Shown here: positions 1 to 64,000 of the stretch, piece after piece
Layout of the letters: every line of letters starts with the position of its first letter
How positions within the stretch are numbered: the stretch's first letter is position 1
DNA from: Malacoraja senta
Taxonomy: Eukaryota
NCBI GenBank assembly: GCA_038087875.1
Contig: CM075992.1
Coordinates: 2,296,001 to 2,360,000, forward strand
Length of the DNA stretch: 64,000 nucleotides
Reading direction: 5' to 3'
The notes under the pieces: model-generated
What the model was told of the DNA's origin: nothing
The model's input: the letters and a program-made list of their open reading frames with translations, nothing else
Database searches by the model: none
Program-made: the position numbers and the translations under genes

Positions 1-614
1 AATGTGTAAGAGGCCACAATGAGGGGGGCAGAGGAGAGAATTCTGTTGAAAACTTTCTCAGTGTTATAGAAATGCCAAGAAGTCCAAGGTATTGGAAAAG
101 ATTCCAGGCGTTCTGCACCACTAGCATCCTCCACACACGGGATACCAGGCCATATACGCTGCTCCAGCCACACTCAGTGAGGTACTGGGTAAGCACAGCT
201 CCCATGTAGTAGGAGCTATTAGCTTTGGACAGGTTCTGCTTTGAGTCATCCATGAGGGACTAATTGAAGAAGGAACATTTCAAACACACACCATATCTTC
301 CATCCAGACACCCACGAGAGAGAGGGAAAATTCAGGAGCAGGATGTGGGCGATATGGGGAAAGTGCCATTGAAATGATGATGACTTTGTTGACTATTTTA
401 ATCCCATTTTGTACATACATAAGGACACCAAGTGCTGGAGCAACTCAGCGGGTCAGGCAGCAACTCTGGAGAATGTGTACTGTATAGGAGACATTTTGGG
501 TTGAAACCCTTGTTCCCTTTTGTACTTTCAAACTGTACTCATTTGATCAGTTGCAAGTGGTCTATTTAAAGAGAGAATGTGAGTTTGGCTTATATTTACT
601 GGTAGAGTCTTGTA

Positions 615-765
615 GTTTAGAGATACAGCGAGGAAACAGGCCCTTCAGCCCACCGAGTCTGCAAAAAACAGCGATCCCCGCACGCTTACACTATCCTACA
701 CACACTAATGACAATTTACAATGATATCAAGCCAATTAACCTACAAATCTGCATGCCTTTGGAAT
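615..765 (-). mobile_element. V-SINE (HE1-like) 3' fragment
   Basis: Reverse complement of the SINE tail seen at 3849-4163 (gagatacagcg..aaacaggcccttc..gccaattaacctacaa). Confidence 0.85.
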
Positions 766-949
766 CTATGACAAGGCTGAGTGTTGATGGGATGGGGGAG
801 GAATTTGCCTGAGAGGCTGAGTATTTTTTTTCTCATTCTAAATGGCGCAAATGCAATTGCAGCCTTTAACTGAACCCTGGCCTTTGTCCTGGTCTGGTCT
901 GGTTTGGTTTAAGAAGTCAAGTCATGCTCTGTGCTGCTCTGATTCTCAT

Positions 950-1190
950 TTAACCTGAGGCTGTGAACTGTGTCCAAGGTGGAACACACTGACGGCCTTT
1001 GTCACAGGCCCAGTGGGGGTAAATGTTGGCAGAGCAAAGCCTCCTTTACTCTCTGGTTCCAGCCCAAATATGCTTGCTATTACCGAACCCGAACTCTGAA
1101 GTTGAGAGCAGACAGTGTGGGAAGAGCTCTCTGCATCTTTGTCATAGACACTCACTATGAGAGTCTGGTGTGTGTTCACTTGGGACGGGG
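950..1190 (+). mobile_element. Possible old DeuSINE-like (SacSINE1/AmnSINE-type) remnant
   Basis: gcagacagtgtgggaagagctctctgcatct resembles the recalled shark DeuSINE motif gggacagtgtagagggagctttactctgtatct; recall only. Confidence 0.3.
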
Positions 1191-1500
1191 AATTTTATTC
1201 AGCATAACCCACATTTCCTGACAGACTATACATCTATAAGCTTACAGTATTCTGGAAGGGTCTTTAAGAATACACCTGGCAATTTTTCAACCACTGTTTC
1301 CGAAGTGCAGTGAGCTCATGACTCACAGCTGAGTCTGTGAAAGGTCTTTCGTTGCCACATGAAGCCTCAATTCCTGCTCACAGCAAGCTCACAATATGCA
1401 CCAGTTTCACACCAGCACCTGGCATTGTCTTATCACCAACAGTACAGAGAGTTTTGCTGATGGGTTGGTGACGTGAAACCTCACCTCTCTTTCTCCCTGG

Positions 1501-1596
1501 AAGACAGACACAAAATGCTGGAGTAACTCAGCGGGGCAGGCAGCATCTGTGGAGAGAAGGAACGGGTGACGTTTCGGGTCGAGACCCTTCTTCAGT
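1501..1596 (-). mobile_element. Penelope-derived mini-element with intact minimal hammerhead core (1568-1595)
   Basis: Minus strand reads ctgaaga-a-gggtctcgaccc-gaaacgtc followed by the shared pLTR-like motif gatgctgcc..gctgagttactccagcattttgtg. Confidence 0.85.
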
Positions 1597-1703
1597 ATGA
1601 AGGAAGGCTGGGCAGAGGGAAAGGCAAGGATCCAAGGGATGTGAGGACAGTGGAGGAAATATTCCTGAGGTTCATCGGCTGACTTGAATTTACATTTATT
1701 CCA

Positions 1704-2298
1704 GGCCAATTAACCTACAATCCTGTACGTCTTTGGAGTGTGGGAGGAAACCGGAGCACCCGGAGAAAACCCACGCAGGTCACAGGGAGAACGAACAAAC
1801 TCTGTACAGGCAGGTCAAGTCAAGTCAAGTCAAGACAAGTTTTATTCGTCATGAATTTGCCAGCAGTGGTACCATAAAAAAAGAACACACAAAAACACAA
1901 TAAAACATTTAACACAAACATCCACCACAGCATTCATCACTGGGGTGGAAGGCACAAAAATTGGCCAGTCCTCCTCCATTTTCCCCCGTGGTCGGGACCA
2001 CAACCCTCCACAGTCGTCGCTGCGGACGTCCAGGTGTACAGACAAGGTAAGACCAGGTAAGTCCTGAATCGGTGCCTCCCCACCGGAGACCGCGGCTTCA
2101 AGATGGTGTAGGCCGCAGGCCGGCGGTGGAAGATCTAAAGTCTCCGCCGCGCCGCAGCCAGAAGCACCGCAGACCGCAGGGCCGGCGGCCGGATCTCCTC
2201 TCCAGGGATCCCCGGCGAGGGACGCCGTAGTCAGGATGGGACCCAGGTCTCTGCTGCTGTAAGGCAGCAACTCTACCAGCTGCGCCACCGTGCCACCC
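1704..2298 (-). mobile_element. V-SINE split by a GC-rich insertion at ~1814-2227
   Basis: SINE body at 1704-1812 and head at 2228-2298; the insert carries a (caagt)n tail. Confidence 0.8.
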
Positions 2299-2483
2299 AG
2301 ATGGCTCCTCTCATTGATGAAAATTGTAACGCGGACCGTTTATTCGGCATCCGAGAGGTCGCTTGTATCTAGTTACTGTACGGGGAGGTTAGTAGCTGCA
2401 GAGTTAGCGACAGTTGATGGATTCTTCTCTATTATCGGTTTCTGTTACTCCCCGCTGTAAACTGAGCAATAAATATCAAACGT

Positions 2484-2817
2484 GTAGTAGGGAAGTATAG
2501 ATGCTGGTTTAAACCAAAGATGGATCACAAAAAGCTGGAGTAACTCAGCGGGACAGACAGGATCTCTGGAGAGAAGGAATAGGTGACGTTTTGGGTCGAT
2601 ACCCTTCTTCGGACCCATTCCTTCTCTCCAGAGATGCTGCCTGTCCCGCTGAGTTAGTTCAGTTTAGTTTACTGTCACGTGTACCGAGGTACAGTGAAAA
2701 GCTTTTATTGCGTGCTAACCAGTCAGCAGAAAGACAATACATGATTACAATCGAGCCATTTACAGTGCATAGGTACATGATAAGGGAATAATGAGTTACT
2801 CCAGCATTTTGTGTCTA
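2484..2817. mobile_element. Inverted-arm Penelope mini-element interrupted by a LINE-tail fragment (~2656-2790)
   Basis: gctggagtaactcagcgggacag followed by its reverse complement; gagtta resumes at ~2793 after the insert. Confidence 0.75.
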
Positions 2818-3848
2818 ACGTGTGCTAATCCTGGAAATGTGATTAAACAATGTAGAGATAATGAATCACTTAAATGGACAGTGCAGCATTTCAGGCAGGT
2901 TTATTGATGATTGAGCATCTGTGATATTAATAGCTGTGAGCAGAGCAGCTATCCTGACAGCTCTGTGAGTGCACAGGCACTCCTGGGGCCGTGTAGACAC
3001 AGGGGCCCCTTCCAACTGTTCTACTTGCTCCGGCTGATCTCAGTCAAGGCGCCACCATTAATCCCTTAATAGCTTTAGCAGAAAGTCAATAAAACTAAAA
3101 TAAACTGTGAAGACTCAACATGTCAGGCAGCGTCCATGGAAAAACAGTGTCAGCAATCCCGCCTCCCCTTCCCTTGCTCAGCACCAGTGTAACAGATGAG
3201 AGGCATTTGGGAAGATGCCACAATCCACTGGCCTCCACTGCCACAGAAGGCAAAGGAGGCCAATTCACTGGATGTTTTCAAGAGAGATATAGCTCTTAGG
3301 GCTAACGGAATCAAGGGATATGGAGAGAAAGCTGGAACGGGGCACTGATTTTAGATGATCAGCCATGATCATATTGAATGACGGTGGCCTTTTCCATGAC
3401 TGGATATGGCCACAAGGCAGTGGAGGTTTTAAATCAGAGTTTTCCCTCTCCTAGATGGACTGCCTTCCCAGGCTGATGAGCCCCATCTGCCCGAGACTCG
3501 TGGGGGCGGGAGCGTCTACCTTCCCGTGCAGGTCTATAGCACCTGCCCGCTGCCCAAGATATATAAGGGTAAACTGATATGTTTATTCCCTCAGCAGCAT
3601 ATTACTCTACATCCAACTGCCCCCCAATCCCCCTCACCCCACCAGTACCCTCCACCGACCCCACAGTTGTCTCTTCTCTCTGGTTTATTACTCATGCTGC
3701 CTTTCACTCGCATGTTTTCTGCTCACACCCAGAGAGAACATTCCTCACACTCCATTTGCTCCCTTCTACCTACGTATTCAGATGTTTCATTGCGAAGTAG
3801 AGTCTTACAACTCAACCCTACATTGCTGCTCTCTGATAAATGTTTTTT

Positions 3849-4163
3849 GTGGCAGTGGTGCGGTGGCGCAGCGGTAGAGTTGCTGCCTCACAGCGCCAGA
3901 GACCCGGGTTCCATCCTGACTACGGGTGCTGCCTGAACGGAGTTTGCACGTTCTCCCCGTGACCAGCGTGGGTTTTCTCCGAGATCTTCGGTTTCCTCCC
4001 ACACTCCAAATACGTACAGGATTGATGGTTAATTGGCTTGGTATAAGTGTAAACTGTCCCTAGAGTGTGTAGGATAGTGTTAATGTACGGGGATCGCTGG
4101 TCGGTGCGGACTCGGTGGGCCGAAGGGCCTGTTTCGGCGCTGTATCTCCAAACTAAACTAAAC
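3849..4163 (+). mobile_element. Full-length tRNA-derived V-SINE (HE1-like)
   Basis: Pol III A-box-like tggcgcagcgg and B-box-like gggttccatcc, V-domain ggagtttgcacgttctccccgtg..ggtttcctcccac, (ctaaa)n tail. Confidence 0.9.
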
Positions 4164-4214
4164 TCTGGGAACTAAAATCCCTTGATGGTGAAGAAAGGTC
4201 CACACAGACAGTAC

Positions 4215-4363
4215 CTTAAAGATAGCGGAGTCAGGGGATATGGGGAGAAGGCAGGAACGGGGTACTGATTGGGGATGATCAGCCATGATCACATTGAATG
4301 GCGGTGCTGGCTCGAAGGGCAGAATGGCCTACTCCTGCACCTATTGTCTATTGTCTATTGTCT
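4215..4363 (+). mobile_element. CR1-type LINE 3' tail
   Basis: Matches the 3' end of the 14431-15197 element; (ctattgt)n tail. Confidence 0.9.
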
Positions 4364-4717
4364 ACTCTTCAAAGATGCTCCATTCGAATCAATCCGATTG
4401 TACTCGTGGTTGTCACAAGCTAGTGGATACCCAAAGGTTATCTCATCCTTCACCCATCTGTGGCTGATTACTGCTCTCAGGTCAATCTGAACAAGTTGGC
4501 TTCAGTCACAATAATTAATAGCAGGGTATGAGCAGGAAGCTGGCTGGATGGGAAAGCCAAAGGTCGACTCTGCAAGAACAGAGAACAATGCCTTTCAAGA
4601 GTTGTTTCTGGGTTGTAAAATATTTCAAAGGCAAGCAGAATTTTAAATATTCAAGAGGTGAGAGAAGTTAATGATTGGAATGGAGATCACCATTGTGCCA
4701 GGGGAAGGACAGATGTG

Positions 4718-4845
4718 TTAAAGAAGGAACTGCAGATGCTGGAAAATCGAAGGTACACAAAAATACTGGAGAAACTCAGCGGGTGCAGCAGCATCTATGG
4801 AGCGAAGGAAATAGGTAACGTTTCGGACCGAAACCCTTCTTCAGA
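4718..4845 (-). mobile_element. Penelope mini-element, UUCG-loop hammerhead subtype
   Basis: Minus strand ctgaagaagggtttcggtccgaaacgtt; aaggacagatgtg duplicated on both flanks. Confidence 0.85.
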
Positions 4846-5040
4846 CAAGGGTTTCAGACAAGGACAGATGTGGTTGGAAGATTTCCTCTTTCCAGATGTG
4901 GGCCAACCACTTGCATCTTGTCTCCATCATACCGCATGGAAACAGGCCCTTCGGCCCAACTTGCCCTTGCTGGCCAAGATGCCCCATCTACACCAGTCCC
5001 ACCAGCCTGTGTTTGCCCCGTATCCCTCTAAACCTTTCTC

Positions 5041-5545
5041 ATAGAAACATAGGAACATAGACAATAGGTGCAGGAGTAGGCCATTTGGCCCTACGAGCCA
5101 GCACCGCCATTCAATATGATCATGGCTGATCTTCCTCTTCTTCTTCTTCTTGCGTCTGGCGTGCACAGTCCAAAGTTGTAGTTCTATTTGATCTTATTTG
5201 ATTGTGCATTCGTCGAAACAGGGCGGACCACGTGAAGGTTGCAATCTTCCCAGCCCGTCATGGCTGATCATCCAAAATACCCCGTTCCTGCTTTCTCCCC
5301 ATATCCCTTGATTCCGTTAGCCCTAAGAGCTCTATCTAACTCTCTCTTGAATACATCCGGTGAATTGGCCTTCTGTGGCAAAGAATTCCACAGATTCACA
5401 ACTCTCTGGGTGAAAACGTTTTTCCCTCATCTCAGTCCTAAATGGCCTACCCCTTATTCTTAAACTGTGTGACCCCCTGGTTCTGGGACTCCCCCAACAT
5501 GGGGAACATTTTTCCTGCATCTAGCCTCTCCATTCCCTACAGAAT
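5041..5545 (-). mobile_element. CR1-type LINE 3' fragment hosting an HDV-like retroposon
   Basis: Reverse complement of the CR1 tail, interrupted at a duplicated tcatggctgatc. Confidence 0.85.
5132..5257 (-). ncRNA. HDV-like-ribozyme-headed short retroposon, copy A
   Basis: 12-bp TSD tcatggctgatc (5120-5131 and 5258-5269); minus strand gggctggg-aa-gattgca-acc-ttcacgt-ggt-ccgccct-gtttcga-cgaa-tgca; (aag)n tail; small deletion affecting P2'. Confidence 0.75.
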
Positions 5546-6603
5546 TTAATAGGTTATCCTGTTGAAATATATGTTAAATATTGTTATAGTACCTGCCTCC
5601 ACTACCTCCTCAGGCATCTCATTCCATACATTCACCGCCGTCAGTGTGAAAAAGCTGCCCTTCAGGTACTTTCCCCTCTCACCGTAAACCTATTCCTCCG
5701 GTCCATGATTCCCTTAATCTGGGCAAAAGATCTATGTTCTATACAGCAAACAATAACAATCCCTCGTTCCCATTGCTTTGCAAAGCTGCTGATGACTGTG
5801 TTAAATGAATGCCTGATCAACACCAATCTCAAAGCCCCCCCACCCCCCCCACTACCTATTGGCTGCTGCAGTTTACAATAAGTAAACTTATTACAGAGAG
5901 GCAGGGCCCAAAAAGGATAAGGCCAAGTCAAGTCAAGTTTATTCATCACATACACATAGGAGATGGTACAGTAAAGCTAGTCCCTGGAGAGAAAGGAGTT
6001 TACAGGCTTGCTTGTCTGTGCGTGTGTGTACAGAGTGAGTCTCTGCCTTTGAAAAACTCCTCCTTTCAGACACACAAGTGAGCATGATGTTACTTCACCG
6101 GCTAAAACTCCACGATACGCAGGCACTTCTGTAACTCGCTAACAGGGAGCAGAGGGCTCGGCAACCGGAGAAACGCTGGAAAATATCTTTCCCCCTTTCT
6201 CTTTGCTGTTCCAGTTTTTACACTGACTCTTCTAAATGAAATGAGTCCCGGTACCACGCAAATTTATTTTTCACTCAGGAAGATGTAATGTTGGTGTGGG
6301 ATGGAACATCAAGCGGGAAAAGCCCGCGGCAAGAAGAATTTACATCTGGCTGGCTGACGTTGATCCCTGGTCGCCATGTGGGAGGGGGAGGGGTAACTTT
6401 ATTCACAGATGTAAGAGATCATTGTCTGTTAACGAAACGGCTAGAGGCACCATTTGTGAGTGTTCTACCCACAAGTCTCTGCTGGTTTACTGATCAATAT
6501 CAGTGGTGTTGCAGTTGTTCACATTGTCTCCCGGTTATCGAACCAGGAGACAATTGTTATTCCTGAAGGGCTGGTGTTGGGTTGGGATCAGGCACCATGC
6601 ACA

Positions 6604-7440
6604 GGGCAGCCCACTGGTGCAGCTGGTCGAACTGCTGCCTCATAGCGCCAGAGACCCGGGTTCCATTAAGGGCTTGGACACACTAGAGGCAGGAAACATG
6701 TTCCCAATGTTGGGGGAGTCCAGAACCAGGGGCCACAGTTTCAGAATAAGGGTAAGCCATTTAGAACGGAGACGAGGAAACACTTTTTCACACAGAGAGT
6801 TGTGAGTCTGTGGAATTCTCTGCCTCAGAGGGCGGTGGAGGCAGGTTCTCTGGATACTTTCAAGAGAGAGCTAGATAGGGCTCTTAAAAATAGTGGAGTC
6901 AGGCGATATGGGGAGAAGGCAGGAACGGGGTACTGATTGGGGATGATCAGCCATGATCACATTGAATGGCGGTGCTGGTTCGAAGGGCTGAATGGCCTAC
7001 TCCTGCACCTATTGTCTATTGTCTATTGTCATTCTGACCTAAGGTGTTGTTTGTGTGTTCTCCTGTTTCCCTAGGTGCTCCAACATACGCAGGTTTTAAG
7101 GTTAATTGGCCTCTGTAAATTGCCCATTGTATGTAGGGAGTGGATGTGAAAGAGGAATAACATAGAACTAGTGTGATGGTGTGTGTCGGAAGGAACTGCA
7201 TATGCTGGTTTAAACCGAAGACAGAAACAAAATGCTGGAGTAACTCAGCGGGACAGGCAGCATCTCTGAAGAGAAGGAATGGGTGACGTTCGGGTCTCGA
7301 CCTGGATCCTTCTCTCCAGAGATGCTGCCTGCCCGGCTGAGTTACACCAGCATTTTGTGTCTATCTTTAGGGTGATCAATGGTCAGCCTGGACTTGGAGG
7401 GCCGAAGGGCCTGATTCCAAGGTGTGTCTTTCAATCAATC
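6604..7440 (+). mobile_element. V-SINE with nested CR1 tail (~6667-7029) and Penelope mini-element (~7181-7368)
   Basis: SINE gggttccatt|ctgacc is split with a catt duplication; SINE tail resumes at ~7370. Confidence 0.8.
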
Positions 7441-7748
7441 AATTGAATCACTAGCCTCGACATGATACATCTGTCCACAAATTGTAACTCCACGACGGTC
7501 ACCCAGTAAGGGACAAAGAAAGGAGAATACTGGGATCCAGGATGCAGCGTTTTGAACAGGGGCCTAACCCATGTAGGGAGCTGCCAGGCATTTTCCACAT
7601 TCCACAAGGCACTGAGTTGTCTCGCATCTGTAGATCCCATATCTTTGTAATTCTTCTTTGCAATTTTTATTCTAACTTATCATGGGACATCTGCGTCTAA
7701 GATTACCACTGCAGGGATAGTTCTGTCAAGGTACAATACTGGTTTCTA

Positions 7749-8054
7749 GGGCGGCACAGTGGCGCAGCGGTAGAGTTGCTGCCTTACAGCGCCATGGACC
7801 CGGGTATCGATCCCGACTAGGGGTGCTGTCTGTACGGAGTTTGTACGTTCTCCCGTGGGTTTTTCCCCCGAGATCTTCGGTTTCCTCCCACACTCCAAAG
7901 ACGTACAGGTTTGTAAGTTAATTGGCTTGGTATAAAATGTAAAATTGCCCCTAGTGTGTGTAGGGTAGTGTTAAAGTCCAGAGATCGCTGGTCGGTGCGG
8001 ACTTGGTGGGCCGAAGGGCCTGTTTCCGCGCTGTATCTCTAAACTAAACTAAAC
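7749..8054 (+). mobile_element. Full-length V-SINE
   Basis: Same head, V-domain and tail as 3849-4163. Confidence 0.9.
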
Positions 8055-8111
8055 ATTCTCAGTCAGTTACTACTTCACATGGTAGTTTCCTCACTATGTC
8101 TGATGTCCGTA

Positions 8112-9530
8112 TCACAGCTGGTAGAGCTGGCGAACCTCTCAGCGCCAGAGACCCGGATTCGATCCTGACCTCGGGTGCTATCTGTGTGGTGTTTGCACGT
8201 TCTTCCTGTGATCGCGTGGGTTTCCACTGGGTGCTCCGGTTTCCTCCCACATCCCAAAGAAGTGCGGGTTTGTAGGTTAGTTGGCCTTCTCTAAATTACC
8301 CCTAGTGTGCAGGGAGTGGATATAAGAAAGTAGGATAACAAATTAACTAGTGTGAACAGGTACATAAAATGCTGGAGAAACTCAGCGGGTGCAGCAGCAT
8401 CTATGGAGCGAAGGAATAGGTAACGTTTCGGGCCGAACCCTTCTTCAGACTGATAGGGGGTGGGGAGAAGAAAGGAAAAAAGGAAAAAGGCGGAGGAGGA
8501 GCCCGAGGGCTGGAGGAGGGGAGGAGACAACCAGATGGCTGATGAAGGGGAGGGGACAGCAAGGGCTAGCAGAATTGGGAGAATTCAATGTTCAAACCCC
8601 CAGGATGTAGACTGCCCAAGCGGAATATGAGGTGCATTTCCTCCAATTTACGGTGTTGCTCGCTGTGGCCATGGAGGAGACCCAGGACAGAGAGGTCAGA
8701 TACGGAATGGGAGGGGAGTTGAAGTGCTGAGCCACCGGGAGTTCAGGTTGGTTATTGCGGACCGACCGGAGGTGTTCGGCGAAACGATCGCCAAGCCTCC
8801 GCTTGGTCTCACCAATGTAGATCAGCTGGCATCTAGAGCAGCGAATGCAATAGATGAGGTTGGAGGAGATGCAGGTGAACCTCTGTCGCACCTGGAACGA
8901 CTGCTTGGGTCCTTGGATGGAGTGGAGGGGGGAGGTGAAGGGACAAGTGTTGCATCTCTTGCGGTTGCAAGGAAAGTACCAGGGGAGGGGGTGGTATGGG
9001 AGGGAAGGGAAGAATTGACAAGGGAGTTACGGAGGGAGCGGTCTTTGCGGAAGGCAGACATGGGGGGAGATGGGAAGATGTGGCGCGTGGTGGGGTCACG
9101 TTGGAGGTGGCGAAACTGACGGAGGATCACTTGTTGTATGTGACGGCTGGTGGGTGAAAGGTGAGGACTAGGGGGACTCTGCCCTTGTTGTGAGTGGGGG
9201 GATGGGGAGAGAGAGCAGTGTTGCGGGGTATGGCAGAGACCCTGGTGCGAGCCTCATCTATGGTGGAGCAGGGGAACCCCCGTTCCCTGAAGAATTAGGA
9301 CATTTCAGATGCCCTGGTGTGGAACGCCTCATCCTGGGAGCAGATGCGGCGTAGACGGAGAAATTGGGAGTGGGGGATGGAGTCCTTACAGGAAGCAGGG
9401 TGGGAAGAAGTGTAGTCCAGATAACCATGGGAGTCGGTAGGTTTGTAGTGGATAAACCTACCGACTCAGGTGATCGATGGTTGGCATAGACTTGGTGGGC
9501 CAAAGGTCCTGTGTCCATGTTGCATCTGTT
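8112..9530 (+). mobile_element. V-SINE split by a Penelope-like element
   Basis: SINE at 8112-8361 continues at 9467-9530; TSD caggt. Confidence 0.8.
8362..9466 (-). mobile_element. 5'-truncated Penelope-like retroelement (RT C-terminus, GIY-YIG endonuclease, pLTR with hammerhead); frameshifted
   Basis: ORF 8592-8891 reads FTCISSNLIYCIRCSRCQLIYIGETKRRLGDRFAEH (GIY-YIG); upstream frames give RQFRHLQRDPTTRHIF and YKPTDSHGYLDYTSSHP; hammerhead core at 8422-8448 on the same strand. Confidence 0.92.
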
Positions 9531-10377
9531 GTAACTGTGCAACAACATGGGTTTGCACACCAATTGAAACTGCCAACATCATATTGCCTCGAACCTACCT
9601 CAGTTGGTCAGTGATGTTGGTGAATCAGCACTCGCTAGGATCTGTGCACAACTATATCATAAAAAGAAGTGAATGTGATGGAATATGTTCAGAGTGAACT
9701 CGACTTATTGCCTGCAGTATTTTACACAGAGGGTTGTGAGTCCCGGCAACGTGTAGCCAGGGGGTTTGTGGCACATAAAAGACTTTTGGATTTAGCATTA
9801 TGTTTGGCACAGACATTGTGTGCCAAAGGGCCTGTGCATTGTGGATGGGATGTTTTATGATGAAAGAATGGACTAGCCAGGCTTGTATCCGCTGTCTTTT
9901 AGAAAGGTGAGAGGATATTTGATTGAAACATGAGATCCTGAGGATATGGAGAGAATCTGGAAACAGCATCACCCTTTTAAGATGAAAAGTTGCCATTTTA
10001 AAATGATTTTTTAACAACAGAGATGAATCAGAAATGGTTATTTTCCCAGCGGTTTGAGAGTTTGGAACTCTCTTTCTCAGGGGACAGAGGGTGCATGGTT
10101 TGTTTGGATACACTTAAGGCAGAGGGAAATAGATGTTTTATGAGCAAGTGGGTGAGAGGTTACTGCAGGCTTACTGGAATGAAGAGTTGAGGTTACAATC
10201 TTACTCTTTTAAAAGGCGCAGCAGAGTCCAGGGATTGAGTCCTTGTTGGTATATTTGTAATTACCATAAATGGTGAAGAGAATATCAACAGACACCACAT
10301 GGGAAAACTGTTCCTTCATCCCTTTCATTATGAAGGTTCATAACATACAAGCGGTTGTCATGAACCTATTATTTTGT

Positions 10378-10518
10378 ACCGAAGATAGACACAAAATGCT
10401 GGAGTAACTCAGTGGATGAGACTGAAGAAGGGTCTCGACCCGAAATGTCACCCATTCCTTCTCTCCAGAGATGCTGCCTGTCCTGCTGAGTTACTCCAGC
10501 ATTTTGTGTCTATCTTCG
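10378..10518. mobile_element. Inverted-arm Penelope mini-element
   Basis: gaagatagacacaaaatgctggagtaactcag and its exact reverse complement flank ctgaagaagggtctcgacccgaaatgtc. Confidence 0.85.
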
Positions 10519-10544
10519 ACTTAACTAACAATACAATCCATTTG

Positions 10545-10740
10545 TATCCTGCCAACAAAATGCACGGCCAATTAAATTGACAAATTACTGCCCCATCAAT
10601 CTTCTCTCTCAAACTTAATGAAGTGATAGAAGCTGTCACCAACAGCGCCATCAAGCAACATTTATTCACCTTCCTGCTACCAGTGTTCAGTTGGAGACTC
10701 TCCAGATCTCAATACACTCTTGGTCCTAATATGTTTAAAG
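10545..10740 (+). mobile_element. Ancient LINE RT fragment, with a second diverged copy at ~11048-11385
   Basis: Translates roughly as NYCPINLLS..VIEAVTNSAIKQHL, resembling the LINE NYRPISLL motif. Confidence 0.55.
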
Positions 10741-10746
10741 TGAGAA

Positions 10747-11045
10747 GGGCAGCACAATGGAGCAGCTGGTAGAACTGCTGCCTCACGGTGCCAGACACTA
10801 GGGTTCCATCCTGACCATGGGTGCTGACTGTGTGGAGTCTGCACGTTCTCCCAGTCACTGCATGGGTTTCCCCCGGGTGCTCCGGTTTCCTCCCACACCC
10901 CAAAGACGTACGGGTTGGTAAGTCAATTGACTTCGATAAATTGTCCCCGGTGAGTGGGGAGTGGATGAGAAATTGACAGCTAGTCAATGTGGACTCAGTG
11001 GGTTGAAGGGCCTGTTTCCATGCTGTATCTCTAAACTAAACTCAA
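10747..11045 (+). mobile_element. V-SINE (older, diverged)
   Basis: Head, V-domain and tail recognisable. Confidence 0.85.
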
Positions 11046-11719
11046 ACTGACAAGTTACTGCCCCATCATTTCACTGTCGAACATGAACAAGTAATAGATC
11101 CTTTCAAGAGAGAGCTAGATAGGGCTCTTAAAAATAGCAGTCAGGGGATATGGGGAGAAGGTAGGAACGGGTACTGATTGGGGATGATCAGCCATGTTCA
11201 CATTGAATGGCGGTGCTGGCTCGAAGGGCCGAATGGCCTACTCCTTCACCTATTGTCTATTTATTGTCTATCCTGTCATCAACAGCGCTATCAAGCTTCA
11301 CTGATTTACCTCCCTGTTCCCAGTGATCAGTTTGCCATTCACCAAATCACAGTACACTCTTAGTATGTCCTAATATGTTCAAAAGATCTAAGTGCAATGT
11401 GGGAGCAGTGGCAATAGCCTCAGAATAAAAGGACGTACCTTTAGAAAGGAGATGAGGAGGAATTTCTTTAGGCAGAGGGTGGTGAATCTGTGGAATTCAT
11501 TGCTACAGACGGCTGTGGAGGCCATTAATGGATATTGGATACTGCCTGCCCCGCTGAGTTACTCCAGCATTGTGTTGCTTGTAGGGTTGAGCTGGTGAAG
11601 TAGTGTAACATTTTAGTCTTCAAGCTACTGACCTTTTTACTCAGAAGGATTTAATTGTTGATAATTACATTTATTTATTGTTTAAAATTCTGATTTAATG
11701 ATGCTTTAGAGAGTCATTA

Positions 11720-11797
11720 TTAAACAATGAGTCACGTAAGGAAATTCCTGGGCAGATGCCCAAAGGTTTGGTCAAAGAGGTTGGAGTTGCAAACAGC

Positions 11798-11872
<75 letters not shown>

Positions 11873-12135
11873 GGTAAGAAGGAGGGAAGGTTAAGGGGAC
11901 GAATTCCAGAGCTGAGGCCTTGGCAGCTGGATGCATATCTGATGGTGGGAGGGCGATATTCAGCGATGAGCAAGAGGCCAGAATGAGAGGAGCACAGAGA
12001 AGTCAGATGTTCACAAAGATTACAAGCACAGAGAGGAGCAACGCCGTGGAGAGATTTGAAAGCGACCATTTTAAAATCGAGGCTTTGCAGCATAGGCCAA
12101 CTCAGACAAGAGGGGAAGGTGAACAGGATTAGGTT
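11720..12135 (-). mobile_element. Old L2-like 3' fragment containing a (GA)n microsatellite at 11798-11872
   Basis: Minus frame gives LDFKMVAFKSLHGVAP, like the L2 C-terminal INFKILLHVYKVLNGLAP in ORF 24504-25112. Confidence 0.6.
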
Positions 12136-12529
12136 TGAGCTGGGACAAAGCCATCCGATTAAAATTATAACACTTCCCATTTCTTTTTTTCTTGTTTGTT
12201 AAACATTCACCGACTATGTATCGAATGCTTCAATCGTGAATACCTGGCGTAGACTGGTTATTGCACATGAACCAATCATAGTAGAAATAGCATCACTAAC
12301 CCCACCTTACTATATGATTCATACTAATACCCACTTCCTACACTGGTCAGTCTTGGAAGCGGTAACGATGAACTAACAACTAACAACCTGCTGTACCACT
12401 ATACTATGGGTTGTTAGTTATTAGTCCAGATTGTACAGTTTGCCTATTTACACCTAGTAAATAATTTCCATACATTTCATACGGAAGTCCATGTCCATTA
12501 CAGTGGGACCTCATTTCATGGATTTAGCT

Positions 12530-12843
12530 TAATTTAGTTGGAGATACAGTGCGGAAACAGGCCCTTCGGCCCACCGAGTCCACACCGACCAGCGATCCCA
12601 GCACACTAACACTATCCTACACACACTAGGGACAATTTACATTTATACCAAGCCAATTAACCTGCAAACCTGTACGCCTTTGGAGTGTGGGACGAAACCA
12701 AAGATCTAAGAGAAAACCCATGCGGTCATGGGGAGAACATACAAACTCCGTACAGACAGCACCCCTGGTCGGGATGGAACCCGGGTCTCCGGCACGGCAA
12801 GCGCTGTAAGGCAGCAACTCTACCGCTGCGCCACCATGCCGCC
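12530..12843 (-). mobile_element. Full-length V-SINE
   Basis: Reverse complement of the SINE consensus. Confidence 0.9.
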
Positions 12844-12981
12844 CGGTTGTCGCAGTGTCGTCTCAATTGAAATATGTTATTCACTCTCCTCTCCTTAACG
12901 TGATATCTCTCAATGAAAGTTTTGATTGTCCTTGGAAAACCCAGCTGTAGTTGCCATTCTTTACACGTTATCTTAGAGGGT

Positions 12982-13462
12982 GAAGATAGACACAAAATGC
13001 TGGCGGGTCAGGCGGCATCTCTGGAGGGAAGGAATGGATGACGTTTCGGGTCGAGACCCTTTGTCAGACTGAAAGTCACGGGAAAGGGAAACGAGAGATA
13101 TAGACGATGATGTAGAGAGATATAGAACACATTAATGAAAGATAGGCATAAAAGTAACATTGATAAAGGAAACAGGCCATTGTTAGCTGTTTGTTCGGTG
13201 AGAACGGAAAGGTGGTATGACTTGGGTGGGGGAGGAATGGAGAGAGAGGGGAATGCAGGGGTTACTTGAAGTTAGAGAAATCAATATTCATGCTACTGGG
13301 GTGCAACCTTCCCAAGCTAAATATGAGATGCTATTCCTCCAATTTGCGTTTAGCCTCACTCTGACAATGGAGGAGGCCTAGGACAGAAAGGTCGGTGTGG
13401 GAATGGGAAGGGGAATTAAAATGTTTAGCAACCGGGAGATCAAGTAGGTCCAGGCAGACTGA
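12982..13462 (-). mobile_element. Penelope-like element 3' fragment
   Basis: Homologous to 8580-8760 (GIY-YIG C-terminal region) plus pLTR motif. Confidence 0.85.
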
Positions 13463-13466
13463 GATG

Positions 13467-13755
13467 ATAAGGTCATAAGGTCATGAGGAATGTGGAATTA
13501 GGCCATTCGGCCCATCTAGTCTACTCCGCCATTCAATCATGGCTGATCTATCTCTGCCTCCTAACCCCATTCTCCTGCCTTCTCCCCATAACCCCTGACA
13601 CCCGTACTAATCAAGAATCTATCTATCTCTGCCTTAAAAAATCCACTGACTTGGCCTCCACAGCCGTCTGTGGCAAATAATTCCACAGATTCACCACCCT
13701 CTGACTAAATAACTTTCTCCTCATCTCCATCCTAAAAGAAAGTCCTTTAATTCTG
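13467..13755 (-). mobile_element. CR1-type LINE 3' tail (second subfamily)
   Basis: ttaggccattcggcccatc..ttccacagattcaccaccctctgac. Confidence 0.85.
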
Positions 13756-14430
13756 AAAGGTGTGACAGGCGTTACAAGTTGAGTATAATCTTACTTTTCA
13801 AGTTCCACCGACTTCACAACAGATTGCCAATGGATTATGCTGAGGGTGGGGGAAATGGTGGAAGGTCAGGTCTCTGAAGAAGCAAATGGGAGGTAGTGAC
13901 TCCTCATCCACTACATTCATCACCGTGACTGAAGTGTCCCTCATGAGTTGGAAGAATTCAGTATGAAACACATGACGTTCTGGACTATTTGTTGGCCTGC
14001 ATCCACCATGACCGCCTGTATTTTAATCTGTACACCCTCTCAGGAGTCTGATCTCACGAGGCCTTAAACTAAAACAATTTGAGCGCCCACACATAAATAA
14101 TTGCTTCATCTTGGCAATTCTGTTTTCCAAGTCGCTGTCAGTTCTGAGTGGATGTTAAAGTTCATGTTGTTGCGTGCAAGGAGATTATTTAACCCTTTCA
14201 CTCGCCGGGAGTGCTCACTACCCAAGAGCGTCATAGAGTCACAGAGACACACAGCACAGTAAAAGGCCCTTCAGCCCAACTTGTCCATGCCCACCAAGGT
14301 GTCCCATCCACACCTCCAGATTCAGGGACAGTTTCTTCCATGCTGTTGTCAGGCAACTGAACCATCCCATCAACAACTAGAGAACAGTTCTGAGCTACTA
14401 TTTACCTCATTGGAGACCCTCGGACTATCT

Positions 14431-15197
14431 AAATGGCGTCAAGTTGGGAAAAGGGGAAGTACAACGGGATCTGGGGGTCCTTGTACATCAGTCTATGAAA
14501 GTAAGCATGCAGGTACAGCAGGCAGTGAAGAAAGCGAATGGCATGTTGGCCTTTATAACAAGAGGAATCGAATATAGGAACAAAGAGGTCCTTCTGCAGT
14601 TGTACAGAGCCCTAGTGAGACCACACCTGGAGTATTGTGTGCAGTTTTGGTCCCCTAATTTGAGGAAGGACATTCTTGCTATTGAGGGAGTGCAGCGTAG
14701 GTTTACAAGGTTAATTCCCGGGATGGTGGGACTGTCATATGCTGAGAGAATGGAGCAGCTGGGCTTGTACACTCTGGAGTTTAAAAGAATCAGAGGGGAT
14801 CTCATTGAAACATATAAGATTGTTAAGGGTTTGGACACGCTAGAGGCAGGAAACATGTTCCCGATGTTGGGGGAGTCCAGAACCAGGGGCCACAGTTTAA
14901 GAATAAGGAGTAAGCCATTTAGAACGGAGACGAGGAAACACTTTTTCTCACAGAGAGTGGTGAGTCTGTGGAATTCTCTGCTTCAGAGGGCGGTGGAGGC
15001 GGGTTCTCTAGATGCTTTCAAGAGAGAGCTAGATAGGACTCTTAAAAATAGCGGAGTCAGGGGATATGGGGAGAAGGCAGGAACGGGGTACTGATTGGGG
15101 ATGATCAGCCATGATCACATTGAATGGCGGTGCTGGCTCAAAGGGCCGAATGGCCTACTCCTGCACCTATTGTCTATTGTCTATGGTCTATGGTCTA
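14431..15197 (+). mobile_element. 5'-truncated CR1-type LINE with open RT C-terminal ORF (14444-15094)
   Basis: LYRALVRPHLEYCVQFWSP..QRRFTRLIPG..FSQRVVSLWNSL; (ctattgt)n tail; TSD tatct. Confidence 0.95.
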
Positions 15198-16206
15198 TTA
15201 TCTTTAATCGGACTGGGTAAAGGGTAGCATGGGGTATAGTAAAATAAGAGGGGGGATGGAACTGGTGGGATTGTTCACTAGGAGCTAGCATAGACCCAAT
15301 GGGCTGAATGGTCTCCTCCAACCCATTGACATTTTGGTTATTTAAAACCTAGCGTTGTTATATTTAAATAAAATGAACTAATGATTCAGTACGAAGTGAT
15401 CTTTGTCGAAGGAAATGCCAAACTTCTACCTCCCTCTACGTCGAGGTTTACTAACCACGTCTGAAAAGCTGGCCTTCGACTTTTAGATATCTGTAAAGAT
15501 CAGAAACCTACCCTATAAATTCCTCTTAATATCTGCAATTTTTAATCAAATTCCCATTTTTTAAAAATTCATAGACAAATGTAATCTAAAATGTCCTTGA
15601 AATTTAACCCTTGGAGACCATCAACATTGTGCCAATGTATCCAAGATGTAGAGTCAGTCCCAGGTGTGCTCTAAGCAAGGTTTATATGGTTGTTTAGAGT
15701 CATAGAGTGAAATGGGCCCTTCGGCCCAACTTGCCCACACTGGCCAACATGTCCCAGCTACACTAGTCCCACCTGCCAGCATTTGGTCCATATCCCTCCA
15801 AACCTGTCCTATCCATGCACCTGTCTAACTGTTTCTTAAACGTTGGGATAGTCCCAGCCTTTGTGCGAAAACGTCACTCCTCAGATTCCGATTAAATATT
15901 TTCGCCATGTCCTCCCGTTCTCAATTCATCTACTCTGGGCAGGAGACTCTGTGCATCTAAAATGGCATTGTTGAATAAATTCTAGCTCCTTCTTCTCCAG
16001 TCTCCGGTTATAAACGCCAGCATTCGGCCCGTTGCTTTGATTGTTTTGTGTTCCAGTCCACAACACATTAATGATCCGTGAACATGTCTCTGCGGACATC
16101 CAGACAATCACGCCACTTTAGAATCAGAGGATAAACATTGTTTAAAGTCATATTCCTTAGTTTAATTTAGATTAGTTTAGATTAGTATAAATTAGTTTCG
16201 TTTAGT

Positions 16207-16483
16207 TCAGGGGCGACCGCGCCTTTGCGGTTGCAGCTCCTAGACTGTGGAACAGCATCCCTCTTCCCATCAGAACTGCCCCCTCCATCGACTCCTTTGT
16301 CGAGAATAAAAACCCATCTATACTCCCAAGCCTTTCTTGACGTCCTCTGAGCGAGGGCTATATGTATATATGTATGTAGTTTGTTTGTTTATACTGTTCT
16401 TATACAAATGTAAAGCACTTTGGCCAACGAGAGTTGTTTATTAAATGTGCTATATAAATAAATGTGACTTGACTTGACTTGAC
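16207..16483 (+). mobile_element. L2 LINE 3' end inserted in a (tttag)n microsatellite
   Basis: Near-identical to 24967-25255; (gactt)n tail; (tttag)n on both sides (~16157-16541). Confidence 0.9.
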
Positions 16484-16609
16484 TAGTTATGTTTAGTTTA
16501 GTTTAGCTTAGATTAGTTTAGTTTAGTTTAGTTTAGTTTAGCTTCTTAAATAGCCATAGTACAAATCTATAAGCTGCACCATAGAAGGCAGTGCAGTGAT
16601 TGATCATAC

Positions 16610-16893
16610 AGTCATAGAGTGATACAGCACAGAAACAGGCCCTTCAGCCCCTTGAGTCCATCCATCAGGTCACCCATTCATGCCAGTACTCTGTAATCTC
16701 ACTTTTGCATCCACACACAAGAGGCAAACCTACAAAGCCACACGTCTTTGGGATGTAGGAGGAAGCCAGCACACCTGGAGGAAATCTAAGTGGCCACAGG
16801 GAGAATGTGCTAATTCCACACAGACAGCACCCGAGGTCAGAATCAAACCCAGGCACTGTGAGGCAGCAGCTCTACCAGCTGCGCCACCGTGCT
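16610..16893 (-). mobile_element. V-SINE (diverged)
   Basis: Reverse-complement head and V-domain. Confidence 0.8.
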
Positions 16894-19260
16894 TCCCCTA
16901 GCTATGGTGATTTTTCTTACACTACAATGACGTGCATCGGTGAAAAGCGAAACAGAGTTAACATTTCATGGTTGAAAACACTTCATCGGAAATGGCAAAG
17001 AGAGAAAATTAATTTGTTTTCAGTTGCAAAGAGAGTGGGGAGGGATGAACAAGAGAGCATCTCTTTCCACAGACGCTTACTGACCTGATGGGTTTTTAAA
17101 GCATTTTCTGTTTTTATTTCAGATTTCCGATATCTGCAGTGTTTTTGATTTTCATTGAGTCTTCAATCAAGAAACTGTACTTCAGTATCTGGCATCACAC
17201 TCTCTGGTGAGTTGTAAACAATAAAGGTTGTATAAGCCCTTAAAATGAAAACTATACAAGGACCAGCACTGAATAATATTTTCAATATAATATTAGATTC
17301 TAGTTTAGAAATACAATGTAATTACTACACAAGTATATACCTATTAATTTAAACTGAGTAAAATTTGTGATACATTGTGATATTTTGTGACTGTGTGTTC
17401 TTCTATCAGAGATTGGCTGGAAACTACCAAGCAATGATACAAAGATGCCATGCTGCTGTATTTGACGCATGTAGTGAGGTACAGTGAAATTCATTTTACT
17501 TTGCAGTTCAGTACGTATCACTGTACATAAGCTCTTAGGTACATCTTAGATACATATCTCAGATACAGTACAAGTGAATATCAGTGGTACACTGAGTATA
17601 CAGAATTGCCAGTTTTTGGTGCCATTTATTCATTTGCTGGTTTATTTGCCCACCTGAGATTAGAAGGGACACCAGATAGGACGACTTCATCAGTACTTCA
17701 AACGTCACCTATTCGTCTCTCCATAGTCGTCAACTTTATTTGTCACACACACATGCAACATGTGCAGTGAAATGAAAGTGGCAATGCCTGCGGATAGTGC
17801 AAATACAACAGAACAGAATAGAACAGACCAGTATTTACATTTTAGATGGGTTTACATTCTGAAGAAGGGTTTCGGTCCGAAATGTTGCCTATTTCCTTGG
17901 CTCCATAGATGCTGCCTCACCCGCTGAGTTCCTCCAGCATTTTGGTCTACCAGTTATGACTATCAGCGAGACAAATTCAGAGCTGAATTAAGTTCATAAG
18001 TTCATAAGTACTAGGAGCAGAATTAGGCCATTCGGCCCATCAAGTCTACTCCACTATTCAATCATGGCTGATCTATCTTTCCTTCTCAACCCCATTTTCC
18101 TGCCTTCTCCCCATAACCCCTGTCATCTGTACTAATTAAGAATTAACTAGTATAATGGAGTTTTTAAAATGATAGTCATAACTGGTAGACCAAAATGCTG
18201 GAGGAACTCAGCGGGTGAGGCAGCATTTAAAAAACTCCCGGAAATATTTTAGGAGCAAGGAACTGCAGGTTCTGGTTTATAAAAGAAGACACACAGTGCT
18301 GGACAGAACTGTGTGTCTTCTCCCAGAAATCTGTTACTGAGTGTCCAATAAATATGAGATAGTGAGATGAAAAAATGTATTATTTTGTAACTTACAGTTT
18401 ACATAAAAAATTCCTGGATGTTTAATAAAATGCATTAAATGCATTAAATGTGTCAAGGGAACGGTATAATATTTGCAGTCGTGAATCACCATGGTGACAC
18501 AGCTTGCTTTTGTTTTATTGTTGGCTAATGAATAATGCTCCATGTGTTTTACATTTCATCGAAAACGCTCCTCACAACATGTGTCTCTCTCAGCTGTGGG
18601 CATCCTACGTGTGAACTACTGCTCTTGGTTCATTGTCCAGCTCCACACAAACCCACCTCTGTTCCTTTAATCCCCCCCCCCCCCCCATGGTCTGGAGGCC
18701 TCAGGTTATTGGAAATGGACACAAAATGCTGGCGTAACTCAGCGGGACAGGCAGCATCTCTGGAGAGAAGGAACGGTGACGCTTTGGGTCCGGACACTTC
18801 TTCAGACTTTCGAACCATTCCTTCTCTCCAGAGATGCTGCCTGTCCCGCTGAGTTACTCCAGGACTTTGTGTCCATCTTCGGTGTCAATCAGCATCTGCA
18901 GTTCCTTCCTACACATTTTGTCTGATTATTGGGTGTTGGGTTCCCAAGCAGTGATGGATGTCTGGTGTGGAGAAGTGGAAAGTAGATCTCATTCGTGTTT
19001 GTATGGGGGCTCTCCAATCATCCATTCCTGTGATGAAGCTTTCTTGGCTGATCTATCTGGAATAATGGCACAGCAAGGGTCCAAGATGAGATCAGTTTCA
19101 TTTACTTCTCCTTTGCTCTGGACCAAGGGTAAATGATGTCAGTGGCTGACTAATGCAATGTTGGCAAAGTTAAAGAAACTATTTTATATAGTGTATTTCA
19201 GTCTTCTTCATAACACAAGATGGCGTACAGCATGGGGGACGGTCAGATTGCACCAGTGCT

Positions 19261-19545
19261 GGGCGGCACAGTGGCGCAGCAGGTAGAGCTGCTGCCTCGA
19301 TCCCCACCTGGAGTTTGCATGTTCTTCCTCTGACTGCGTGGGTTTCCTCCTGGTGCACCGGTTTCCTCCCACATCCCAAAAGCGCATGGGTTAGTAGGTT
19401 AATTGGCCCTGATGTGCAGGGGTAATTAATTTTATAAGAATATGGGACAACTTAGACCTATTGTGTGAATGGGTGATTGAGGGTCAGCATGGAGTTGTTG
19501 GGCCGAAGGGCCCGTTTCTATGCTGTGTCTCTCAACTCGAAACAA
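19261..19545 (+). mobile_element. V-SINE with internal deletion
   Basis: gggcggcacagtggcgcagc head plus V-domain. Confidence 0.8.
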
Positions 19546-19596
19546 AACATTATCTAGTTCATGGCGTGTTTCAGGTGAAGCTGAGAAGCCTGTAAA

Positions 19597-19860
19597 GCCT
19601 TTGCGGTTGCAGTTCCTAGACTGTGGAACAGCATCCCCTTCCCATCAGAACTGCCCCCTCCATCGACTCCTTTAAGTCAAGACTAAAAACTTATCTATAC
19701 TCCCAAGCCTTTCTTGACGTCCTCTGAGCGAGGGCTATATGTATATATGTATGTAGTTTGTTTGTTTATATTATTCTTATAACAAATGTAAAGCACTTTG
19801 GCCAACGAGAGTTGTTTTTTAAAAATGCTATATAAATAAATGTGACTTGACTTGACTTGA
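19597..19860 (+). mobile_element. L2 LINE 3' end
   Basis: Near-identical to 24981-25255; (gactt)n tail. Confidence 0.9.
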
Positions 19861-20204
19861 AGGTATCTGTCTGGGCCTCGGTGGAGTTGAGTCGATACAA
19901 GTTGGAGTTACAAGATGCGACAGATAGAGGTGATTATAGGTGAATGTGTCTCAGTCAGCATTGAGAAACAGGGATCATGTTGCACAAGACTGGAGCTTGA
20001 GATCAGATTACAAAGCAGTGAATCATGCCGTGTTTCCGGATCCCAACTATAAAGATAAAGTGGCCATTAAAGGAGGTCAGTCAACGTTCTGATCCCCATC
20101 TATTGTTAATGAAGAAGTAGGAGTATGCGATCGATCGCATGTGAGAATAAATGGGTTATTTTTAGAATCAGTAGTGGACTCTTGAGTTGTTTAGTTGAGT
20201 GCAG

Positions 20205-20578
20205 TTTAGTTTAGAGATATAGCATGGAAACAGGCCCTTCGGCCCCACCGAGTCCATGCTAACCGTTGATCACCTATTCACACTAGTTCAATGTTATCCC
20301 TCTTTCTCATCCATTCCATACACACCAGGGGCAATTTTACAGAGAGCCAATTAACCCACAAACCCACGGGTCTCTGGGATGTGAGTGGAGACCTGAGCAC
20401 CTCCACCCACACTTTAAAGACTTGCAGGTTTGTGGGTTAATTGGCTTTGGTAAAAAAATTGTAAATTGTCCCTAGTGTGTGTGTCGGATAGTGCTGGTGT
20501 ATGGGGTGATCGCTGGTCGGCACAGACTCGGTGGGCCGAAGGGCCTGTTTCCACGCTGTATCTAAACTAAACTAAACT
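20205..20578. repeat. Two V-SINE 3' halves joined in inverted orientation
   Basis: Minus half at ~20205-20400, plus half at ~20400-20578. Confidence 0.8.
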
Positions 20579-21877
20579 ACCATGTCCAGCTTTGGTCTCT
20601 GTATCCAAGACTTACTTCAGGAACATGGATGTGCAATGACGCAGCATCCTCAGCGATCATGGGTAGACAATCCCAAAGGTTCATCAACCTCTCAGAGAAG
20701 TCATTCTTTCTCGCTTCAGTCTCACGTTCAACCTCTCAAGCTAAGGCTGGTCCCTCATTCTAGACTCCCAGCATCAGGTGAAAGATCCACCCTGTAAAGC
20801 CAAACAGTATCATATGTTTCAAGTAGGTGTAGGAAGGAACTGCAGATGCTGGTTTAAACCGAATACAGACTCAAAATGCTGGAGTAACTCAGCGGGACAG
20901 GCAGCATCTCCGGAGAGAAGGAATGGGTGATGTTTCAGGTCAGAAGAAGGGTCCCGACCCAAAACGTCACCAATTCCTTCTCTCCAGATACGCTGCCTGT
21001 CCCGCTGAGTTACTACAGCATTTTGAGTCTATCTCCGGTGTGTTACCCCAGCTATATGTTTCAAGTAGATCACCTCCCGTTCTCAATCTCAGAGAGCAGA
21101 GACCCACCCTGCTTCATCACAACTCCCTCATCTCAGGTAGTAGTGAGCCTTCCCTTCACTATCTCCAATATTCCTCTCACGTTCCCCCATCTTGTTTTAG
21201 TTTCCTCTTTCCCCGATTTCCGTGCTCGCGTTGCTTCCTTCGCCCTCGCCGTAGCCGTTACCCAGTTCCTTCACTTCTGTTCTGAGCCGAGAATTCAAGA
21301 GGAAAGCTGCAAAGAGTAAAACAGTCGTAAACATCATTCTTCCACTCCAGCCTGGCCAATCCCCCGCTTAAATCCTTCTCCATCTGCTTCTCTTTAAGCG
21401 GTGGGGTACATTCAGGGTCTTGTGTCAGCGATCTGTGTGGGAGGCAGCTAGTTGGCAAAAGGTTCAGCAGAAGCAGGTCAGAGAGTCCTAAATAATAAAA
21501 GCATCTCTTTACAAACTTGCTTATTAAAGCAAATGCTCATCATATTAAAACGATTTCAAGAGTTGATTAGCCTCCCTCCTCCTTAATGCAGAAGAACATT
21601 AAGTGGCAACACTGGACGTGGGGTCATTTTGTGTTAGATATGCGTGTGTGTGCGTGTGTCTCTCCCTCTTCATATGCGTCTAAATGCTTCTGCCTATCTA
21701 TGCCTGTATTTGAATTGAATTTGAATTGAATACCTTATTGTCACCTGTGACAAGTCGCAGTGAAATGCTTTGCCTGCACACCCAAGGTATGCAAATAGTT
21801 GCTACGTAAAGGGCGCTGATAAATTTATAAAATACGCCGCGCTGGCTCATCCTTTGTTCTATGTTTGTGCCTATCTT

Positions 21878-22110
21878 TAGTCACAGGGTGGTGAATCTGT
21901 CGAATTCTTTGCCACAGAGGGCTGTGGAGGCCGTCAGTGGATATTTTTAAGGCAGAGATGGATAGATTCTTGAATAGTACGGGTGTCTGGGGTGTCTGGG
22001 GAGAAGGCAGGAGAATGGGGTGAGGAGGGAGAGATAGATCAGCCATGATTGAATGGCGGAGTAGATTTAATGGGCCGAATGGCCTAATTCTACTCCTATT
22101 CCTTATGACC
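21878..22110 (+). mobile_element. CR1-type LINE 3' tail
   Basis: cagggtggtgaatctgt..gagatagatcagccatgattgaatggcgg. Confidence 0.85.
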
Positions 22111-22345
22111 TACATTGATCACCTTCAATCACTGAGATTCAGGACACAAGTATGTGTTTCCCCACAGCGTGGTCAGAGCAGAGGGTGTTAGCTCCATAAT
22201 GATACAGCGGAACTGTAAATTGCTGAATCTGGGAGCTTTGTGTTGAGAACGCGTAGAATTTGTATTTCCATTAAATTTATATGCGTTCATTTTGTAATTA
22301 GTACAGCACAATGGATAATCAAGCAGCGACCCATTCACACCCATT

Positions 22346-22558
22346 GTTAAAGAAGGAACTGCAGATGCTGGAAAATCGAAGGTACACAAAAGTGCTGGAG
22401 AAACTCAGCGGGTGCAGCAGCATCTATGGAGCGAAGGAAATAGGTAACGTTTCGGGCCGAAACGGGTCTGAAGAAGGGTTTCGGCCCGAAACGTTACCTA
22501 TTTCCTTCGCTCCATAGATGCTGCTGCACCCGCTGAGTTTCTCCAGCATTTTTGTGTA
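22346..22558. mobile_element. Palindromic Penelope mini-element with hammerhead core at 22468-22495
   Basis: ~80-bp inverted arms; ccattcacacccatt duplicated on both flanks. Confidence 0.9.
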
Positions 22559-22811
22559 CCATTCACACCCATTACTGTACCTGTCGAGTTAACAGCCCAT
22601 TACATGAACAGAATACTCCTGATAAACAAATTAACATATTTAAAGGGTAATTTACAAAGTTCTCAAGGGACCTTCTCGATACCACAAAGTACTTCACAAA
22701 TAACAAATCATGTCCTAATTCTGCTCCTTGAACTTCTGAACTTAATTCAGCTGTGAATTTGTCTCGCTGGTAAACTTTACCTAGTCATATCTGGTGTCCC
22801 ATCTAATCTCA

Positions 22812-23100
22812 GGTGGTGCAGCGGTAGAATTGTTGCCTCACAGTGCCAGACCCGGCTTCAATCCTATGGGTGCTGTCTGTGTGGAGTTTGTACGTTGTTC
22901 CTGTGACCACGTGGGTTTCCTTCGGGTGCTCCAGTTTCCTCCCACACTCTAAAGACGTACAGGTTTGTAGGTTAATTTGGGTCCTGTAACTTGTAAATTG
23001 TCTCTAGTGTGTAGGATAGTTCTAGTATATGGGGTGATCACTGGGCAGTGTGGACCTGGTGGGCCGAAGGGCCTGTTTCCGCGCTGTATCTCTAAAGTTT
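22812..23100 (+). mobile_element. V-SINE
   Basis: Head, V-domain and tail. Confidence 0.85.
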
Positions 23101-23318
23101 AAGGTCTAAATTGTACTGAAACTCTACTTGAACTGACCTCTCCCCATGGGATATGCCTCTGTCACTGTATCACTTTAAACTAAACCTCAGCATTTCAAAA
23201 TCCTGCAGGGAACTACAGGCCGGTGAGCCTTATATCAGTGGTGAGAAAGTTACCGGAACAGAACTGGTAGGCCGCAGGAGGTGCCCCAGGGACACAAAGA
23301 TAGTCGGGCAAGGGGAGG

Positions 23319-25255
23319 AGAACTAAATATTTTTCCAACCTTATCTCCAAAAACGCGCATAATTCCAAGGTCCTCTTTAGCACCCACCTCCATCATCTGT
23401 CCTGCCCCCAGCACCAGCCTAACTGGGTCCCCTGCTAAGTGCGAGGAATTTACCACATTCTTCACCAGCAAGGTAAAGAACATAAGAATGAATATTTCCC
23501 CTCCCACCCGTGACCTGGCTGTCTCATTGGTCTGCTCTTCAAAATTAGACTGTTTCCAACCCGTTACTCTACCCTCCCTTGTAAAACTGATCACCACCAT
23601 GAAACCTACTACCTGCCCCCTCGACACTGTCCCCTCTGCCCTCCTAAAGGACGTCATTACAACAGCTGGTCCCAGCATCCTCGCCATCTTCAACAGCTCT
23701 CTGGCCACTGGCACTGTACCTACCTGCTTCAAGCCTGCGGTGGTCCAACCACTCCTGAAAAAACCTAACCTCGACCCCACCCTGCCAAGCAACTACAGAC
23801 CCATTTCTAAACTGCCTTTCCTCTCAAAAGCCCTTGAAAAGGTCATTTTAAGTCAACTTATACCTCACCTTCACCAAAACACTATCTTGGAAACTTTCCA
23901 ATCAGGTTTCAGGGCTCACCATAGCACAGAATCTGCCTTGTTAAAGGTACACAATGACCTACTGCTCACCATTGACTCTGGCGACTGTGCAATTCTGCTC
24001 CTTCTTGACCTCAGCGCAGCATTTGATACTGTCGACCACACCATCCTAATTGACCGTCTCCGGTACGGGGTTGGTATTCATGGCACTGCCCTGAGCTGGT
24101 TCATCTCCTATCTCAAAGATAGGAGTTTCTCGACTGACATAGGCAACTCTTCCTCCTCCCCAGCTAATCTCTGCTGTGGGGTTCCACAAGGTTCCATCCT
24201 TGGCCCCATTCTCTTCTCCCTGTATATGCTCCCCTTAGGCCAAGTCATTGAAAGGCACGGCATTTCCTTCCATTGCTACGCAGACGATACACAACTCTAT
24301 CTCCCCCTGAAGCCCAAAAACCAATCAAATCTGTTTAACCTTACCCACTGCCTCGAGGATATAAAGTGTTGGATGGCCCAGAACTTCCTCCAACTAAACG
24401 AGAGTAAGTCTGAGGTCATCCTTCTCGGCCCCTTGGACTCAATCAAAATGATAGCAGGCAGCCTTGGAAGCCTTACCCCACTACTCACGTCAAAAACCTT
24501 GGCGTGATATTTGACTCAGCACTGAAATTTGACAAACAAGTCAATGCCGTGGTAAAAGCTAGCTTCTTTCAGCTTCGGACGATAGCTAAAATAAAACAAT
24601 TCCTTCAGTTTGATGACCTCGAAAAGATCATCCACACATTCATCTCCTCCCGCCTAGATTACTGCAACTCCCTTTACACTGGCATCAGCCAATCTTCCCT
24701 GTCCCGCCTGCAACTGGTCCAAAACGCCGCAGCGAGACTCCTGACGGGCACCCGAAAAAGGGACCACATCACCCCGATCCTGGCCTCTCTCCACTGGCTC
24801 CCTGTGCGGTTCCGTATAAACTTCAAGATCCTCCTCCATGTCTACAAAGTCCTCAATGGGCTTGCCCCCACCTACATAAAAAGTCTTCTCACCCACCACT
24901 CCACCTCCAGGCCCCTCAGCTCGGCCGACTTGGGGTTGCTGAATATCCCACGGTCTAGGCGTAAGCTCAGGGGCGACCGCGCCTTTGCGGTTGCAGCTCC
25001 TAGACTGTGGAACAGCATCCCCTTTCCCATCAGAACTGCTCCCTCCATCGACTCTTTTAAGTCAAGACTAAAGACGTATCTATACTCCCAAGCCTTTCCT
25101 GACGTCCTCTGAGTGAGGGCTACATGTATATATGTATGTAGTTTGTTTTGTTTGTGCTATTCTTATAACAAATGTAAAGCACTTTGGCCAACGAGAGTTG
25201 TTTTTTAAATGTGCTATATATAAAATAAATGTGACTTGACTTGACTTGACTTGAC
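23319..25255 (+). mobile_element. 5'-truncated L2-clade LINE with near-intact reverse transcriptase (frameshifts near ~23385 and ~24490)
   Basis: NYRPISKLPFLSK, QSGFRAHHSTESAL, LLDLSAAFDTVDH, GVPQGSILGP, YADD (24277-24288), HITPILASLHWLP; (gactt)n tail. Confidence 0.95.
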
Positions 25256-25396
25256 ATCGGTTCGCATGAACTGCTCCTGTACATCGAGCTCACGGACCGA
25301 CCGGACTTTGAATAACGCCACCAAAAATGGCGGTGCCCTTGGGCAGAAATCGCTTTTAAAACATTGGGGTCACACAATGAGGCCTAGCGTCTAGGA

Positions 25397-25495
25397 CAGG
25401 AGTCGACAACCTACGGCCCACGGGCCGGATCCGGCCCTTAACCCGTAATCATCCGGCCTGCAGGCATATTTTTTTTCAATTAGTTTACGCGACCT
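25397..25495. mobile_element. hAT (Charlie-like) DNA transposon terminal fragment
   Basis: caggagtcgacaacctacggcccacgggccggatccggccc resembles hAT-Charlie ends; preceded by gtctagga; other end not seen. Confidence 0.6.
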
Positions 25496-26280
25496 GGGAA
25501 CTCCTAGACTCTCCACTAGTGGAAACATCCTCTCCACATCCACTCCATTCAGGCCTTTCACTCTTCTGTGAGGATCCCCCCCTCATTCTTCTAAACTCCA
25601 ACGAGTACAGGCCCAGTGCCGACAAACGCTCATCATAGGTTAACCTACTCATTCCTGGGATCATTCATGTAAAAGTCTCTTTTAGGTGTTCCTTACGAGC
25701 TTCACATGCTCCCCCCCACCCCCCCCCCCCCCCCCATCCATAGAAAACCATAGAAACATAGAGATTAGGTGCAGGAGTAGGCCATTCGGCCCTTTGAGCC
25801 AGCACCGCCATTCAATATGATCATGGCTGATCACCCTGTTCCTGCTTTCTCCCCATATCCCTTGATTCCATTAGCCCTTAGAGCTTAATCTAACTTTCTC
25901 TTCAATACATCCATGTTGCTGTTGATCCTGTACACTCCTCCCCTTCTGGGAAAGAGGCCCCTGGTTATGCCGGTGATATATTGGTGGGGATCTCCAGATG
26001 CTCAGTGACTCAGTGGATGTGAGAGAGGACAGGGGCGGGAATTGGACAGAATCTGCCCACAAATAAACAGCAGTTTCAGTAAATCTCCAGCGCAGAAATA
26101 AACAAACATCCAATGCACGCTGTGCTTTTTCCGTCCAAAATTACATCACTAGATTTAAAAGGGAACTCATCACCGAGCGGCTTGTGTGTGTTTCAGCGTC
26201 AAAGGACCGTAATCTGGAATAAATGCTCAAAATCTCCGTTAACAGGGAGCTGGGAGATACAAAAAGCTGGAGTAGCTCAG

Positions 26281-26322
26281 CGTCGAAACAGGGCGGACCA
26301 GGTGAAGGTTGCAATCTCCCAC
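26281..26322 (-). ncRNA. Fragment of the HDV-like retroposon head, copy D
   Basis: Minus strand gtgggagattgcaaccttcacctggtccgccctgtttcgacg; truncated. Confidence 0.65.
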
Positions 26323-26904
26323 AGCGGCAGAATCGCTGATCACCACACATCCCCTCCGCCCCCAACAAGCTCAATGCATTGCGTGTGTAGGAAGGAACTG
26401 CAGATGCCGGTTTAAACCGAAGATAGACACAAAAAGCTGGAGTAACTCAGCGGGACAGGCAGCATCCTCTGGAGAGAGGGAATGGGGACGTTTCTGGTCT
26501 CGACCCTTCTTCAGTCGGGTCTCGACCCGAAACCTCACCCATTCCTTCTCTCCAGAGATCCCGCTGAGTTACCCAGCATTTTGTGTCTACCTTCGGTTTT
26601 AATCCAGCATCTGCAGTTCTTTCTTACACTTAATGAGAAGAGGAACGAGAACCCAGTTTACAAGGCAGCTGTGCTTTTCCCAGACCCTGGCCTCATTTGA
26701 GCAACTGGATCATTCCTCCAGGGAGCCCGTCTTGCTGTGATTGATGTGGAGTCCAATTTCATGCATTCCTGTTGATGGGCCCGAAATGGCAATGCTGGGC
26801 CTCTCCTTCCATACCACAATTCCCCATCTCACAGTCACAGCGGAGAACTGCTTCCCTCACTCCCTACAGCTGCACACTGCTTCCAGAGAAGGTTTTAGTT
26901 TACT

Positions 26905-27215
26905 TTAGCTTAGTTTAGAGATACAGCCCGCAAATAGGCCCTTCAGCCCACCGAGTCCGCGCCGACCGGCGATCCCCGCACACTAACACCACCCTAACAC
27001 GCACTAGAGACAAATTTACAAATATACCAAGCCAATCAGCCTACAACCCTGTAGGTCTCTGGAATGGAATGTGGGAGGAAAGCGGAGATGCCGGAGAAAA
27101 CCCACGCAGGTCACGGGGAGAACGGACAAACTCCGTACAGACAGCACCCGTGCTCAGGATCGAATGTGGGTCTCTGGCGCTGTAAGGCAGCAACTCTTCC
27201 TCCGCGCCATTGTGC
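26905..27215 (-). mobile_element. V-SINE
   Basis: Reverse-complement consensus. Confidence 0.85.
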
Positions 27216-27271
27216 CCCCCCCCCCCCCCCCATGTCTGCCAGTGGAACAGAAAACCAGATCCCATATTTTA

Positions 27272-27797
27272 TCGAAGATAGACACAAAATGCTGGAGTAA
27301 CTCAGCGGGACAGGCAGCATCTCTGGAGAGAAAGAATGGGTGACATTTCGGGTCGAGACCCTTCTTCAGACTGAGAGTCAGGGGAGAGAGAAATTAAAGA
27401 TCGGGAGGAGGACTTCACCTCTTACATTCTCTTTGTACCTTTCCACTTTTCTCTAGCTTCTCTCTCCCCTGCCTCTCAGTCTGAAGAAGGGTCTCGACCT
27501 GAAACGTCACCTATTACTTCTCTCCAGAGATGCTGCCTGTCCCACTGAGTTACTCCAGCATTTTGTGTCTATCTTCAGTAAACCAGCATCTGCAGTTCCA
27601 TCCTACTATATTTTATGATTGTATACAAAAATGCTGGAGAAACTCAGCGGGTGAGGCAGCATCTATGGAGCAAAGGAAATAGGCAACGTTTCGGGTCAAC
27701 CCGATTTCCTTCGCTCCATAGATGCTGCCTCACCCGCTGAGTTTCTCCAGCATTTTTGTCTTCCTTCAATTTTCCACCATCTGCAGTTCCTTCTTAA
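27272..27797. mobile_element. Two adjacent palindromic Penelope mini-elements of different subtypes
   Basis: 27272-27607 (CUCG subtype, core at 27481-27508) and ~27621-27797 (second subtype), each with inverted arms. Confidence 0.85.
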
Positions 27798-27869
27798 ATA
27801 TTTTATGATTGGTTTGACAAGCATAGTATGACATTTTGAATGTACGGCAAACCCAGAATGATGGCCATA

Positions 27870-28180
27870 TTTAGAGTTTCAGAGATACAGTGTGCAAACA
27901 GGCCCTTCAGCCCACCAGGTCCACGCCAACCTTCGATATCCCGTTCACACTAGTTCAATGTTATTCCCATTTTGTCTCATCCACTCCCTTCACACCCAGA
28001 GCTATTTACAAAGGGCCAAGAAACCTCCAAACCCGCACTTTGACACTCTTTGGGGTTTGGGTGGAAACTGGAGGAAACCCACTCGGACGCAGGGAGAACG
28101 TGCAGAATCCACACAGACAGCACCCGTGGTCAGGATCGAACCGGGATCTCTGGCGCTGTGAGGCAGCAGCTCTACCAGCT
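27870..28180 (-). mobile_element. V-SINE
   Basis: Reverse-complement consensus. Confidence 0.8.
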
Positions 28181-29053
28181 TTGTGGGTGTGGGACTATGT
28201 CCACAGGGCTGGACTAATGTGAATGATATGACCATTATTGTGAATAACAAGAGAAACCAATGTTCGTTCTTTCCCTGCCAATTATTCTGCCGCACAGGAA
28301 GGATTTTGTGTCGTGTGGGAAGGAACTGCAGATGCTGGTTTACACTGGAGATGGGCACAAAATGCTGGAGTAACTCAGTGGGGCAGGCAGCTTGTGTACG
28401 GATGCATTTCAGTGATTGCTGGCAGCAGCTATCTGGAACAGCTTGAAGCTGCCTCAAGTATAGGAATGGATCAGGAAGTGATGTTGTGAGACACTTTGTC
28501 GAGCTTGCTGTTTGAGAGCGTGCAACTTTTAAGCAATGAGGAAGTTGTTGCACAGAATGAACTAATGGAGATGCAAAGGCACTTTCATCTTGAGGGTAAA
28601 TCCATCATCCGCCTTGGTCCCAGCCGGAAGCAGTGCTCAAAATGATCATGGCTTCGAAGTGAAGCCCTCATCCCAGTTGTTAAATCTCTGAACTGAGTGG
28701 GGAGGGTTGGTTCTGAAGAAGGTCTTGGTGCTTTACACAACAGAGGCGTGCAGCATGTCCCCCTGCCCCCATTACTTGAACCAGTGACAAGTTTGTCCTT
28801 TGTGTGGAAATGTTAAAGACTACAGGGCATAGCTTTAAAAGCTTTATAGGTTTCAAAGGTCTTTCATTGTCACGTGTACTAATTAAGGCACAGTGATCTG
28901 CGAATTACCATACAGCCATATTAAAAAAAAGCAACAAGACACACACTACATAAAAGTTAACATAAACATCCACCACAGTGGATTCCCCACATTCCTCACT
29001 GTGATGGAAGACAAAAAAGCCCAATCTTCTTCACTCATTTTTGATGTTGCTTT

Positions 29054-29435
29054 GTAAGTAAGTAAGTAAGTAAGTTTATTGGCCAAGTATTCACATACAA
29101 GGAATTTGCCTTGGTGCTCCGCCCACAAGTAACAAGATGACATACAGTGACAGTTACAAATGACTCAGAAAACACGAAACATTAATAATAATAAGACATT
29201 AATGATAAAACACCATTGATCAAGCATGTGAACCAACAAAATACCAGATCAAAGGGAGGCTACAGATTTTTGGCTGTTGAGTAGAGCAACTACTCGTGGA
29301 TAAAAACTGTTTTTATGTCTGGCTGTGGCAGCTTTGACAGTCCGGAGTTGCCTTCCAGAGGGAAGTGATTCAAAGAGTTGGTGGCCAGGGTGAGAGGGGT
29401 CAGAGATGATCTTGCCAGCTCGCTTCCTGGCCCTC
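29054..29435 (-). mobile_element. Rex1/Babar-like LINE 3' end
   Basis: RAGKIISDPSHPGHQLFESLPSGRQLR..HKNSFYP; (taag)n tail; related copy at ~35095-35330. Confidence 0.8.
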
Positions 29436-29509
29436 ATCTTTGGTGTGACACCAAGGATGAGGCAAAGACAAGGCCACCTGAGGACCAAATCTCCAGGTGG
29501 CCTTCCCCA

Positions 29510-29730
29510 GGTCACCGACAGAGATGTAATGCTGAGGCTCTATAGGAAGTTGAAGTATTTGAAGTATTGTGAGCAAATTTGGGCCCTATATCTGAGGAAG
29601 GATGTGCTGGCTCTGGAGAGGGTCCAGAGGAGGTTTACAAGAATGATCCCAAGAATGAGTGAGTTAGCATATGATGAGCGTTTGACAGCACTGGGCCTGT
29701 ACTCGCTGGAGTTTAGAAGGTTGAGGGAGT
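29510..29730 (+). mobile_element. CR1 RT fragment
   Basis: YCEQIWALYLRKDVLALERVQRRFTRMIP. Confidence 0.85.
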
Positions 29731-29796
29731 ACAAATCCAGAATCAACCAATTTACCCCCTGGGTAGGCGAAATTTACCCCAGGTTGGGAACCCTTG

Positions 29797-30147
29797 GTTT
29801 AGAGATACAGAGGGGAAACAGGCCCTTCGGCCCACCGAGTCTGCACCGACGAGCGATCCCCGCACATTAACGCTAGCCTACACCACGGACAATTTTTACA
29901 CTTACACCAAGCCAATTCACCCACAAACCTGTACGTCTTTGGAGTGTGGGAGGAAACCGGAGTTCTCGGAGAAAACCCTCACGGTCTCGGGGAGGGGGTG
30001 GAAGATTGCAACCTGCACGTGGTCCGCCCTGTTTCGACTAATGCAATCAACTCGACGTGCACAAACGGAAGATCAAATAGAACATGTTGTCCTACAACTT
30101 TAGGCTGTGCACGCCACACGCAAGAAGAAGAAGTCTCGGGGAGAACG
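29797..30147 (-). mobile_element. V-SINE fragment hosting HDV-like retroposon copy B
   Basis: SINE interrupted at a duplicated gtctcggggag. Confidence 0.8.
29995..30132 (+). ncRNA. HDV-like-ribozyme-headed short retroposon, copy B (138 nt; ribozyme 29995-30048)
   Basis: P1 GGGGUGG/CCGCCCU with G1-U wobble; P2 GAUUGCA/UGCAAUC; P3 ACC/GGU; J4/2 CUAA; 11-bp TSD gtctcggggag at 29984-29994 and 30133-30143; (aag)n tail. Confidence 0.8.
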
Positions 30148-30534
30148 AGTTCCGAGCAGCTCATAGCAGCTGAACCCTGTTTTACCTGGGGAGGGGCAGT
30201 GGCGTTTTACACAATGATTGTCAGAGGCGAAACAGAAAGTGACAACGAGTTTAACGTGACAATTCATTTGTAGATTTAATCAGTTCCAAGAAATCAAAAA
30301 TACTGCAGTTGCTGGAAAGGTGACAATTGAAACAGAAAATGTGAGACATACTCTGCTGGTCAGGCATTGTCTGTGGAGAATGAAGCAGAATTTATGTGAA
30401 GTTCAGTGGAAAGGACATCGTCTTTGAAGATTCATTCTGTGTGGTGCCTTGTGACATATGCTACCTGATCTGCTGAGTGTTATCACTACTAATTACTTTC
30501 ATTTCAATTCAAAGAAAAAAACGGGTAGTCTCTA

Positions 30535-30665
30535 AAATTAAAGGTGCTACATCCAAGTATGGGAAGAATTCATTATAAGATAGATGAACTGAAAGCACAA
30601 ATGATGTGGCTATTGCAGGACGGTGGTTTTGTGGTGACCCCATGTTGTGAATTAAATATTCCAGA
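30535..30665 (+). mobile_element. Ancient CR1 endonuclease N-terminal remnant
   Basis: Translates as KLKVLH..RIHYKIDELKAQ..ELNIP, resembling the CR1 APE start. Confidence 0.55.
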
Positions 30666-30692
30666 CCCAGTGAACATTTACAATGCACAGAT

Positions 30693-30953
30693 GGGTCTGT
30701 CCCACTTGGGGATTTTTTTCGGCGACTGCCGGCATTAAATATCAGGGTCGCCAAACGATTTTGAACATTTTCAAAACCCAGCGGCGACAAAAAAAATGTT
30801 GCGACACACTTGAAAAAGCACCGCGCCTCAATACGTCATCACGTTGCGTCACTGCCACGCCACGCCGAATCACGCCGTGAATTTTTTGGTGACCTGATAC
30901 GTGAGTCAATGATGCCGGCAGTCGCCGAAAAAATCGGCAAGTGGCAAAGGCCC
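30693..30953. mobile_element. MITE with ~42-bp imperfect TIRs (PIF/Harbinger-like)
   Basis: Left gggtctgtcccacttggggatttttttcggcgactgccggcat versus right-end reverse complement gggcctttgccacttgccgattttttcggcgactgccggcat; tta on the right flank. Confidence 0.8.
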
Positions 30954-31832
30954 TTAAATGAAAAAGAGGGACAGGATTTTGTGTAACATATTAACAGGGA
31001 TAGATAAAGGCTAGTGATTAAGGCAAAACAAATGTCTTCAACATTTAAACAACATTTAAAAGACATTTGGACAGGTACATGGATAGGACATGTTTAGAGG
31101 GATATGGGGCAAGTGCAGGCAGGTGGGACTAGAGTAGATGGAGCATGTGGTTGGCATGGGCAAGTTGGGCCAAATGGCCTGTTTCCGTGCTGTATGACTA
31201 TGGTGTCAGGGGTTATGGGGAGAAGGCAGGAGAATGGGATTAGGAGGGAGAGATAGATCAGCTGTGATTGAATGGCGGAGTAGATGGGCCGAATGACCTA
31301 ATTCTGCTCCTTTCACTTATGAACTTATGAACTAATGACTCTTTGGCAGTTTGTTGCTCAGGATAATTTCCGTGTTATTCAGTGTTTATCTTTATGATTT
31401 TGATTACAAGCATGTGGTCTGGAAATTTCTCCCATTCGTGCTTGCTTTTGACGGAGAAATCACGCATCAAAACCTTTAACTTTAAAACTTAAGACTTTGA
31501 GATGGGCGCATGGACATGCAGAGAATGGAGGGATATGGGCTGTATGCAGGTAGATAAGTGATGGTCATGGCATCATGTGGCACAGACATTGTGGGCTGAA
31601 GGGCCTCTTCTGTGCTGTTCTCTTCTACATTCTATCTTCAGTTTTTGGTTTTCACTATCATGAGCTGGCCTGCTGAGACTATCACGAGCTTGCCTGCTGA
31701 GACTAACCCTTAGACAAAGACGGGCCACTGTGTCACTGCAGCCATTCACCAGTTGGCCCTCACTGCCTATTGCTCAACAAAAGAGGTGAAGTTGAAGAGT
31801 GTGTGTTGAAGGGGGCTGGACATAGCTTCAGC

Positions 31833-32356
31833 TTGGGCAGCGGTATGAATGTTGACTTCTCTAATTTCAAGTAACCCTTGCTTTCCCTCTCTCTCCATCC
31901 CTTCCCCATCCTAGTTCCCCGACCAGTCTGACTGTTCGCCTGATTACATTTTATCTCTGTATGCTTCATTGTCACCTCCCCCCAGCTAACAATTCTATAT
32001 TCTCCTTGAACAGCATCCCCTTTGATATCTCATTTTCACACCTTGTACTTCCTTATCCCAGTGTCTACCTCTACCCTGACTCTCAGACTGAAGAAGGGTC
32101 TCGACCCGAAACGTCACCCATTCCTTCTTTCCAGAGACGCTGCCTGTCCCGCTGAGTTACTCCAGCATTTTGTGTCTATCTTCGGTGTAAACCAGCATCT
32201 GCAGTTCTTTCCCAGACAGCCTCCAGCATAGTTCACCACGGTCAGTTAATATCCCGGTTAGTCTGAAGAAGGGTCTCGACCCGAAACGTCACCCATTCCT
32301 TCTCTCCAGAGACGCTGCCTGTCCCGCTGAGTTACTCCAGCATTTTGTGTCTGCCT
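31833..32356 (+). mobile_element. Penelope 3' end followed by a second mini-element; hammerhead cores at 32088 and 32263
   Basis: cagcggtatgaatgttgacttctctaatttcaagtaa (end of PLE ORF), then two copies of ctgaagaagggtctcgacccgaaacgtc. Confidence 0.9.
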
Positions 32357-32940
32357 TTAATATCCTGGTCAGTTTTGTTAAAAATCTCTAACTTTGTTTT
32401 TGCTCGTCTGTTGTCGATGAATTGCCACAGGACTGAGAAATGAAGCACAAAGGCATGGCACCTCGCCAAGTTAAACTTCCAGACCCGAGGACAGGAAACA
32501 TATTTTTTCCCAAATTTATTTTTTTTGGTCTAAAACACTTGCAGCTGTTTTGTATTTGACCACGTTTCGAGTGACTGGCCAACTCTGATTGCAGGAACTG
32601 GACAAGCAACATGGCGGGGGGGAGGGGGGGGAAACATTGATGTGTTTGTTTGAGGCCGGGTCTGAGGGGGACGCACCATCCTTTGTCTCTCCCTAACCTG
32701 TGAGGGCAGGAGGGTGAGGGGAGGTCAGAGGTCCCCTGCTCATGGATGAAGGGAAGGACATTACACGCAGCGTAGATATCGCGTAAATAAGGAACACGAT
32801 TGACAAATCTTCTTCAGCTGAATGCAGGATGGGTGTGGGACAGTTTGGGTTTTTATAACTTGGCAAAAAAACTTTCTGGAAATTGTTTTCCTTTTAAGCC
32901 AAGAGACCAGGTTAAAATTCCTGGCCTTCAGTAAGCTCAG

Positions 32941-33211
32941 TAAGTGGTAGAGTTGCAGCCTCACAGCGCCAGAGACCCGGGTTCGAATCTGACTACGGGT
33001 GCTGTCTGTACGGAGTTTGTACCTTCTCCCTGCGACCCGCCTGGGTTTTCTCCGGGCGCTCCGGTTTCCTCCCACACTCCACAGACAAACGGGTTTGTAG
33101 GTTAATTGGCTTCCGTAAAATTGTAAATTTTGTAAATCCCGTAGTCAGGATCGAACCTGGGTCTCCGGCGCTGTGAGGCAACAACTCTACCGCTGTGCCA
33201 CTGTGCTGCCC
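32941..33211. mobile_element. V-SINE 5' part joined to an inverted V-SINE head
   Basis: Plus 32941-33125, minus ~33135-33211. Confidence 0.8.
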
Positions 33212-33984
33212 CATTGGCGTTAACACACGATGATATCACACTGACGTGATCATGCCCTGTTCACTCTATGCTCAACACTGAGATAGATGTACCTTCTCTG
33301 ATGGGAGGTGGTCACCTCCCAGCCAATATGACCCCCACCCCCTCCTCCATTCCACCCCCTCCCTCCTGCTGCAGTTAATGTTCTGCTGGTGGACTTCAGG
33401 CAGGACACGTAGGCGTTATGAGGACCATTATTGGATCAGAAATTGGATCAGAGTTATTCTTAGAAGTGGTTTGTGATTCACTGCAAGTGCTCGAGGACCA
33501 TGTCAGAGATTGACGAAAGGTGCTTTGTGGCTTTGTTGGCAGACGCTTTCAGCAATCTGAAATGCAAGGAACTTTGGCTACAGTGTTGGAACTGAACCGG
33601 GGAGCAAATCATTTCTGGCCGCCATTTCACGACGACCTCCAGTTACTTTCAGAAGAAGTGAGGGAGCTGTGCGATGGAGTGTAACCTGCTTTCTGCGATG
33701 ACACTGGAGATGTGGAATGACTTTACAAACAGACTTCCACAGGGTGGATTGCGTTGAGTGTTGTGTCGGGTTACACCGCATCCAGACCCCACTGTAGGGT
33801 CAGTGAGCCGACAGAACGGACTGTTCGTGAAGAGCAGTTGAAAACAGCCATCAGACGCTGAATTGTACTTCTTGCTGTCTGTGCCCAGTGTGTTGAGTCA
33901 CTCCACCAAGAGATACATTAAATTGCTTCCTTCCCCCTCACAGCCAAGACCTACTGGAGCCAGCTGCCTTCACACTTTTTTTTA

Positions 33985-34590
33985 GAAGAACGAGGGGGAG
34001 GACCTCATTGAAGTGCACCAAATAGTGAAAGGTTTGGATAGAGTGGATGTGGAGAGGATGTTTCCAACTTGTGGGAGAGTCCAGGACTAGATATCATACT
34101 CAGAATTAAAGGATGCTCCTTTAGGAAGGAGATGAGGAGGAATTTCTTTAGTCAGAGTCACAAGTCACATTTATTTATATAGCACATTTAAAAAAACATC
34201 TCTCGTTGGCCAAAGTGCTTTACATTTGTTATAAGAATAATATAAACAAACAAACTACATACATATATACATATAGCCCTCGCTCAGAGGACGTCAAGAA
34301 AGGCTTGGGAGTATAGATACGTTTTTAGTCTCGACTTAAAGGAGTCGATGGAGGGGGCAGTTCTGATGGGAAGGGGGATGCTGTTCCAGGGTGGTGAATA
34401 TGAAATTCTTTGCCACAGAAGGTTGTGGAGGCCAAGTCAATGGATATTTTTAAGGCAGAGATAGATAGATTCTTCATTAGTGCGGGTGTCAGGTTATGCG
34501 GAGAAGGCAGGAGAATGGGGTTAGGAGGGAGAGATAGATTAGCCATGATTGAATGGCGGAGTAGACTCGATGGGCCGAATGGCTTAATTC
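33985..34590 (+). mobile_element. CR1 3' fragment interrupted by an L2 tail (34157-34388, minus strand)
   Basis: CR1 tttagtcagag|ggtggtgaat is split by the reverse-complement L2 3' end. Confidence 0.85.
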
Positions 34591-35379
34591 ACATCTAGGT
34601 TTATGTGATAATTAAACACTCATGACTATTAACAGACCACGCCAGATAGTTTACTACCCAGCACAGTGATAGTGTTGGAACAGCGAACAGCCCTCTGTAA
34701 CAATGCGCAAGGTGACTTGGTTGTACTAACCCTCCTGCCTTACAAAGTTTCCACAGTAAAGCTGATGCACAAAAACCTCTATGAGTTACGGCATGAGCAT
34801 TTCAGAACAATCAGCTTTACTCTCCGCTTTTTCTGGGTCACAGGATGTCAAGAGAATCGTGTCGCTGCAACAGGTGCTGGGGCCTCACTGAGGTGAAGAG
34901 TTCAAAAGTAAAGTTACCGCATTTGCCGATGACACGTAGACAGGTAGGGAAAAAGAAGGGACTGAAGAAGGGTCTCGACCCAAATTGTCACCCATCCATC
35001 CTACCCAGAGATGCCTGTCCGCTGAATTACTCCAACTGTTTGTGTCTATTTTAGGAATAAGACATGAGGTTAGAATGGGATATAGATAGAATGAATGAAT
35101 AAGTTTAGTGGCCAAGTATTTACACATACAAGGAATTTGCCTTGGTGCTCCGCTCGCAAGTAACAACACGACATACAGTAACAATTAAGAATGACACATA
35201 AAACATTAAACATTGATAATAAAACATTACAGTTTAAACATGTGAATGAAATAAAATACCAGAGCGAAAGGAGGCTACAGACGTTTGGTTATTGAGTAGA
35301 GCTACCGATCGTGGGAAAAAAGCTGTTTTTTGTTTTTAGGTTGAGTGGACAGAGTGGTGAGTGGACAGAGTGGACAACG

Positions 35380-35960
35380 TGGTGAAGTGGGTCCATTTTG
35401 GCAGGAAATATAAAAATAAGGCATATCATCTAAATAGTGAGAGGAGACAGAAGTGTGAGATGCAAAGGCATTTGAGTTTCCCAGGGTATCATCACAGAAG
35501 ACGAGTATGCAGGTAAGGCACTGTTTTGGAAATCAAACAAAATGCTATTTATTGCAAGAGGAACTGAGTACAGAAGTGGGGAAGTTATGCTTCAGTTATA
35601 TAGACCATTGGTGAGATCATATTTGAACTATTGCAATGGCATAGGTCTTTTTATTTGAGGAAGGATGTCAAATATATTGGGTCCAGTTCAAAGAATGTTT
35701 CCTTGCCTAATTCCTGTTATGGGTGGGCTAGGTTATGAGGAAAGGTGAGATAGGGTAGGCTTTGTCTCCAGTTGGGTTTAGAACAAGGAGAGAGGAATTG
35801 ATTGAAAACCTGTAGGATCTTGGGAAGGGGTGGATGTGGAGCAGATGTCTCCTCTTGTGGGAGAATCTGGAACTGTTTTATAAATTCAAGGTTCCCCGCT
35901 TGCTTCGTTTCCTCTCAGAGGGTCGTGTGTCCTTGAAGCTGTCTTGCCCAGAGGGCAGCA
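35380..35960 (+). mobile_element. Old degenerate CR1 RT fragment
   Basis: gtccattttggcagg..cttcagttatatagaccattggtgaga is homologous to the 63460-63860 region. Confidence 0.7.
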
Positions 35961-36120
35961 TGTTCATAAATTGTAGCGGCGGAATTAGGCCAGAATTAGT
36001 CCATCTACTCTGCCCTGGCTGGTCTATCTTTCCCACTCAACCCCATTCTCCTGCCTTAGTTTAGTTTAGTTTAGAGATTTAGTTTACCCCAGTGTGAGTC
36101 AATGTTTGTAAAACTCACTT

Positions 36121-36527
36121 CAATAGACAATAGACAATAGGTACAGGAGTAGGCCATTCGGCCCTTCGAGCCAGCACTGCCATTCAATGTGATCATGGCT
36201 GATCATCCCCAATCAGTACCCCGTTCCTGCCTTCACCCCATATCCCCTGACTCTGCTATTTTTAAGAGCCCTATCTAGCTCTCTCTTGAAAGCATCCAGA
36301 GAACCTGCCTCCACCGCCCTCTGAGGCAGAGAATTCCACAGACTCACCACTCCTCTCTGTGAGAAAAAGTGTTTCCTCGTCTCCGTTCTAAATGGCTTAC
36401 TCCTTGTTCTTAAACTGTGGCCCCTGGTTCTGGACTCCCCCAAAATCGGGAACATGTTTCCTGCCTCTAGGGTGTCCAAGCCCTTAACAATCTGATATGT
36501 TTCAATGAGATGCCCTCTCATCCTTCT
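36121..36527 (-). mobile_element. CR1-type LINE 3' fragment
   Basis: ORF 36213-36536 LIETYQIVKGLDTLEAGNMFP. Confidence 0.9.
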
Positions 36528-38077
36528 GACTCCCACTGAGAGTCAGAAGGGATTGCAAAGTGCTGGAGTAACTCAGCGGGTCCGGAGATCATGGATAGAT
36601 TCACAGTCTGAAGAAGGGTCCCGACCACTAACGTCTCCAGAGATGCCGCCCGACCCACTGAGTTACTCCAGCACTCTGTGTCCTCTTTGTAAACCAGCAT
36701 CCGCAGTTCCTTGTTTCTACACTTTGCCAGTGAGAGTCGCTCTCTGTGGAACAACGTGCGTGTGAGCGTCTGTGTCTGTAACTGTATCGCAGAGAATTCC
36801 ATGCAAGTGAAATTCTGATGCTATTTATTCATAGAGTCTGTGAGAGTCAATGTTTGAGAAACTCAAGTACTAGTCTGTGCCTGTGAAAAACAGATCCCAG
36901 TGATAGTCGATGACTCTGAAACTGCAAGCCAAAGAATGTATGTGTCCTTAGACCAGTGAGAGCATGTATCAAACTCAAGGGTAAAATTCAACGAAATGAA
37001 TCCCATTGAGACCCTGCTGGGTTCTGACATTATTAACCTCCAGGCAAGGAAGTACAGCTCCTTTGAAAAAAAGAGGAACTTGCCATCAAAGATTTTAGTA
37101 TTTTGAATGAATTCGGTTTAAAGCTGCTTTCTACAGAAGGTGCCTTTCACATAGCTGCTGTCGAGTGAGTTGGTTTCTTAGAATTCATTCTCAGAGATTA
37201 CTGATACAGAACCTAACAGCTGTGTCTGGCTCCCCGTATCTGATCAAAACTGTGATAGAATGATAGTCAGAGAGTCTTACAGCAGGGAAACAGGCTCTTC
37301 AGCCCAACTTGCCCATGCTGACCAAGATGCCCCATGTACGCTAGTCCCACCTGCCCCTGTACGGCCCATAATCCCTTTACCAAAGGGATACTGAGTGTTC
37401 GCCAGAATTCACCAGCAGGACCTGGGCCCCAGGGTCAATGTTCAGCATCTGTCTTCAGTCCCGCTCTCCTGAGTTTACGATGCTAACGAGCTGTGGGGAC
37501 AGGAAGCGGGGGTGTGAGACTTTCTGCCTGCCCGCTCTGTCTGAAACAATGTACACTAAACAATTCACTCCCACCTTTCCATTATCTCCCAGTTGTAGAT
37601 TCAACCTAAAAATCTCCAGCATTCCTAAAACTAGTCCCAATCATTTCCCAGCCCATTTGTTCTGACCAGCTGAGTTATGTGTTCTTTGACTTGCTGAATA
37701 TAGAAAGTTTAACATCTGCAAGTACTTAACTCAGAACCACGTAAAACGCTCCCGACTCTGAAAGCTTATCTTGGCAGTTGTGACATTGTAGGCTCTTTAG
37801 CACTGAGCTGGGACCATTAATGTAATCCATTCTCCAGCACCTTTCTATTGCTTTAGTTCTCTTCCTTATCATCTCAGCAGCCTCTCCCACTCTGTACCTT
37901 GGCCAGCATTAGATGTAATTTATACTTTATTGCATGTTTAACCAAACAAGCTAGTCTGCTGACACTGGCAGAGTGATAGATGAGATATGGAAGGCAGGGC
38001 GAGGTGAAATTGGTTTTCAGCAGGCCTTTTAAGGTGAATGGTAGTCAGTCCAGTTCTAGTCTGTTCAGTTCTAGTCA

Positions 38078-38391
38078 GTTTAGTTTAGAGATACAGCGTG
38101 GAAACAGGCCCTTCAGCCCACCGAGTCCGCGCCGACCAGCGATCCCCGCACATTAACACTATCCTGCACACACTAGAGATGATTTATATTTATACCGAGT
38201 CAATTTACCTACAAACCTGTACGTCTTTGGAGTGTGGGAGGAAACCGGAGATCTCAGAGAAAACCTGCGCTGTCACGGGGAGAACGTACAAACTCCGTAC
38301 AGACGGCGCCCGTAGTCGGGATCGAACCTGGGTCTCCTGTGCTGCAAGCGCTGTAAGGCAGCAACTCTACAACTGCGCCACCGTGCCGCCC
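38078..38391 (-). mobile_element. Full-length V-SINE
   Basis: Reverse-complement consensus. Confidence 0.9.
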
Positions 38392-39890
38392 TAAGTTCAG
38401 TCAGTGCAGTCATAGCACTTGAAGCTGTTCCACTACTGATGAAGTCAGGGCATTGGGGAAGGAAGGGATGGTGCAGAACAGAAAATCTTGTTTCCTATAT
38501 TCATCATATTTTCTCACAATGTAGCATTTAACCTTTTAACTCTAAGCTGACTCGGAGTGATCCAACCCCCCCCCCCCCCCATATTAACTGCCAACAAATT
38601 CCCTCACAAACCCAGCCACTTCAGCTCAATCTGAAGAAGGGTCTCACGCCAAAACGTCACCCATTCCTTCTCTCCAGAGATGCTGCCTGTCCCGCGGGAG
38701 TTACTCCAGCGCTTTGTGTCTATCGTTGGTTTAAAGCAGCTTCTGCAGTTCCTTCCGACACACTTCGCCCTAGTTTTCTGCTCAGCGACCCACACCCACG
38801 GGTAATTTACACCAGACAATTAGCCTCGCAACTTTGAGGATATGGCAGGAAATTAAAACTCCCGGGAGAAATCCGCACAGTCCACACCAGTCAGCACCAG
38901 AGGTCGGGATTAAAAGCAGATGGATACGTGAGGGAGGGGAGGAATGAGCTGTAGATGTGGGTGTGTATGGGAGGACAGGGTTAAGCAGCATTGTTAAGAG
39001 CATAGAACAGTAAAGAACAGGAACCCACTGTGAAACCCACCCATTAACCCACAATGTCCACGCCAAATATGATGCCATTAAACTAATCTCTGCCTGCATG
39101 TCCATGATCCAAGTCCCACAATTCCCAAATTGAGAAGATTCCCAAATTCCCAAATTCCAACTCGCAAAACAATATCCACGTGCCTCTTAAACTATTGTAT
39201 CTGCACCCACCCCTCTGGCAGTGTGTTGCAGGCCCCTGGATAGAAGGAATGGGTGACCTTTCGAGTCGAGACGTCTGAGAAAAGGGTCTCGACCAGAAAC
39301 GTCACCCATTCCTTCTATCCAGAGATGCTGCCTGTCCCTCAGAGTTACTCCAGGGTCTACTCGGTTTAAACCAGCATCTGCGATTCCTTCCTGCAATGTT
39401 CCACACCCCCACCAGTCTCGGCATAAAAAAACTTGCCCCGCACATCTGTGTATCTCGTTTCTATTTCCCCTGAGTCTGAAGAAAGGTCTCGATCCGTAAC
39501 GTCCCCTGTTCCTTCTCTCCAGGGATGCTGCCTGACCCGCTGAGTTACTCCAGCTTTTAGTGTCCATCTTAAAGTTAGTACCACATTAGTTTTTGACATT
39601 TCCACCCTGGGAAAAAGGGTTCTGACTAACCTCTCTCTGCCTCTCGTGATTTTATAGACTTACGCCAGGTCTCCCCTCAGCTTCCAACACTCCAGACAAA
39701 ACAATCTGCGGAGTTTTTAATGCGTTTTGCACTGAGATAGTGGTGCTCGGAACACAGTGCCAGGAATGATTGTGGAGGCAGATGAGATAGTGGCGTTTAA
39801 GAGGCTTTTAGAACGGGGTATGTAAGGAATGGAGTGGATGTGGATTACGTGTCGGCAGAGAAGACTAATTTAATTTGGCATCTAGAGAAG

Positions 39891-40178
39891 TTTAGTTTAG
39901 TTTACAGAAGCAGCGTGGAAACAGGCCCTTCGGCCCATCCAGTCCGCTCCGACAGCAATCACCCTGACACTAGTTCTATCCCACACACTTGTAATAATTT
40001 ACAGAAGCCAATTAACCGACAAACCTGTACATCTTTGGAAGGTGGGCGGAAACCGGAGCACCCGGAGAAAACCCCTGGGGTCACAGGAAGAACGTACAAA
40101 CTCTGTACAGACAGCAGCTGTAGTCCAGATCGAACCCAAGTCTCTGGCGCTGTAAGGCAGCAACTCTACCGCTGCGCC
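39891..40178 (-). mobile_element. V-SINE
   Basis: Reverse-complement consensus. Confidence 0.85.
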
Positions 40179-40594
40179 CTAAGTGATGTCTTGTGTGGTT
40201 TTGAGATCAGAGCACAGGAGAACACCGTCACCATGGTGATTCACAGGAACTGGGCCACTGGGCGAATGGATCTTTGGCCAGAGCAAGGAAGGCAGAGTGG
40301 CGGATGGTAAATGACCCTGGGCAGGCTGGTGAGGGAGAGCTTTGGATGGGAGGTGGAGGGAGGAGATAAGTGATCATGGCAAGACCGTGACCTTTCGCGA
40401 CACACCGAACCAGGGTCCTGAACCGAAATGTTGCCTATCCGCGACCTCCAGCGATGCTGCCAGACCTGCGGAGTTACTCCAGCCACTTTGTGGTGTTCTT
40501 GTAAACCAACATCTGCAGTTCCTTGCCATGATGGTGCCAAGTTCCCATTGAGTGAGATGCTGAGCCCAGAGGCAACCACAGATATAAAGACTGA

Positions 40595-40820
40595 TAGACA
40601 ATAGGTGCAGGAGTAGGCCATTCGGCCCTTCGCCAGCACCGCCATTCAATGTGATCATGGCTGATCATCCCCAATCAGTACCCCGTTCCTGCCTTCTCCC
40701 CATATCCCCTGACTCCACTATCTTCAAGAGCCCTATCTAGCTCTCTCTTGAAAGCATCCAGAGAACCGGCCTCCACCGCCCTCTGAGGCAGAGAATTCCA
40801 CAGACTCACCACTCTCTGTG
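40595..40820 (-). mobile_element. CR1 3' tail
   Basis: Reverse complement of ~14950-15180. Confidence 0.9.
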
Positions 40821-41314
40821 TGTGATGTGCTGACCAAGGTCAGGGATGATGGAGTTAACACGCGGGGATGTATCGGGAAGAGACAGAAGGATTTGTATGA
40901 TGGAAAAGATAAACTCCGCATAAAATAACCCAGAACCACAAACTGCCACAGAGCCCAATACAATGAATGAAAAATATACATCTGTATGGAATCTGCAGAG
41001 AGAGAGTTTCTGAAAGGATTTTACGGAACTCCAAGGTCACCCAAAATATCCCTAACCAACAAAGGAGCCCTGGATAATCGGCTGAGTTTATATTCAAGCA
41101 GGAAGTCGATGCTATTAATAGTCTGAGAAAACATTTCGGTACAAGCTTTCCAGTGTGGAAAACTGTGGCGTAAGAGTCTGGCCTTGTTACTGGGGGCATT
41201 CACCATGCACAGACACCTGGGCACACTCGCCACGCCCGTCACATGCCCGGGCACAAATTCAGTACCACACAGGTACCAACACAAACACCCAGTGCCACAA
41301 AAATACCGCCAATA

Positions 41315-41800
41315 CCATGGTGGCGCAGCGGTAGAGTTGCTGCCTTACAGCGCTTGCATCGCCAGAGACCCGGGTTCCATCCCGACTACGGGTGCTGTCT
41401 TTACGGAGTTTGTACCTTCTCCCCATGACCGCCTGGGTTTTCTCCGAGATCTTCGGTTTCCTCCCACACTCCAAATTCATACAGGTTTGTAGGTTAATTG
41501 GCTTGGTATAAGTGTAAAGTGTCCCTAGTGTGTGTCGGATAGTGTTAATGTGTGTGTGGGGGGGGGGGGGGGGAGGATGGGTGGGAGATTGCAACCTTCA
41601 CGTGGTCCGCCCTGTTTCAACTAATGCAATCAACCCGGCGTGCACAATCAAATAAGCTCAAATAGAACAAGTTGTCCTACAACTTTAGGCCGTGCACGCC
41701 ACACGCAAGAAGAAGAATGTGTGGGGATCGCTGGTCGGCACGGCCTCAGTGGGCTGAAAGGCCTGTTTCCGCACTGTATCTCTAAACTAAACGAAACTAA
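41315..41800 (+). mobile_element. V-SINE hosting HDV-like retroposon copy C
   Basis: SINE tagtgttaatgtg..ggggatcgctgg is interrupted. Confidence 0.85.
41578..41717 (+). ncRNA. HDV-like-ribozyme-headed short retroposon, copy C
   Basis: tgggtgg-ga-gattgca-acc-ttcacgt-ggt-ccgccct-gtttcaa-ctaa-tgcaatc; (aag)n tail; tgtgtgggg duplicated; poly-G upstream. Confidence 0.75.
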
Positions 41801-41884
41801 ACCTGGGCAAGAACATGGTGTACCACAGATGCCTCATCCAGTACCAGCATCCAGGCTAATGCAGCATCTGCAGTTCCTTGCCAC

Positions 41885-42290
41885 GCCCAACACCTCCGCT
41901 CGGTCCGCAGTAACCAACCCGATCTCCCGGTGGCCCAGCACTTCAACTCCCCCTCCCATTCCAAATCCGACCTTTCTGTCCTGGGCCTCCTCCATGGCCA
42001 GAGTGAGGACCACCGTAAATTGGAGGAGCAGCACTCATATTTCGCTTGGGCAGTTTGCACCCCAGCGGTATGAACATTGACTTCTCTAATTTCAGGTAGT
42101 CCCTGCTTTCTCCTCCCCTTCTCGGCTCTCCCTCAGCCCACTGGCTCCGCCACTTCCTTTCTTCTTCGCGCCCTCCCACTCACCCTCACATCAGTCTGAA
42201 GAAGGGTCTCGACCCGAAACGTTGCCTATTTCCTTCGCTCCATAGATGCTGCCTCACCCGCTGAGTTTCTCCAGCATTTTTGTCTACCTT
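41885..42290 (+). mobile_element. Penelope-like 3' fragment with hammerhead core at 42196-42223
   Basis: Translates HLRSVRSNQPDLPVAQHFNSPSHS..LEEQH, matching the 8592-8891 element. Confidence 0.9.
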
Positions 42291-42691
42291 GCTACACATA
42301 CACTGGCATAATGGCTCAAGTTCACCCTTGACCTAGTTGAATGGACCGGGAGTGGCGAGTAGCTAGGGATCGGCCTTTGTTCTGGGTGTAATTGTTTGCT
42401 GGGAGTCCCTGTGGCTGTGGCGTTCTGGTGAGTGCCGCTGTCCTGACGTGCTCTCAGGTTACTTATTGTAGGCGAGGAGAGACTAATGAGGGTCAGCACA
42501 AAGTCTGCTTCCCCTCAGGCTCTTTCATCCCAGGAGGTCCCAGACACAACTATATCATTAAAATTAAACACCAGCTGACAAAGGTAGACCGGGAGCGTCT
42601 CCCTGCAGGTAAGTCCACATCTGTACAGCAGAGAGCGTTCAAAGGTGAAACAAGGTGAGAGTTCAGGGCCAATATATTCCTCTCAGGGTGA

Positions 42692-42945
42692 ACATAGAAA
42701 CATAGAAACATAGACAATAGGTGCAGGAGTAGGCCATTCGGCCCTTCGAGCATGCACCGCCATTCAATATGATCATGGCTGATCATCCAACTCAGTATCC
42801 TGTACCTGCCTTCTCTCCATACCCCCTGATCCCTTTAGCCACAAAGGCCACATCTAACTCCCTCTTAAATATAGCCAATGAACTGGCCTCAACTACCTTC
42901 TGTGGCAGAGGATTCCACAGATTCACCACTCTCTGTGTGAAAAAA
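42692..42945 (-). mobile_element. CR1 3' tail
   Basis: (catagaaa)n tail; FFTQRVVNLWNPLP. Confidence 0.9.
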
Positions 42946-43349
42946 ATAATTCTCAAAGAAGAGCCAAAGGAACATGTAACAAAGGGAAGGTAGACAAAAA
43001 TGCTGGAGAAACTCAGCGGGTGCAGCAGCATCTATGGAGCGAAGGAAATAGGCAACGTTTCGGGCCGAAACCCTTCTTCAGACAAGGGGATCCTGGTATC
43101 GAGGGATCTCGAAGGTTGGATAAAGAGAAGAAACAATTCTCCTCTATACCTACAACATCTTAAAGCTATGCCCTCTTGTCACAAATACCCCCACCAGGAG
43201 AAAAGGATGTTTAGTATCTAGTTCTCTATCCCCTTGATAATTTTATGCCCCTCTGAGACATCACCCCTCAGCCTCCAGAGCTCCAGGGAAAGCAAACCCA
43301 ACCCATCCACCCCTTCTTGTGTCTAAAATGCTCCAATCCAGCCAACATC

Positions 43350-43512
43350 CTGGAGTAACTCAGCGGGACAGGCAGCATCTCTGGAGAGAAGGAATGGGTG
43401 ACGTTTCGGGTCGAGATGGGTCTGAAGAAGGGTCTCGACCCGAAACGTCACCCATTCCTTCTCTCCAGAGATGCTGCCTGTCCCGCTGAGTTACTCCAGC
43501 ATGTTGTGTCTA
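43350..43512. mobile_element. Palindromic Penelope mini-element; hammerhead 43416-43455 with a full 6-bp stem I
   Basis: atgggt-ctgaaga-a-gggtctcgaccc-gaaacgtc-acccat. Confidence 0.85.
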
Positions 43513-44483
43513 TAACAGTTCCTTCCTGCAACATCCTGATGAACCTCTTCCACACTCTCTCCAGCATAACCACAACCTATCTATGATGGTGCAGGCCAGA
43601 TTGCTCACGATATTCCAATGTAACCAGTTTTGATAAAGGTTGAATATGAAGAACCGTGCGTTAGGTTCAGACCACGAGCCAATGAAGGGAAGCAACTTTC
43701 TTCAAAAGTTACATCCTCGCAGAACAAAGTTAATAAATGGTCAACAAGAGGCATGCAAGACCAGGAGCCAAGAATGCTAGTGCGCTGTGCTGTGACGGAT
43801 CAGGTTCATTACAATTGGATGTGGTTGCTCACTGTTCTGGCCCCAGACTGATTTAATAGCATTAATCTGATGAGGAGGTCGTTTGATTTTTGCCCGAAAC
43901 AGCTTGGTCAGAAACTCGCTATCTTCCTGTTTACTGGGGAGGGTCCAAGCCGAGGTGAGTCCGTGTTTCTTTCTCAGACACGGATGACTTGGGAGAATAA
44001 GGATTGCATCAGAGAAATGTTGAGAACCACACGGGAAGACCTTGGCCAAGATCCATCCCAGAACACAACGATGACTTGGATAGAGTGTAGGAAGGAACTG
44101 CAGATGCTGGCTTACACCGAAGAACTTTTCTTAAGTTAGACACCAAATGCTGGAGTAACTCAGCGGGACAGGCAGCGTCTCTGGAGAGAAGGAATGGGTG
44201 ACGTTTTGGGTCGAGACCCTTCTTCAATCTTTTCTTGAACTTCTCTGCTGCAAGGAGGGCAATCTCAACATCTCTGACGTCTGATCATATGTTTGTGAAA
44301 GGAGTTTACTCTGCTCGAGTCACCAGAATCCACCGTTATGCGTGACAGAACATGCCAACCTTGGAGAGTAAACTTGGTCAATAGGAAAAAATAGTCACAG
44401 AAAACCTAAAGGGAGCATGTGGAAATGCTGCCAACTTTGGGAGCAGCTTATTTTTACTTAAAAAATCCGTTCCCCTCTATCAG

Positions 44484-44825
44484 GTCATAAATGATAGGAG
44501 CTGAATTAGGTTATTCGGCCCATCAAGTCTACTCCACCATTCAAACATGGCTGATCTATCTATCCCTCTTAACACTATTCACCTGCCTTCTTCCCATAAC
44601 CCCTGACACCCGTACTAATCAAGAATCTATCTCGGCCTTCAAAATATCCATTGACTTGGACTCCACAACCTTTGTGGCAAAGAATTCCACAGATTCACCA
44701 CCCTGTGACTACAGAAATGTCTCCTCATCTCCTTCCTAATGGAATGTCCTTTAATTCTGAGGCTATGACCTCTGGTCCTAGACTCTCCCACTAGTGGAAA
44801 CATTCTCTCAACACCCACTTTCACT
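44484..44825 (-). mobile_element. CR1 3' fragment
   Basis: VERMFPLVGESRTRGHSLRIKG. Confidence 0.85.
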
Positions 44826-45547
44826 GTGTTGTCTTGAACTCACTTGCTGTAGGTTTGGGAGGAACAACTCTTAGTCCAGAGCTTAGGCTAAGAAAGTGCT
44901 GGCAGCTGTTGTCAATTAAACATGTCTTGACTACCTTTGGCCCAGTGCCCTACCCTGCATTATATTGCTGGGCAAGGAACAAATAAGCTGTAAATATACA
45001 GTGTGTCAGATGGCAATCTTTGAGACAAGAGATTATTCTGCATCACCAACCAACTGTGCCTTTCCAACATCATCGATTTCACAAACTTCAGATGCTGAGG
45101 GTCATAGAAAGGGCAGACAGTAAGAAACTTTTCTGCATTGTTCTAAGGGGCAGCTAGTGTAAATGTCCGGGTCCCTAGTGTGTGTAGGGTAGTGTTAGTG
45201 TGCGGGATCGCTAGTCGGTGCGGACTCGGTGGGCCGAAGGGCCTGTTTCTGCACTGTATCTCTGCACTAAACTAAACTAAACTAGAGTCACATGCTTGTG
45301 TGCTGCTGGAGCTGTCTGGCCGATACTATCTACAGCCTGCATCACACTGCAATGCAAAAGGAGACGGCAATTCACCCTTCTCATATGAACGTCTTGCACG
45401 CTCCACTTAGCGTGTATAATGCAGCAATTAAATCCCACAATTGCAGACGTTGACATCTACCAAAGAGTCTGGTGCATCAAATATAAAGCCTGCACTTCAC
45501 CGGCATCCACCGAACACAATTTCATTTTAAACAAGCAAAGATCATTA

Positions 45548-45945
45548 GTTCATAAGTAATAGGAGCAGAATTAGGCCATTTGGCCCATCAAGTCTACTCC
45601 GCTATTCAATCATGGCTGATCTATCTCTCCCTCCTAACCCCATTCTCCTGCCTTCTCCCCATAACCCCTGACACCCGTATTAATCAATAATCTTATCTAT
45701 CTCTGCCTTAAATATATCAATAGACAATAGACAATAGACAAGAGGTGCAGGAGTAGGCCATTCGGCCCTTTGAGCCAGCTGCCATTTAATGTGATCATGG
45801 CTGATCATCCCCAATCAGTACCCCGTTCCTGCCTTCTCCCCATATCCCCTGACTCCGCTATTTTTAAGAGCCCTATCTAGCTCTCTCTTGAAAGCATCCA
45901 GAGAACCTGCCTCCACCGCCCTCTGAGGCAGGGAATTCCACAGAC
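45548..45945 (-). mobile_element. Two nested CR1 3' tails
   Basis: 45548-45717 and 45718-45945 belong to different tail subfamilies. Confidence 0.8.
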
Positions 45946-46482
45946 GTGGCCTCCTTGTGGGCAAGTTGGGTGGAAGGGCCTGTTTCCACACTGTATCACT
46001 CTATGACTCTGACCTGCCTGTGCACTCAATGTGGACACGAGTACATGAAGCAGAGAGACTCTAGCACACGGCTGACTTCATCCTCCACTGCCCCTGCTTG
46101 GACGCATCGCGTGATCTGAGCAAGGACAAGCAGCCAACATCCCGACGCATGAGAAAAGCTGGAACATTTACAGAGTCATCGGGTCATGGGCGAGAACACG
46201 GGAAGTCTTCACACTCCTTATTCTGCACAGTTCCCTGAAGGCTTTTAACCTTGTGTCCATTAAAGCTGCTGCCGGACACAGTTCTCCAACGGATCGCAGG
46301 ACAGTACTAACCTCACATTATCATTCACCAAGGGGAAACCAGCCAAATCTGCTTGCAACAGAAATATTGTACTAAAAAGAGAATGGAAACATTTTTATTC
46401 CTGATATCTGAGCCTCTAAGTTCAATGCTGGTTGCTGTCCATTTGCCTCCAAAGATGCTGCCTGCTTCCCAGGATCCTGCCT

Positions 46483-46945
46483 GGATCCCAGCAATGAGTG
46501 GGTTAACATATCATGAGCGTTTGATGGCTATGGGCCTGTACTTGCTGGGGTTTCGAAGAATGAGGGGGGACTTGAAACTTACATTGTTGAAACTTACCGA
46601 ATAGCGAAAGGCCTGGATAGAGTGGATGTGGAGAGGATGTTTCCACTGGTGGGAGAGTCTAGGACCAGAGGCCACAGCCTCAGAATAAAAGGATACACCT
46701 TTAAAAAGGAAATGGGGAGGAATATCTTTAGCCAGAGGGTGGTGAATCTGTGGAATTCTTTGCCACAGAAGGCTGTGGAGGCCAAGTCAGTGGATATTTT
46801 TAAGGCAGAGATAGATAGATTCTTAATTAGTACGGGTGGCAGGAGAATGGGGTTAGGAGGGAGAGATAGATCAGCCATGATTGAATGGGGGAATAGTCTT
46901 GATGGGCTGAATGGCCTAATTCTGCTCCTAGAACCTATGAACTTA
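46483..46945 (+). mobile_element. CR1 3' fragment
   Basis: MSGLTYHERL..DVERMFPLVGESRTRGH. Confidence 0.85.
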
Positions 46946-47450
46946 AGGCCCGCTGAGTTCCTCCAGCACGTTGTTTTCTGTTTTAGGCTGGTCAGTGTCA
47001 CCACTTTGCAACTTCAGGCTGGACCCAGACCACTGGCCGCTCTTCCCTCTGGGGAGAAGCAAGATCCTGGGAGGTTTAAAGGAATGGGAAACATTTTGAA
47101 AGGATGGTTTGGCGAGATCGCTTGCATGTTCCATTTGCATCACTTGAAGAGCGGGCGGCCAAAATCACCAGCTGGGCCTCGTCTCCGGTCAAATGGTGCA
47201 GCCTGCCTGTTGTAACAATGGGATTGTCCAACTCTGTGATGTTTACACTCAGCGATTCTGACATCTTAATTCACTGATCTTTAAACCAACGCTGTTGCAA
47301 TCATCCTCGCCACTGAGTAATGGCTCGCTGTTAAAGCAGCCGTGACAGGCAACCCAAACAAACAAGTATCAACCTATCCAGACGTAATCAAACCGGATAC
47401 CTTCAAGCAGTCATGGGCTCCAGCTTTCCACTTCATCTATTGTCTGTTGA

Positions 47451-47713
47451 TCATAAGGTCATAAGTTCATAAGTGATAGGAGCAGAATCAGGCCATTCAG
47501 CCCATCACGTCTACTCCGCCATTCAATCATGGCTGATCTATCTCCCCCTCCTAACCCCATTCTCCTGCCTTCTCCCCATAATCCCTGACACCCGTACTAA
47601 TCAAGAATCTATCTATTGCGGCCTCAAAAATATCCACTAACTTGGCCTCCGCAGCCTTCTGTGGCAAAGAATTCCACAGATTCACCACCCTCTGACTAAA
47701 GAAATGCTTCCTC
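47451..47713 (-). mobile_element. CR1 3' tail
   Basis: KHFFSQRVVNLWNSLPQKA. Confidence 0.85.
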
Positions 47714-48417
47714 TTGGCTGCTTGTCCTTGCTCAGACAACCCGTCCCAATCGCTTTGTGCTGATCCAGACAAGGACTCAGACAAGATGGTGGATCTGGGC
47801 ACAAAGGGTGTCTCAGTCATTGTGTAAAGACATCAACAATCCCATCTGGTGTCCAAGGGAAGCATGGCTTAGATCCAGAATAGACCGGCTCATAGAACAG
47901 AGCAGTACTCCAAAGACTGCAGTCTGAAGAAGGGTCTCGACCCGAAATGTCACCCATTCCTCTATCCAGAGATGCTGCTTGACCCGCTGAGTTACTCCAG
48001 CATTCTGTGTCTACTTCAGCACTCCAGGCATGTAGGTTTTGAGGGTAACTGGCTTGGTATAATTGTAAACTGTCCCTAGTGTGTGTAGGATAGTGTTAAT
48101 GTGCAGGGATTGCTGGTCGGTGCGGACTCAGTGGGCCGAAGGGCCTGTTTCACCATTGTATCTCCAAACTAAACTCTTAGGGCTCTTAAAGATAGTGGAG
48201 TCAGGGGATATGGGGAGAAGGCAGGAACGGGGTACTGATTGGGGATGATCAGCCATGATCACATTGAATGGTGGTGCTGGCTGGAAGGGCCGAATGGCCT
48301 ACTCCTGCACCTATTGTCTATTGTCTAAACTGAACTAAAGCACAAGTACAATCAGGCACAGGCACTTCAGTCCATAATGTCTGTGCCGAACATGATGGCA
48401 AGTTAATGTATAGAACA

Positions 48418-48665
48418 GATGCTGTACATGTGGCACCTAGAGTAACGCTTCCTCTACAATGCCCCATCAGACACTCCTTGGACAGAGTGCATGTTTTCCC
48501 CAAGTGTACCTCCCTCTGCTGCATTCTGACAATGGGGCTTAATTCTAGTCACAGTCCAGTAGATCTTTCTCGGAGCTGTCGTGATGGAAGGATTCTGAAC
48601 AAGCTGGACATCATCTAGCTTATTATATCTTGACCTACCACGGACCAATTTACTTCAATCCAAAC
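48418..48665 (-). repeat. ~245-bp diverged repeat, copy 1 (possibly DeuSINE-like)
   Basis: Colinear with 49769-50006; shares blocks such as ctccctctgctgcattctgacaa and gcttaattctagtc. Confidence 0.7.
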
Positions 48666-49151
48666 TACTTCTTCTTGGAGCAGAGACCTGACCAGTTCCC
48701 GGCAGCTTCCCGCCGGGTCCCTCTCCATTCTCAGCAGCCCTCCCAGCCGGGCCCCCCTTTGTTCTTGTCGACCCCCCTCTGTTCTCAGCGCCCTCCCTAT
48801 TTTCTCCAACCAAACCTTCCAGGGCCGATACAGTGCAGGGTCAGATAGAGATAAAAGTTGCTTTTAGGCTCTCCCATTAAAACTCCCTCAATGGGCATGT
48901 GAAGGGTTAAAGAGAGAGTGGAGCTTTTGTTCATTTACGGGATGTGCGGCATTTATCCCCCATCTGTAAACGACCACATTACTGGGTCTGAGTCATGCTG
49001 CCAGTCCTGGCCAGGAATGGATGTCAAATGTAATTTACTTGTTTGGAGGACATTAATGCACATGATGGGGTTTTTTACAACAAATCCTGTGGTTTCACAA
49101 TGACTGCTTCTGATACTAGCTTTTAATTTAAAATTATTTGGTTTCCTCAGA

Positions 49152-49630
49152 AGGCGGCAGTGGTAGAATTGCTGCCTCACAGCGGCAGAGACCCGGGTTC
49201 AATCCTGACCACGGGTGTTGTCTGTACGCTCTCCCTGTGACCTGTGTTTTAAGAGAGAGCTAGATAGGGCTCTTAAAGATAGCAGAGTCAGAGGATATGG
49301 GGAGAAGGCAGGAACGGGGGTACTGATTGGGGATGATCCGCCATGATCACATTGAATGGCGGTGCTGGCTCGAAGGGCCGAATGGCCTCCTCCTGCAACT
49401 ATTGTCTTTTGTCTATTGTCTATTGACCTGCGTGTGTTTTCTCCGGGATCTCCGGTTTCCTCCCACACTCCAAAGATGTACAGGTTTGTAGGCTGATTGA
49501 CTTCTGTAAAATTGTAAATGGTTCAGAGTGTGTAGGATAGAGCTAGCATACGGGGATCGCTGGTCCGCCCAGACCCTATGGGCCGAGGGGCTTTTTCCAC
49601 GCTATACTGTATCTCCAAACTAAACTAAAC
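49152..49630 (+). mobile_element. V-SINE with nested CR1 tail (~49288-49424)
   Basis: tgacctg..tgtttt duplicated around the insert. Confidence 0.8.
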
Positions 49631-49768
49631 AAGGGACTGAGACTCAAATTTATGATAGAATGATACAGCATGGAAACAGGCCCTTCGGCCCATCATTGAT
49701 CCTGGATCAATGTAGTGAATTTTGTTTGCACACATGATCTGCTTCCAGCGCTGTCTGACAATAGGATA

Positions 49769-50006
49769 GATGCTGTATATATGACATCCAGTGTAACGAG
49801 TCCTCTACAATGTCCCATCAGGCACTCCTTGGACAGTGGTTGGGTTTTTACCAACTATAGCTCCCTCTGCTGCATTCTGACAAAAGAGGCTTAATTCTAG
49901 TCTCAGTCTGGTGGATCTTTCTCAGAGCTTTCATGATGAACAAGCTGGTGATCAACCAGCTGGTTATTCCTTGACCGAACACTGACCAATTTACTTAAAT
50001 CCCAAC
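49769..50006 (-). repeat. ~240-bp diverged repeat, copy 2
   Basis: Colinear with 48418-48665. Confidence 0.7.
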
Positions 50007-50780
50007 ATAAGGGCCCACAAGGTTTTCCTGGAGTTCCCTTCCACTTACTCATTCATTCACCTGATGGAACTTGTTCTCACATTGAACGAGTAGAAACAAG
50101 TGTAGACACAGAATGCAGTAGTAACTCAGCGGGACAGGCAGCAGCATCTCTGGAGAGAAGGAATGGGTGGCGTTTCGGGTCGAGACCCTTCTTCAGACTG
50201 AGAGTCAGGGGAGAGGGAGACAGAGAGAGAGGTATGGAAGGATAATGAATGAATATGAATATGAATATAACTTTAATTGTCATTCAGGTATACACATAGA
50301 CACAGTGCACATTGAACGAAATTTTGTTGCATTGACTCTTCAAAGTAGCAGCAGAATATAACATTTATATCAGGCGATCAGTAAAAGTGCTTAGTGTGTC
50401 CATAAAAAGTGCTTCATGTGCATAGTTAAAAAAGGAAAGTTTTTAAAAGTGGCAATGTATAAGAAAGTTCTAGCATCGGTTTGATTGTGAGTTCAATAGT
50501 CTTATGGCCTGGGGGATGAAGCTGTTGCAGAACCTGGTTGTCCCGCTCTAAGGTGTGAAAACACAGAACTGCTGATGCTAGTTTACAATAAAAGGGTCAT
50601 AGTGCTGGAGTAACTCAACCCAAAACGTCATCTATCCATGTTTTCTCCAGAGATGCGGTTTGACCCACCGAGCACTTTGTGTCTCACAAGGAAGTACGTC
50701 TCTTTCAACTCCACTCACAGTCAAGATCTTCAACCTGAGATTCCTGTCCAATGTTTTCAGTTTGTATCTCAATCTCAATT

Positions 50781-51107
50781 AGGCATGGTGGCACAGCGGT
50801 AGAGTTGCTGCCTTACAACACTCACAGCGCCAGAGTCCCGGGTTTGATCCCAACTTCGGGTGCTGTCTGTACGGAGTTTGCACGTTCTCCCTGTGACTGC
50901 GTGGGTTTTCCCCGAGATCTCCGGTTTCCTCCCACACTCCAAAGACGTACAGGTTTGTAGGTTAATTGGCTTGGTATAAATGTAAATTGTCCCTAGTGTT
51001 TGTAGGATAGTGTTAATGTGCGGGGATCGCTGGTCGGCGCGGACCCGGTGGGCCGAAGGGCCTGTTTCCGCGCTGTAGCTCTTAAACTAAACTAAACCAA
51101 ACTAAAC
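50781..51107 (+). mobile_element. Full-length V-SINE
   Basis: Consensus-like head, V-domain and tail. Confidence 0.9.
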
Positions 51108-51608
51108 TCGATTTCTTGCTTTCTCCCTGCATCCATATGTCCATTCTACAGCACAATTATCTTACGTCCCGTAGCTACAGAAAGTGACGGTTTCCCATGA
51201 CTTGCTGCCTGCCAATGCTTTGCTAGGCGTTCCATCTACTCATTAGTATCTGCTGGACAGCATTCAAATAGTTGGTGGAAAACGAGAAGCAGATGCAGGC
51301 CATTGAACCTGTGAAGCAAAGTCTGCCACTTAAAAAAATTACAAGCGACCTGATTGTGATCTCAACTCTACATTCCAGACTACTCAAAGTAACCTTTCAT
51401 CCTCTTGTTTATCAAGAACATGTCTACCTCTGCCTTCAAAACATTCAAGGAATCTGTTTTCGGGAAGAGTGTTCCAAACACACCTGACTCTATTAGAGAA
51501 AACATTTTGCCTCACCTCTACCTTACTTTTAAACAATGGCCCCCCTAGCCCCCAGGCATCTTCTCCATATCCGGTCAAGACCGACAGGATTTTATATCTG
51601 GAGGAGAC

Positions 51609-52015
51609 AACTGCAGACGCTGGTTTACACCAAAGATCGACACAAAGTGCTGGAGTAACTCAGCGGGACAGGCAACTTCTCTGGAGAGAAGGAATGGGTG
51701 TCGAGACCCTTCTTCAGATTGAGAGTCAGGGGAGAGGGAGACACGGATATATGGAGGGGGGAGGTGTGAAAACGAGACATCAGAGGGGACAAAGTTCAAG
51801 GGAAATGTAGAATAGATCATTGTTACCTAGTGACAACGTAGGCAAACAAAGATAAACTGTAGGTACACAAAAATGCTGGAGAAACTCAGCGGGTGCAGCA
51901 GCATCTATGGAGCGAAGGAAATAGGTAACGTTTCGGGCCGAAACCCTTCTTCAGATAAACTGTAATCAGGAGGACAGTCCGACTGGCCAGAGAACTAGGA
52001 TGGGGGAGGGATGGA
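51609..52015 (-). mobile_element. Penelope pLTR fragment with a second mini-element nested inside (~51862-51952)
   Basis: 12-bp duplication agataaactgta around the nested copy. Confidence 0.8.
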
Positions 52016-52593
52016 AATGTTATATCTTTCAAGCCTATCATGCCCTCTTTCAGCAACGTCACCGACTCATGTATTAGATTGAACCGCTTCCAATGAAGTA
52101 GGAGACCGATACTTTGCACGGTTCTCCAGATGTGGTCTCATCAATGCCCTCTATACCTGAAGTGCTACCTCCCTACCTCTGCATTAAATCCCCCCACCAC
52201 TTAAACAATAACATTCTGTTAACAGCCACGGAAAGCTGTGGAGGCCACGTCAATGGATCATTTTTAAGGCAGAGATAGGGAGATTCGGGTGTCAGGGGTT
52301 ATGGGGAGAAGGTAAGAGAATGGGGTTAGGAGGGAGAGATAGATCAGCCATGATTGAATGGGGGAGTAGACCTGATGAAAGGGCTTAATTCTGCTTCTAT
52401 CACTTATGAACTTATGACCTAATTATTTGCATTATATACACTCTAGCCTCCTGTGAATTGTTCACTAGGGTCACACATATCCCTCAGAATCTCAAACTGC
52501 TACAATCTCTAATTTACATTACTTTTCTTGATAAAATGGGCAGTTTCACATATGTTCACATTATATTCCACTTGCCAGATTTTTTGCCCAGGC

Positions 52594-53548
52594 ATCTCAC
52601 CTCATATTTCGCTTGGGCAGTTTGCACCTCAGCGGTATGAACATTGACCAGTCATTGAAAGTAGGCATGCAGGTGCAGCAGGCAGTGAAGAAAGCGAATG
52701 GTATGTTAGCATTCATAGCAAAAGGATTTGAGTATAACAGCAGGGAAGTTCTACTGCAGTTGTACAGGGTCTTGGTGAGGCCGCACCTGGAGTATTGCGT
52801 ACAGTTTTGGTCACCGAATCTGAGGAAGGACATTCTTGCCATAGAGGGAGTACAGAGAAGGTTCACCAGACTGATTCCTGAGATGGCAGGACTTTCATAT
52901 GAAGAAAGACTGGATAGACTCGGCTTGTACTCGCTAGAATTTAGAAGATTGAGGGGGGATCTTATGGAAACTTACAAGATTCTTAAGGGGTTGGACAGGC
53001 TAGATGCAGGAAGATTGTTCCCGATGTTGGGGAAGTCCAGAACAAGGGGTCACAGTTTAAGGATAAGGGGGAAGTCTTTTAGGACCGAGATGAGAAAATC
53101 ATTTTTCACACAGAGAGTGGTGAATCTGTGGAATTCTCTGCCACAGAGGGTAGTTGAGGCCAGTTCATTGGCTATATTTAAGAGGGAGTTAGATGTGGCC
53201 CTTGTGGCTAAAGGGATCAGGAGGTATGGAGAGAAGGCAGGTACAGGATACTGAGTTGGATGATCAGCCATGATCATATTGAATGGCGGTGCAGGCTCGA
53301 AGGGCCGAATGGCCTACTCCTGCACCTAATTTCTATGTTTCTATGTTTCTATGACTTCTCTAATTTCAGGTGGTCCTTATTTTCTGGCTCCACTTCTTTT
53401 CTTCTCCCCTCCCCCCCCCCCCCCCCCTCCCCTCCCCCACCGTCACATCAGTCTGAAGAAGGGTTTCGGCCTATTTCCTTCGCTCCATAGATGCTGCTGC
53501 ACCCGCTCAGTTTCTCCAGCATTTTTGTCTCCCTTCGATTTTCCAGCA
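52594..53548 (+). mobile_element. Penelope 3' fragment split by a CR1 insertion
   Basis: gaacattgac|ttctctaatttcagg is split; TSD tgac. Confidence 0.85.
52649..53351 (+). mobile_element. 5'-truncated CR1 LINE (open RT C-terminal ORF)
   Basis: ORF 52613-53254 LYRVLVRPHLEYCVQFWSP; (ctatgttt)n tail. Confidence 0.95.
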
Positions 53549-53848
53549 TCTGCAGTTCCTTCTTAAACATCTCACCTATCTATATCCCTTTGTAGCCTCC
53601 TTGTATCCTTTCCACTACTTACTTTTTGACCTATCTTCGTGTCTTCCATGAGGGACGGGCTCTTTGCTGAGTTGCGCAGGAAGGGACTGCAGTTGGGGGT
53701 ACATACCAAAGATAGACACGAGGCGGAGGAGCAACTCAGCGAGTCAGGCACATCTTGGAACCCTTCCTCAGACCCCAAATATAACCTGTTCCTTTTCTCG
53801 AGAGATGCTGCCTGCCCCACTGAGTTACACTAGCACATTGTCTCCTAA

Positions 53849-54375
53849 TTAGTTTAGTTTAGAGATACAGCATGAAAACAGGCCCTTCGGCCCACCGAGT
53901 CCGTGCCGACCGCTTGTACACTCTGGAGTTTAGAAGGATGAGAGGGAATCTCATTGAAACATATAAGATTGTTAAGGGCTTGGACACACTAGAGGCAGGA
54001 AACATGTTCCCGATGTTGGGGGAATCCAGAACCAGGGGCCACACAGTTTAAGAATAAGGAGTAAGCCATTTAGAACGGAGACGAGGAAACACTTTTTCTC
54101 ACAGAGAGTGGTGAGTCTGTGGTATTCTCTGCCGCAGAGGGCGGTGGAGACCAGTTCTCTGGATGCTTTCAAGAGAGAGCTAGAGAGGGCTCTTAAAAAT
54201 AGCGGAGTCAGGGGATATGGGGAGAAGGCAGGAACGGGGTACTGATTGGGGATGATCAGCCATGATCACATTGAATGGCTCGAAGGGCCAAATGGCCTAC
54301 TCCTGCACCTATTGTCTATTGACCGGCGATCCCCACACATTAACATTATCCTACACAAACTAGGGACATTTTACG
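53849..54375 (-). mobile_element. V-SINE tail split by a CR1 3' fragment (~53913-54320, plus strand)
   Basis: TSD gaccg. Confidence 0.85.
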
Positions 54376-54734
54376 TTGGTATACCCCAACTCCCTTCACC
54401 CTCTTCTAGTCGTACCTGTGCCTATACCAGCGCACACATTTAGAATTATAACTCCGTTCGATAATCCCCTAACATTACGCCAAATGTGCAAATATAAACT
54501 TACAAGGGCCTCATCAAACGATTATATGATGCAGCACCCTTAGAGTGAGTTCAGGAAGTCACACTTGACTGATAGTGATCATTTTGAGTTGAGTTATTTC
54601 CTCCACAACGACACTAATGATGGCTTCCTGTCCAATGAATGAGGTAAATACACTTTCAAATAAGTAGATAACGCGTTACCACACAGGGTACTTTTGGACC
54701 TCAAACTGAATTGACTACTTTTCTTTTTGATTGA

Positions 54735-55345
54735 TTGAAAGATATGGCATGGAAACAGGCCCTTCGGCCCACCGAGTCCATGCTGTTCATCGTTCACCCA
54801 TTCACACTAGTTCTACGTTATCCCACATTCGCATTCGGTCCCTACACACTAGGGGCAAGTTGTGGAGGCCGAAAGGGGCGGCACGGTGGCGCAGCGGTAG
54901 AGTTGCTGCCTCACAGCGCCAGAGACCCGGGTTCAATCCTGACTACGGGTGCTGTCTATACGGAGTTTGCATGTTCTTCCTGTGACTGCTAGGGTTTTCT
55001 CCAGGTGCTCCAGCTTCCTCTCACATTCTAAAGGCGTGCAGGTTTGTAGGTTAATTGGCTTCTGTAAATTGTCCCTAGGGTGTAGGATAGAAGTGGTGTA
55101 CGGGTGTTTGTTGGTCGGCACGGACTCGGTGGGCCGAAGGGCCTGTTTCCACGCTGTATCTCTAAAACAAAACTACACTACATTTACAAACCCGCACGTG
55201 TTTGGGATGCGGGAGGTGGTCGGTGCTCCCGGAGGAAACTCATGGAGATCGTGCAAACTCCACACAGACAGCACCCGAGGTCAGGATCGAACCTGGGTCT
55301 ATGATGCTGTGAGGCAGAGGCTCTACCTGCTGCATCACTGTGCTT
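54735..55345. mobile_element. Plus-strand V-SINE (54876-55175) inserted in a minus-strand V-SINE
   Basis: Minus tail 54735-54860 and minus head 55180-55345 flank a complete plus copy. Confidence 0.8.
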
Positions 55346-55823
55346 CCTGTTGTTTGGTGGAAATCAGTCTTGAATCTGTCATCAGTTCTTGTCTCCACCT
55401 CTTGCAAGAGGAACCAAATTCAACTGCTTCCCATGTCACTCCAGGGAATTACTTATCAAGCTTTCATGTAATACTTGGAAGAGCCAAGCCCCAAGATCAA
55501 CTTTTCATACCCAGCGGTTAATTAGGTGTTTGAAGATTCTATCCTATAATTTTCCTTTGTGCTGTTTTTGTTTTGTTCGAAATTAATTTTATTAAGAGAG
55601 ACAAGAAAAGTCAAATTGAAATATTCGGTGTTGAGGAATCATTCCGTGCCACTGGATGTGGAGTGCCTCAAGTTAGACGCAGGATACCATGTACTCTCTC
55701 TCTCTCTCTCTCCAGGGTCACTCGGGCACTGCTACAGTCAGTGGTTCAGCAGCTAAATTTAGTTCGCCGAGCAAAAGATTAGATCTGACAAGTAGCTCTT
55801 CTGGGAAGTCAGACTCTGTGAGC

Positions 55824-55827
55824 AGAG

Positions 55828-55863
<36 letters not shown>
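55824..55863. repeat. (GA)n microsatellite
   Basis: Direct observation. Confidence 0.95.
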
Positions 55864-55868
<5 letters not shown>

Positions 55869-56020
55869 AGGTGGGCAGAAGATGAGTTTAAGAACGTGCC
55901 TCGGCCGCTGTTTGTGAGGAGTGGCCCCGTGGGTTTCCTCTCCTGTTGCAGAAATGTGCGGGTACTCGCCACTGTAACCAGGCAACTGAATCATCCTGCC
56001 ACAACCTGAGAGGAGGACTC

Positions 56021-56663
56021 TCTCTAACTTCTACAGGTGCACAGTAGAGAGCATGCTGAGAGTAGAGGGTTGCATCGTGGCTTGGTTCGGCAACTTGGGC
56101 GCCCAGGAGAGGAAAAGACTGCAAAGAGTAGTAAACACTGCCCAGGCTCTGACCTCCCTTCCATCGAGGGGATCTATCGCAGTCGCTGCCTCAAAAAGGC
56201 TGGCAGTATCATCAAGGACCCACACCATCCTGGCCACACACTCATCTCCCTACTACCTTCAGGTAGAAGGTACAGGAGCCTGATACTGCAACGACCAGGT
56301 TCAGGAATAGCTACTTCCCCACAGCCATCAGGCTATTAAACTCAACTTAAACAAACTCTGAACATTAATAGCCCATTATCAGTTTATTTGCACTTTATCA
56401 GTTTATTTATTCATGTGTGTATATAGCTATATAATGGTATATGGACACACTGATCTGTTTTGTAGTCAAAGGTACACAAAAGTGCTGGAGAAACTCAGCG
56501 GGTGCAGCAGCATCTATGGAGCGAAGGAAATAGGCAACGTTTCGGGCCGAAACCCTTCTTCAGACTTTGTAGTCAATGCCTACTATGTTCTGTTGTGCTG
56601 AAGCAAAGCAAGAATTTCATTGTCCTATCAGGGGCACCTGACACTAAACTCTCTTGAATCTTG
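56021..56663 (+). mobile_element. Rex1/Babar-like LINE 3' end with nested Penelope mini-element (56470-56565, minus strand)
   Basis: GCIVAWFGN..RKRLQRVVNTAQ and IIKDPHHPGHTLISLLPSGRRYRS; nested copy has 11-bp TSD tttgtagtcaa. Confidence 0.85.
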
Positions 56664-56852
56664 AGAGCAGTGCTGAACTACTATCCACCTCCTTGATGTC
56701 CCTCGGACTATCCCTGACTGTACTTTGCTGGCTCCATCTTGCACTAAACGTCATTCCTTTATCGTGTATCTGTACACTGTGAATGGATTGATTGTAATCA
56801 TGTGTTGTCTTTTTGCTGACTGGTTAGCACGCGACAAAAAGCTTTTCACTGT

Positions 56853-57321
56853 CGTGGTGGCTATCCCTCGAGGTCGAGGATGATGGTCTACGAGGTTCTG
56901 TTGTTTCTATGGACTCTCAGGTGGCTTATGCGTCCAATCCTGGCTTTGCAGCTCACAGAACCATGACGCCTGTGCGTGTGGTAGTTTCACGTGTGCTTGA
57001 TGTTGCTCTCCAAGAAGCACACGGTCCTTCACAAATCAATCAACTCATTGTAACAGCAAGGGAACCAAGACGATTGGAGATGATAGGTCTGTTGCAGCCT
57101 TCATCCGCCTTCACAGCCGTTGGGTTCAAGATAACTTTGTCCGCCTGGTCCGCCGTTGTGGTCTTGTGGGTTGGATCGTTCTTAGTCTGGACCCTCATCC
57201 TCCACGTTACTGCCATGGGTGGCCCCACCAGATGCTGGTGCTTCCGACGGCATCGCTCTCTGTATCATGGGGTCACGCAAGCCTCTTCACCACAACAAGG
57301 TCATCGATACGAAGAGGAGCG
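56853..57321 (-). mobile_element. Bipartite (internally deleted) RTE-clade non-autonomous element
   Basis: 3' part encodes SCKARIGRISHLRVH (RTE-like C-terminus); 5' part resembles RTE/BovB 5' UTR; inserted in another repeat with ctgt duplicated. Confidence 0.65.
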
Positions 57322-58208
57322 CTGTACCTCGGTACACGTGACAAATTAACTAAACGGAACTGTCAATGACCCCCGAGTGTAGGTACGTGACCAGAGAATC
57401 AGAGAGGAGATGACGGGCCGGTCAGAGAGAGAAGGGACAGGTGCAAGGACACGGAGGGGGGGCGAACGGGGCAAATGGGATCGCTCTCTGGGGGGCCAGC
57501 ATGGACTCGATGGGCCAAATGGCCTCGTTCTGCGCTGTTATAAGTAAAAGGTAAGATATTGGAACCCAGACAATGCGAGGCATTCCACGGAGCAGCGATC
57601 AGTGTAAATGCTGCTTAATCCATTGTGTAGAAACGACAGTGTTCTGAGACGTGACATTCTTCAGTTGACTAGGCGTAGTCTGAGCCCAGAGTGTTCACTG
57701 ATATGCACTTCCATTGAAACTGCTCCTATCTGACATGTTAACGTCCATTATGCCCACCGCTCGGTGATTCTGGTTCTCCAGAAGTGTGGACATTACCCAA
57801 CTACCAACATGTTGAATCTTGAAGCAACTAGAAAATCTGCTGGGTTGTTTTGCGCTGGTCAACAGCAGCTGACAAGAGAGGATTGTTCTTTATTAGTAAA
57901 CCCTCTGCATTTATACCTGAAGCATATCGTGTTTGTAGCCTTGTCTAGCATAGTCATAGAGCCCTTCAACCTAGCTTGCCCATGCCATCCCTCATCCAAG
58001 CAAGTCCCATTGCCTGCTTTTGGCCCATATTCCTCTAAACCTTTCCTATCATGTACGTGACATGTATCTGGGACACATGACAATAGACTCTCTTGACTTG
58101 ACTTGAAGTGTCCAAGTGTCTTTTAAATGTTGTTATAATTCCTGCCTCAACTACCTCCTCTGGCAGCTCGTTCCATATACGCACCACCCTCTGAATGAAA
58201 ATAGTTGC

Positions 58209-59318
58209 CTTACTCCAGCACTTTGTTACTCCAGCACTTTGTTACTCCAGCACTTTGTTACTCAAGCACTTTGTTACTCCAACACTGTTACTCCAGCACT
58301 TTGTTACTCCAGCACTTTGTTACTCCAACATGTTGTTACTCCAACACTGTTACTCCAGCACTTTGTTACTCCAGCACTTTGTTACTCCAACACTGTTACT
58401 CCAGCACTTTGTTACTCCAGCACTTTGTTACTCCAACATGTTGTTACTCCAACACTGTTACTCCAGCACTTTGTTACTCCAGCACTTTGTTACTCCAACA
58501 CTGTTACTCCAGCACTTTGTTACTCCAGCACTTTGTTACTCCAACATGTTGTTACTCCAACACTGTTACTCCAGCACTTTGTTACTCCAGCACTTTGTTA
58601 CTCCAGCACGTTGTTACTCCAACACTGTTACTCCAGCACTTTGTTACTCCAACACTGTTACTCCAACACTGTTACTCCAGCACTTTGTTACTCCAGCACT
58701 TTGTTACTCCAGCACTTTGTTACTCCAACACTGTTACTCCAGCACTTTGTTACTCCAACACTTTGTTACTCCAACACTGTTACTCCAGCACTTTGTTACT
58801 CCAACACTGTTACTCCAACACTGTTACTCCAGCACTTTGTTACTCCAGCACTTTGTTACTCCAGCACTTTGTTACTCCAACACTGTTACTCCAGCACTTT
58901 GTTACTCCAACACTTTGTTACTCCAACACTGTTACTCCAGCACTTTGTTACTCCAACACTGTTACTCCAGCACTTTGTTACTCCAGCACTTTGTTACTCC
59001 AGCACTTTGTTACTCCAGCACTTTGTTACTCCAGCACTTTGTTACTCCAGCACTTTGTTACTCCAGCACTTTGTTACTCCAGCACTTTGTTACTCCAGCA
59101 CTTTGTTACTCCAGCACTTTGTTACTCCAGCACTTTGTTACTCCAGCACTTTGTTACTCCAACACTGTTACTCCAGCACTTTGTTACTCCAACACTGTTA
59201 CTCCAACACTGTTACTCCAGCACTTTGTTACTCCAGCACTTTGTTACTCCAACATGTTGTTACTCCAACACTGTTACTCCAGCACTTTGTTACTCCAGCA
59301 CTTTGTTACTCCAGCACT
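58209..59318. repeat. 1.1-kb minisatellite of 14/16-bp units (gttactccagcacttt and variants)
   Basis: Direct observation. Confidence 0.97.
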
Positions 59319-59687
59319 ATGAGGTTTTTTTAAGGTTTCTCATGCCGTGTTATTAATTCGGCGTGACACTCTGATAATGCCACAAAATGAGGACATCCAT
59401 GGGCCTTCTTTGCTCAACCTGTCTGCTGCTACAGGAAGTATCAGTTTCCTTGTAACAGTGCAAGTTTCTTCTACCTTTGCAACTATCAGCAGGTGGATCT
59501 CAGCATCAGCAATAAACTCAAAACTGTGAGTGAAAATTGACCACCAAAAAACTGCAGATGCTGGTAATCTGAAATAAAAACAGAAAACTCAACAAGACAG
59601 AGTCAAGTATCTCTGGGTCAAAACTCAAGTAGGTGAAACATGATGGTCCTTGCAGAAATCAGTCTTGTCTTTGTTCACCCAACTATT

Positions 59688-60005
59688 GGGCGGCATGGTG
59701 GCGTAGTGGTCGAGTTGCTGCCTTACAACGCTTACAGCACCAGAGACCCGGGTTCCATCCTGACCACGGGTGCTGTCTGTACGGAGTTTGTACGTTCTCC
59801 CCGTGACCTGCGTGGGCTTTCCCTGGGTGCTCCAGTTTCCTCCCACACTCCAAAGACGTACAGGATTGAAGGTTAATTGGCTTGCTATAAATGTAAATTG
59901 TCCCTAGTGTGTGTAGGGTAGTATTAGTGTGCGGGGATCGCTGGTCGGCGCGGACTCGGTGGGCCGAAGGGCCTGTTTCCGCGCTGTATCTCTAAACTAA
60001 ACTGA
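59688..60005 (+). mobile_element. Full-length V-SINE
   Basis: Consensus-like. Confidence 0.9.
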
Positions 60006-60131
60006 ACTATTATTTTCCATGAGTTCCCAGCATCTCCCTAGCACTGAGGACATGCTCGCAGTTTGGTGATTCCCTCTTTCCCCTCTCCTCCCTTCCTTAC
60101 ATAGTAGGCTCTCACTTGCTGCTCTCCAAAA

Positions 60132-60435
60132 GGGCAGCACAGTGGCGCAGCGGTAGAGTTGCTGCCTCACAGCGCCAGGGACCCGGGTTCCATCCTGACT
60201 ATGGGCGCTGGCTGTACGGAGTTTGTACATTCTCCCCGTGACCTGCGTGGGCTTTCTTCGGGATCTCCAGTTTCCTCCCACACTCCAAAGACATAGAGGT
60301 TTGTAGCTTAATTGGATTTGGTAAAATTGTAAATTGTCCCCAGTGTGTGTAGGATAGTGTTAGTGTGCGGGGATCGCTGGTCGGTGCGGACACAGGAGGG
60401 CCTATTTCCATGCTGTATCTCTAAACTAAACTAAA
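60132..60435 (+). mobile_element. V-SINE
   Basis: Consensus-like. Confidence 0.9.
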
Positions 60436-60774
60436 AGGCCTATCTCCTTTGCTCCATAGAAAGCCTATTTCCTTCGCTCCATAGATGCTGCTGCACCCGC
60501 TGAGTTTCTCCAGCATTTTTGTCTACCTTCGATTTTCCAGCACCCTTCTTAAACAAATAAATAATAATAACACTGATTTCAATAATAATAAAACAACTCC
60601 CTACACACATTAGACTCATCAATCTGTATTTACCAGTCCTATCTCTGCTGCCTGTCTTGAATGAAGGTACCACATTTGTTGTTCTCCAGTCACCTGGGTC
60701 CTCTTCTGTGGCCAGAAAAGACTTGAATATTTCTGTCAATCTCCTCTCCGTCTCTGACTGCAGTCTGGGATAAA

Positions 60775-61077
60775 CTTACAGTCCAGTGGTATGAATATCG
60801 ATTTCTCTAACTTCAAGTAACCCCGGCAATCCCTCTTTCTCCATCCCTCCCCCACCAGCTTCTAGTTTTCACTCAACAAACAGCTAACAATGGCCATCGT
60901 TACTTTTTTGCATATCTTTCATTCATTGTTCTTTATCTCTCTACATCATCGTCTATATCTCTAGTTTCCCTTTCCCCTAACTAGTTAGAAGAAGGGCCAG
61001 GACCCGAAACGGCACCTATTCCTTCTCTCCAGAGATGCTGCCCGTCCCGCTGAGTCACTCCAGCATTTTGTGTCTGT
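60775..61077 (+). mobile_element. Penelope 3' fragment with degenerate hammerhead
   Basis: cagtggtatgaatatcgatttctctaacttcaagtaa plus pLTR motif. Confidence 0.8.
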
Positions 61078-61468
61078 GTGGGATAAACTTCATTGGTCTT
61101 TGGGCATCCATCCATCTTTAAGCTTGCTCACTCATCCAATACCGTCTCGCTTTCAATGGAAACTTCTTGTACATTTCCACTGTCCCCCTCCCTAGGTTTT
61201 TTGCAAGGACTTCAGTCAACAGAGCTGATTGTGTGTTCCCATTTAGACAATGGCTGCAGAGAGCCGTGCCAATTTAGATCAACATCTTGCAGGGTTTGGT
61301 GAGTTGTTCAAATCTGGCAGCTTGCTAGCCATGTTCCTTTCCCCACGTGGCCATTATATTATTGTGTCCCTTTCCAGTGGATGCTGACCAATGTGTTTAG
61401 TTTACATCAGCTCAGTTCAGTTTAGTTTAGCAGATGCTTCAGGTTTGGTCCCTTCTGCCCCACAATTA

Positions 61469-61560
61469 GTCTGAAGAAGGGACCCGTCCCGAAACGTCAC
61501 CCATCCAAGTTCTCTGAAGATGCTGCCTGACCCGCTGAGTTACTCCAAAACTGTGTGTAT
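61469..61560 (+). ncRNA. Penelope mini-element hammerhead core with variant stem II
   Basis: ctgaaga-a-ggga-cccg-tccc-gaaacgtc at 61471-61498. Confidence 0.7.
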
Positions 61561-61699
61561 TTTTTCTTAATCATAACACAGATTAATACAATAGATAGTG
61601 CAGAAAGAAAAACAGGACACAATATCTCCCTATCCTTGTGACAGCTGTAGAGAAAGAGCAGATGTAAAAAGCTGCAAGGGCCACATTTAGATAAGTATA

Positions 61700-61990
61700 G
61701 TTTACTTTAGAGATACAGCGCAGAAACAGGGCCTTTGGACCGCTGAGTCCGCGCCGGCCAGCGATCCCCCCATACACCACTTCTATCCTACACACTAGGG
61801 ACAATTTTACAGAAGCCAATTAACCTACAAACCTGCACGACTTCGGAGGGTGGGAGGAAACCCTTGCAGTTACAGGGAGAACGTGCAAACTCCACACAAC
61901 CAGCAGCCGAGGTCAGGATCGAACCCGGGTCTCCGGTGCTGTGAGGCAGCAGCTTGATCGCCGCGCCACTCTGATACACTGTGCCGCCCT
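61700..61990 (-). mobile_element. V-SINE
   Basis: Reverse-complement consensus. Confidence 0.85.
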
Positions 61991-62164
61991 GTTGTAAGTG
62001 GCCCTGGGACTTGAAATACAGCCATGGTCAGCAAGGGATCAATGAGGGTGGCAGTGTGGAGTTGTTACCCCACAGAGCAGAGGAGAAAGGCACTGGAACT
62101 AAGAGGCGTTGCAGGCGGGGTGGGTTGTATCATTTAAAGTGATACATTGAGTAATTATGGGGCA

Positions 62165-62183
62165 GTGCTACCATCTGCTGGCA
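62165..62183 (-). promoter_or_regulatory. Candidate CTCF-binding motif
   Basis: Minus strand tgccagcagatggtagcac, one mismatch from CCAGCAGATGGCAGCA; lies in apparently unique DNA. Confidence 0.35.
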
Positions 62184-62348
62184 GTCATGTGTAACGCATG
62201 CTTAATCCATGACCATTTATTTTTGTTTTGTTTAGACCCATAGAGCTATGGAACTATACAGCACGGAAGCAGGCCCTTCGGCCCACGTTGTCAATACTGA
62301 CCAAGTTGCCATATTGGTATAGCCCCATTTGCCTGCATTTGGCTCTCT

Positions 62349-62522
62349 GTGGGTGCGTGTTTGTGTGTACGTATGTGTTGGTGTGTGTGTGTGTGTCTGT
62401 GAGTACGTGTGTGTGTGTGTACGTATGTGTTGGTGTGTGTGTGTGTGTGTATGTGAGTACGTGTGTGTGTGTGTGTGTGTATGTGTGTGTGTATGTGAGT
62501 ACGTGTGTGTGTGTGTGTATGT
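62349..62522. repeat. Compound (GT)n microsatellite
   Basis: Direct observation. Confidence 0.95.
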
Positions 62523-62590
62523 TCTAGATCTGTGCAGTAAAGCCTAGTATCCAATTGTCTTCGACTTCCTGTCTATTGGACCAACCTTGA

Positions 62591-63100
62591 GTTCAGTTCA
62601 GTTTAATTTATTGTCACGTGTACCGAGCTACAGTGAAAAGCTTTTGTTGTGTGCTAACCAGTCAGCGGAAAGACAATACATGATTATAATCGAGCCATTT
62701 ACAGTGTACAGATACATGATAAGGGAATAACGTTCAGTGCAAGGTAAAGCCAGTAAAATTGGATCAAAGATAGTCCGAGGGTCCCCGATGAGGTTCAGCA
62801 CTGCTCTCTGGTTGTGGTAGGATGGTTCAGTGACAGCTGGGAAGAAACTGTCCCTGAATCTGGAGGTGTGTGTTTTCACACTTCTGTACCTTTTGCCCGA
62901 TGGGAGAGGGGAGAAGAGGGAGTGACCAGGGTGTGACTTGTCCTTAATTATGCTGCTGGCCTTGCCGAGGCAGCGTGAGGTATAAATGGAGAAGGGAGGT
63001 TGGTTTGTGTGATGGTCTGGGCTGTGTCCACAATTTGCTGCAATTAATGGCAGTCTGGGATGGAGCTGTTCCCAAACCAAGCTGTGATGGTTCCCGATAA
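62591..63100 (-). mobile_element. Rex1-like LINE 3' end
   Basis: SRCLGKASSIIKDKSHPGHSLFSPLPSGKRYRS..FRDSFFP. Confidence 0.85.
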
Positions 63101-63273
63101 ATTGGCATCAAGTTCATGGGATGATAGGGTTAATACCGGAAAGCAGCACTGAGGTAAAAGATGAACCAGGTTCTCATTGAGGTGCCTCCACTAATAACCA
63201 TATAACCATATAACCATAACAGCACGATAATGTGCAACTCCACTCCTGGACTGAAACTCCTGGACTAATAAAA

Positions 63274-63999
63274 TATATTAATGATTTGAACGGGGGAATT
63301 GAATGCAACATCTCCAAGTTTGCGGATGACACGAAGCTGGGGGGCAGTGTTAGCTGTGAGGAGGATGCTAGGAGGCTGCAAGATGACTTGGATAGGCTGG
63401 GTGAGTGGGCAAATGCATGGCAGATGCAGTATAATGTGGATAAATGTGAGGTTATCCACTTTGGTGGCAAAAACAGGAAAGTAGACTATTACCTGAATGG
63501 TGGCCGATTAGGAAAAGGGGAGATGCAACGAGACCTGGGTGTCATGATGCACCAGTCATTGAAAGTGGGCATGCAGGTGCAGCAGGCAGTGAAGAAAGCG
63601 AATGGTATGTTAGCATTCATAGCAAAAGGATTTGAGTATAGGAGCAGGGAGGTTCTACTGCAGTTGTACAGGGTCTTGGTAAGACCACACCTGGAGTATT
63701 GCGTACAGTTTTGGTCTCCTAATCTGAGGAAGGACATTCTTGCCATAGAGGGAGTACAGAGAAGGTTCACCAGACTGATTCCTGGGATGTCAGGATGTTC
63801 ATATGAGGAAAGACTGGATAGACTCGGCTTGTACTCGCTGGAATTTAGAAGACTGAGGGGGGATCTTATAGTAACTTACAAAATTCTTAAGGGGTTGGAC
63901 AGGCTAGATGCAGGAAGATTGTTCCCGATGTTGGGAGAGTTCAGAACAAGGGGTCACAGTTTAAGGATAAAGGGGAAATCTTTTAGGACTGAGATGAGA
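63274..63999 (+). mobile_element. CR1 LINE RT segment, open frame running off the window end
   Basis: YINDL..ISKFADDTKLGG..LQDDLDRL..WQMQYNVDKC..LVRPHLEYCVQFWSP. Confidence 0.95.
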
Positions 64000-64000
64000 A

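Follow-up and report, generated by a model that had tools for sequence, protein, structure and literature searches.

Hammerhead-bearing repeats and their parent element

The window (the whole stretch of DNA analysed, 64,000 nucleotides) was found to hold a 5′-truncated, frameshifted Penelope-like element (PLE), Neptune-type by its linker, at 8358..9466 on the minus strand, together with many short repeats of its end. The element comprises the end of the RT thumb, a CX4CXXC linker, a GIY-YIG domain (8592-9026, minus strand; Pfam PF01541, E-value 1e-4, above the cut-off), a pyrimidine-rich pLTR, a hammerhead core, and about 90 nt downstream; its closest proteins are from skate and ray (67-81%). 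The zinc finger-like linker lies between RT and EN, its cysteines are invariant in the homologue alignment, and the motif is common to Neptune and Nematis in the available text of PMC8557442. The RT core is absent from this copy, PF00078 is present in some homologues, and no full-length copy of the family was seen in the window. The hammerhead motif of the element (8421..8450, minus strand; subtype B, helix I of 2 bp, C3 at 8448) shares the strand of the GIY-YIG domain and thus ends the element on its coding strand, as the initial annotation had stated; the GIY-YIG 3′ end was also found upstream of the hammerhead in five other copies. These findings support the PLE origin proposed for the repeats. 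The exact family pattern had no match in the viral, metagenome and genome contigs searched, while scanning for PLE proteins gave no confirmed locus in viral sequences and six loci in metagenomes, with clear hammerhead context in L001 only. In an RNA run of a relative, first mates over the ORF were 2-3 times commoner on the minus strand; if the library is of the usual stranded type this represents antisense RNA, which would fit the antisense-template idea found in the available part of PMC3846280 and weighs somewhat against the insertion mechanism favoured below.

All 13 motifs reported initially, of the form CUGAAGA-A-(4-bp stem, tetraloop)-GAAACGU(C/U), were confirmed, each on the strand given, including the copy at 8422 with its loop one base short. 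The two helix II subtypes (A and B) were borne out by the copy alignment, with H17 being C in subtype A and U in subtype B; in addition, the 42196 copy proved to be a hybrid (A-type helix II, B-type downstream part) and the 61471 copy to carry a third helix II variant. When compared with 100 shuffles of the 64-kb window, CTGANGA-N8-16-GAAAC was matched 16 times versus 0.37 expected, 15 of the matches being family members and the one at 9938 unrelated, while a 31-nt family pattern with up to three mismatches was matched 22 times in the window and in no shuffle. BLAST with two real copies as queries detected 58 segments of the unit in the window. There are 18 intact cores per 64 kb and about one unit per kilobase, and all 11 core bases (the CUGANGA and GAAA boxes, U16.1, and H17) are present in 18 of the 28 aligned copies that span the core.

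Single copies include both stubs and longer forms. Stubs with an intact core lie at 1500..1596 (minus; subtype A, no helix I, no duplication found), 42986..43083 (minus; B), 56474..56565 (minus; B, 13-bp duplication with one mismatch), 61468..61566 (plus; the third, older variant), and 51861-51955 (minus; B, 12-bp duplication), the last nested in a longer subtype A copy whose core is deleted (51597..52015, minus). Further stubs were located at 4714..4860 (minus; B with tail, 13-bp duplication, 5′ start at G(-1) twice; copy 4844), 17855..17951 (plus; B), 32260..32353 (plus; A, 17-bp duplication with two mismatches), 47914..48017 (plus; short palindromic head), and 60438..60555 (plus; B, 5′ end at the predicted cut site and a duplication of the first 22 nt), along with decayed ones at 34960..35050 (plus), 38625..38762 (plus, with tail), and 44087..44230 (minus, with tail). 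Longer copies occupy 12981..13430 (minus; 5′-truncated, pLTR and GIY-YIG end, core decayed), 31838..32215 (plus; pLTR, tail, intact core at 32088), 41884..42290 (plus; the A/B hybrid, intact core at 42196), and 60783..61075 (plus; pLTR, decayed core, 17-bp duplication with two mismatches); pLTR sequence was also present at 50103..50240 (minus; about 40-65 nt of it, U16.1 mutated) and 53352..53569 (plus; B with tail, core partly deleted). A minisatellite of 72 units was found at 58210..59321 (plus), with a main 16-nt unit that corresponds to positions +69..+84 of the PLE unit and maps to its inner 3′-end (start) site. This derived minisatellite had been missed in the initial annotation, as had the 2-bp helix I, the two 3′-end classes, and the head-to-head pairs described below.

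Unit boundaries, paired arms and ribozyme structure

The unit was found to be the PLE end, in which the hammerhead motif is followed by about 90 nt and, in some copies, by a further tail of about 35 nt. The tail was present in 17 of the 38 aligned units, most others stopping at about +86 to +97, and the two resulting classes of 3′ end, about 35 nt apart, are likened to the two sites at which the anole PLE starts reverse transcription. The claim that copies begin within a few nucleotides of CUGA held well: 23 of the 34 core-bearing units begin 0-6 nt upstream of the core (mode 2; upstream nucleotides common with longer copies), a clustering that is significant even against short ends only (binomial, about 1e-11). 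Junction calls were hand-curated, and microhomology blurs positions by 1-3 nt. As these 5′ ends precede the cut site, the template appears to have been mostly uncleaved. Among the other 5′ ends, 3 of 27 coincide with the predicted cut site (P about 0.008) and 4 fall within 1 nt of it (P about 0.03), while clustering was also observed in helix II (9/27, P = 0.05) and near the +63..+78 hairpin. The 5′ boundary coincides with the outer pair of helix I, and in long copies a tract of 73-97% pyrimidine ends in AG directly at this position; in several copies the palindrome centre is flipped (AGACTGA). In a related species, 296 RNA reads exit the element at G(-1) and continue into unrelated sequence (agreement 0.34). 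Of 38 insertions, 8 are flanked by target duplications of 12-17 bp, compared with 0 of 150 mismatched-flank controls; four more cases of 10-11 bp with one mismatch fell under the threshold.

Head-to-head pairs numbered 14 in the window (P1-P14), of which five go beyond simple fold-back: P4 (18712..18915; tail arm starting at the cut site), P5 (20829..21041), P6 (22345..22559; subtype B, 15-bp duplication, intact core at 22468), P9 (27625..27798; subtype B, 14-bp duplication), and the old pair P14 (50565..50684). The others are P1 (2484..2662; short arm starting exactly at the predicted cut site, main-arm core mutated), P2 (7182..7367), P3 (10377..10518), P7 (26384..26627; tails on both arms, helix II loop inverted in one), P8 (27272..27606; upstream pLTR and intact cores, 27369 minus and 27481 plus, on both arms), P10 (36556..36716), P11 with a following decayed copy at 39476 (39236..39570), P12 (43343..43527; intact core at 43422), and the decayed P13 (53678..53844). 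Both arms were of the same subtype in 13 of 13 pairs (chance about 0.001), exactly one arm was tailed in 10 of 13, and the arms of five pairs share private changes. In five pairs the tailed arm is the more 5′-truncated of the two, an arrangement that self-priming of one cDNA cannot produce.

Helix II has 4 bp in 17 of the 18 intact copies, including the G10.1-C11.1 pair, and an unpaired base follows A9; helix III is replaced by palindromic 15.2-16.2, which reads CG in 14/18 and, through CpG decay, TG in 4/18. The core, the extra base, the G10.1-C11.1 pair and the ACGU palindrome together support the minimal-hammerhead identity first proposed. Pairing was found in 93.7% of cells, while controls in which the whole structure was slid reached 53% at most, and there was little true covariation; RNAalifold on the gapped alignment returned no consensus structure, and Rfam gave no match at gathering score in the window and two weak, unrelated matches in 32000-32400. 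Helix I measures 2 bp in 11 of 20 copies, 0-1 bp in 6, and at least 4 bp in 3, this last length arising only through an inverted arm. Supply of helix I by splicing was considered and is not supported: two candidate donors identified by eye in the pLTR would still give 2 bp, short copies have no common exon, and a search for peptides of exonised units returned three uninformative matches. Strong predicted folding was confined to inverted pairs, single units with native 5′ ends being mostly no better than shuffles (z of -0.2, 0.5, and 0.7; one tailed B copy, -2.6). For the one intact same-strand neighbour pair in the window (32088 copy and 32260..32353 stub), the predicted dimer fold was -28 versus -56 kcal/mol for the best fold. 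Subtype A substitutions affect 16/226 core and 108/1500 flank positions (P = 1), such that the core decays like the flank; the excess core conservation between subtypes that had been suggested as a check was looked for, and the contrast of 0/11 core with 10/61 downstream differences was not significant (Fisher P = 0.34). Judged from sequence, ribozyme activity in the stubs is doubtful, given the 2-bp helix I, the one intact same-strand pair, and 5′ ends that mostly precede the cut site. With so short a helix I, solitary copies, and a core that decays like its flank, most of the copies are probably inert.

Origin of the short copies and of their 5′ end

We consider it likely that endonuclease-bearing (Neptune-type) PLE subfamilies in a skate/ray-like genome gave rise to the repeats as short insertion products; mobilisation by PLE machinery, as initially suggested, is supported. 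The PLE protein would nick the target, and reverse transcription would start inside the RNA at about +90 or about +130 from C3, by analogy with the anole PLE work. Copying, whatever causes the observed boundary, would usually stop at the outer pair of the 2-bp helix I, 1-3 nt short of the CUGA core. Its template would be mostly uncleaved, with a preferred 5′ limit that is either a physical terminus of the RNA, whether start site or trimmed end, or else a hard stop, and priming by both target strands, or fold-back of the cDNA, may yield a head-to-head pair closed by a 12-17-bp duplication. The hammerhead would be a feature of the parent element and may function there as a weak ribozyme, assisted by protein and working as a dimer; in stubs it would be a passenger in neutral decay.

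In a low-resolution tree of 31 rows, the short/long label changed 10 times versus a shuffled mean of 9.3, the two kinds being interleaved in both subtypes, and the single starred branch (of 27) forces at least 2 of the 10 changes. Because of this interleaving, stubs seem to be generated repeatedly by each PLE subfamily, and the distinct non-autonomous family of the initial annotation is not supported as stated. Such a SINE- or retrozyme-like family, with one or several short masters transcribed and mobilised in trans by the PLE, would account for the very uniform 5′ end, for a unit depth that, in sequencing runs of relatives (DNA and RNA), is about 3-10 times that over the ORF region (depth being a rough measure), and for the private changes common to both arms in five pairs, which suggest that diverged copies served as sources. 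Short masters would also suit the scarcity of starred branches and copies 22468 and 51954, identical across their aligned part, and animal retrozymes are described as pLTR-derived in the available text of bioRxiv 10.64898/2026.07.22.740005. We nevertheless regard this family as unlikely, since short copies form no clade and share subtype markers with long ones, the unit has neither tandem arrays nor a tRNA head, and its 5′ ends are mostly away from the cut site. It is more improbable still that stubs are copies of ribozyme-processed or circular RNAs spread by self-cleavage. The downstream 5′ ends that coincide with the cut site (3 of 27) agree with it, and some cleaved templates may exist; 60438-60485 also starts at the cut site twice. 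However, the 5′ end precedes the core in 23 of the 34 core-bearing units, no RNA-end pile-up occurred at the cut site in a relative's polyA library (a weak test on about 6% of reads), the tandem pair does not favour the dimer fold, and GU/AC microhomology explains one of the three cut-site junctions as well.

For short PLE insertion products, the fixed 5′ end may be set by transcription. The initiator consensus is YYANWYY, which TCAGTCT fits, and a pLTR initiator at TCAGT would start the RNA 2-3 nt before CUGA, making stubs run-off, strong-stop-like DNA. This is an attractive account that we stop short of calling probable. An ACGT about 27-30 nt downstream resembles the RGACGTGY downstream element (PMC2377424), copy 4844 ends at G(-1) twice, extra G's occur at several junctions, and in one case the inverted head of a distant PLE (L001) also joins 3 nt before CUGA. 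Yet the same bases read as a splice acceptor and as a palindrome, so the initiator match is not independent; the modal start, G(-1), is one base off the expected A; and the D. virilis start lies about 125 nt upstream of C3 (start 371, PMC2377424; C3 at 496, PMC4209133 Table S1). A structural or protein boundary could serve instead, in one of three forms: the hammerhead with protein bound to it, a factor sitting on the polypyrimidine tract and AG, or resolution by the endonuclease at the TCAG-N-CTGA quasi-palindrome. This too is a reasonable but tentative proposal: the position at the outer pair of helix I, the tract ending in AG as at the D. virilis intron end, the flipped palindrome centres, and the other 5′ ends in helix II and near the hairpin are consistent with it, but short copies have no upstream exon sequence in common, and in the relative's RNA run reads were found at 0 of 15 joints (the best 15 of 243). 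In the literature searched (most subscription papers outside it), nothing was found on a 5′ hot spot at the PLE hammerhead. A broader reading, each part of which has some support in the window, is that stubs record the PLE reaction itself: the RNA 5′ end would lie 1-3 nt before the core, making every stub a strong-stop-like cDNA, a two-RNA protein dimer (joined as an ACGU hammerhead dimer) would prime both strands at two start sites to give head-to-head pairs, a minority of templates would be ribozyme-cut in vivo, and the telomerase-related RT would realign on 16 nt at its inner start site and, by adding them over and over, seed minisatellites like 58210-59321. Taken as a whole, we think this rather unlikely.

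Comparison with known systems

The motif is the minimal hammerhead already known from PLEs, whose class has been in the literature since 2014 (metazoan PLE pLTRs; Cervera & De la Pena 2014, PMC4209133). Those examples likewise have a type I core lacking helix III, an extra base after A9, G10.1-C11.1, and the ACGU palindrome, and include solitary copies tied to truncated PLEs (thousands) and opposite-strand pairs. Helix I is 2 bp here versus 3-5 bp in most of them, although 2 bp also occurs in the D. virilis, Culex, and Oikopleura rows (Fig. S3 text); no cartilaginous fish was seen in that alignment, and the density here, set against that class, is 18 intact cores in 64 kb. The literature searched, with the same coverage as above, contained no paper on the present family from cartilaginous fish and nothing on PLE-tail minisatellites by reiteration.

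In the available text of Frangieh et al. 2024 (PMC11167929), the Poseidon element of Anolis carolinensis (PAc) has a 30-40-bp tail tied to two internal RT starts, and uncleaved RNA is the dominant template. PAc resembles the present system in its hammerhead at the pLTR-ORF junction, two tail-separated 3′-end classes, uncleaved template, and absence of cut-site RNA ends; it differs in that the linker here is Neptune-type, no ORF start was seen here, and that text describes neither a 5′ hot spot at the hammerhead nor stub-sized copies. Inverted structures of EN+ PLEs, as far as the available parts of PMC3846280 and PMC8557442 describe them, share the head-to-head pLTR, one-arm tail, whole-unit target duplication, and junction palindromes, but here the whole insertion is just two end modules, and five pairs carry the tail on the 5′-shorter arm. 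Animal non-LTR retrozymes, in the accessible text of PMC7229834 and the bioRxiv report cited above, are similarly pLTR-related, hammerhead-bearing, and non-coding with large duplications; unlike them, the present units have no tandem monomers (no tandem array in the window and one same-strand intact pair), no canonical helices I/III, and ends that the cut site does not set. As a hammerhead find, the locus extends a known class by a host lineage and a very dense example; its value is as a junction library for 5′-end completion, inverted-head formation, and in vivo minimal-hammerhead cutting in PLEs: at about one unit per kilobase, with exact positions named, questions of PLE insertion become addressable by counting junctions.

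Hammerhead motifs and their parent element

The 13 hammerhead motifs listed in the initial annotation were all found, on the strands stated (numbering: +1, C3 of CUGA; 0, the U preceding C3; −1, the G before that U; predicted cut site between +28 and +29). A generic core pattern matched 16 times in the window compared with 0.37 expected, and 15 of these matches were family members; a family pattern allowing ≤3 mismatches matched 22 times compared with 0 in shuffles. BLAST with two real copies as queries recovered 58 segments in the window of the unit (hammerhead motif plus ~90 nt, with or without a ~35-nt tail), 38 of which were aligned, while a profile search at E-values up to 10 returned 91 matches, with one minisatellite supplying 18. 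All 11 core bases were intact in 18 of the 28 aligned copies spanning the core, and the ACGU palindrome was retained in 14 of these 18. The motif was caught by no Rfam model when the window was scanned, and the copies have the features given for minimal hammerheads in the available text of Cervera and De la Pena (PMC4209133). The hammerhead observation is thus real, and the kind of element is already known. A lone CTGATGAG...GAAAC match outside the family at 43867-43900 (+), without convincing helix II, is probably due to chance.

The motif was also said to be carried by a GIY-YIG element, and a GIY-YIG domain with a CX4CXXC linker was indeed found in a 5′-truncated, frameshifted Penelope-like element (PLE) at 8358-9466 (−). 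This linker type is ascribed to the Neptune and Nematis clades (PMC8557442, available text), and only Neptune and Poseidon were found in vertebrates according to the accessible part of a preprint (bioRxiv 10.64898/2026.07.22.740005); therefore, we infer that the parent PLE is of Neptune type. Its closest proteins are from one skate, one shark, and two rays (67-81%), which makes a skate or ray the probable host, and no full-length copy was seen among the copies found. Repeats present at least twice cover ~31 of the 64 kb and include further high-copy SINE- and LINE-like families; a broken reverse transcriptase (RT) ORF of another retroelement, probably a LINE, lies at 23245-25112 (+) (Pfam RVT_1, E 2e-32).

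The fixed 5′ end and the origin of short copies

Leaving aside the decayed copy at 424, we compared the 5′ ends of the 34 units in which the C3 position is present. Upstream sequence in common with longer copies was limited to 0-6 nt (mode 2) in 23 units, in line with the annotation that several mini copies start within a few nt of CUGA, and the other 11 extended to about −30 to −1000; 39476 and 60986 were placed among the latter by similarity farther upstream, and the anchor of 53771 was off by 2 nt. This clustering is far beyond chance. Target duplications fix the 5′ boundary in four short stubs (4844, 32263, 51954, and 56563). In polyA RNA from a related organism (~6% of the run; 9,487 reads aligned), 296 reads switch at G(−1) from the element to unrelated sequence, and coverage of the unit was equal on both strands, as expected for passengers in host transcripts. 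In this sample, molecule ends were not seen to pile up on the unit, and none of the 15 joints listed, out of 243, had RNA reads. At a distant PLE locus from metagenome contigs (L001), an inverted head at the 5′ hammerhead (50-207) joins 3 nt upstream of CUGA; this is a single case whose 3′ hammerhead (2790-2825) is a different one, which is decayed and has a helix I of 4 bp and a helix II nearly identical to that of the window family.

The TCAGT at the 5′ boundary, which we take to be initiator-like, is also (i) a splice acceptor preceded by a pyrimidine tract, (ii) one half of a quasi-palindrome, and (iii) the edge of helix I. Any of these four readings may account for the fixed end. At the D. 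virilis intron end, too, a pyrimidine tract precedes the acceptor (PMC2377424, available text). Literature searches, with most subscription papers, Repbase, and Dfam beyond reach, found no paper on a 5′ hot spot at the hammerhead. It is the junction statistics that merit further study.

The proposal of a distinct non-autonomous family found no support: a tree of low resolution, built from 31 units, intermixes short and long copies (10 label changes vs 9.3 when shuffled), and its one well-supported subtype clade holds both. Judged by this tree, the short copies are probably not a separate family. Given the low resolution of the tree, short source copies behind the stubs are possible, a reading favored by private changes common to both arms in 5 head-to-head pairs after the reference-specific base at +51 is discounted. 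A hint against the main reading comes from the ORF (8573-9446), where first mates from the related organism are 2-3 times commoner on the minus strand. In a library of the usual type, such a bias would indicate antisense transcription of the element in that organism.

Ribozyme activity in the copies

Of 20 copies, 11 have a helix I of 2 bp and 6 one of 0-1 bp; a longer one is present only when contributed by an inverted arm. Between subtypes A and B (variants of helix II and H17, the latter C in A and U in B), the 11 core positions show no differences, but the contrast with downstream sequence (10 of 61) is not significant (p = 0.34). At non-CpG sites of subtype A, core and flank decay at the same rate (16/226 vs 108/1500). 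The only intact same-strand neighbors are 32088 and 32263, whose dimer fold (−28 kcal/mol, one helix I pair broken) compares with a best fold of −56 kcal/mol. Because of the short helix I, core decay at the flank rate, and a single same-strand pair with a poor dimer fold, most copies are probably inert. Of the 5′ ends located downstream of the core (27, curated by hand), three coincide exactly with +29 (p about 0.008) and one more lies at +30; two starts at +29 lie at 60438-60485. Microhomology equally accounts for one of the three exact junctions, and so these ends, a further hint against the main reading, only suggest occasional cleavage of templates.

At 2530-2660 (−), an inverted arm supplies a perfect long helix I in a textbook hammerhead fold (−87.8 kcal/mol), with two core bases mutated; such junctions could by accident yield monomer-active ribozymes. 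A hairpin inversion is seen in two independent inverted pairs: at 26490-26514 (−) and 7280-7302 (−), the helix II loop is the reverse complement of the family sequence.

Head-to-head pairs, tails, and a derived minisatellite

Thirteen head-to-head pairs, an architecture already described in the accessible parts of PMC3846280 and PMC8557442, were compared, and a fourteenth (P14) was identified later. The arms were of one subtype in all 13, and exactly one arm was tailed in 10. In P4 (18712-18915), P5 (20829-21041), P6 (22345-22559), P9 (27625-27798), and P14 (50565-50684), the tailed arm is the 5′-shorter one; these pairs need two priming events, because a folded-back single cDNA cannot extend past its own start. 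P6 and P9 each lie within one 14-15-bp duplication. The other pairs are compatible with fold-back or either route.

The minisatellite at 58210-59321 (+) comprises 72 units, and its main 16-nt unit exactly matches +69 to +84 in two PLE copies; in the PLE template, a 2-nt direct repeat borders this segment next to the inner start site. The array may have begun with realignment by the telomerase-related RT; its left flank holds no further PLE sequence. It is a single locus, and expansion at the DNA level is shown by 14-nt variants that recur within it and by its higher-order blocks (~108 nt).

The tail reaches about +120 to +131 in 17 of the 38 aligned units, and most tail-less units end at ~+86 to +97. 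Two B-type copies at 17855-17965 (+) and 18170-18229 (−) lie tail to tail, 230 nt apart, and have in common a private variant and an identical 15-nt 3′ flank, as could arise by inverted duplication in place or by transduction of a short 3′ segment. For the anole PLE, the available text of Frangieh et al. (PMC11167929) reports that (i) the tail is the stretch separating two internal RT start sites; (ii) the target is cut and extended on both strands; (iii) the main template is uncleaved RNA; and (iv) the ribozyme depends on protein. By analogy, we infer that these units may arise by the same two-start, both-strand, uncleaved-template reaction, with a protein-dependent ribozyme, as two 3′-end classes set apart by the tail are a feature both of the window units and of the anole PLE as described there.

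What the first reader, a model, noticed from the sequence alone, without database searches (positions are those of the whole stretch)
29995..30132. 138-nt retroposon consisting of a minimal HDV/CPEB3-like ribozyme plus a LINE tail
Seen: the element lies between 11-bp direct repeats (gtctcggggag) and ends in (aag)n. Its first 54 nt fit an HDV-type nested double pseudoknot: P1 GGGGUGG (29995-30001) with CCGCCCU (30024-30030), including a G1-U wobble; P2 GAUUGCA/UGCAAUC; P3 ACC/GGU; 7-nt L3 (UUCACGU in copies A and C, UGCACGU here); then GU, a vestigial UUCG-capped P4, and J4/2 CUAA with putative catalytic C30038. The 5' boundary coincides with the predicted cleavage G1. Known: HDV-like ribozymes cleave 5' of G1; L3 UUCACGU, the CCCU-GU junction and CGAA J4/2 match the mammalian CPEB3 ribozyme as I recall it; R2, RTE and ingi-clade LINEs use such ribozymes for 5' processing. 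Inference: a promoterless non-autonomous family with no tRNA head that excises its own 5' end from host read-through transcripts and borrows a LINE RT. Ingi/Vingi is my leading partner guess, RTE an alternative. I cannot tell whether this family is already catalogued.
Basis: partly seen in the sequence, partly recalled or inferred. Interest (0 to 1): 0.92.

Follow-up and report, generated by a model that had tools for sequence, protein, structure and literature searches.

The report
Ribozyme-headed mini-LINE retroposon family
This 138-base repeat is a stripped-down jumping gene that keeps only the two ends of its parent LINE, and its first 54 bases look like a very small self-cutting RNA related to the mammalian CPEB3 ribozyme, which points to where that ribozyme may have come from.

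Summary
Window 29995-30132 is a 138-nt retroposon flanked by an 11-bp target-site duplication. Its family has at least 4,530 tail copies and 1,730 exact ribozyme-core copies in the 1.94-Gb genome.

In a tail-anchored sample, 35 of 40 copies begin within 3 nt of G1. The duplication usually abuts G1.

The parent LINE was found. It has a single open reading frame of about 1,000 aa (endonuclease plus reverse transcriptase). Its last ~30 nt plus (AAG)n form the element's tail. Its 5' end (L133) carries the same 54-nt motif about 52 nt before the start codon. The element is therefore a bipartite, internally deleted LINE derivative.

Related LINE families support the double-pseudoknot fold. P1, P2 and P3 differ in sequence but stay complementary, while L3, the G after P1 and the C-N-A-A junction are kept. 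One family in this genome scores 40.7-64.2 bits on Rfam's CPEB3_ribozyme model (cut-off 35). Published Vingi-clade 5' ends carry the same core.

The copy studied here has no P4, so Rfam misses it. No cleavage or RNA 5'-end data exist.

This is a new variant of a known kind.

The parts
29984..29994 (+). 5' copy of the 11-bp target-site duplication (gtctcggggag)
29995..30048 (+). 54-nt minimal HDV-like (CPEB3/Vingi-type) ribozyme motif; predicted cleavage is immediately 5' of G29995
   Evidence: parse; only descriptor hit in the window; helices covary with related LINE 5' ends
29995..30001 (+). P1 5' strand GGGGTGG
30002..30003 (+). J1/2 (AA here; GA in the older subfamily)
30004..30010 (+). P2 5' strand GATTGCA
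30011..30013 (+). P3 5' strand ACC
30014..30020 (+). L3, TGCACGT in this copy (family majority TTCACGT, identical to the L3 of the Rfam CPEB3 consensus)
30021..30023 (+). P3 3' strand GGT
30024..30030 (+). P1 3' strand CCGCCCT; the common variant G30026A turns U5.G32 into U5-A32
30031..30032 (+). GT after P1 (P1.1 partner of L3)
   Evidence: same GU in Rfam CPEB3 consensus
30033..30037 (+). 5-nt linker TTCGA in place of the P4 hairpin
   Evidence: relatives have 22-43 nt here
30038..30041 (+). J4/2 CTAA with the putative catalytic C at 30038 (CGAA in the older subfamily)
30042..30048 (+). P2 3' strand TGCAATC
30049..30073 (+). segment shared with the parent LINE's 5' UTR (in L133 it continues into the LINE start codon)
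30074..30091 (+). middle segment whose origin was not resolved
   Evidence: not matched in L133 or L093
30092..30121 (+). segment shared with the parent LINE's 3' end; the LINE stop codon TAG corresponds to 30101-30103 and the rest is its ~20-nt 3' UTR
   Evidence: L093; the LINE 3' end is itself a repeat
30122..30132 (+). (AAG)n microsatellite tail
30133..30143 (+). 3' copy of the target-site duplication
5132..5256 (-). second family copy (deletion subfamily GAATGCACAATC; TSD gatcagccatga)
41578..41717 (+). third family copy (older subfamily; extra G-rich bases at the 5' junction)

Best explanation
The element is a bipartite, open-reading-frame-less derivative of an autonomous LINE that lives in the same genome. 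That LINE has a single ~1,000-aa frame (endonuclease plus reverse transcriptase), is about 3.2-3.4 kb long and is most likely of the Vingi clade. An internal deletion left three parts:
- the LINE's first ~80 nt, made of a 54-nt HDV-like ribozyme plus part of the 5' UTR;
- a short middle of unresolved origin;
- the LINE's last ~30 nt plus the (AAG)n tail.

Proposed cycle:
1. A copy is transcribed, by read-through from host transcription or from an unidentified internal promoter.
2. The double-pseudoknot ribozyme cuts immediately 5' of G1. The RNA therefore starts at the element's first base.
3. The LINE protein recognises the shared 3' end and tail, nicks the target, and reverse-transcribes to the RNA's 5' end.
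4. The result is a full-length copy flanked by 9-14-bp duplications.

Shown here: the family, its boundaries, its parent LINE and the fit and covariation of the fold.
Inferred: catalysis by this P4-less form, read-through transcription and mobilisation in trans.
For: Family size and age. The 138-mer has 1,634 first-look candidates; all 40 scored are 97-100% identical and 37 of 40 cover 1-138. An exact 35-mer core occurs 1,730 times. An exact tail 18-mer occurs 4,530 times.

The 5' end sits at G1.
- 29 of 30 copies and 25 of 30 copies start GGGGTGG.
- In the tail-anchored sample, 31 of 40 start at consensus position 1, 3 at position 2, 1 at position 3, and 5 are truncated or other.
- An exact TSD of at least 7 bp ends within -2..+1 of G1 in 28 of 30 young copies. 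An exact TSD of at least 9 bp does so in 20 of 30 older copies, and within -1..+1 in 25 of 35 full-length tail-anchored copies.
- In contigs of four runs with four organism labels, loose ends pile up at 29995 (25, 24, 136 and 165 contigs). Flank agreement is only 0.35-0.40, which means many different loci.

Parent LINE.
- L093's frame ends ...LAWMSTLDLQL with its stop inside CTTTAGG, followed by the same 3' UTR.
- That 3' end has 481 first-look candidates; the 40 scored are 94-97% identical.
- Homologues P0003-P0040 are ~1,000-aa endonuclease plus reverse transcriptase proteins on 3.2-3.4-kb contigs.
- L133 reads GGGGTGG...GATTGCA ACC TTCACGT GGT CCACCCT GT TTCGA CTAA TGCAATC, then a 52-nt UTR, then the ATG.
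- L131 and L132 are a second deletion derivative that keeps the UTR through the start codon.

Fold.
- Five lineages have different but complementary helices. P2 is GATTGCA/TGCAATC, GGTAGAA/TTCTACC, TTGGATCA/TGATCCAG, GACAGGT/GCCTGTC or ATACAGA/TCTGTAT. P1 and P3 differ likewise. L3, the G after P1 and C-N-A-A are kept.
- All five lie directly upstream of related LINE reading frames.
- The common variants (10% or more) in 36 unbiased copies fall at J1/2, at U.G to U-A in P1, in the linker and at the N of J4/2. None breaks a pair.
- HDV-like ribozymes without a P4 domain are a recognised class (passage read in PMC10879173).
Against: - No cleavage assay exists. No raw RNA reads were available, so no RNA 5' end is shown; all runs were contigs and their RNA labels are guesses.
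- Rfam finds nothing in 29900-30250 even at E up to 10 and nothing in the window at gathering score. Membership in any curated model is therefore not met for this P4-less form.
- Energy folding is not better than shuffles.
- Within the family there is almost no covariation. The copies are young and P2 and P3 never vary, so support for the fold rests on comparison with other LINE families.
- The L154 parse has a 6-bp P1 and one P3 mismatch. L138 needs a bulge. L137 and L136 each carry copy-specific mismatches.
- Of 13 metagenome relatives that are complete at the 5' end, Rfam found no HDV-type hit in any. Among all 80 metagenome loci scanned, my descriptor found one short-J1/2 hit (L158), and one more (L154) was parsed by hand.
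- A deletion subfamily with a 2-nt bulge in P2 has TSD-flanked copies. Perfect P2 may therefore not be required, or the deletion recurs.
- The one LINE 5' end examined has a 51-nt insertion in J1/2.
Confidence: 0.78

Rival explanations
1. The motif is a homologue of an HDV-like ribozyme but is catalytically dead in this P4-less form. The sharp 5' end would come from an internal promoter that starts transcription at G1, as the first 77 nt of L1Tc act as a promoter as well as a ribozyme. The 5' region would be kept for another reason, such as protein binding or RNA stability.
For: No catalytic or RNA-end data. No Rfam hit for the minimal form. A bulged-P2 deletion subfamily still shows TSD-flanked copies. 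The Pr77 region of L1Tc is described as both promoter and ribozyme (abstract of PMC3383444 in the listing).
Against: Subfamily-level variants spare every helix, and the one paired-site variant restores a Watson-Crick pair. The single-stranded core that matters for catalysis is unchanged relative to the CPEB3-type relatives. P4-less HDV-like ribozymes are a known class.
Confidence: 0.17
2. The fit to the HDV fold is a chance resemblance, and the element is an ordinary LINE-tailed repeat with an unrelated head.
For: The descriptor alone is not rare: 100 hits in 9.54 Mb of shuffles with P2 of 5 bp or more. Folding z-scores are not significant.
Against: The hit starts on the element's first base and has a 7-bp P2 (12 such hits in 9.54 Mb). 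The same architecture, with different helix sequences, recurs just upstream of related LINE frames in L133, L136, L137, L138, L154 and L158. Sister copies pass Rfam RF00622.
Confidence: 0.02
3. It is a classical SINE with a small-RNA-derived, polymerase III head (tRNA, 5S, 7SL or snRNA).
For: Short length, high copy number and a LINE-derived tail.
Against: No Rfam family of any kind matches 29900-30250 at E up to 10. The head is contiguous with the parent LINE's own 5' UTR and start codon in L133.
Confidence: 0.01

Closest known systems
Vingi-clade LINEs and their internally deleted non-autonomous derivatives (Vingi-1_EE derivatives; SINE2-1_ACar and SINE2-1_AMi carry Vingi 5' parts)
   Same: Compact single-frame endonuclease plus reverse transcriptase LINE without RNase H (passage in PMC13708176). 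Vingi is one of only four clades reported to make bipartite non-autonomous LINEs (passage in PMC5786205). The Vingi 5' ends printed in that paper's supplement carry the same ...AGCGTTCACGTCGC...CCCTGTCAG...CTGCGAAT... core as the LINE 5' ends here.
   Different: The Vingi assignment here rests on 5'-end likeness, domain layout and 34-37% N-terminal identity between the parent LINE's relative P0003 and the CPEB3-type families. No phylogeny with reference sequences was possible. The paper read does not list Vingi among ribozyme-bearing clades. The original Vingi paper could not be read. This family's ribozyme lacks P4 and has different P1, P2 and P3.
Mammalian CPEB3 ribozyme (Rfam RF00622)
   Same: Same double-pseudoknot topology. 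Identical L3 (UUCACGU), CCCUGU junction and CGAA J4/2 in the older subfamily (against the Rfam consensus printed). Sister LINE 5' ends in this genome score 40.7-64.2 bits on this model, against a cut-off of 35.
   Different: The element itself gets no RF00622 hit. It has no P4, different helix sequences and thousands of dispersed copies at a retroposon's 5' end, rather than one conserved intronic copy.
NARTc/L1Tc (Pr77/L1TcRz) and RIME/ingi in trypanosomatids
   Same: A non-autonomous LINE derivative that keeps the parent's 5' HDV-like ribozyme and its 3' end (abstracts in the listing; passage).
   Different: Different host kingdom and clade. The motif there is 77 nt and doubles as a promoter, and the tail is poly(A). 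No sequence relation was tested.
R2 SIDEs and RTE-derived bipartite elements (Bov-A, WALLSI3) with 5' HDV-like ribozymes in R2 and RTE
   Same: An internal deletion leaves a 5' ribozyme end plus the 3' end recognised by the reverse transcriptase (abstract of PMC3414825; passages).
   Different: R2 elements are site-specific in rDNA, whereas this family is dispersed. RTE is a different clade. The distant protein hits of the parent family carry RNase H, as in I/Ingi-type LINEs.
Minimal HDV-like ribozymes (metagenomic drz-Mtgn type, phage theta ribozymes)
   Same: No P4 domain and about 50-60 nt (passage in PMC10879173).
   Different: Those come from metagenomes and phages, next to tRNAs. This one is at the 5' end of an animal-genome retroposon and is visibly derived from a P4-bearing lineage.

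Membership tests
HDV-like ribozyme (structural class) | P1 of about 7 bp starting at the cleavage-site G, with P1 and P2 forming the nested double pseudoknot | tested here: met
   7-bp P1 and 7-bp P2 in the required order; only hit of the descriptor in the window
HDV-like ribozyme (structural class) | 3-bp P3 closing a ~7-nt L3, followed directly by the P1 3' strand and a G that can pair with an L3 C (P1.1) | tested here: met
   ACC/GGT, L3 of 7 nt with C at its third position, then GT after P1
HDV-like ribozyme (structural class) | Catalytic C in J4/2 just before the P2 3' strand | tested here: met
   C at 30038 in CTAA (CGAA in the older subfamily), followed directly by TGCAATC. Position only; chemistry not tested.
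HDV-like ribozyme (structural class) | Helices supported by covariation | tested here: met
   Across five related LINE lineages P1, P2 and P3 differ but pair. Within the family only U.G to U-A at one P1 pair. Parses were partly made by hand.
HDV-like ribozyme (structural class) | Site-specific self-cleavage 5' of G1 | not testable with these tools
   Indirect only: DNA copies start at G1
Rfam RF00622 CPEB3_ribozyme | Score at or above the gathering cut-off of 35 bits | tested here: not met
   No hit in 29900-30250 at E up to 10. Sister LINE 5' ends do pass: 52.6, 40.7 and up to 64.2 bits.
Rfam RF00622 CPEB3_ribozyme | P4 hairpin | tested here: not met
   Replaced by the 5-nt linker TTCGA
Bipartite non-autonomous LINE | 5' part identical to the parent LINE's 5' end | tested here: met
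   L133 carries the same motif and the next ~25 nt, then the LINE UTR and ATG. Only one LINE 5' end was examined.
Bipartite non-autonomous LINE | 3' part identical to the parent LINE's 3' end, including the tail | tested here: met
   L093. P0001 reads through the same tail as ...AVHAIRKKK. The LINE 3' end has 481 first-look candidates.
Bipartite non-autonomous LINE | Target-site duplications and no coding capacity | tested here: met
   TSDs of 9-14 bp; 138 nt in total
Vingi clade of LINEs (parent element) | Single frame with endonuclease and reverse transcriptase and no RNase H | tested here: met
   P0003-P0040 carry PF03372/PF14529 and PF00078 only, in about 1,000 aa. Definition taken from the passage.
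Vingi clade of LINEs (parent element) | Phylogenetic placement of the reverse transcriptase with reference Vingi sequences | not testable with these tools
   No reference clade sequences are held. Only 5'-end likeness to Vingi-2_Gav, Vingi-4_Crp, Vingi-2_SPur and Vingi-1_BF in a paper supplement.
Classical SINE | Head derived from tRNA, 5S, 7SL or snRNA with an internal polymerase III promoter | tested here: not met
   No Rfam match of any family

The most novel reading that the evidence does not exclude
The CPEB3-type HDV-like ribozyme is the ancestral 5'-processing module of Vingi-clade LINEs across deuterostomes. On this reading, the single conserved ribozyme in the mammalian CPEB3 intron is an exapted Vingi 5' end. 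The 54-nt P4-less form in this family would be a natural minimisation of that module, still able to define the RNA's 5' end. It would also be the first minimal HDV-like ribozyme tied to a eukaryotic function.

Support:
- RF00622 gives 39 matches over its cut-off among 59 candidates scored in this genome.
- Eight of them lie 29-59 nt upstream, on the same strand, of LINE N-terminal protein matches.
- The Vingi-2_Gav 5' end printed in a paper supplement agrees with the Rfam consensus at 51 of 54 compared positions outside P4. This was compared by eye.
- Searches for Vingi with ribozyme and for CPEB3 ribozyme with retrotransposon gave no paper making the link.
Probability: 0.55. Interest if true: 0.9.

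Novelty: new variant of a known kind. Interest (0 to 1): 0.8.

Why it matters
Known background. Ribozyme-headed, internally deleted LINE derivatives are known from trypanosomes, R2 and RTE. Vingi is known to spawn such derivatives. No text I could search says that Vingi carries a ribozyme.

What this family adds:
- A vertebrate-scale amplification (thousands of copies) of a retroposon whose only head is a 54-nt P4-less HDV-like motif. This gives a natural lower bound for the size of a working 5'-processing module.
- A eukaryotic context for 'minimal' HDV-like ribozymes, whose origin and role were called undetermined.
- A direct sequence bridge between LINE 5' ends and the mammalian CPEB3 ribozyme. 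The CPEB3 ribozyme is said to lack outgroups. The bridge makes its origin a testable question.

Vingi UTRs are also being used as templates in gene-writing platforms. A self-cleaving module in the 5' UTR is practically relevant there.

Tried and rejected
- Rfam on the window at gathering score and on 29900-30250 at E up to 10: nothing.
- Earlier notes of this scan, by genome and by sequence: nothing held.
- First 'not-the-element' junction patterns meant to find the LINE gave 0, 0 and 2 hits. One search failed because I used this copy's private base at 30085. One search failed because the six bases I required to differ are shared with the LINE. These zeros say nothing about absence.
- (ribozyme core followed by non-element bases): 47 hits. 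All 30 that I fetched were deletion or rearranged variants of the element. The other 17 were read only as the 32-nt matches listed.
- (tail preceded by non-element bases): 14 hits, read only from the 24-nt matches. They look like deletion variants.
- A search of ~160 kb of local sequence for other (AAG)n-ended repeats found none.
- Sequencing runs were all contigs. The RNA labels of X15-X18 are guesses, so expression and RNA ends could not be read. The contig in X14 that skips 29983-30133 may simply be another copy of the host repeat.
- Rfam on 13 metagenome relatives complete at the 5' end gave no HDV-type hit.
- A relaxed automatic descriptor gave mostly noise: long-J1/2 hits inside reading frames on the wrong strand. 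I fell back on hand parses checked by script.
- L134, L135, L140, L144, L155, L210, L218 and L171 showed no convincing motif in the stretch examined. Their true 5' ends may lie outside it.
- Energy folding cannot see pseudoknots and was uninformative.
- Papers PMC3002237 (the Vingi description) and PMC3308841 (ribozymes in non-LTR elements) are not held. They may already bear on the Vingi or CPEB3 link.
- I did not determine the host organism.
Full report
**What is at the coordinates.**
One search shows an element from 29995 to 30132. It is flanked by gtctcggggag at 29984-29994 and at 30133-30143, and it is inserted into an older repeat. It begins GGGGTGG and ends in aagaagaagaa.

Two more copies lie in the window. 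One is at 5256..5132 on the minus strand. The other is at 41578-41717 on the plus strand.

- P1 GGGGTGG/CCGCCCT, 7 pairs with two G.U wobbles.
- P2 GATTGCA/TGCAATC.
- P3 ACC/GGT.
- A 7-nt L3.
- GT after P1.
- CTAA with the C at 30038.

The one inconsistent detail is the 'UUCG-capped P4'. It would use the GU needed for P1.1 and also the proposed catalytic C. The consistent reading is no P4, only a 5-nt linker.

**Is it more than chance?**
A strict descriptor was used: P1 of 7 bp with at most one mismatch, J1/2 of 0-4 nt, perfect P2 of 5-8 bp, perfect 3-bp P3, L3 of 6-8 nt with a C, a G after P1, and C-N-R-A before the P2 3' strand. It hits the real window once on both strands, at 29995.

In 149 dinucleotide-preserving shuffles (9.54 Mb) it hit 100 times with P2 of 5 bp or more and 12 times with P2 of 7 bp or more. 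A hit somewhere in the window is therefore unremarkable. A 7-bp-P2 hit that begins on the first base of a retroposon is not.

Energy folding, which cannot represent the pseudoknot, is no better than shuffles: z = -1.24 and -0.37. Rfam finds nothing in the window or in the element.

**The family.**
The window's assembly has 1.94 Gb in 6,182 contigs.
- The 138-mer has 1,634 first-look candidates. All 40 scored are 97-100% identical, and 37 of 40 cover positions 1-138.
- An exact 35-mer from the ribozyme core occurs 888 + 842 = 1,730 times, and 0 times in the reversed control.
- An exact 18-mer from the tail occurs 2,293 + 2,237 = 4,530 times.
- An older subfamily, about 96% identical to window copy C, has GA in J1/2, mostly CGAA in J4/2 and a different middle.
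- A deletion subfamily, the type of window copy A, puts a 2-nt bulge in the P2 3' strand.
- Near-identical sequence is held by runs under nine coded organism labels.

**The 5' end.**
- Among the 30 young loci, 29 start GGGGTGG directly after the flank.
- Among the 30 older loci, 25 do so.
- Both samples were chosen by full-length similarity. I therefore took the first 40 places of the tail-pattern list as a sample that does not depend on the 5' end.
- In that sample 31 start at consensus position 1, 3 at position 2 and 1 at position 3. Five are truncated or something else: L093, L096, L097, L112 and L116.
- Exact-match TSDs end within -2..+1 nt of G1 in 28 of 30 young copies. They do so in 20 of 30 older copies (TSD of 9 bp or more), and within -1..+1 in 25 of the 35 full-length tail-anchored copies. 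The rest have mutated or unrecognised duplications. Offsets of -1 or -2 arise where the target itself continues with G.
- Independently, contigs of four runs with four organism labels stop matching at 29995 in 25, 24, 136 and 165 contigs. Their upstream sequences agree only 0.35-0.40, so they come from many different loci. They also stop matching at 30130-30133.

**The parent LINE.**
L093, from the tail-anchored sample, is not the element. It is a reading frame ending ...HIVNDCPLRNFPGGIKAIHPVIDAVLAWMSTLDLQL. Its stop codon lies inside CTTTAGG, followed by GCTGTGCACGCCATACGC and the (AAG)n tail.

The same upstream sequence appears as a loose end at 30092 in another organism's contigs. This 3' end is itself a repeat, with 481 first-look candidates and 40 scored at 94-97% identity.

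Protein searches gave the following:
- P0001, whose end reads through the same tail as ...AVHAIRKKK.
- P0002, named a reverse transcriptase by its source.
- About 40 proteins of ~1,000 aa with endonuclease and reverse-transcriptase domains on 3.2-3.4-kb contigs.
- More distant hits that carry RNase H.

The N-terminal 290 aa of P0003 find several related LINE families in the genome. One close family is 63-77% identical and mostly 5'-truncated. Others are 44-49% and 34-40% identical, with open frames of up to 1,014 aa.

The one near-complete copy of the close family is L133. It reads GGGGTGG, then a 51-nt insertion of another repeat, then AA GATTGCA ACC TTCACGT GGT CCACCCT GT TTCGA CTAA TGCAATC. 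It continues with AACCCGAGGTGCACAAACAAATAGAT..., and after 52 nt in all reaches the start codon.

So the element's first ~80 nt are the LINE's 5' end and its last ~30 nt plus tail are the LINE's 3' end. About 18 nt in the middle are unexplained.

L131 and L132 are a different deletion derivative that keeps the UTR through the start codon.

**Comparative support for the fold.**
The 5' ends of the more distant LINE families were fetched or found in metagenome contigs. They parse as follows.

| Source | P1 | P2 | P3 | L3 | P4 region | J4/2 |
|---|---|---|---|---|---|---|
| L136/L137 (this genome) | GGGGATC/GATCCCT | GGTAGAA/TTCTACC | GCG/CGC | TTCACGT | 24-nt hairpin | CGAA |
| L158 (metagenome) | GGGGAGT/ACTCCTC | TTGGATCA/TGATCCAG | GCG/CGC | TTCGTGT | 28 nt | CCAA |
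| L154 (metagenome) | AGGAGG/CCTCCT | GACAGGT/GCCTGTC | ACC/GGC | TTCACGT | 22 nt | CTAA |
| L138 (this genome) | GGG(A)CTGC/GCAGCCT | ATACAGA/TCTGTAT | ACC/GGT | TCCCCGT | 43 nt | CCAA |

Further details of these parses:
- In L154 the motif is followed directly by AAC ATG.
- L138 also has weak HDV-model hits of 21.9 and 21.3 bits.
- All four sit just upstream of the related reading frame, on its strand.
- The helices differ in sequence but remain complementary. P2 is different in all five lineages. The single-stranded core is kept.
- Weak points: copy-specific mismatches in L136 and L137, a 6-bp P1 and one P3 mismatch in L154, a bulge in L138, and the fact that several parses were guided by hand.

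Within the family, the common variants (10% or more of 36 unbiased full-length copies) are at position 8 (J1/2), 32 (U.G to U-A), 41 (linker, a CpG site) and 45 (the N of J4/2). None breaks a pair. The non-majority fraction is 0.049 in positions 1-54 against 0.081 in 55-129.

**The CPEB3 and Vingi connection.**
Rfam's model named 'Mammalian CPEB3 ribozyme' (RF00622, cut-off 35 bits) scores L137 at 52.6 bits and L136 at 40.7 bits.

Run on the whole assembly, it gives 51 matches at E of 0.001 or better among 59 candidates scored. Of these, 39 are over the cut-off, the best scores 64.2 bits, and none appear in 14 control genomes. Eight of these matches lie 29-59 nt upstream, on the same strand, of LINE N-terminal matches.

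The supplement of Kojima 2018 (PMC5786205; passages and supplement hits read) prints the 5' ends of Repbase Vingi families from gharial, crocodile, sea urchin and amphioxus. They carry the same core. The gharial sequence agrees with the Rfam consensus at 51 of 54 compared positions outside P4. This was my comparison by eye of two tool outputs.

[quoted passage not shown] It lists RTE, Ingi, Vingi and R2 as the only clades known to make bipartite non-autonomous LINEs.

A 2026 review describes Vingi-1 as a compact single-frame element without RNase H. This fits the proteins here.

On this basis I call the parent LINE Vingi-like, with about 75% confidence. No phylogeny against reference sequences was possible.

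**How it most likely works.**
1. The element is transcribed, by read-through or from an unidentified promoter. This step is inferred.
2. The ribozyme cuts 5' of G1. This is inferred from the fold, from conservation of the core and from the DNA 5' ends.
3. The LINE protein binds the shared 3' end and tail and copies the RNA into a nicked target. This is inferred from the shared 3' end, the TSDs and the tail.

P4 is absent. HDV-like ribozymes that lack the P4 domain are a described class (passage in PMC10879173). Whether this one is active is untested.

The main rival, at about 0.17, is that the motif is a catalytically dead relic and an internal promoter sets the 5' end.

**Novelty.**
The kind is known: NARTc/L1Tc, R2 SIDEs and RTE derivatives are all non-autonomous LINE derivatives that keep a 5' HDV-like ribozyme. 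Three things appear new in the literature I could search:
- a ribozyme in Vingi-type LINEs;
- a P4-less form amplified to thousands of copies in an animal genome;
- the bridge to the CPEB3 ribozyme.

Two key papers could not be read. Dfam and Repbase could not be queried, so prior description cannot be excluded.

Noticed in passing
L136 (G000:C4:35489620-35489970, minus strand) and L137 (G000:C8:937550-937980, minus strand): Full-size CPEB3-type ribozymes (Rfam RF00622 at 40.7 and 52.6 bits) lie at the 5' ends of LINE copies with open frames of 1,008 and 1,014 aa. They are preceded by 4-5 tandem 26-nt partial units (GATCAAGGTAGAAGCGTTCACGTCGC), which place the P1 5' strand far upstream of the last, complete unit.
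   Followed up: partly
whole assembly G000: RF00622 gives 39 matches over its cut-off among 59 candidates scored (about 102,000 rough first-look candidates). Many are only 60-65 nt long and may be short-P4 variants or further non-autonomous derivatives.
   Followed up: partly
L138:321-417: A third LINE family (37% N-terminal identity to P0003, 986-aa open frame) has a different HDV-like motif just before its start codon. L3 is TCCCCGT, GG follows P1, and the P4 region is 43 nt. Only weak Rfam HDV hits (21.9 and 21.3 bits).
   Followed up: partly
L218:2203-2249 and 2518-2564; L155:551-596: Histone 3' UTR stem-loop matches (33.6 bits against a cut-off of 34; 22.9 and 26.7 bits) lie just upstream of related LINE reading frames in two metagenome contigs. 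This may mean insertion next to histone genes or a captured stem-loop.
   Followed up: no
window 30057-30064 and 30107-30114: CGTGCACA in the 5'-UTR-derived part is the exact reverse complement of TGTGCACG in the 3'-UTR-derived part. The 138-nt fold pairs them. In the full LINE these lie at opposite ends of the RNA (L133 has GGTGCACA), so the RNA's ends might pair.
   Followed up: no
window 5132-5256 (-) and about 20 of the 47 hits: A subfamily has the same 16-nt deletion between two TGCA repeats, which leaves a 2-nt bulge in P2. Either it was still mobile or the deletion recurs.
   Followed up: partly
window 41555-41577; L133:251-270; L032; L122: Runs of extra G or partial GGGGTG duplications sit at the 5' junction of some copies, between the TSD and G1. 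They look like untemplated or template-switch additions at the end of reverse transcription.
   Followed up: no
window 29800-29994 and 30133-30160: The element is inserted in an older, very abundant repeat. Contigs of all four runs continue ...ACGCAGGTCACGGGGAGAACG past 29978. The repeat upstream of L112 has more than 50 fragments in this window alone.
   Followed up: no
L066: A rearranged copy in which the ribozyme is flanked upstream by the reverse complement of the element's own middle and downstream by the reverse complement of its P1. This looks like a hairpin or inverted-duplication product.
   Followed up: no
L041/L044, L049/L050, L074/L075, L131/L132: Pairs of loci on different contigs or places have identical flanks. 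They are segmental duplications or assembly duplicates, so copy counts are slightly inflated.
   Followed up: no
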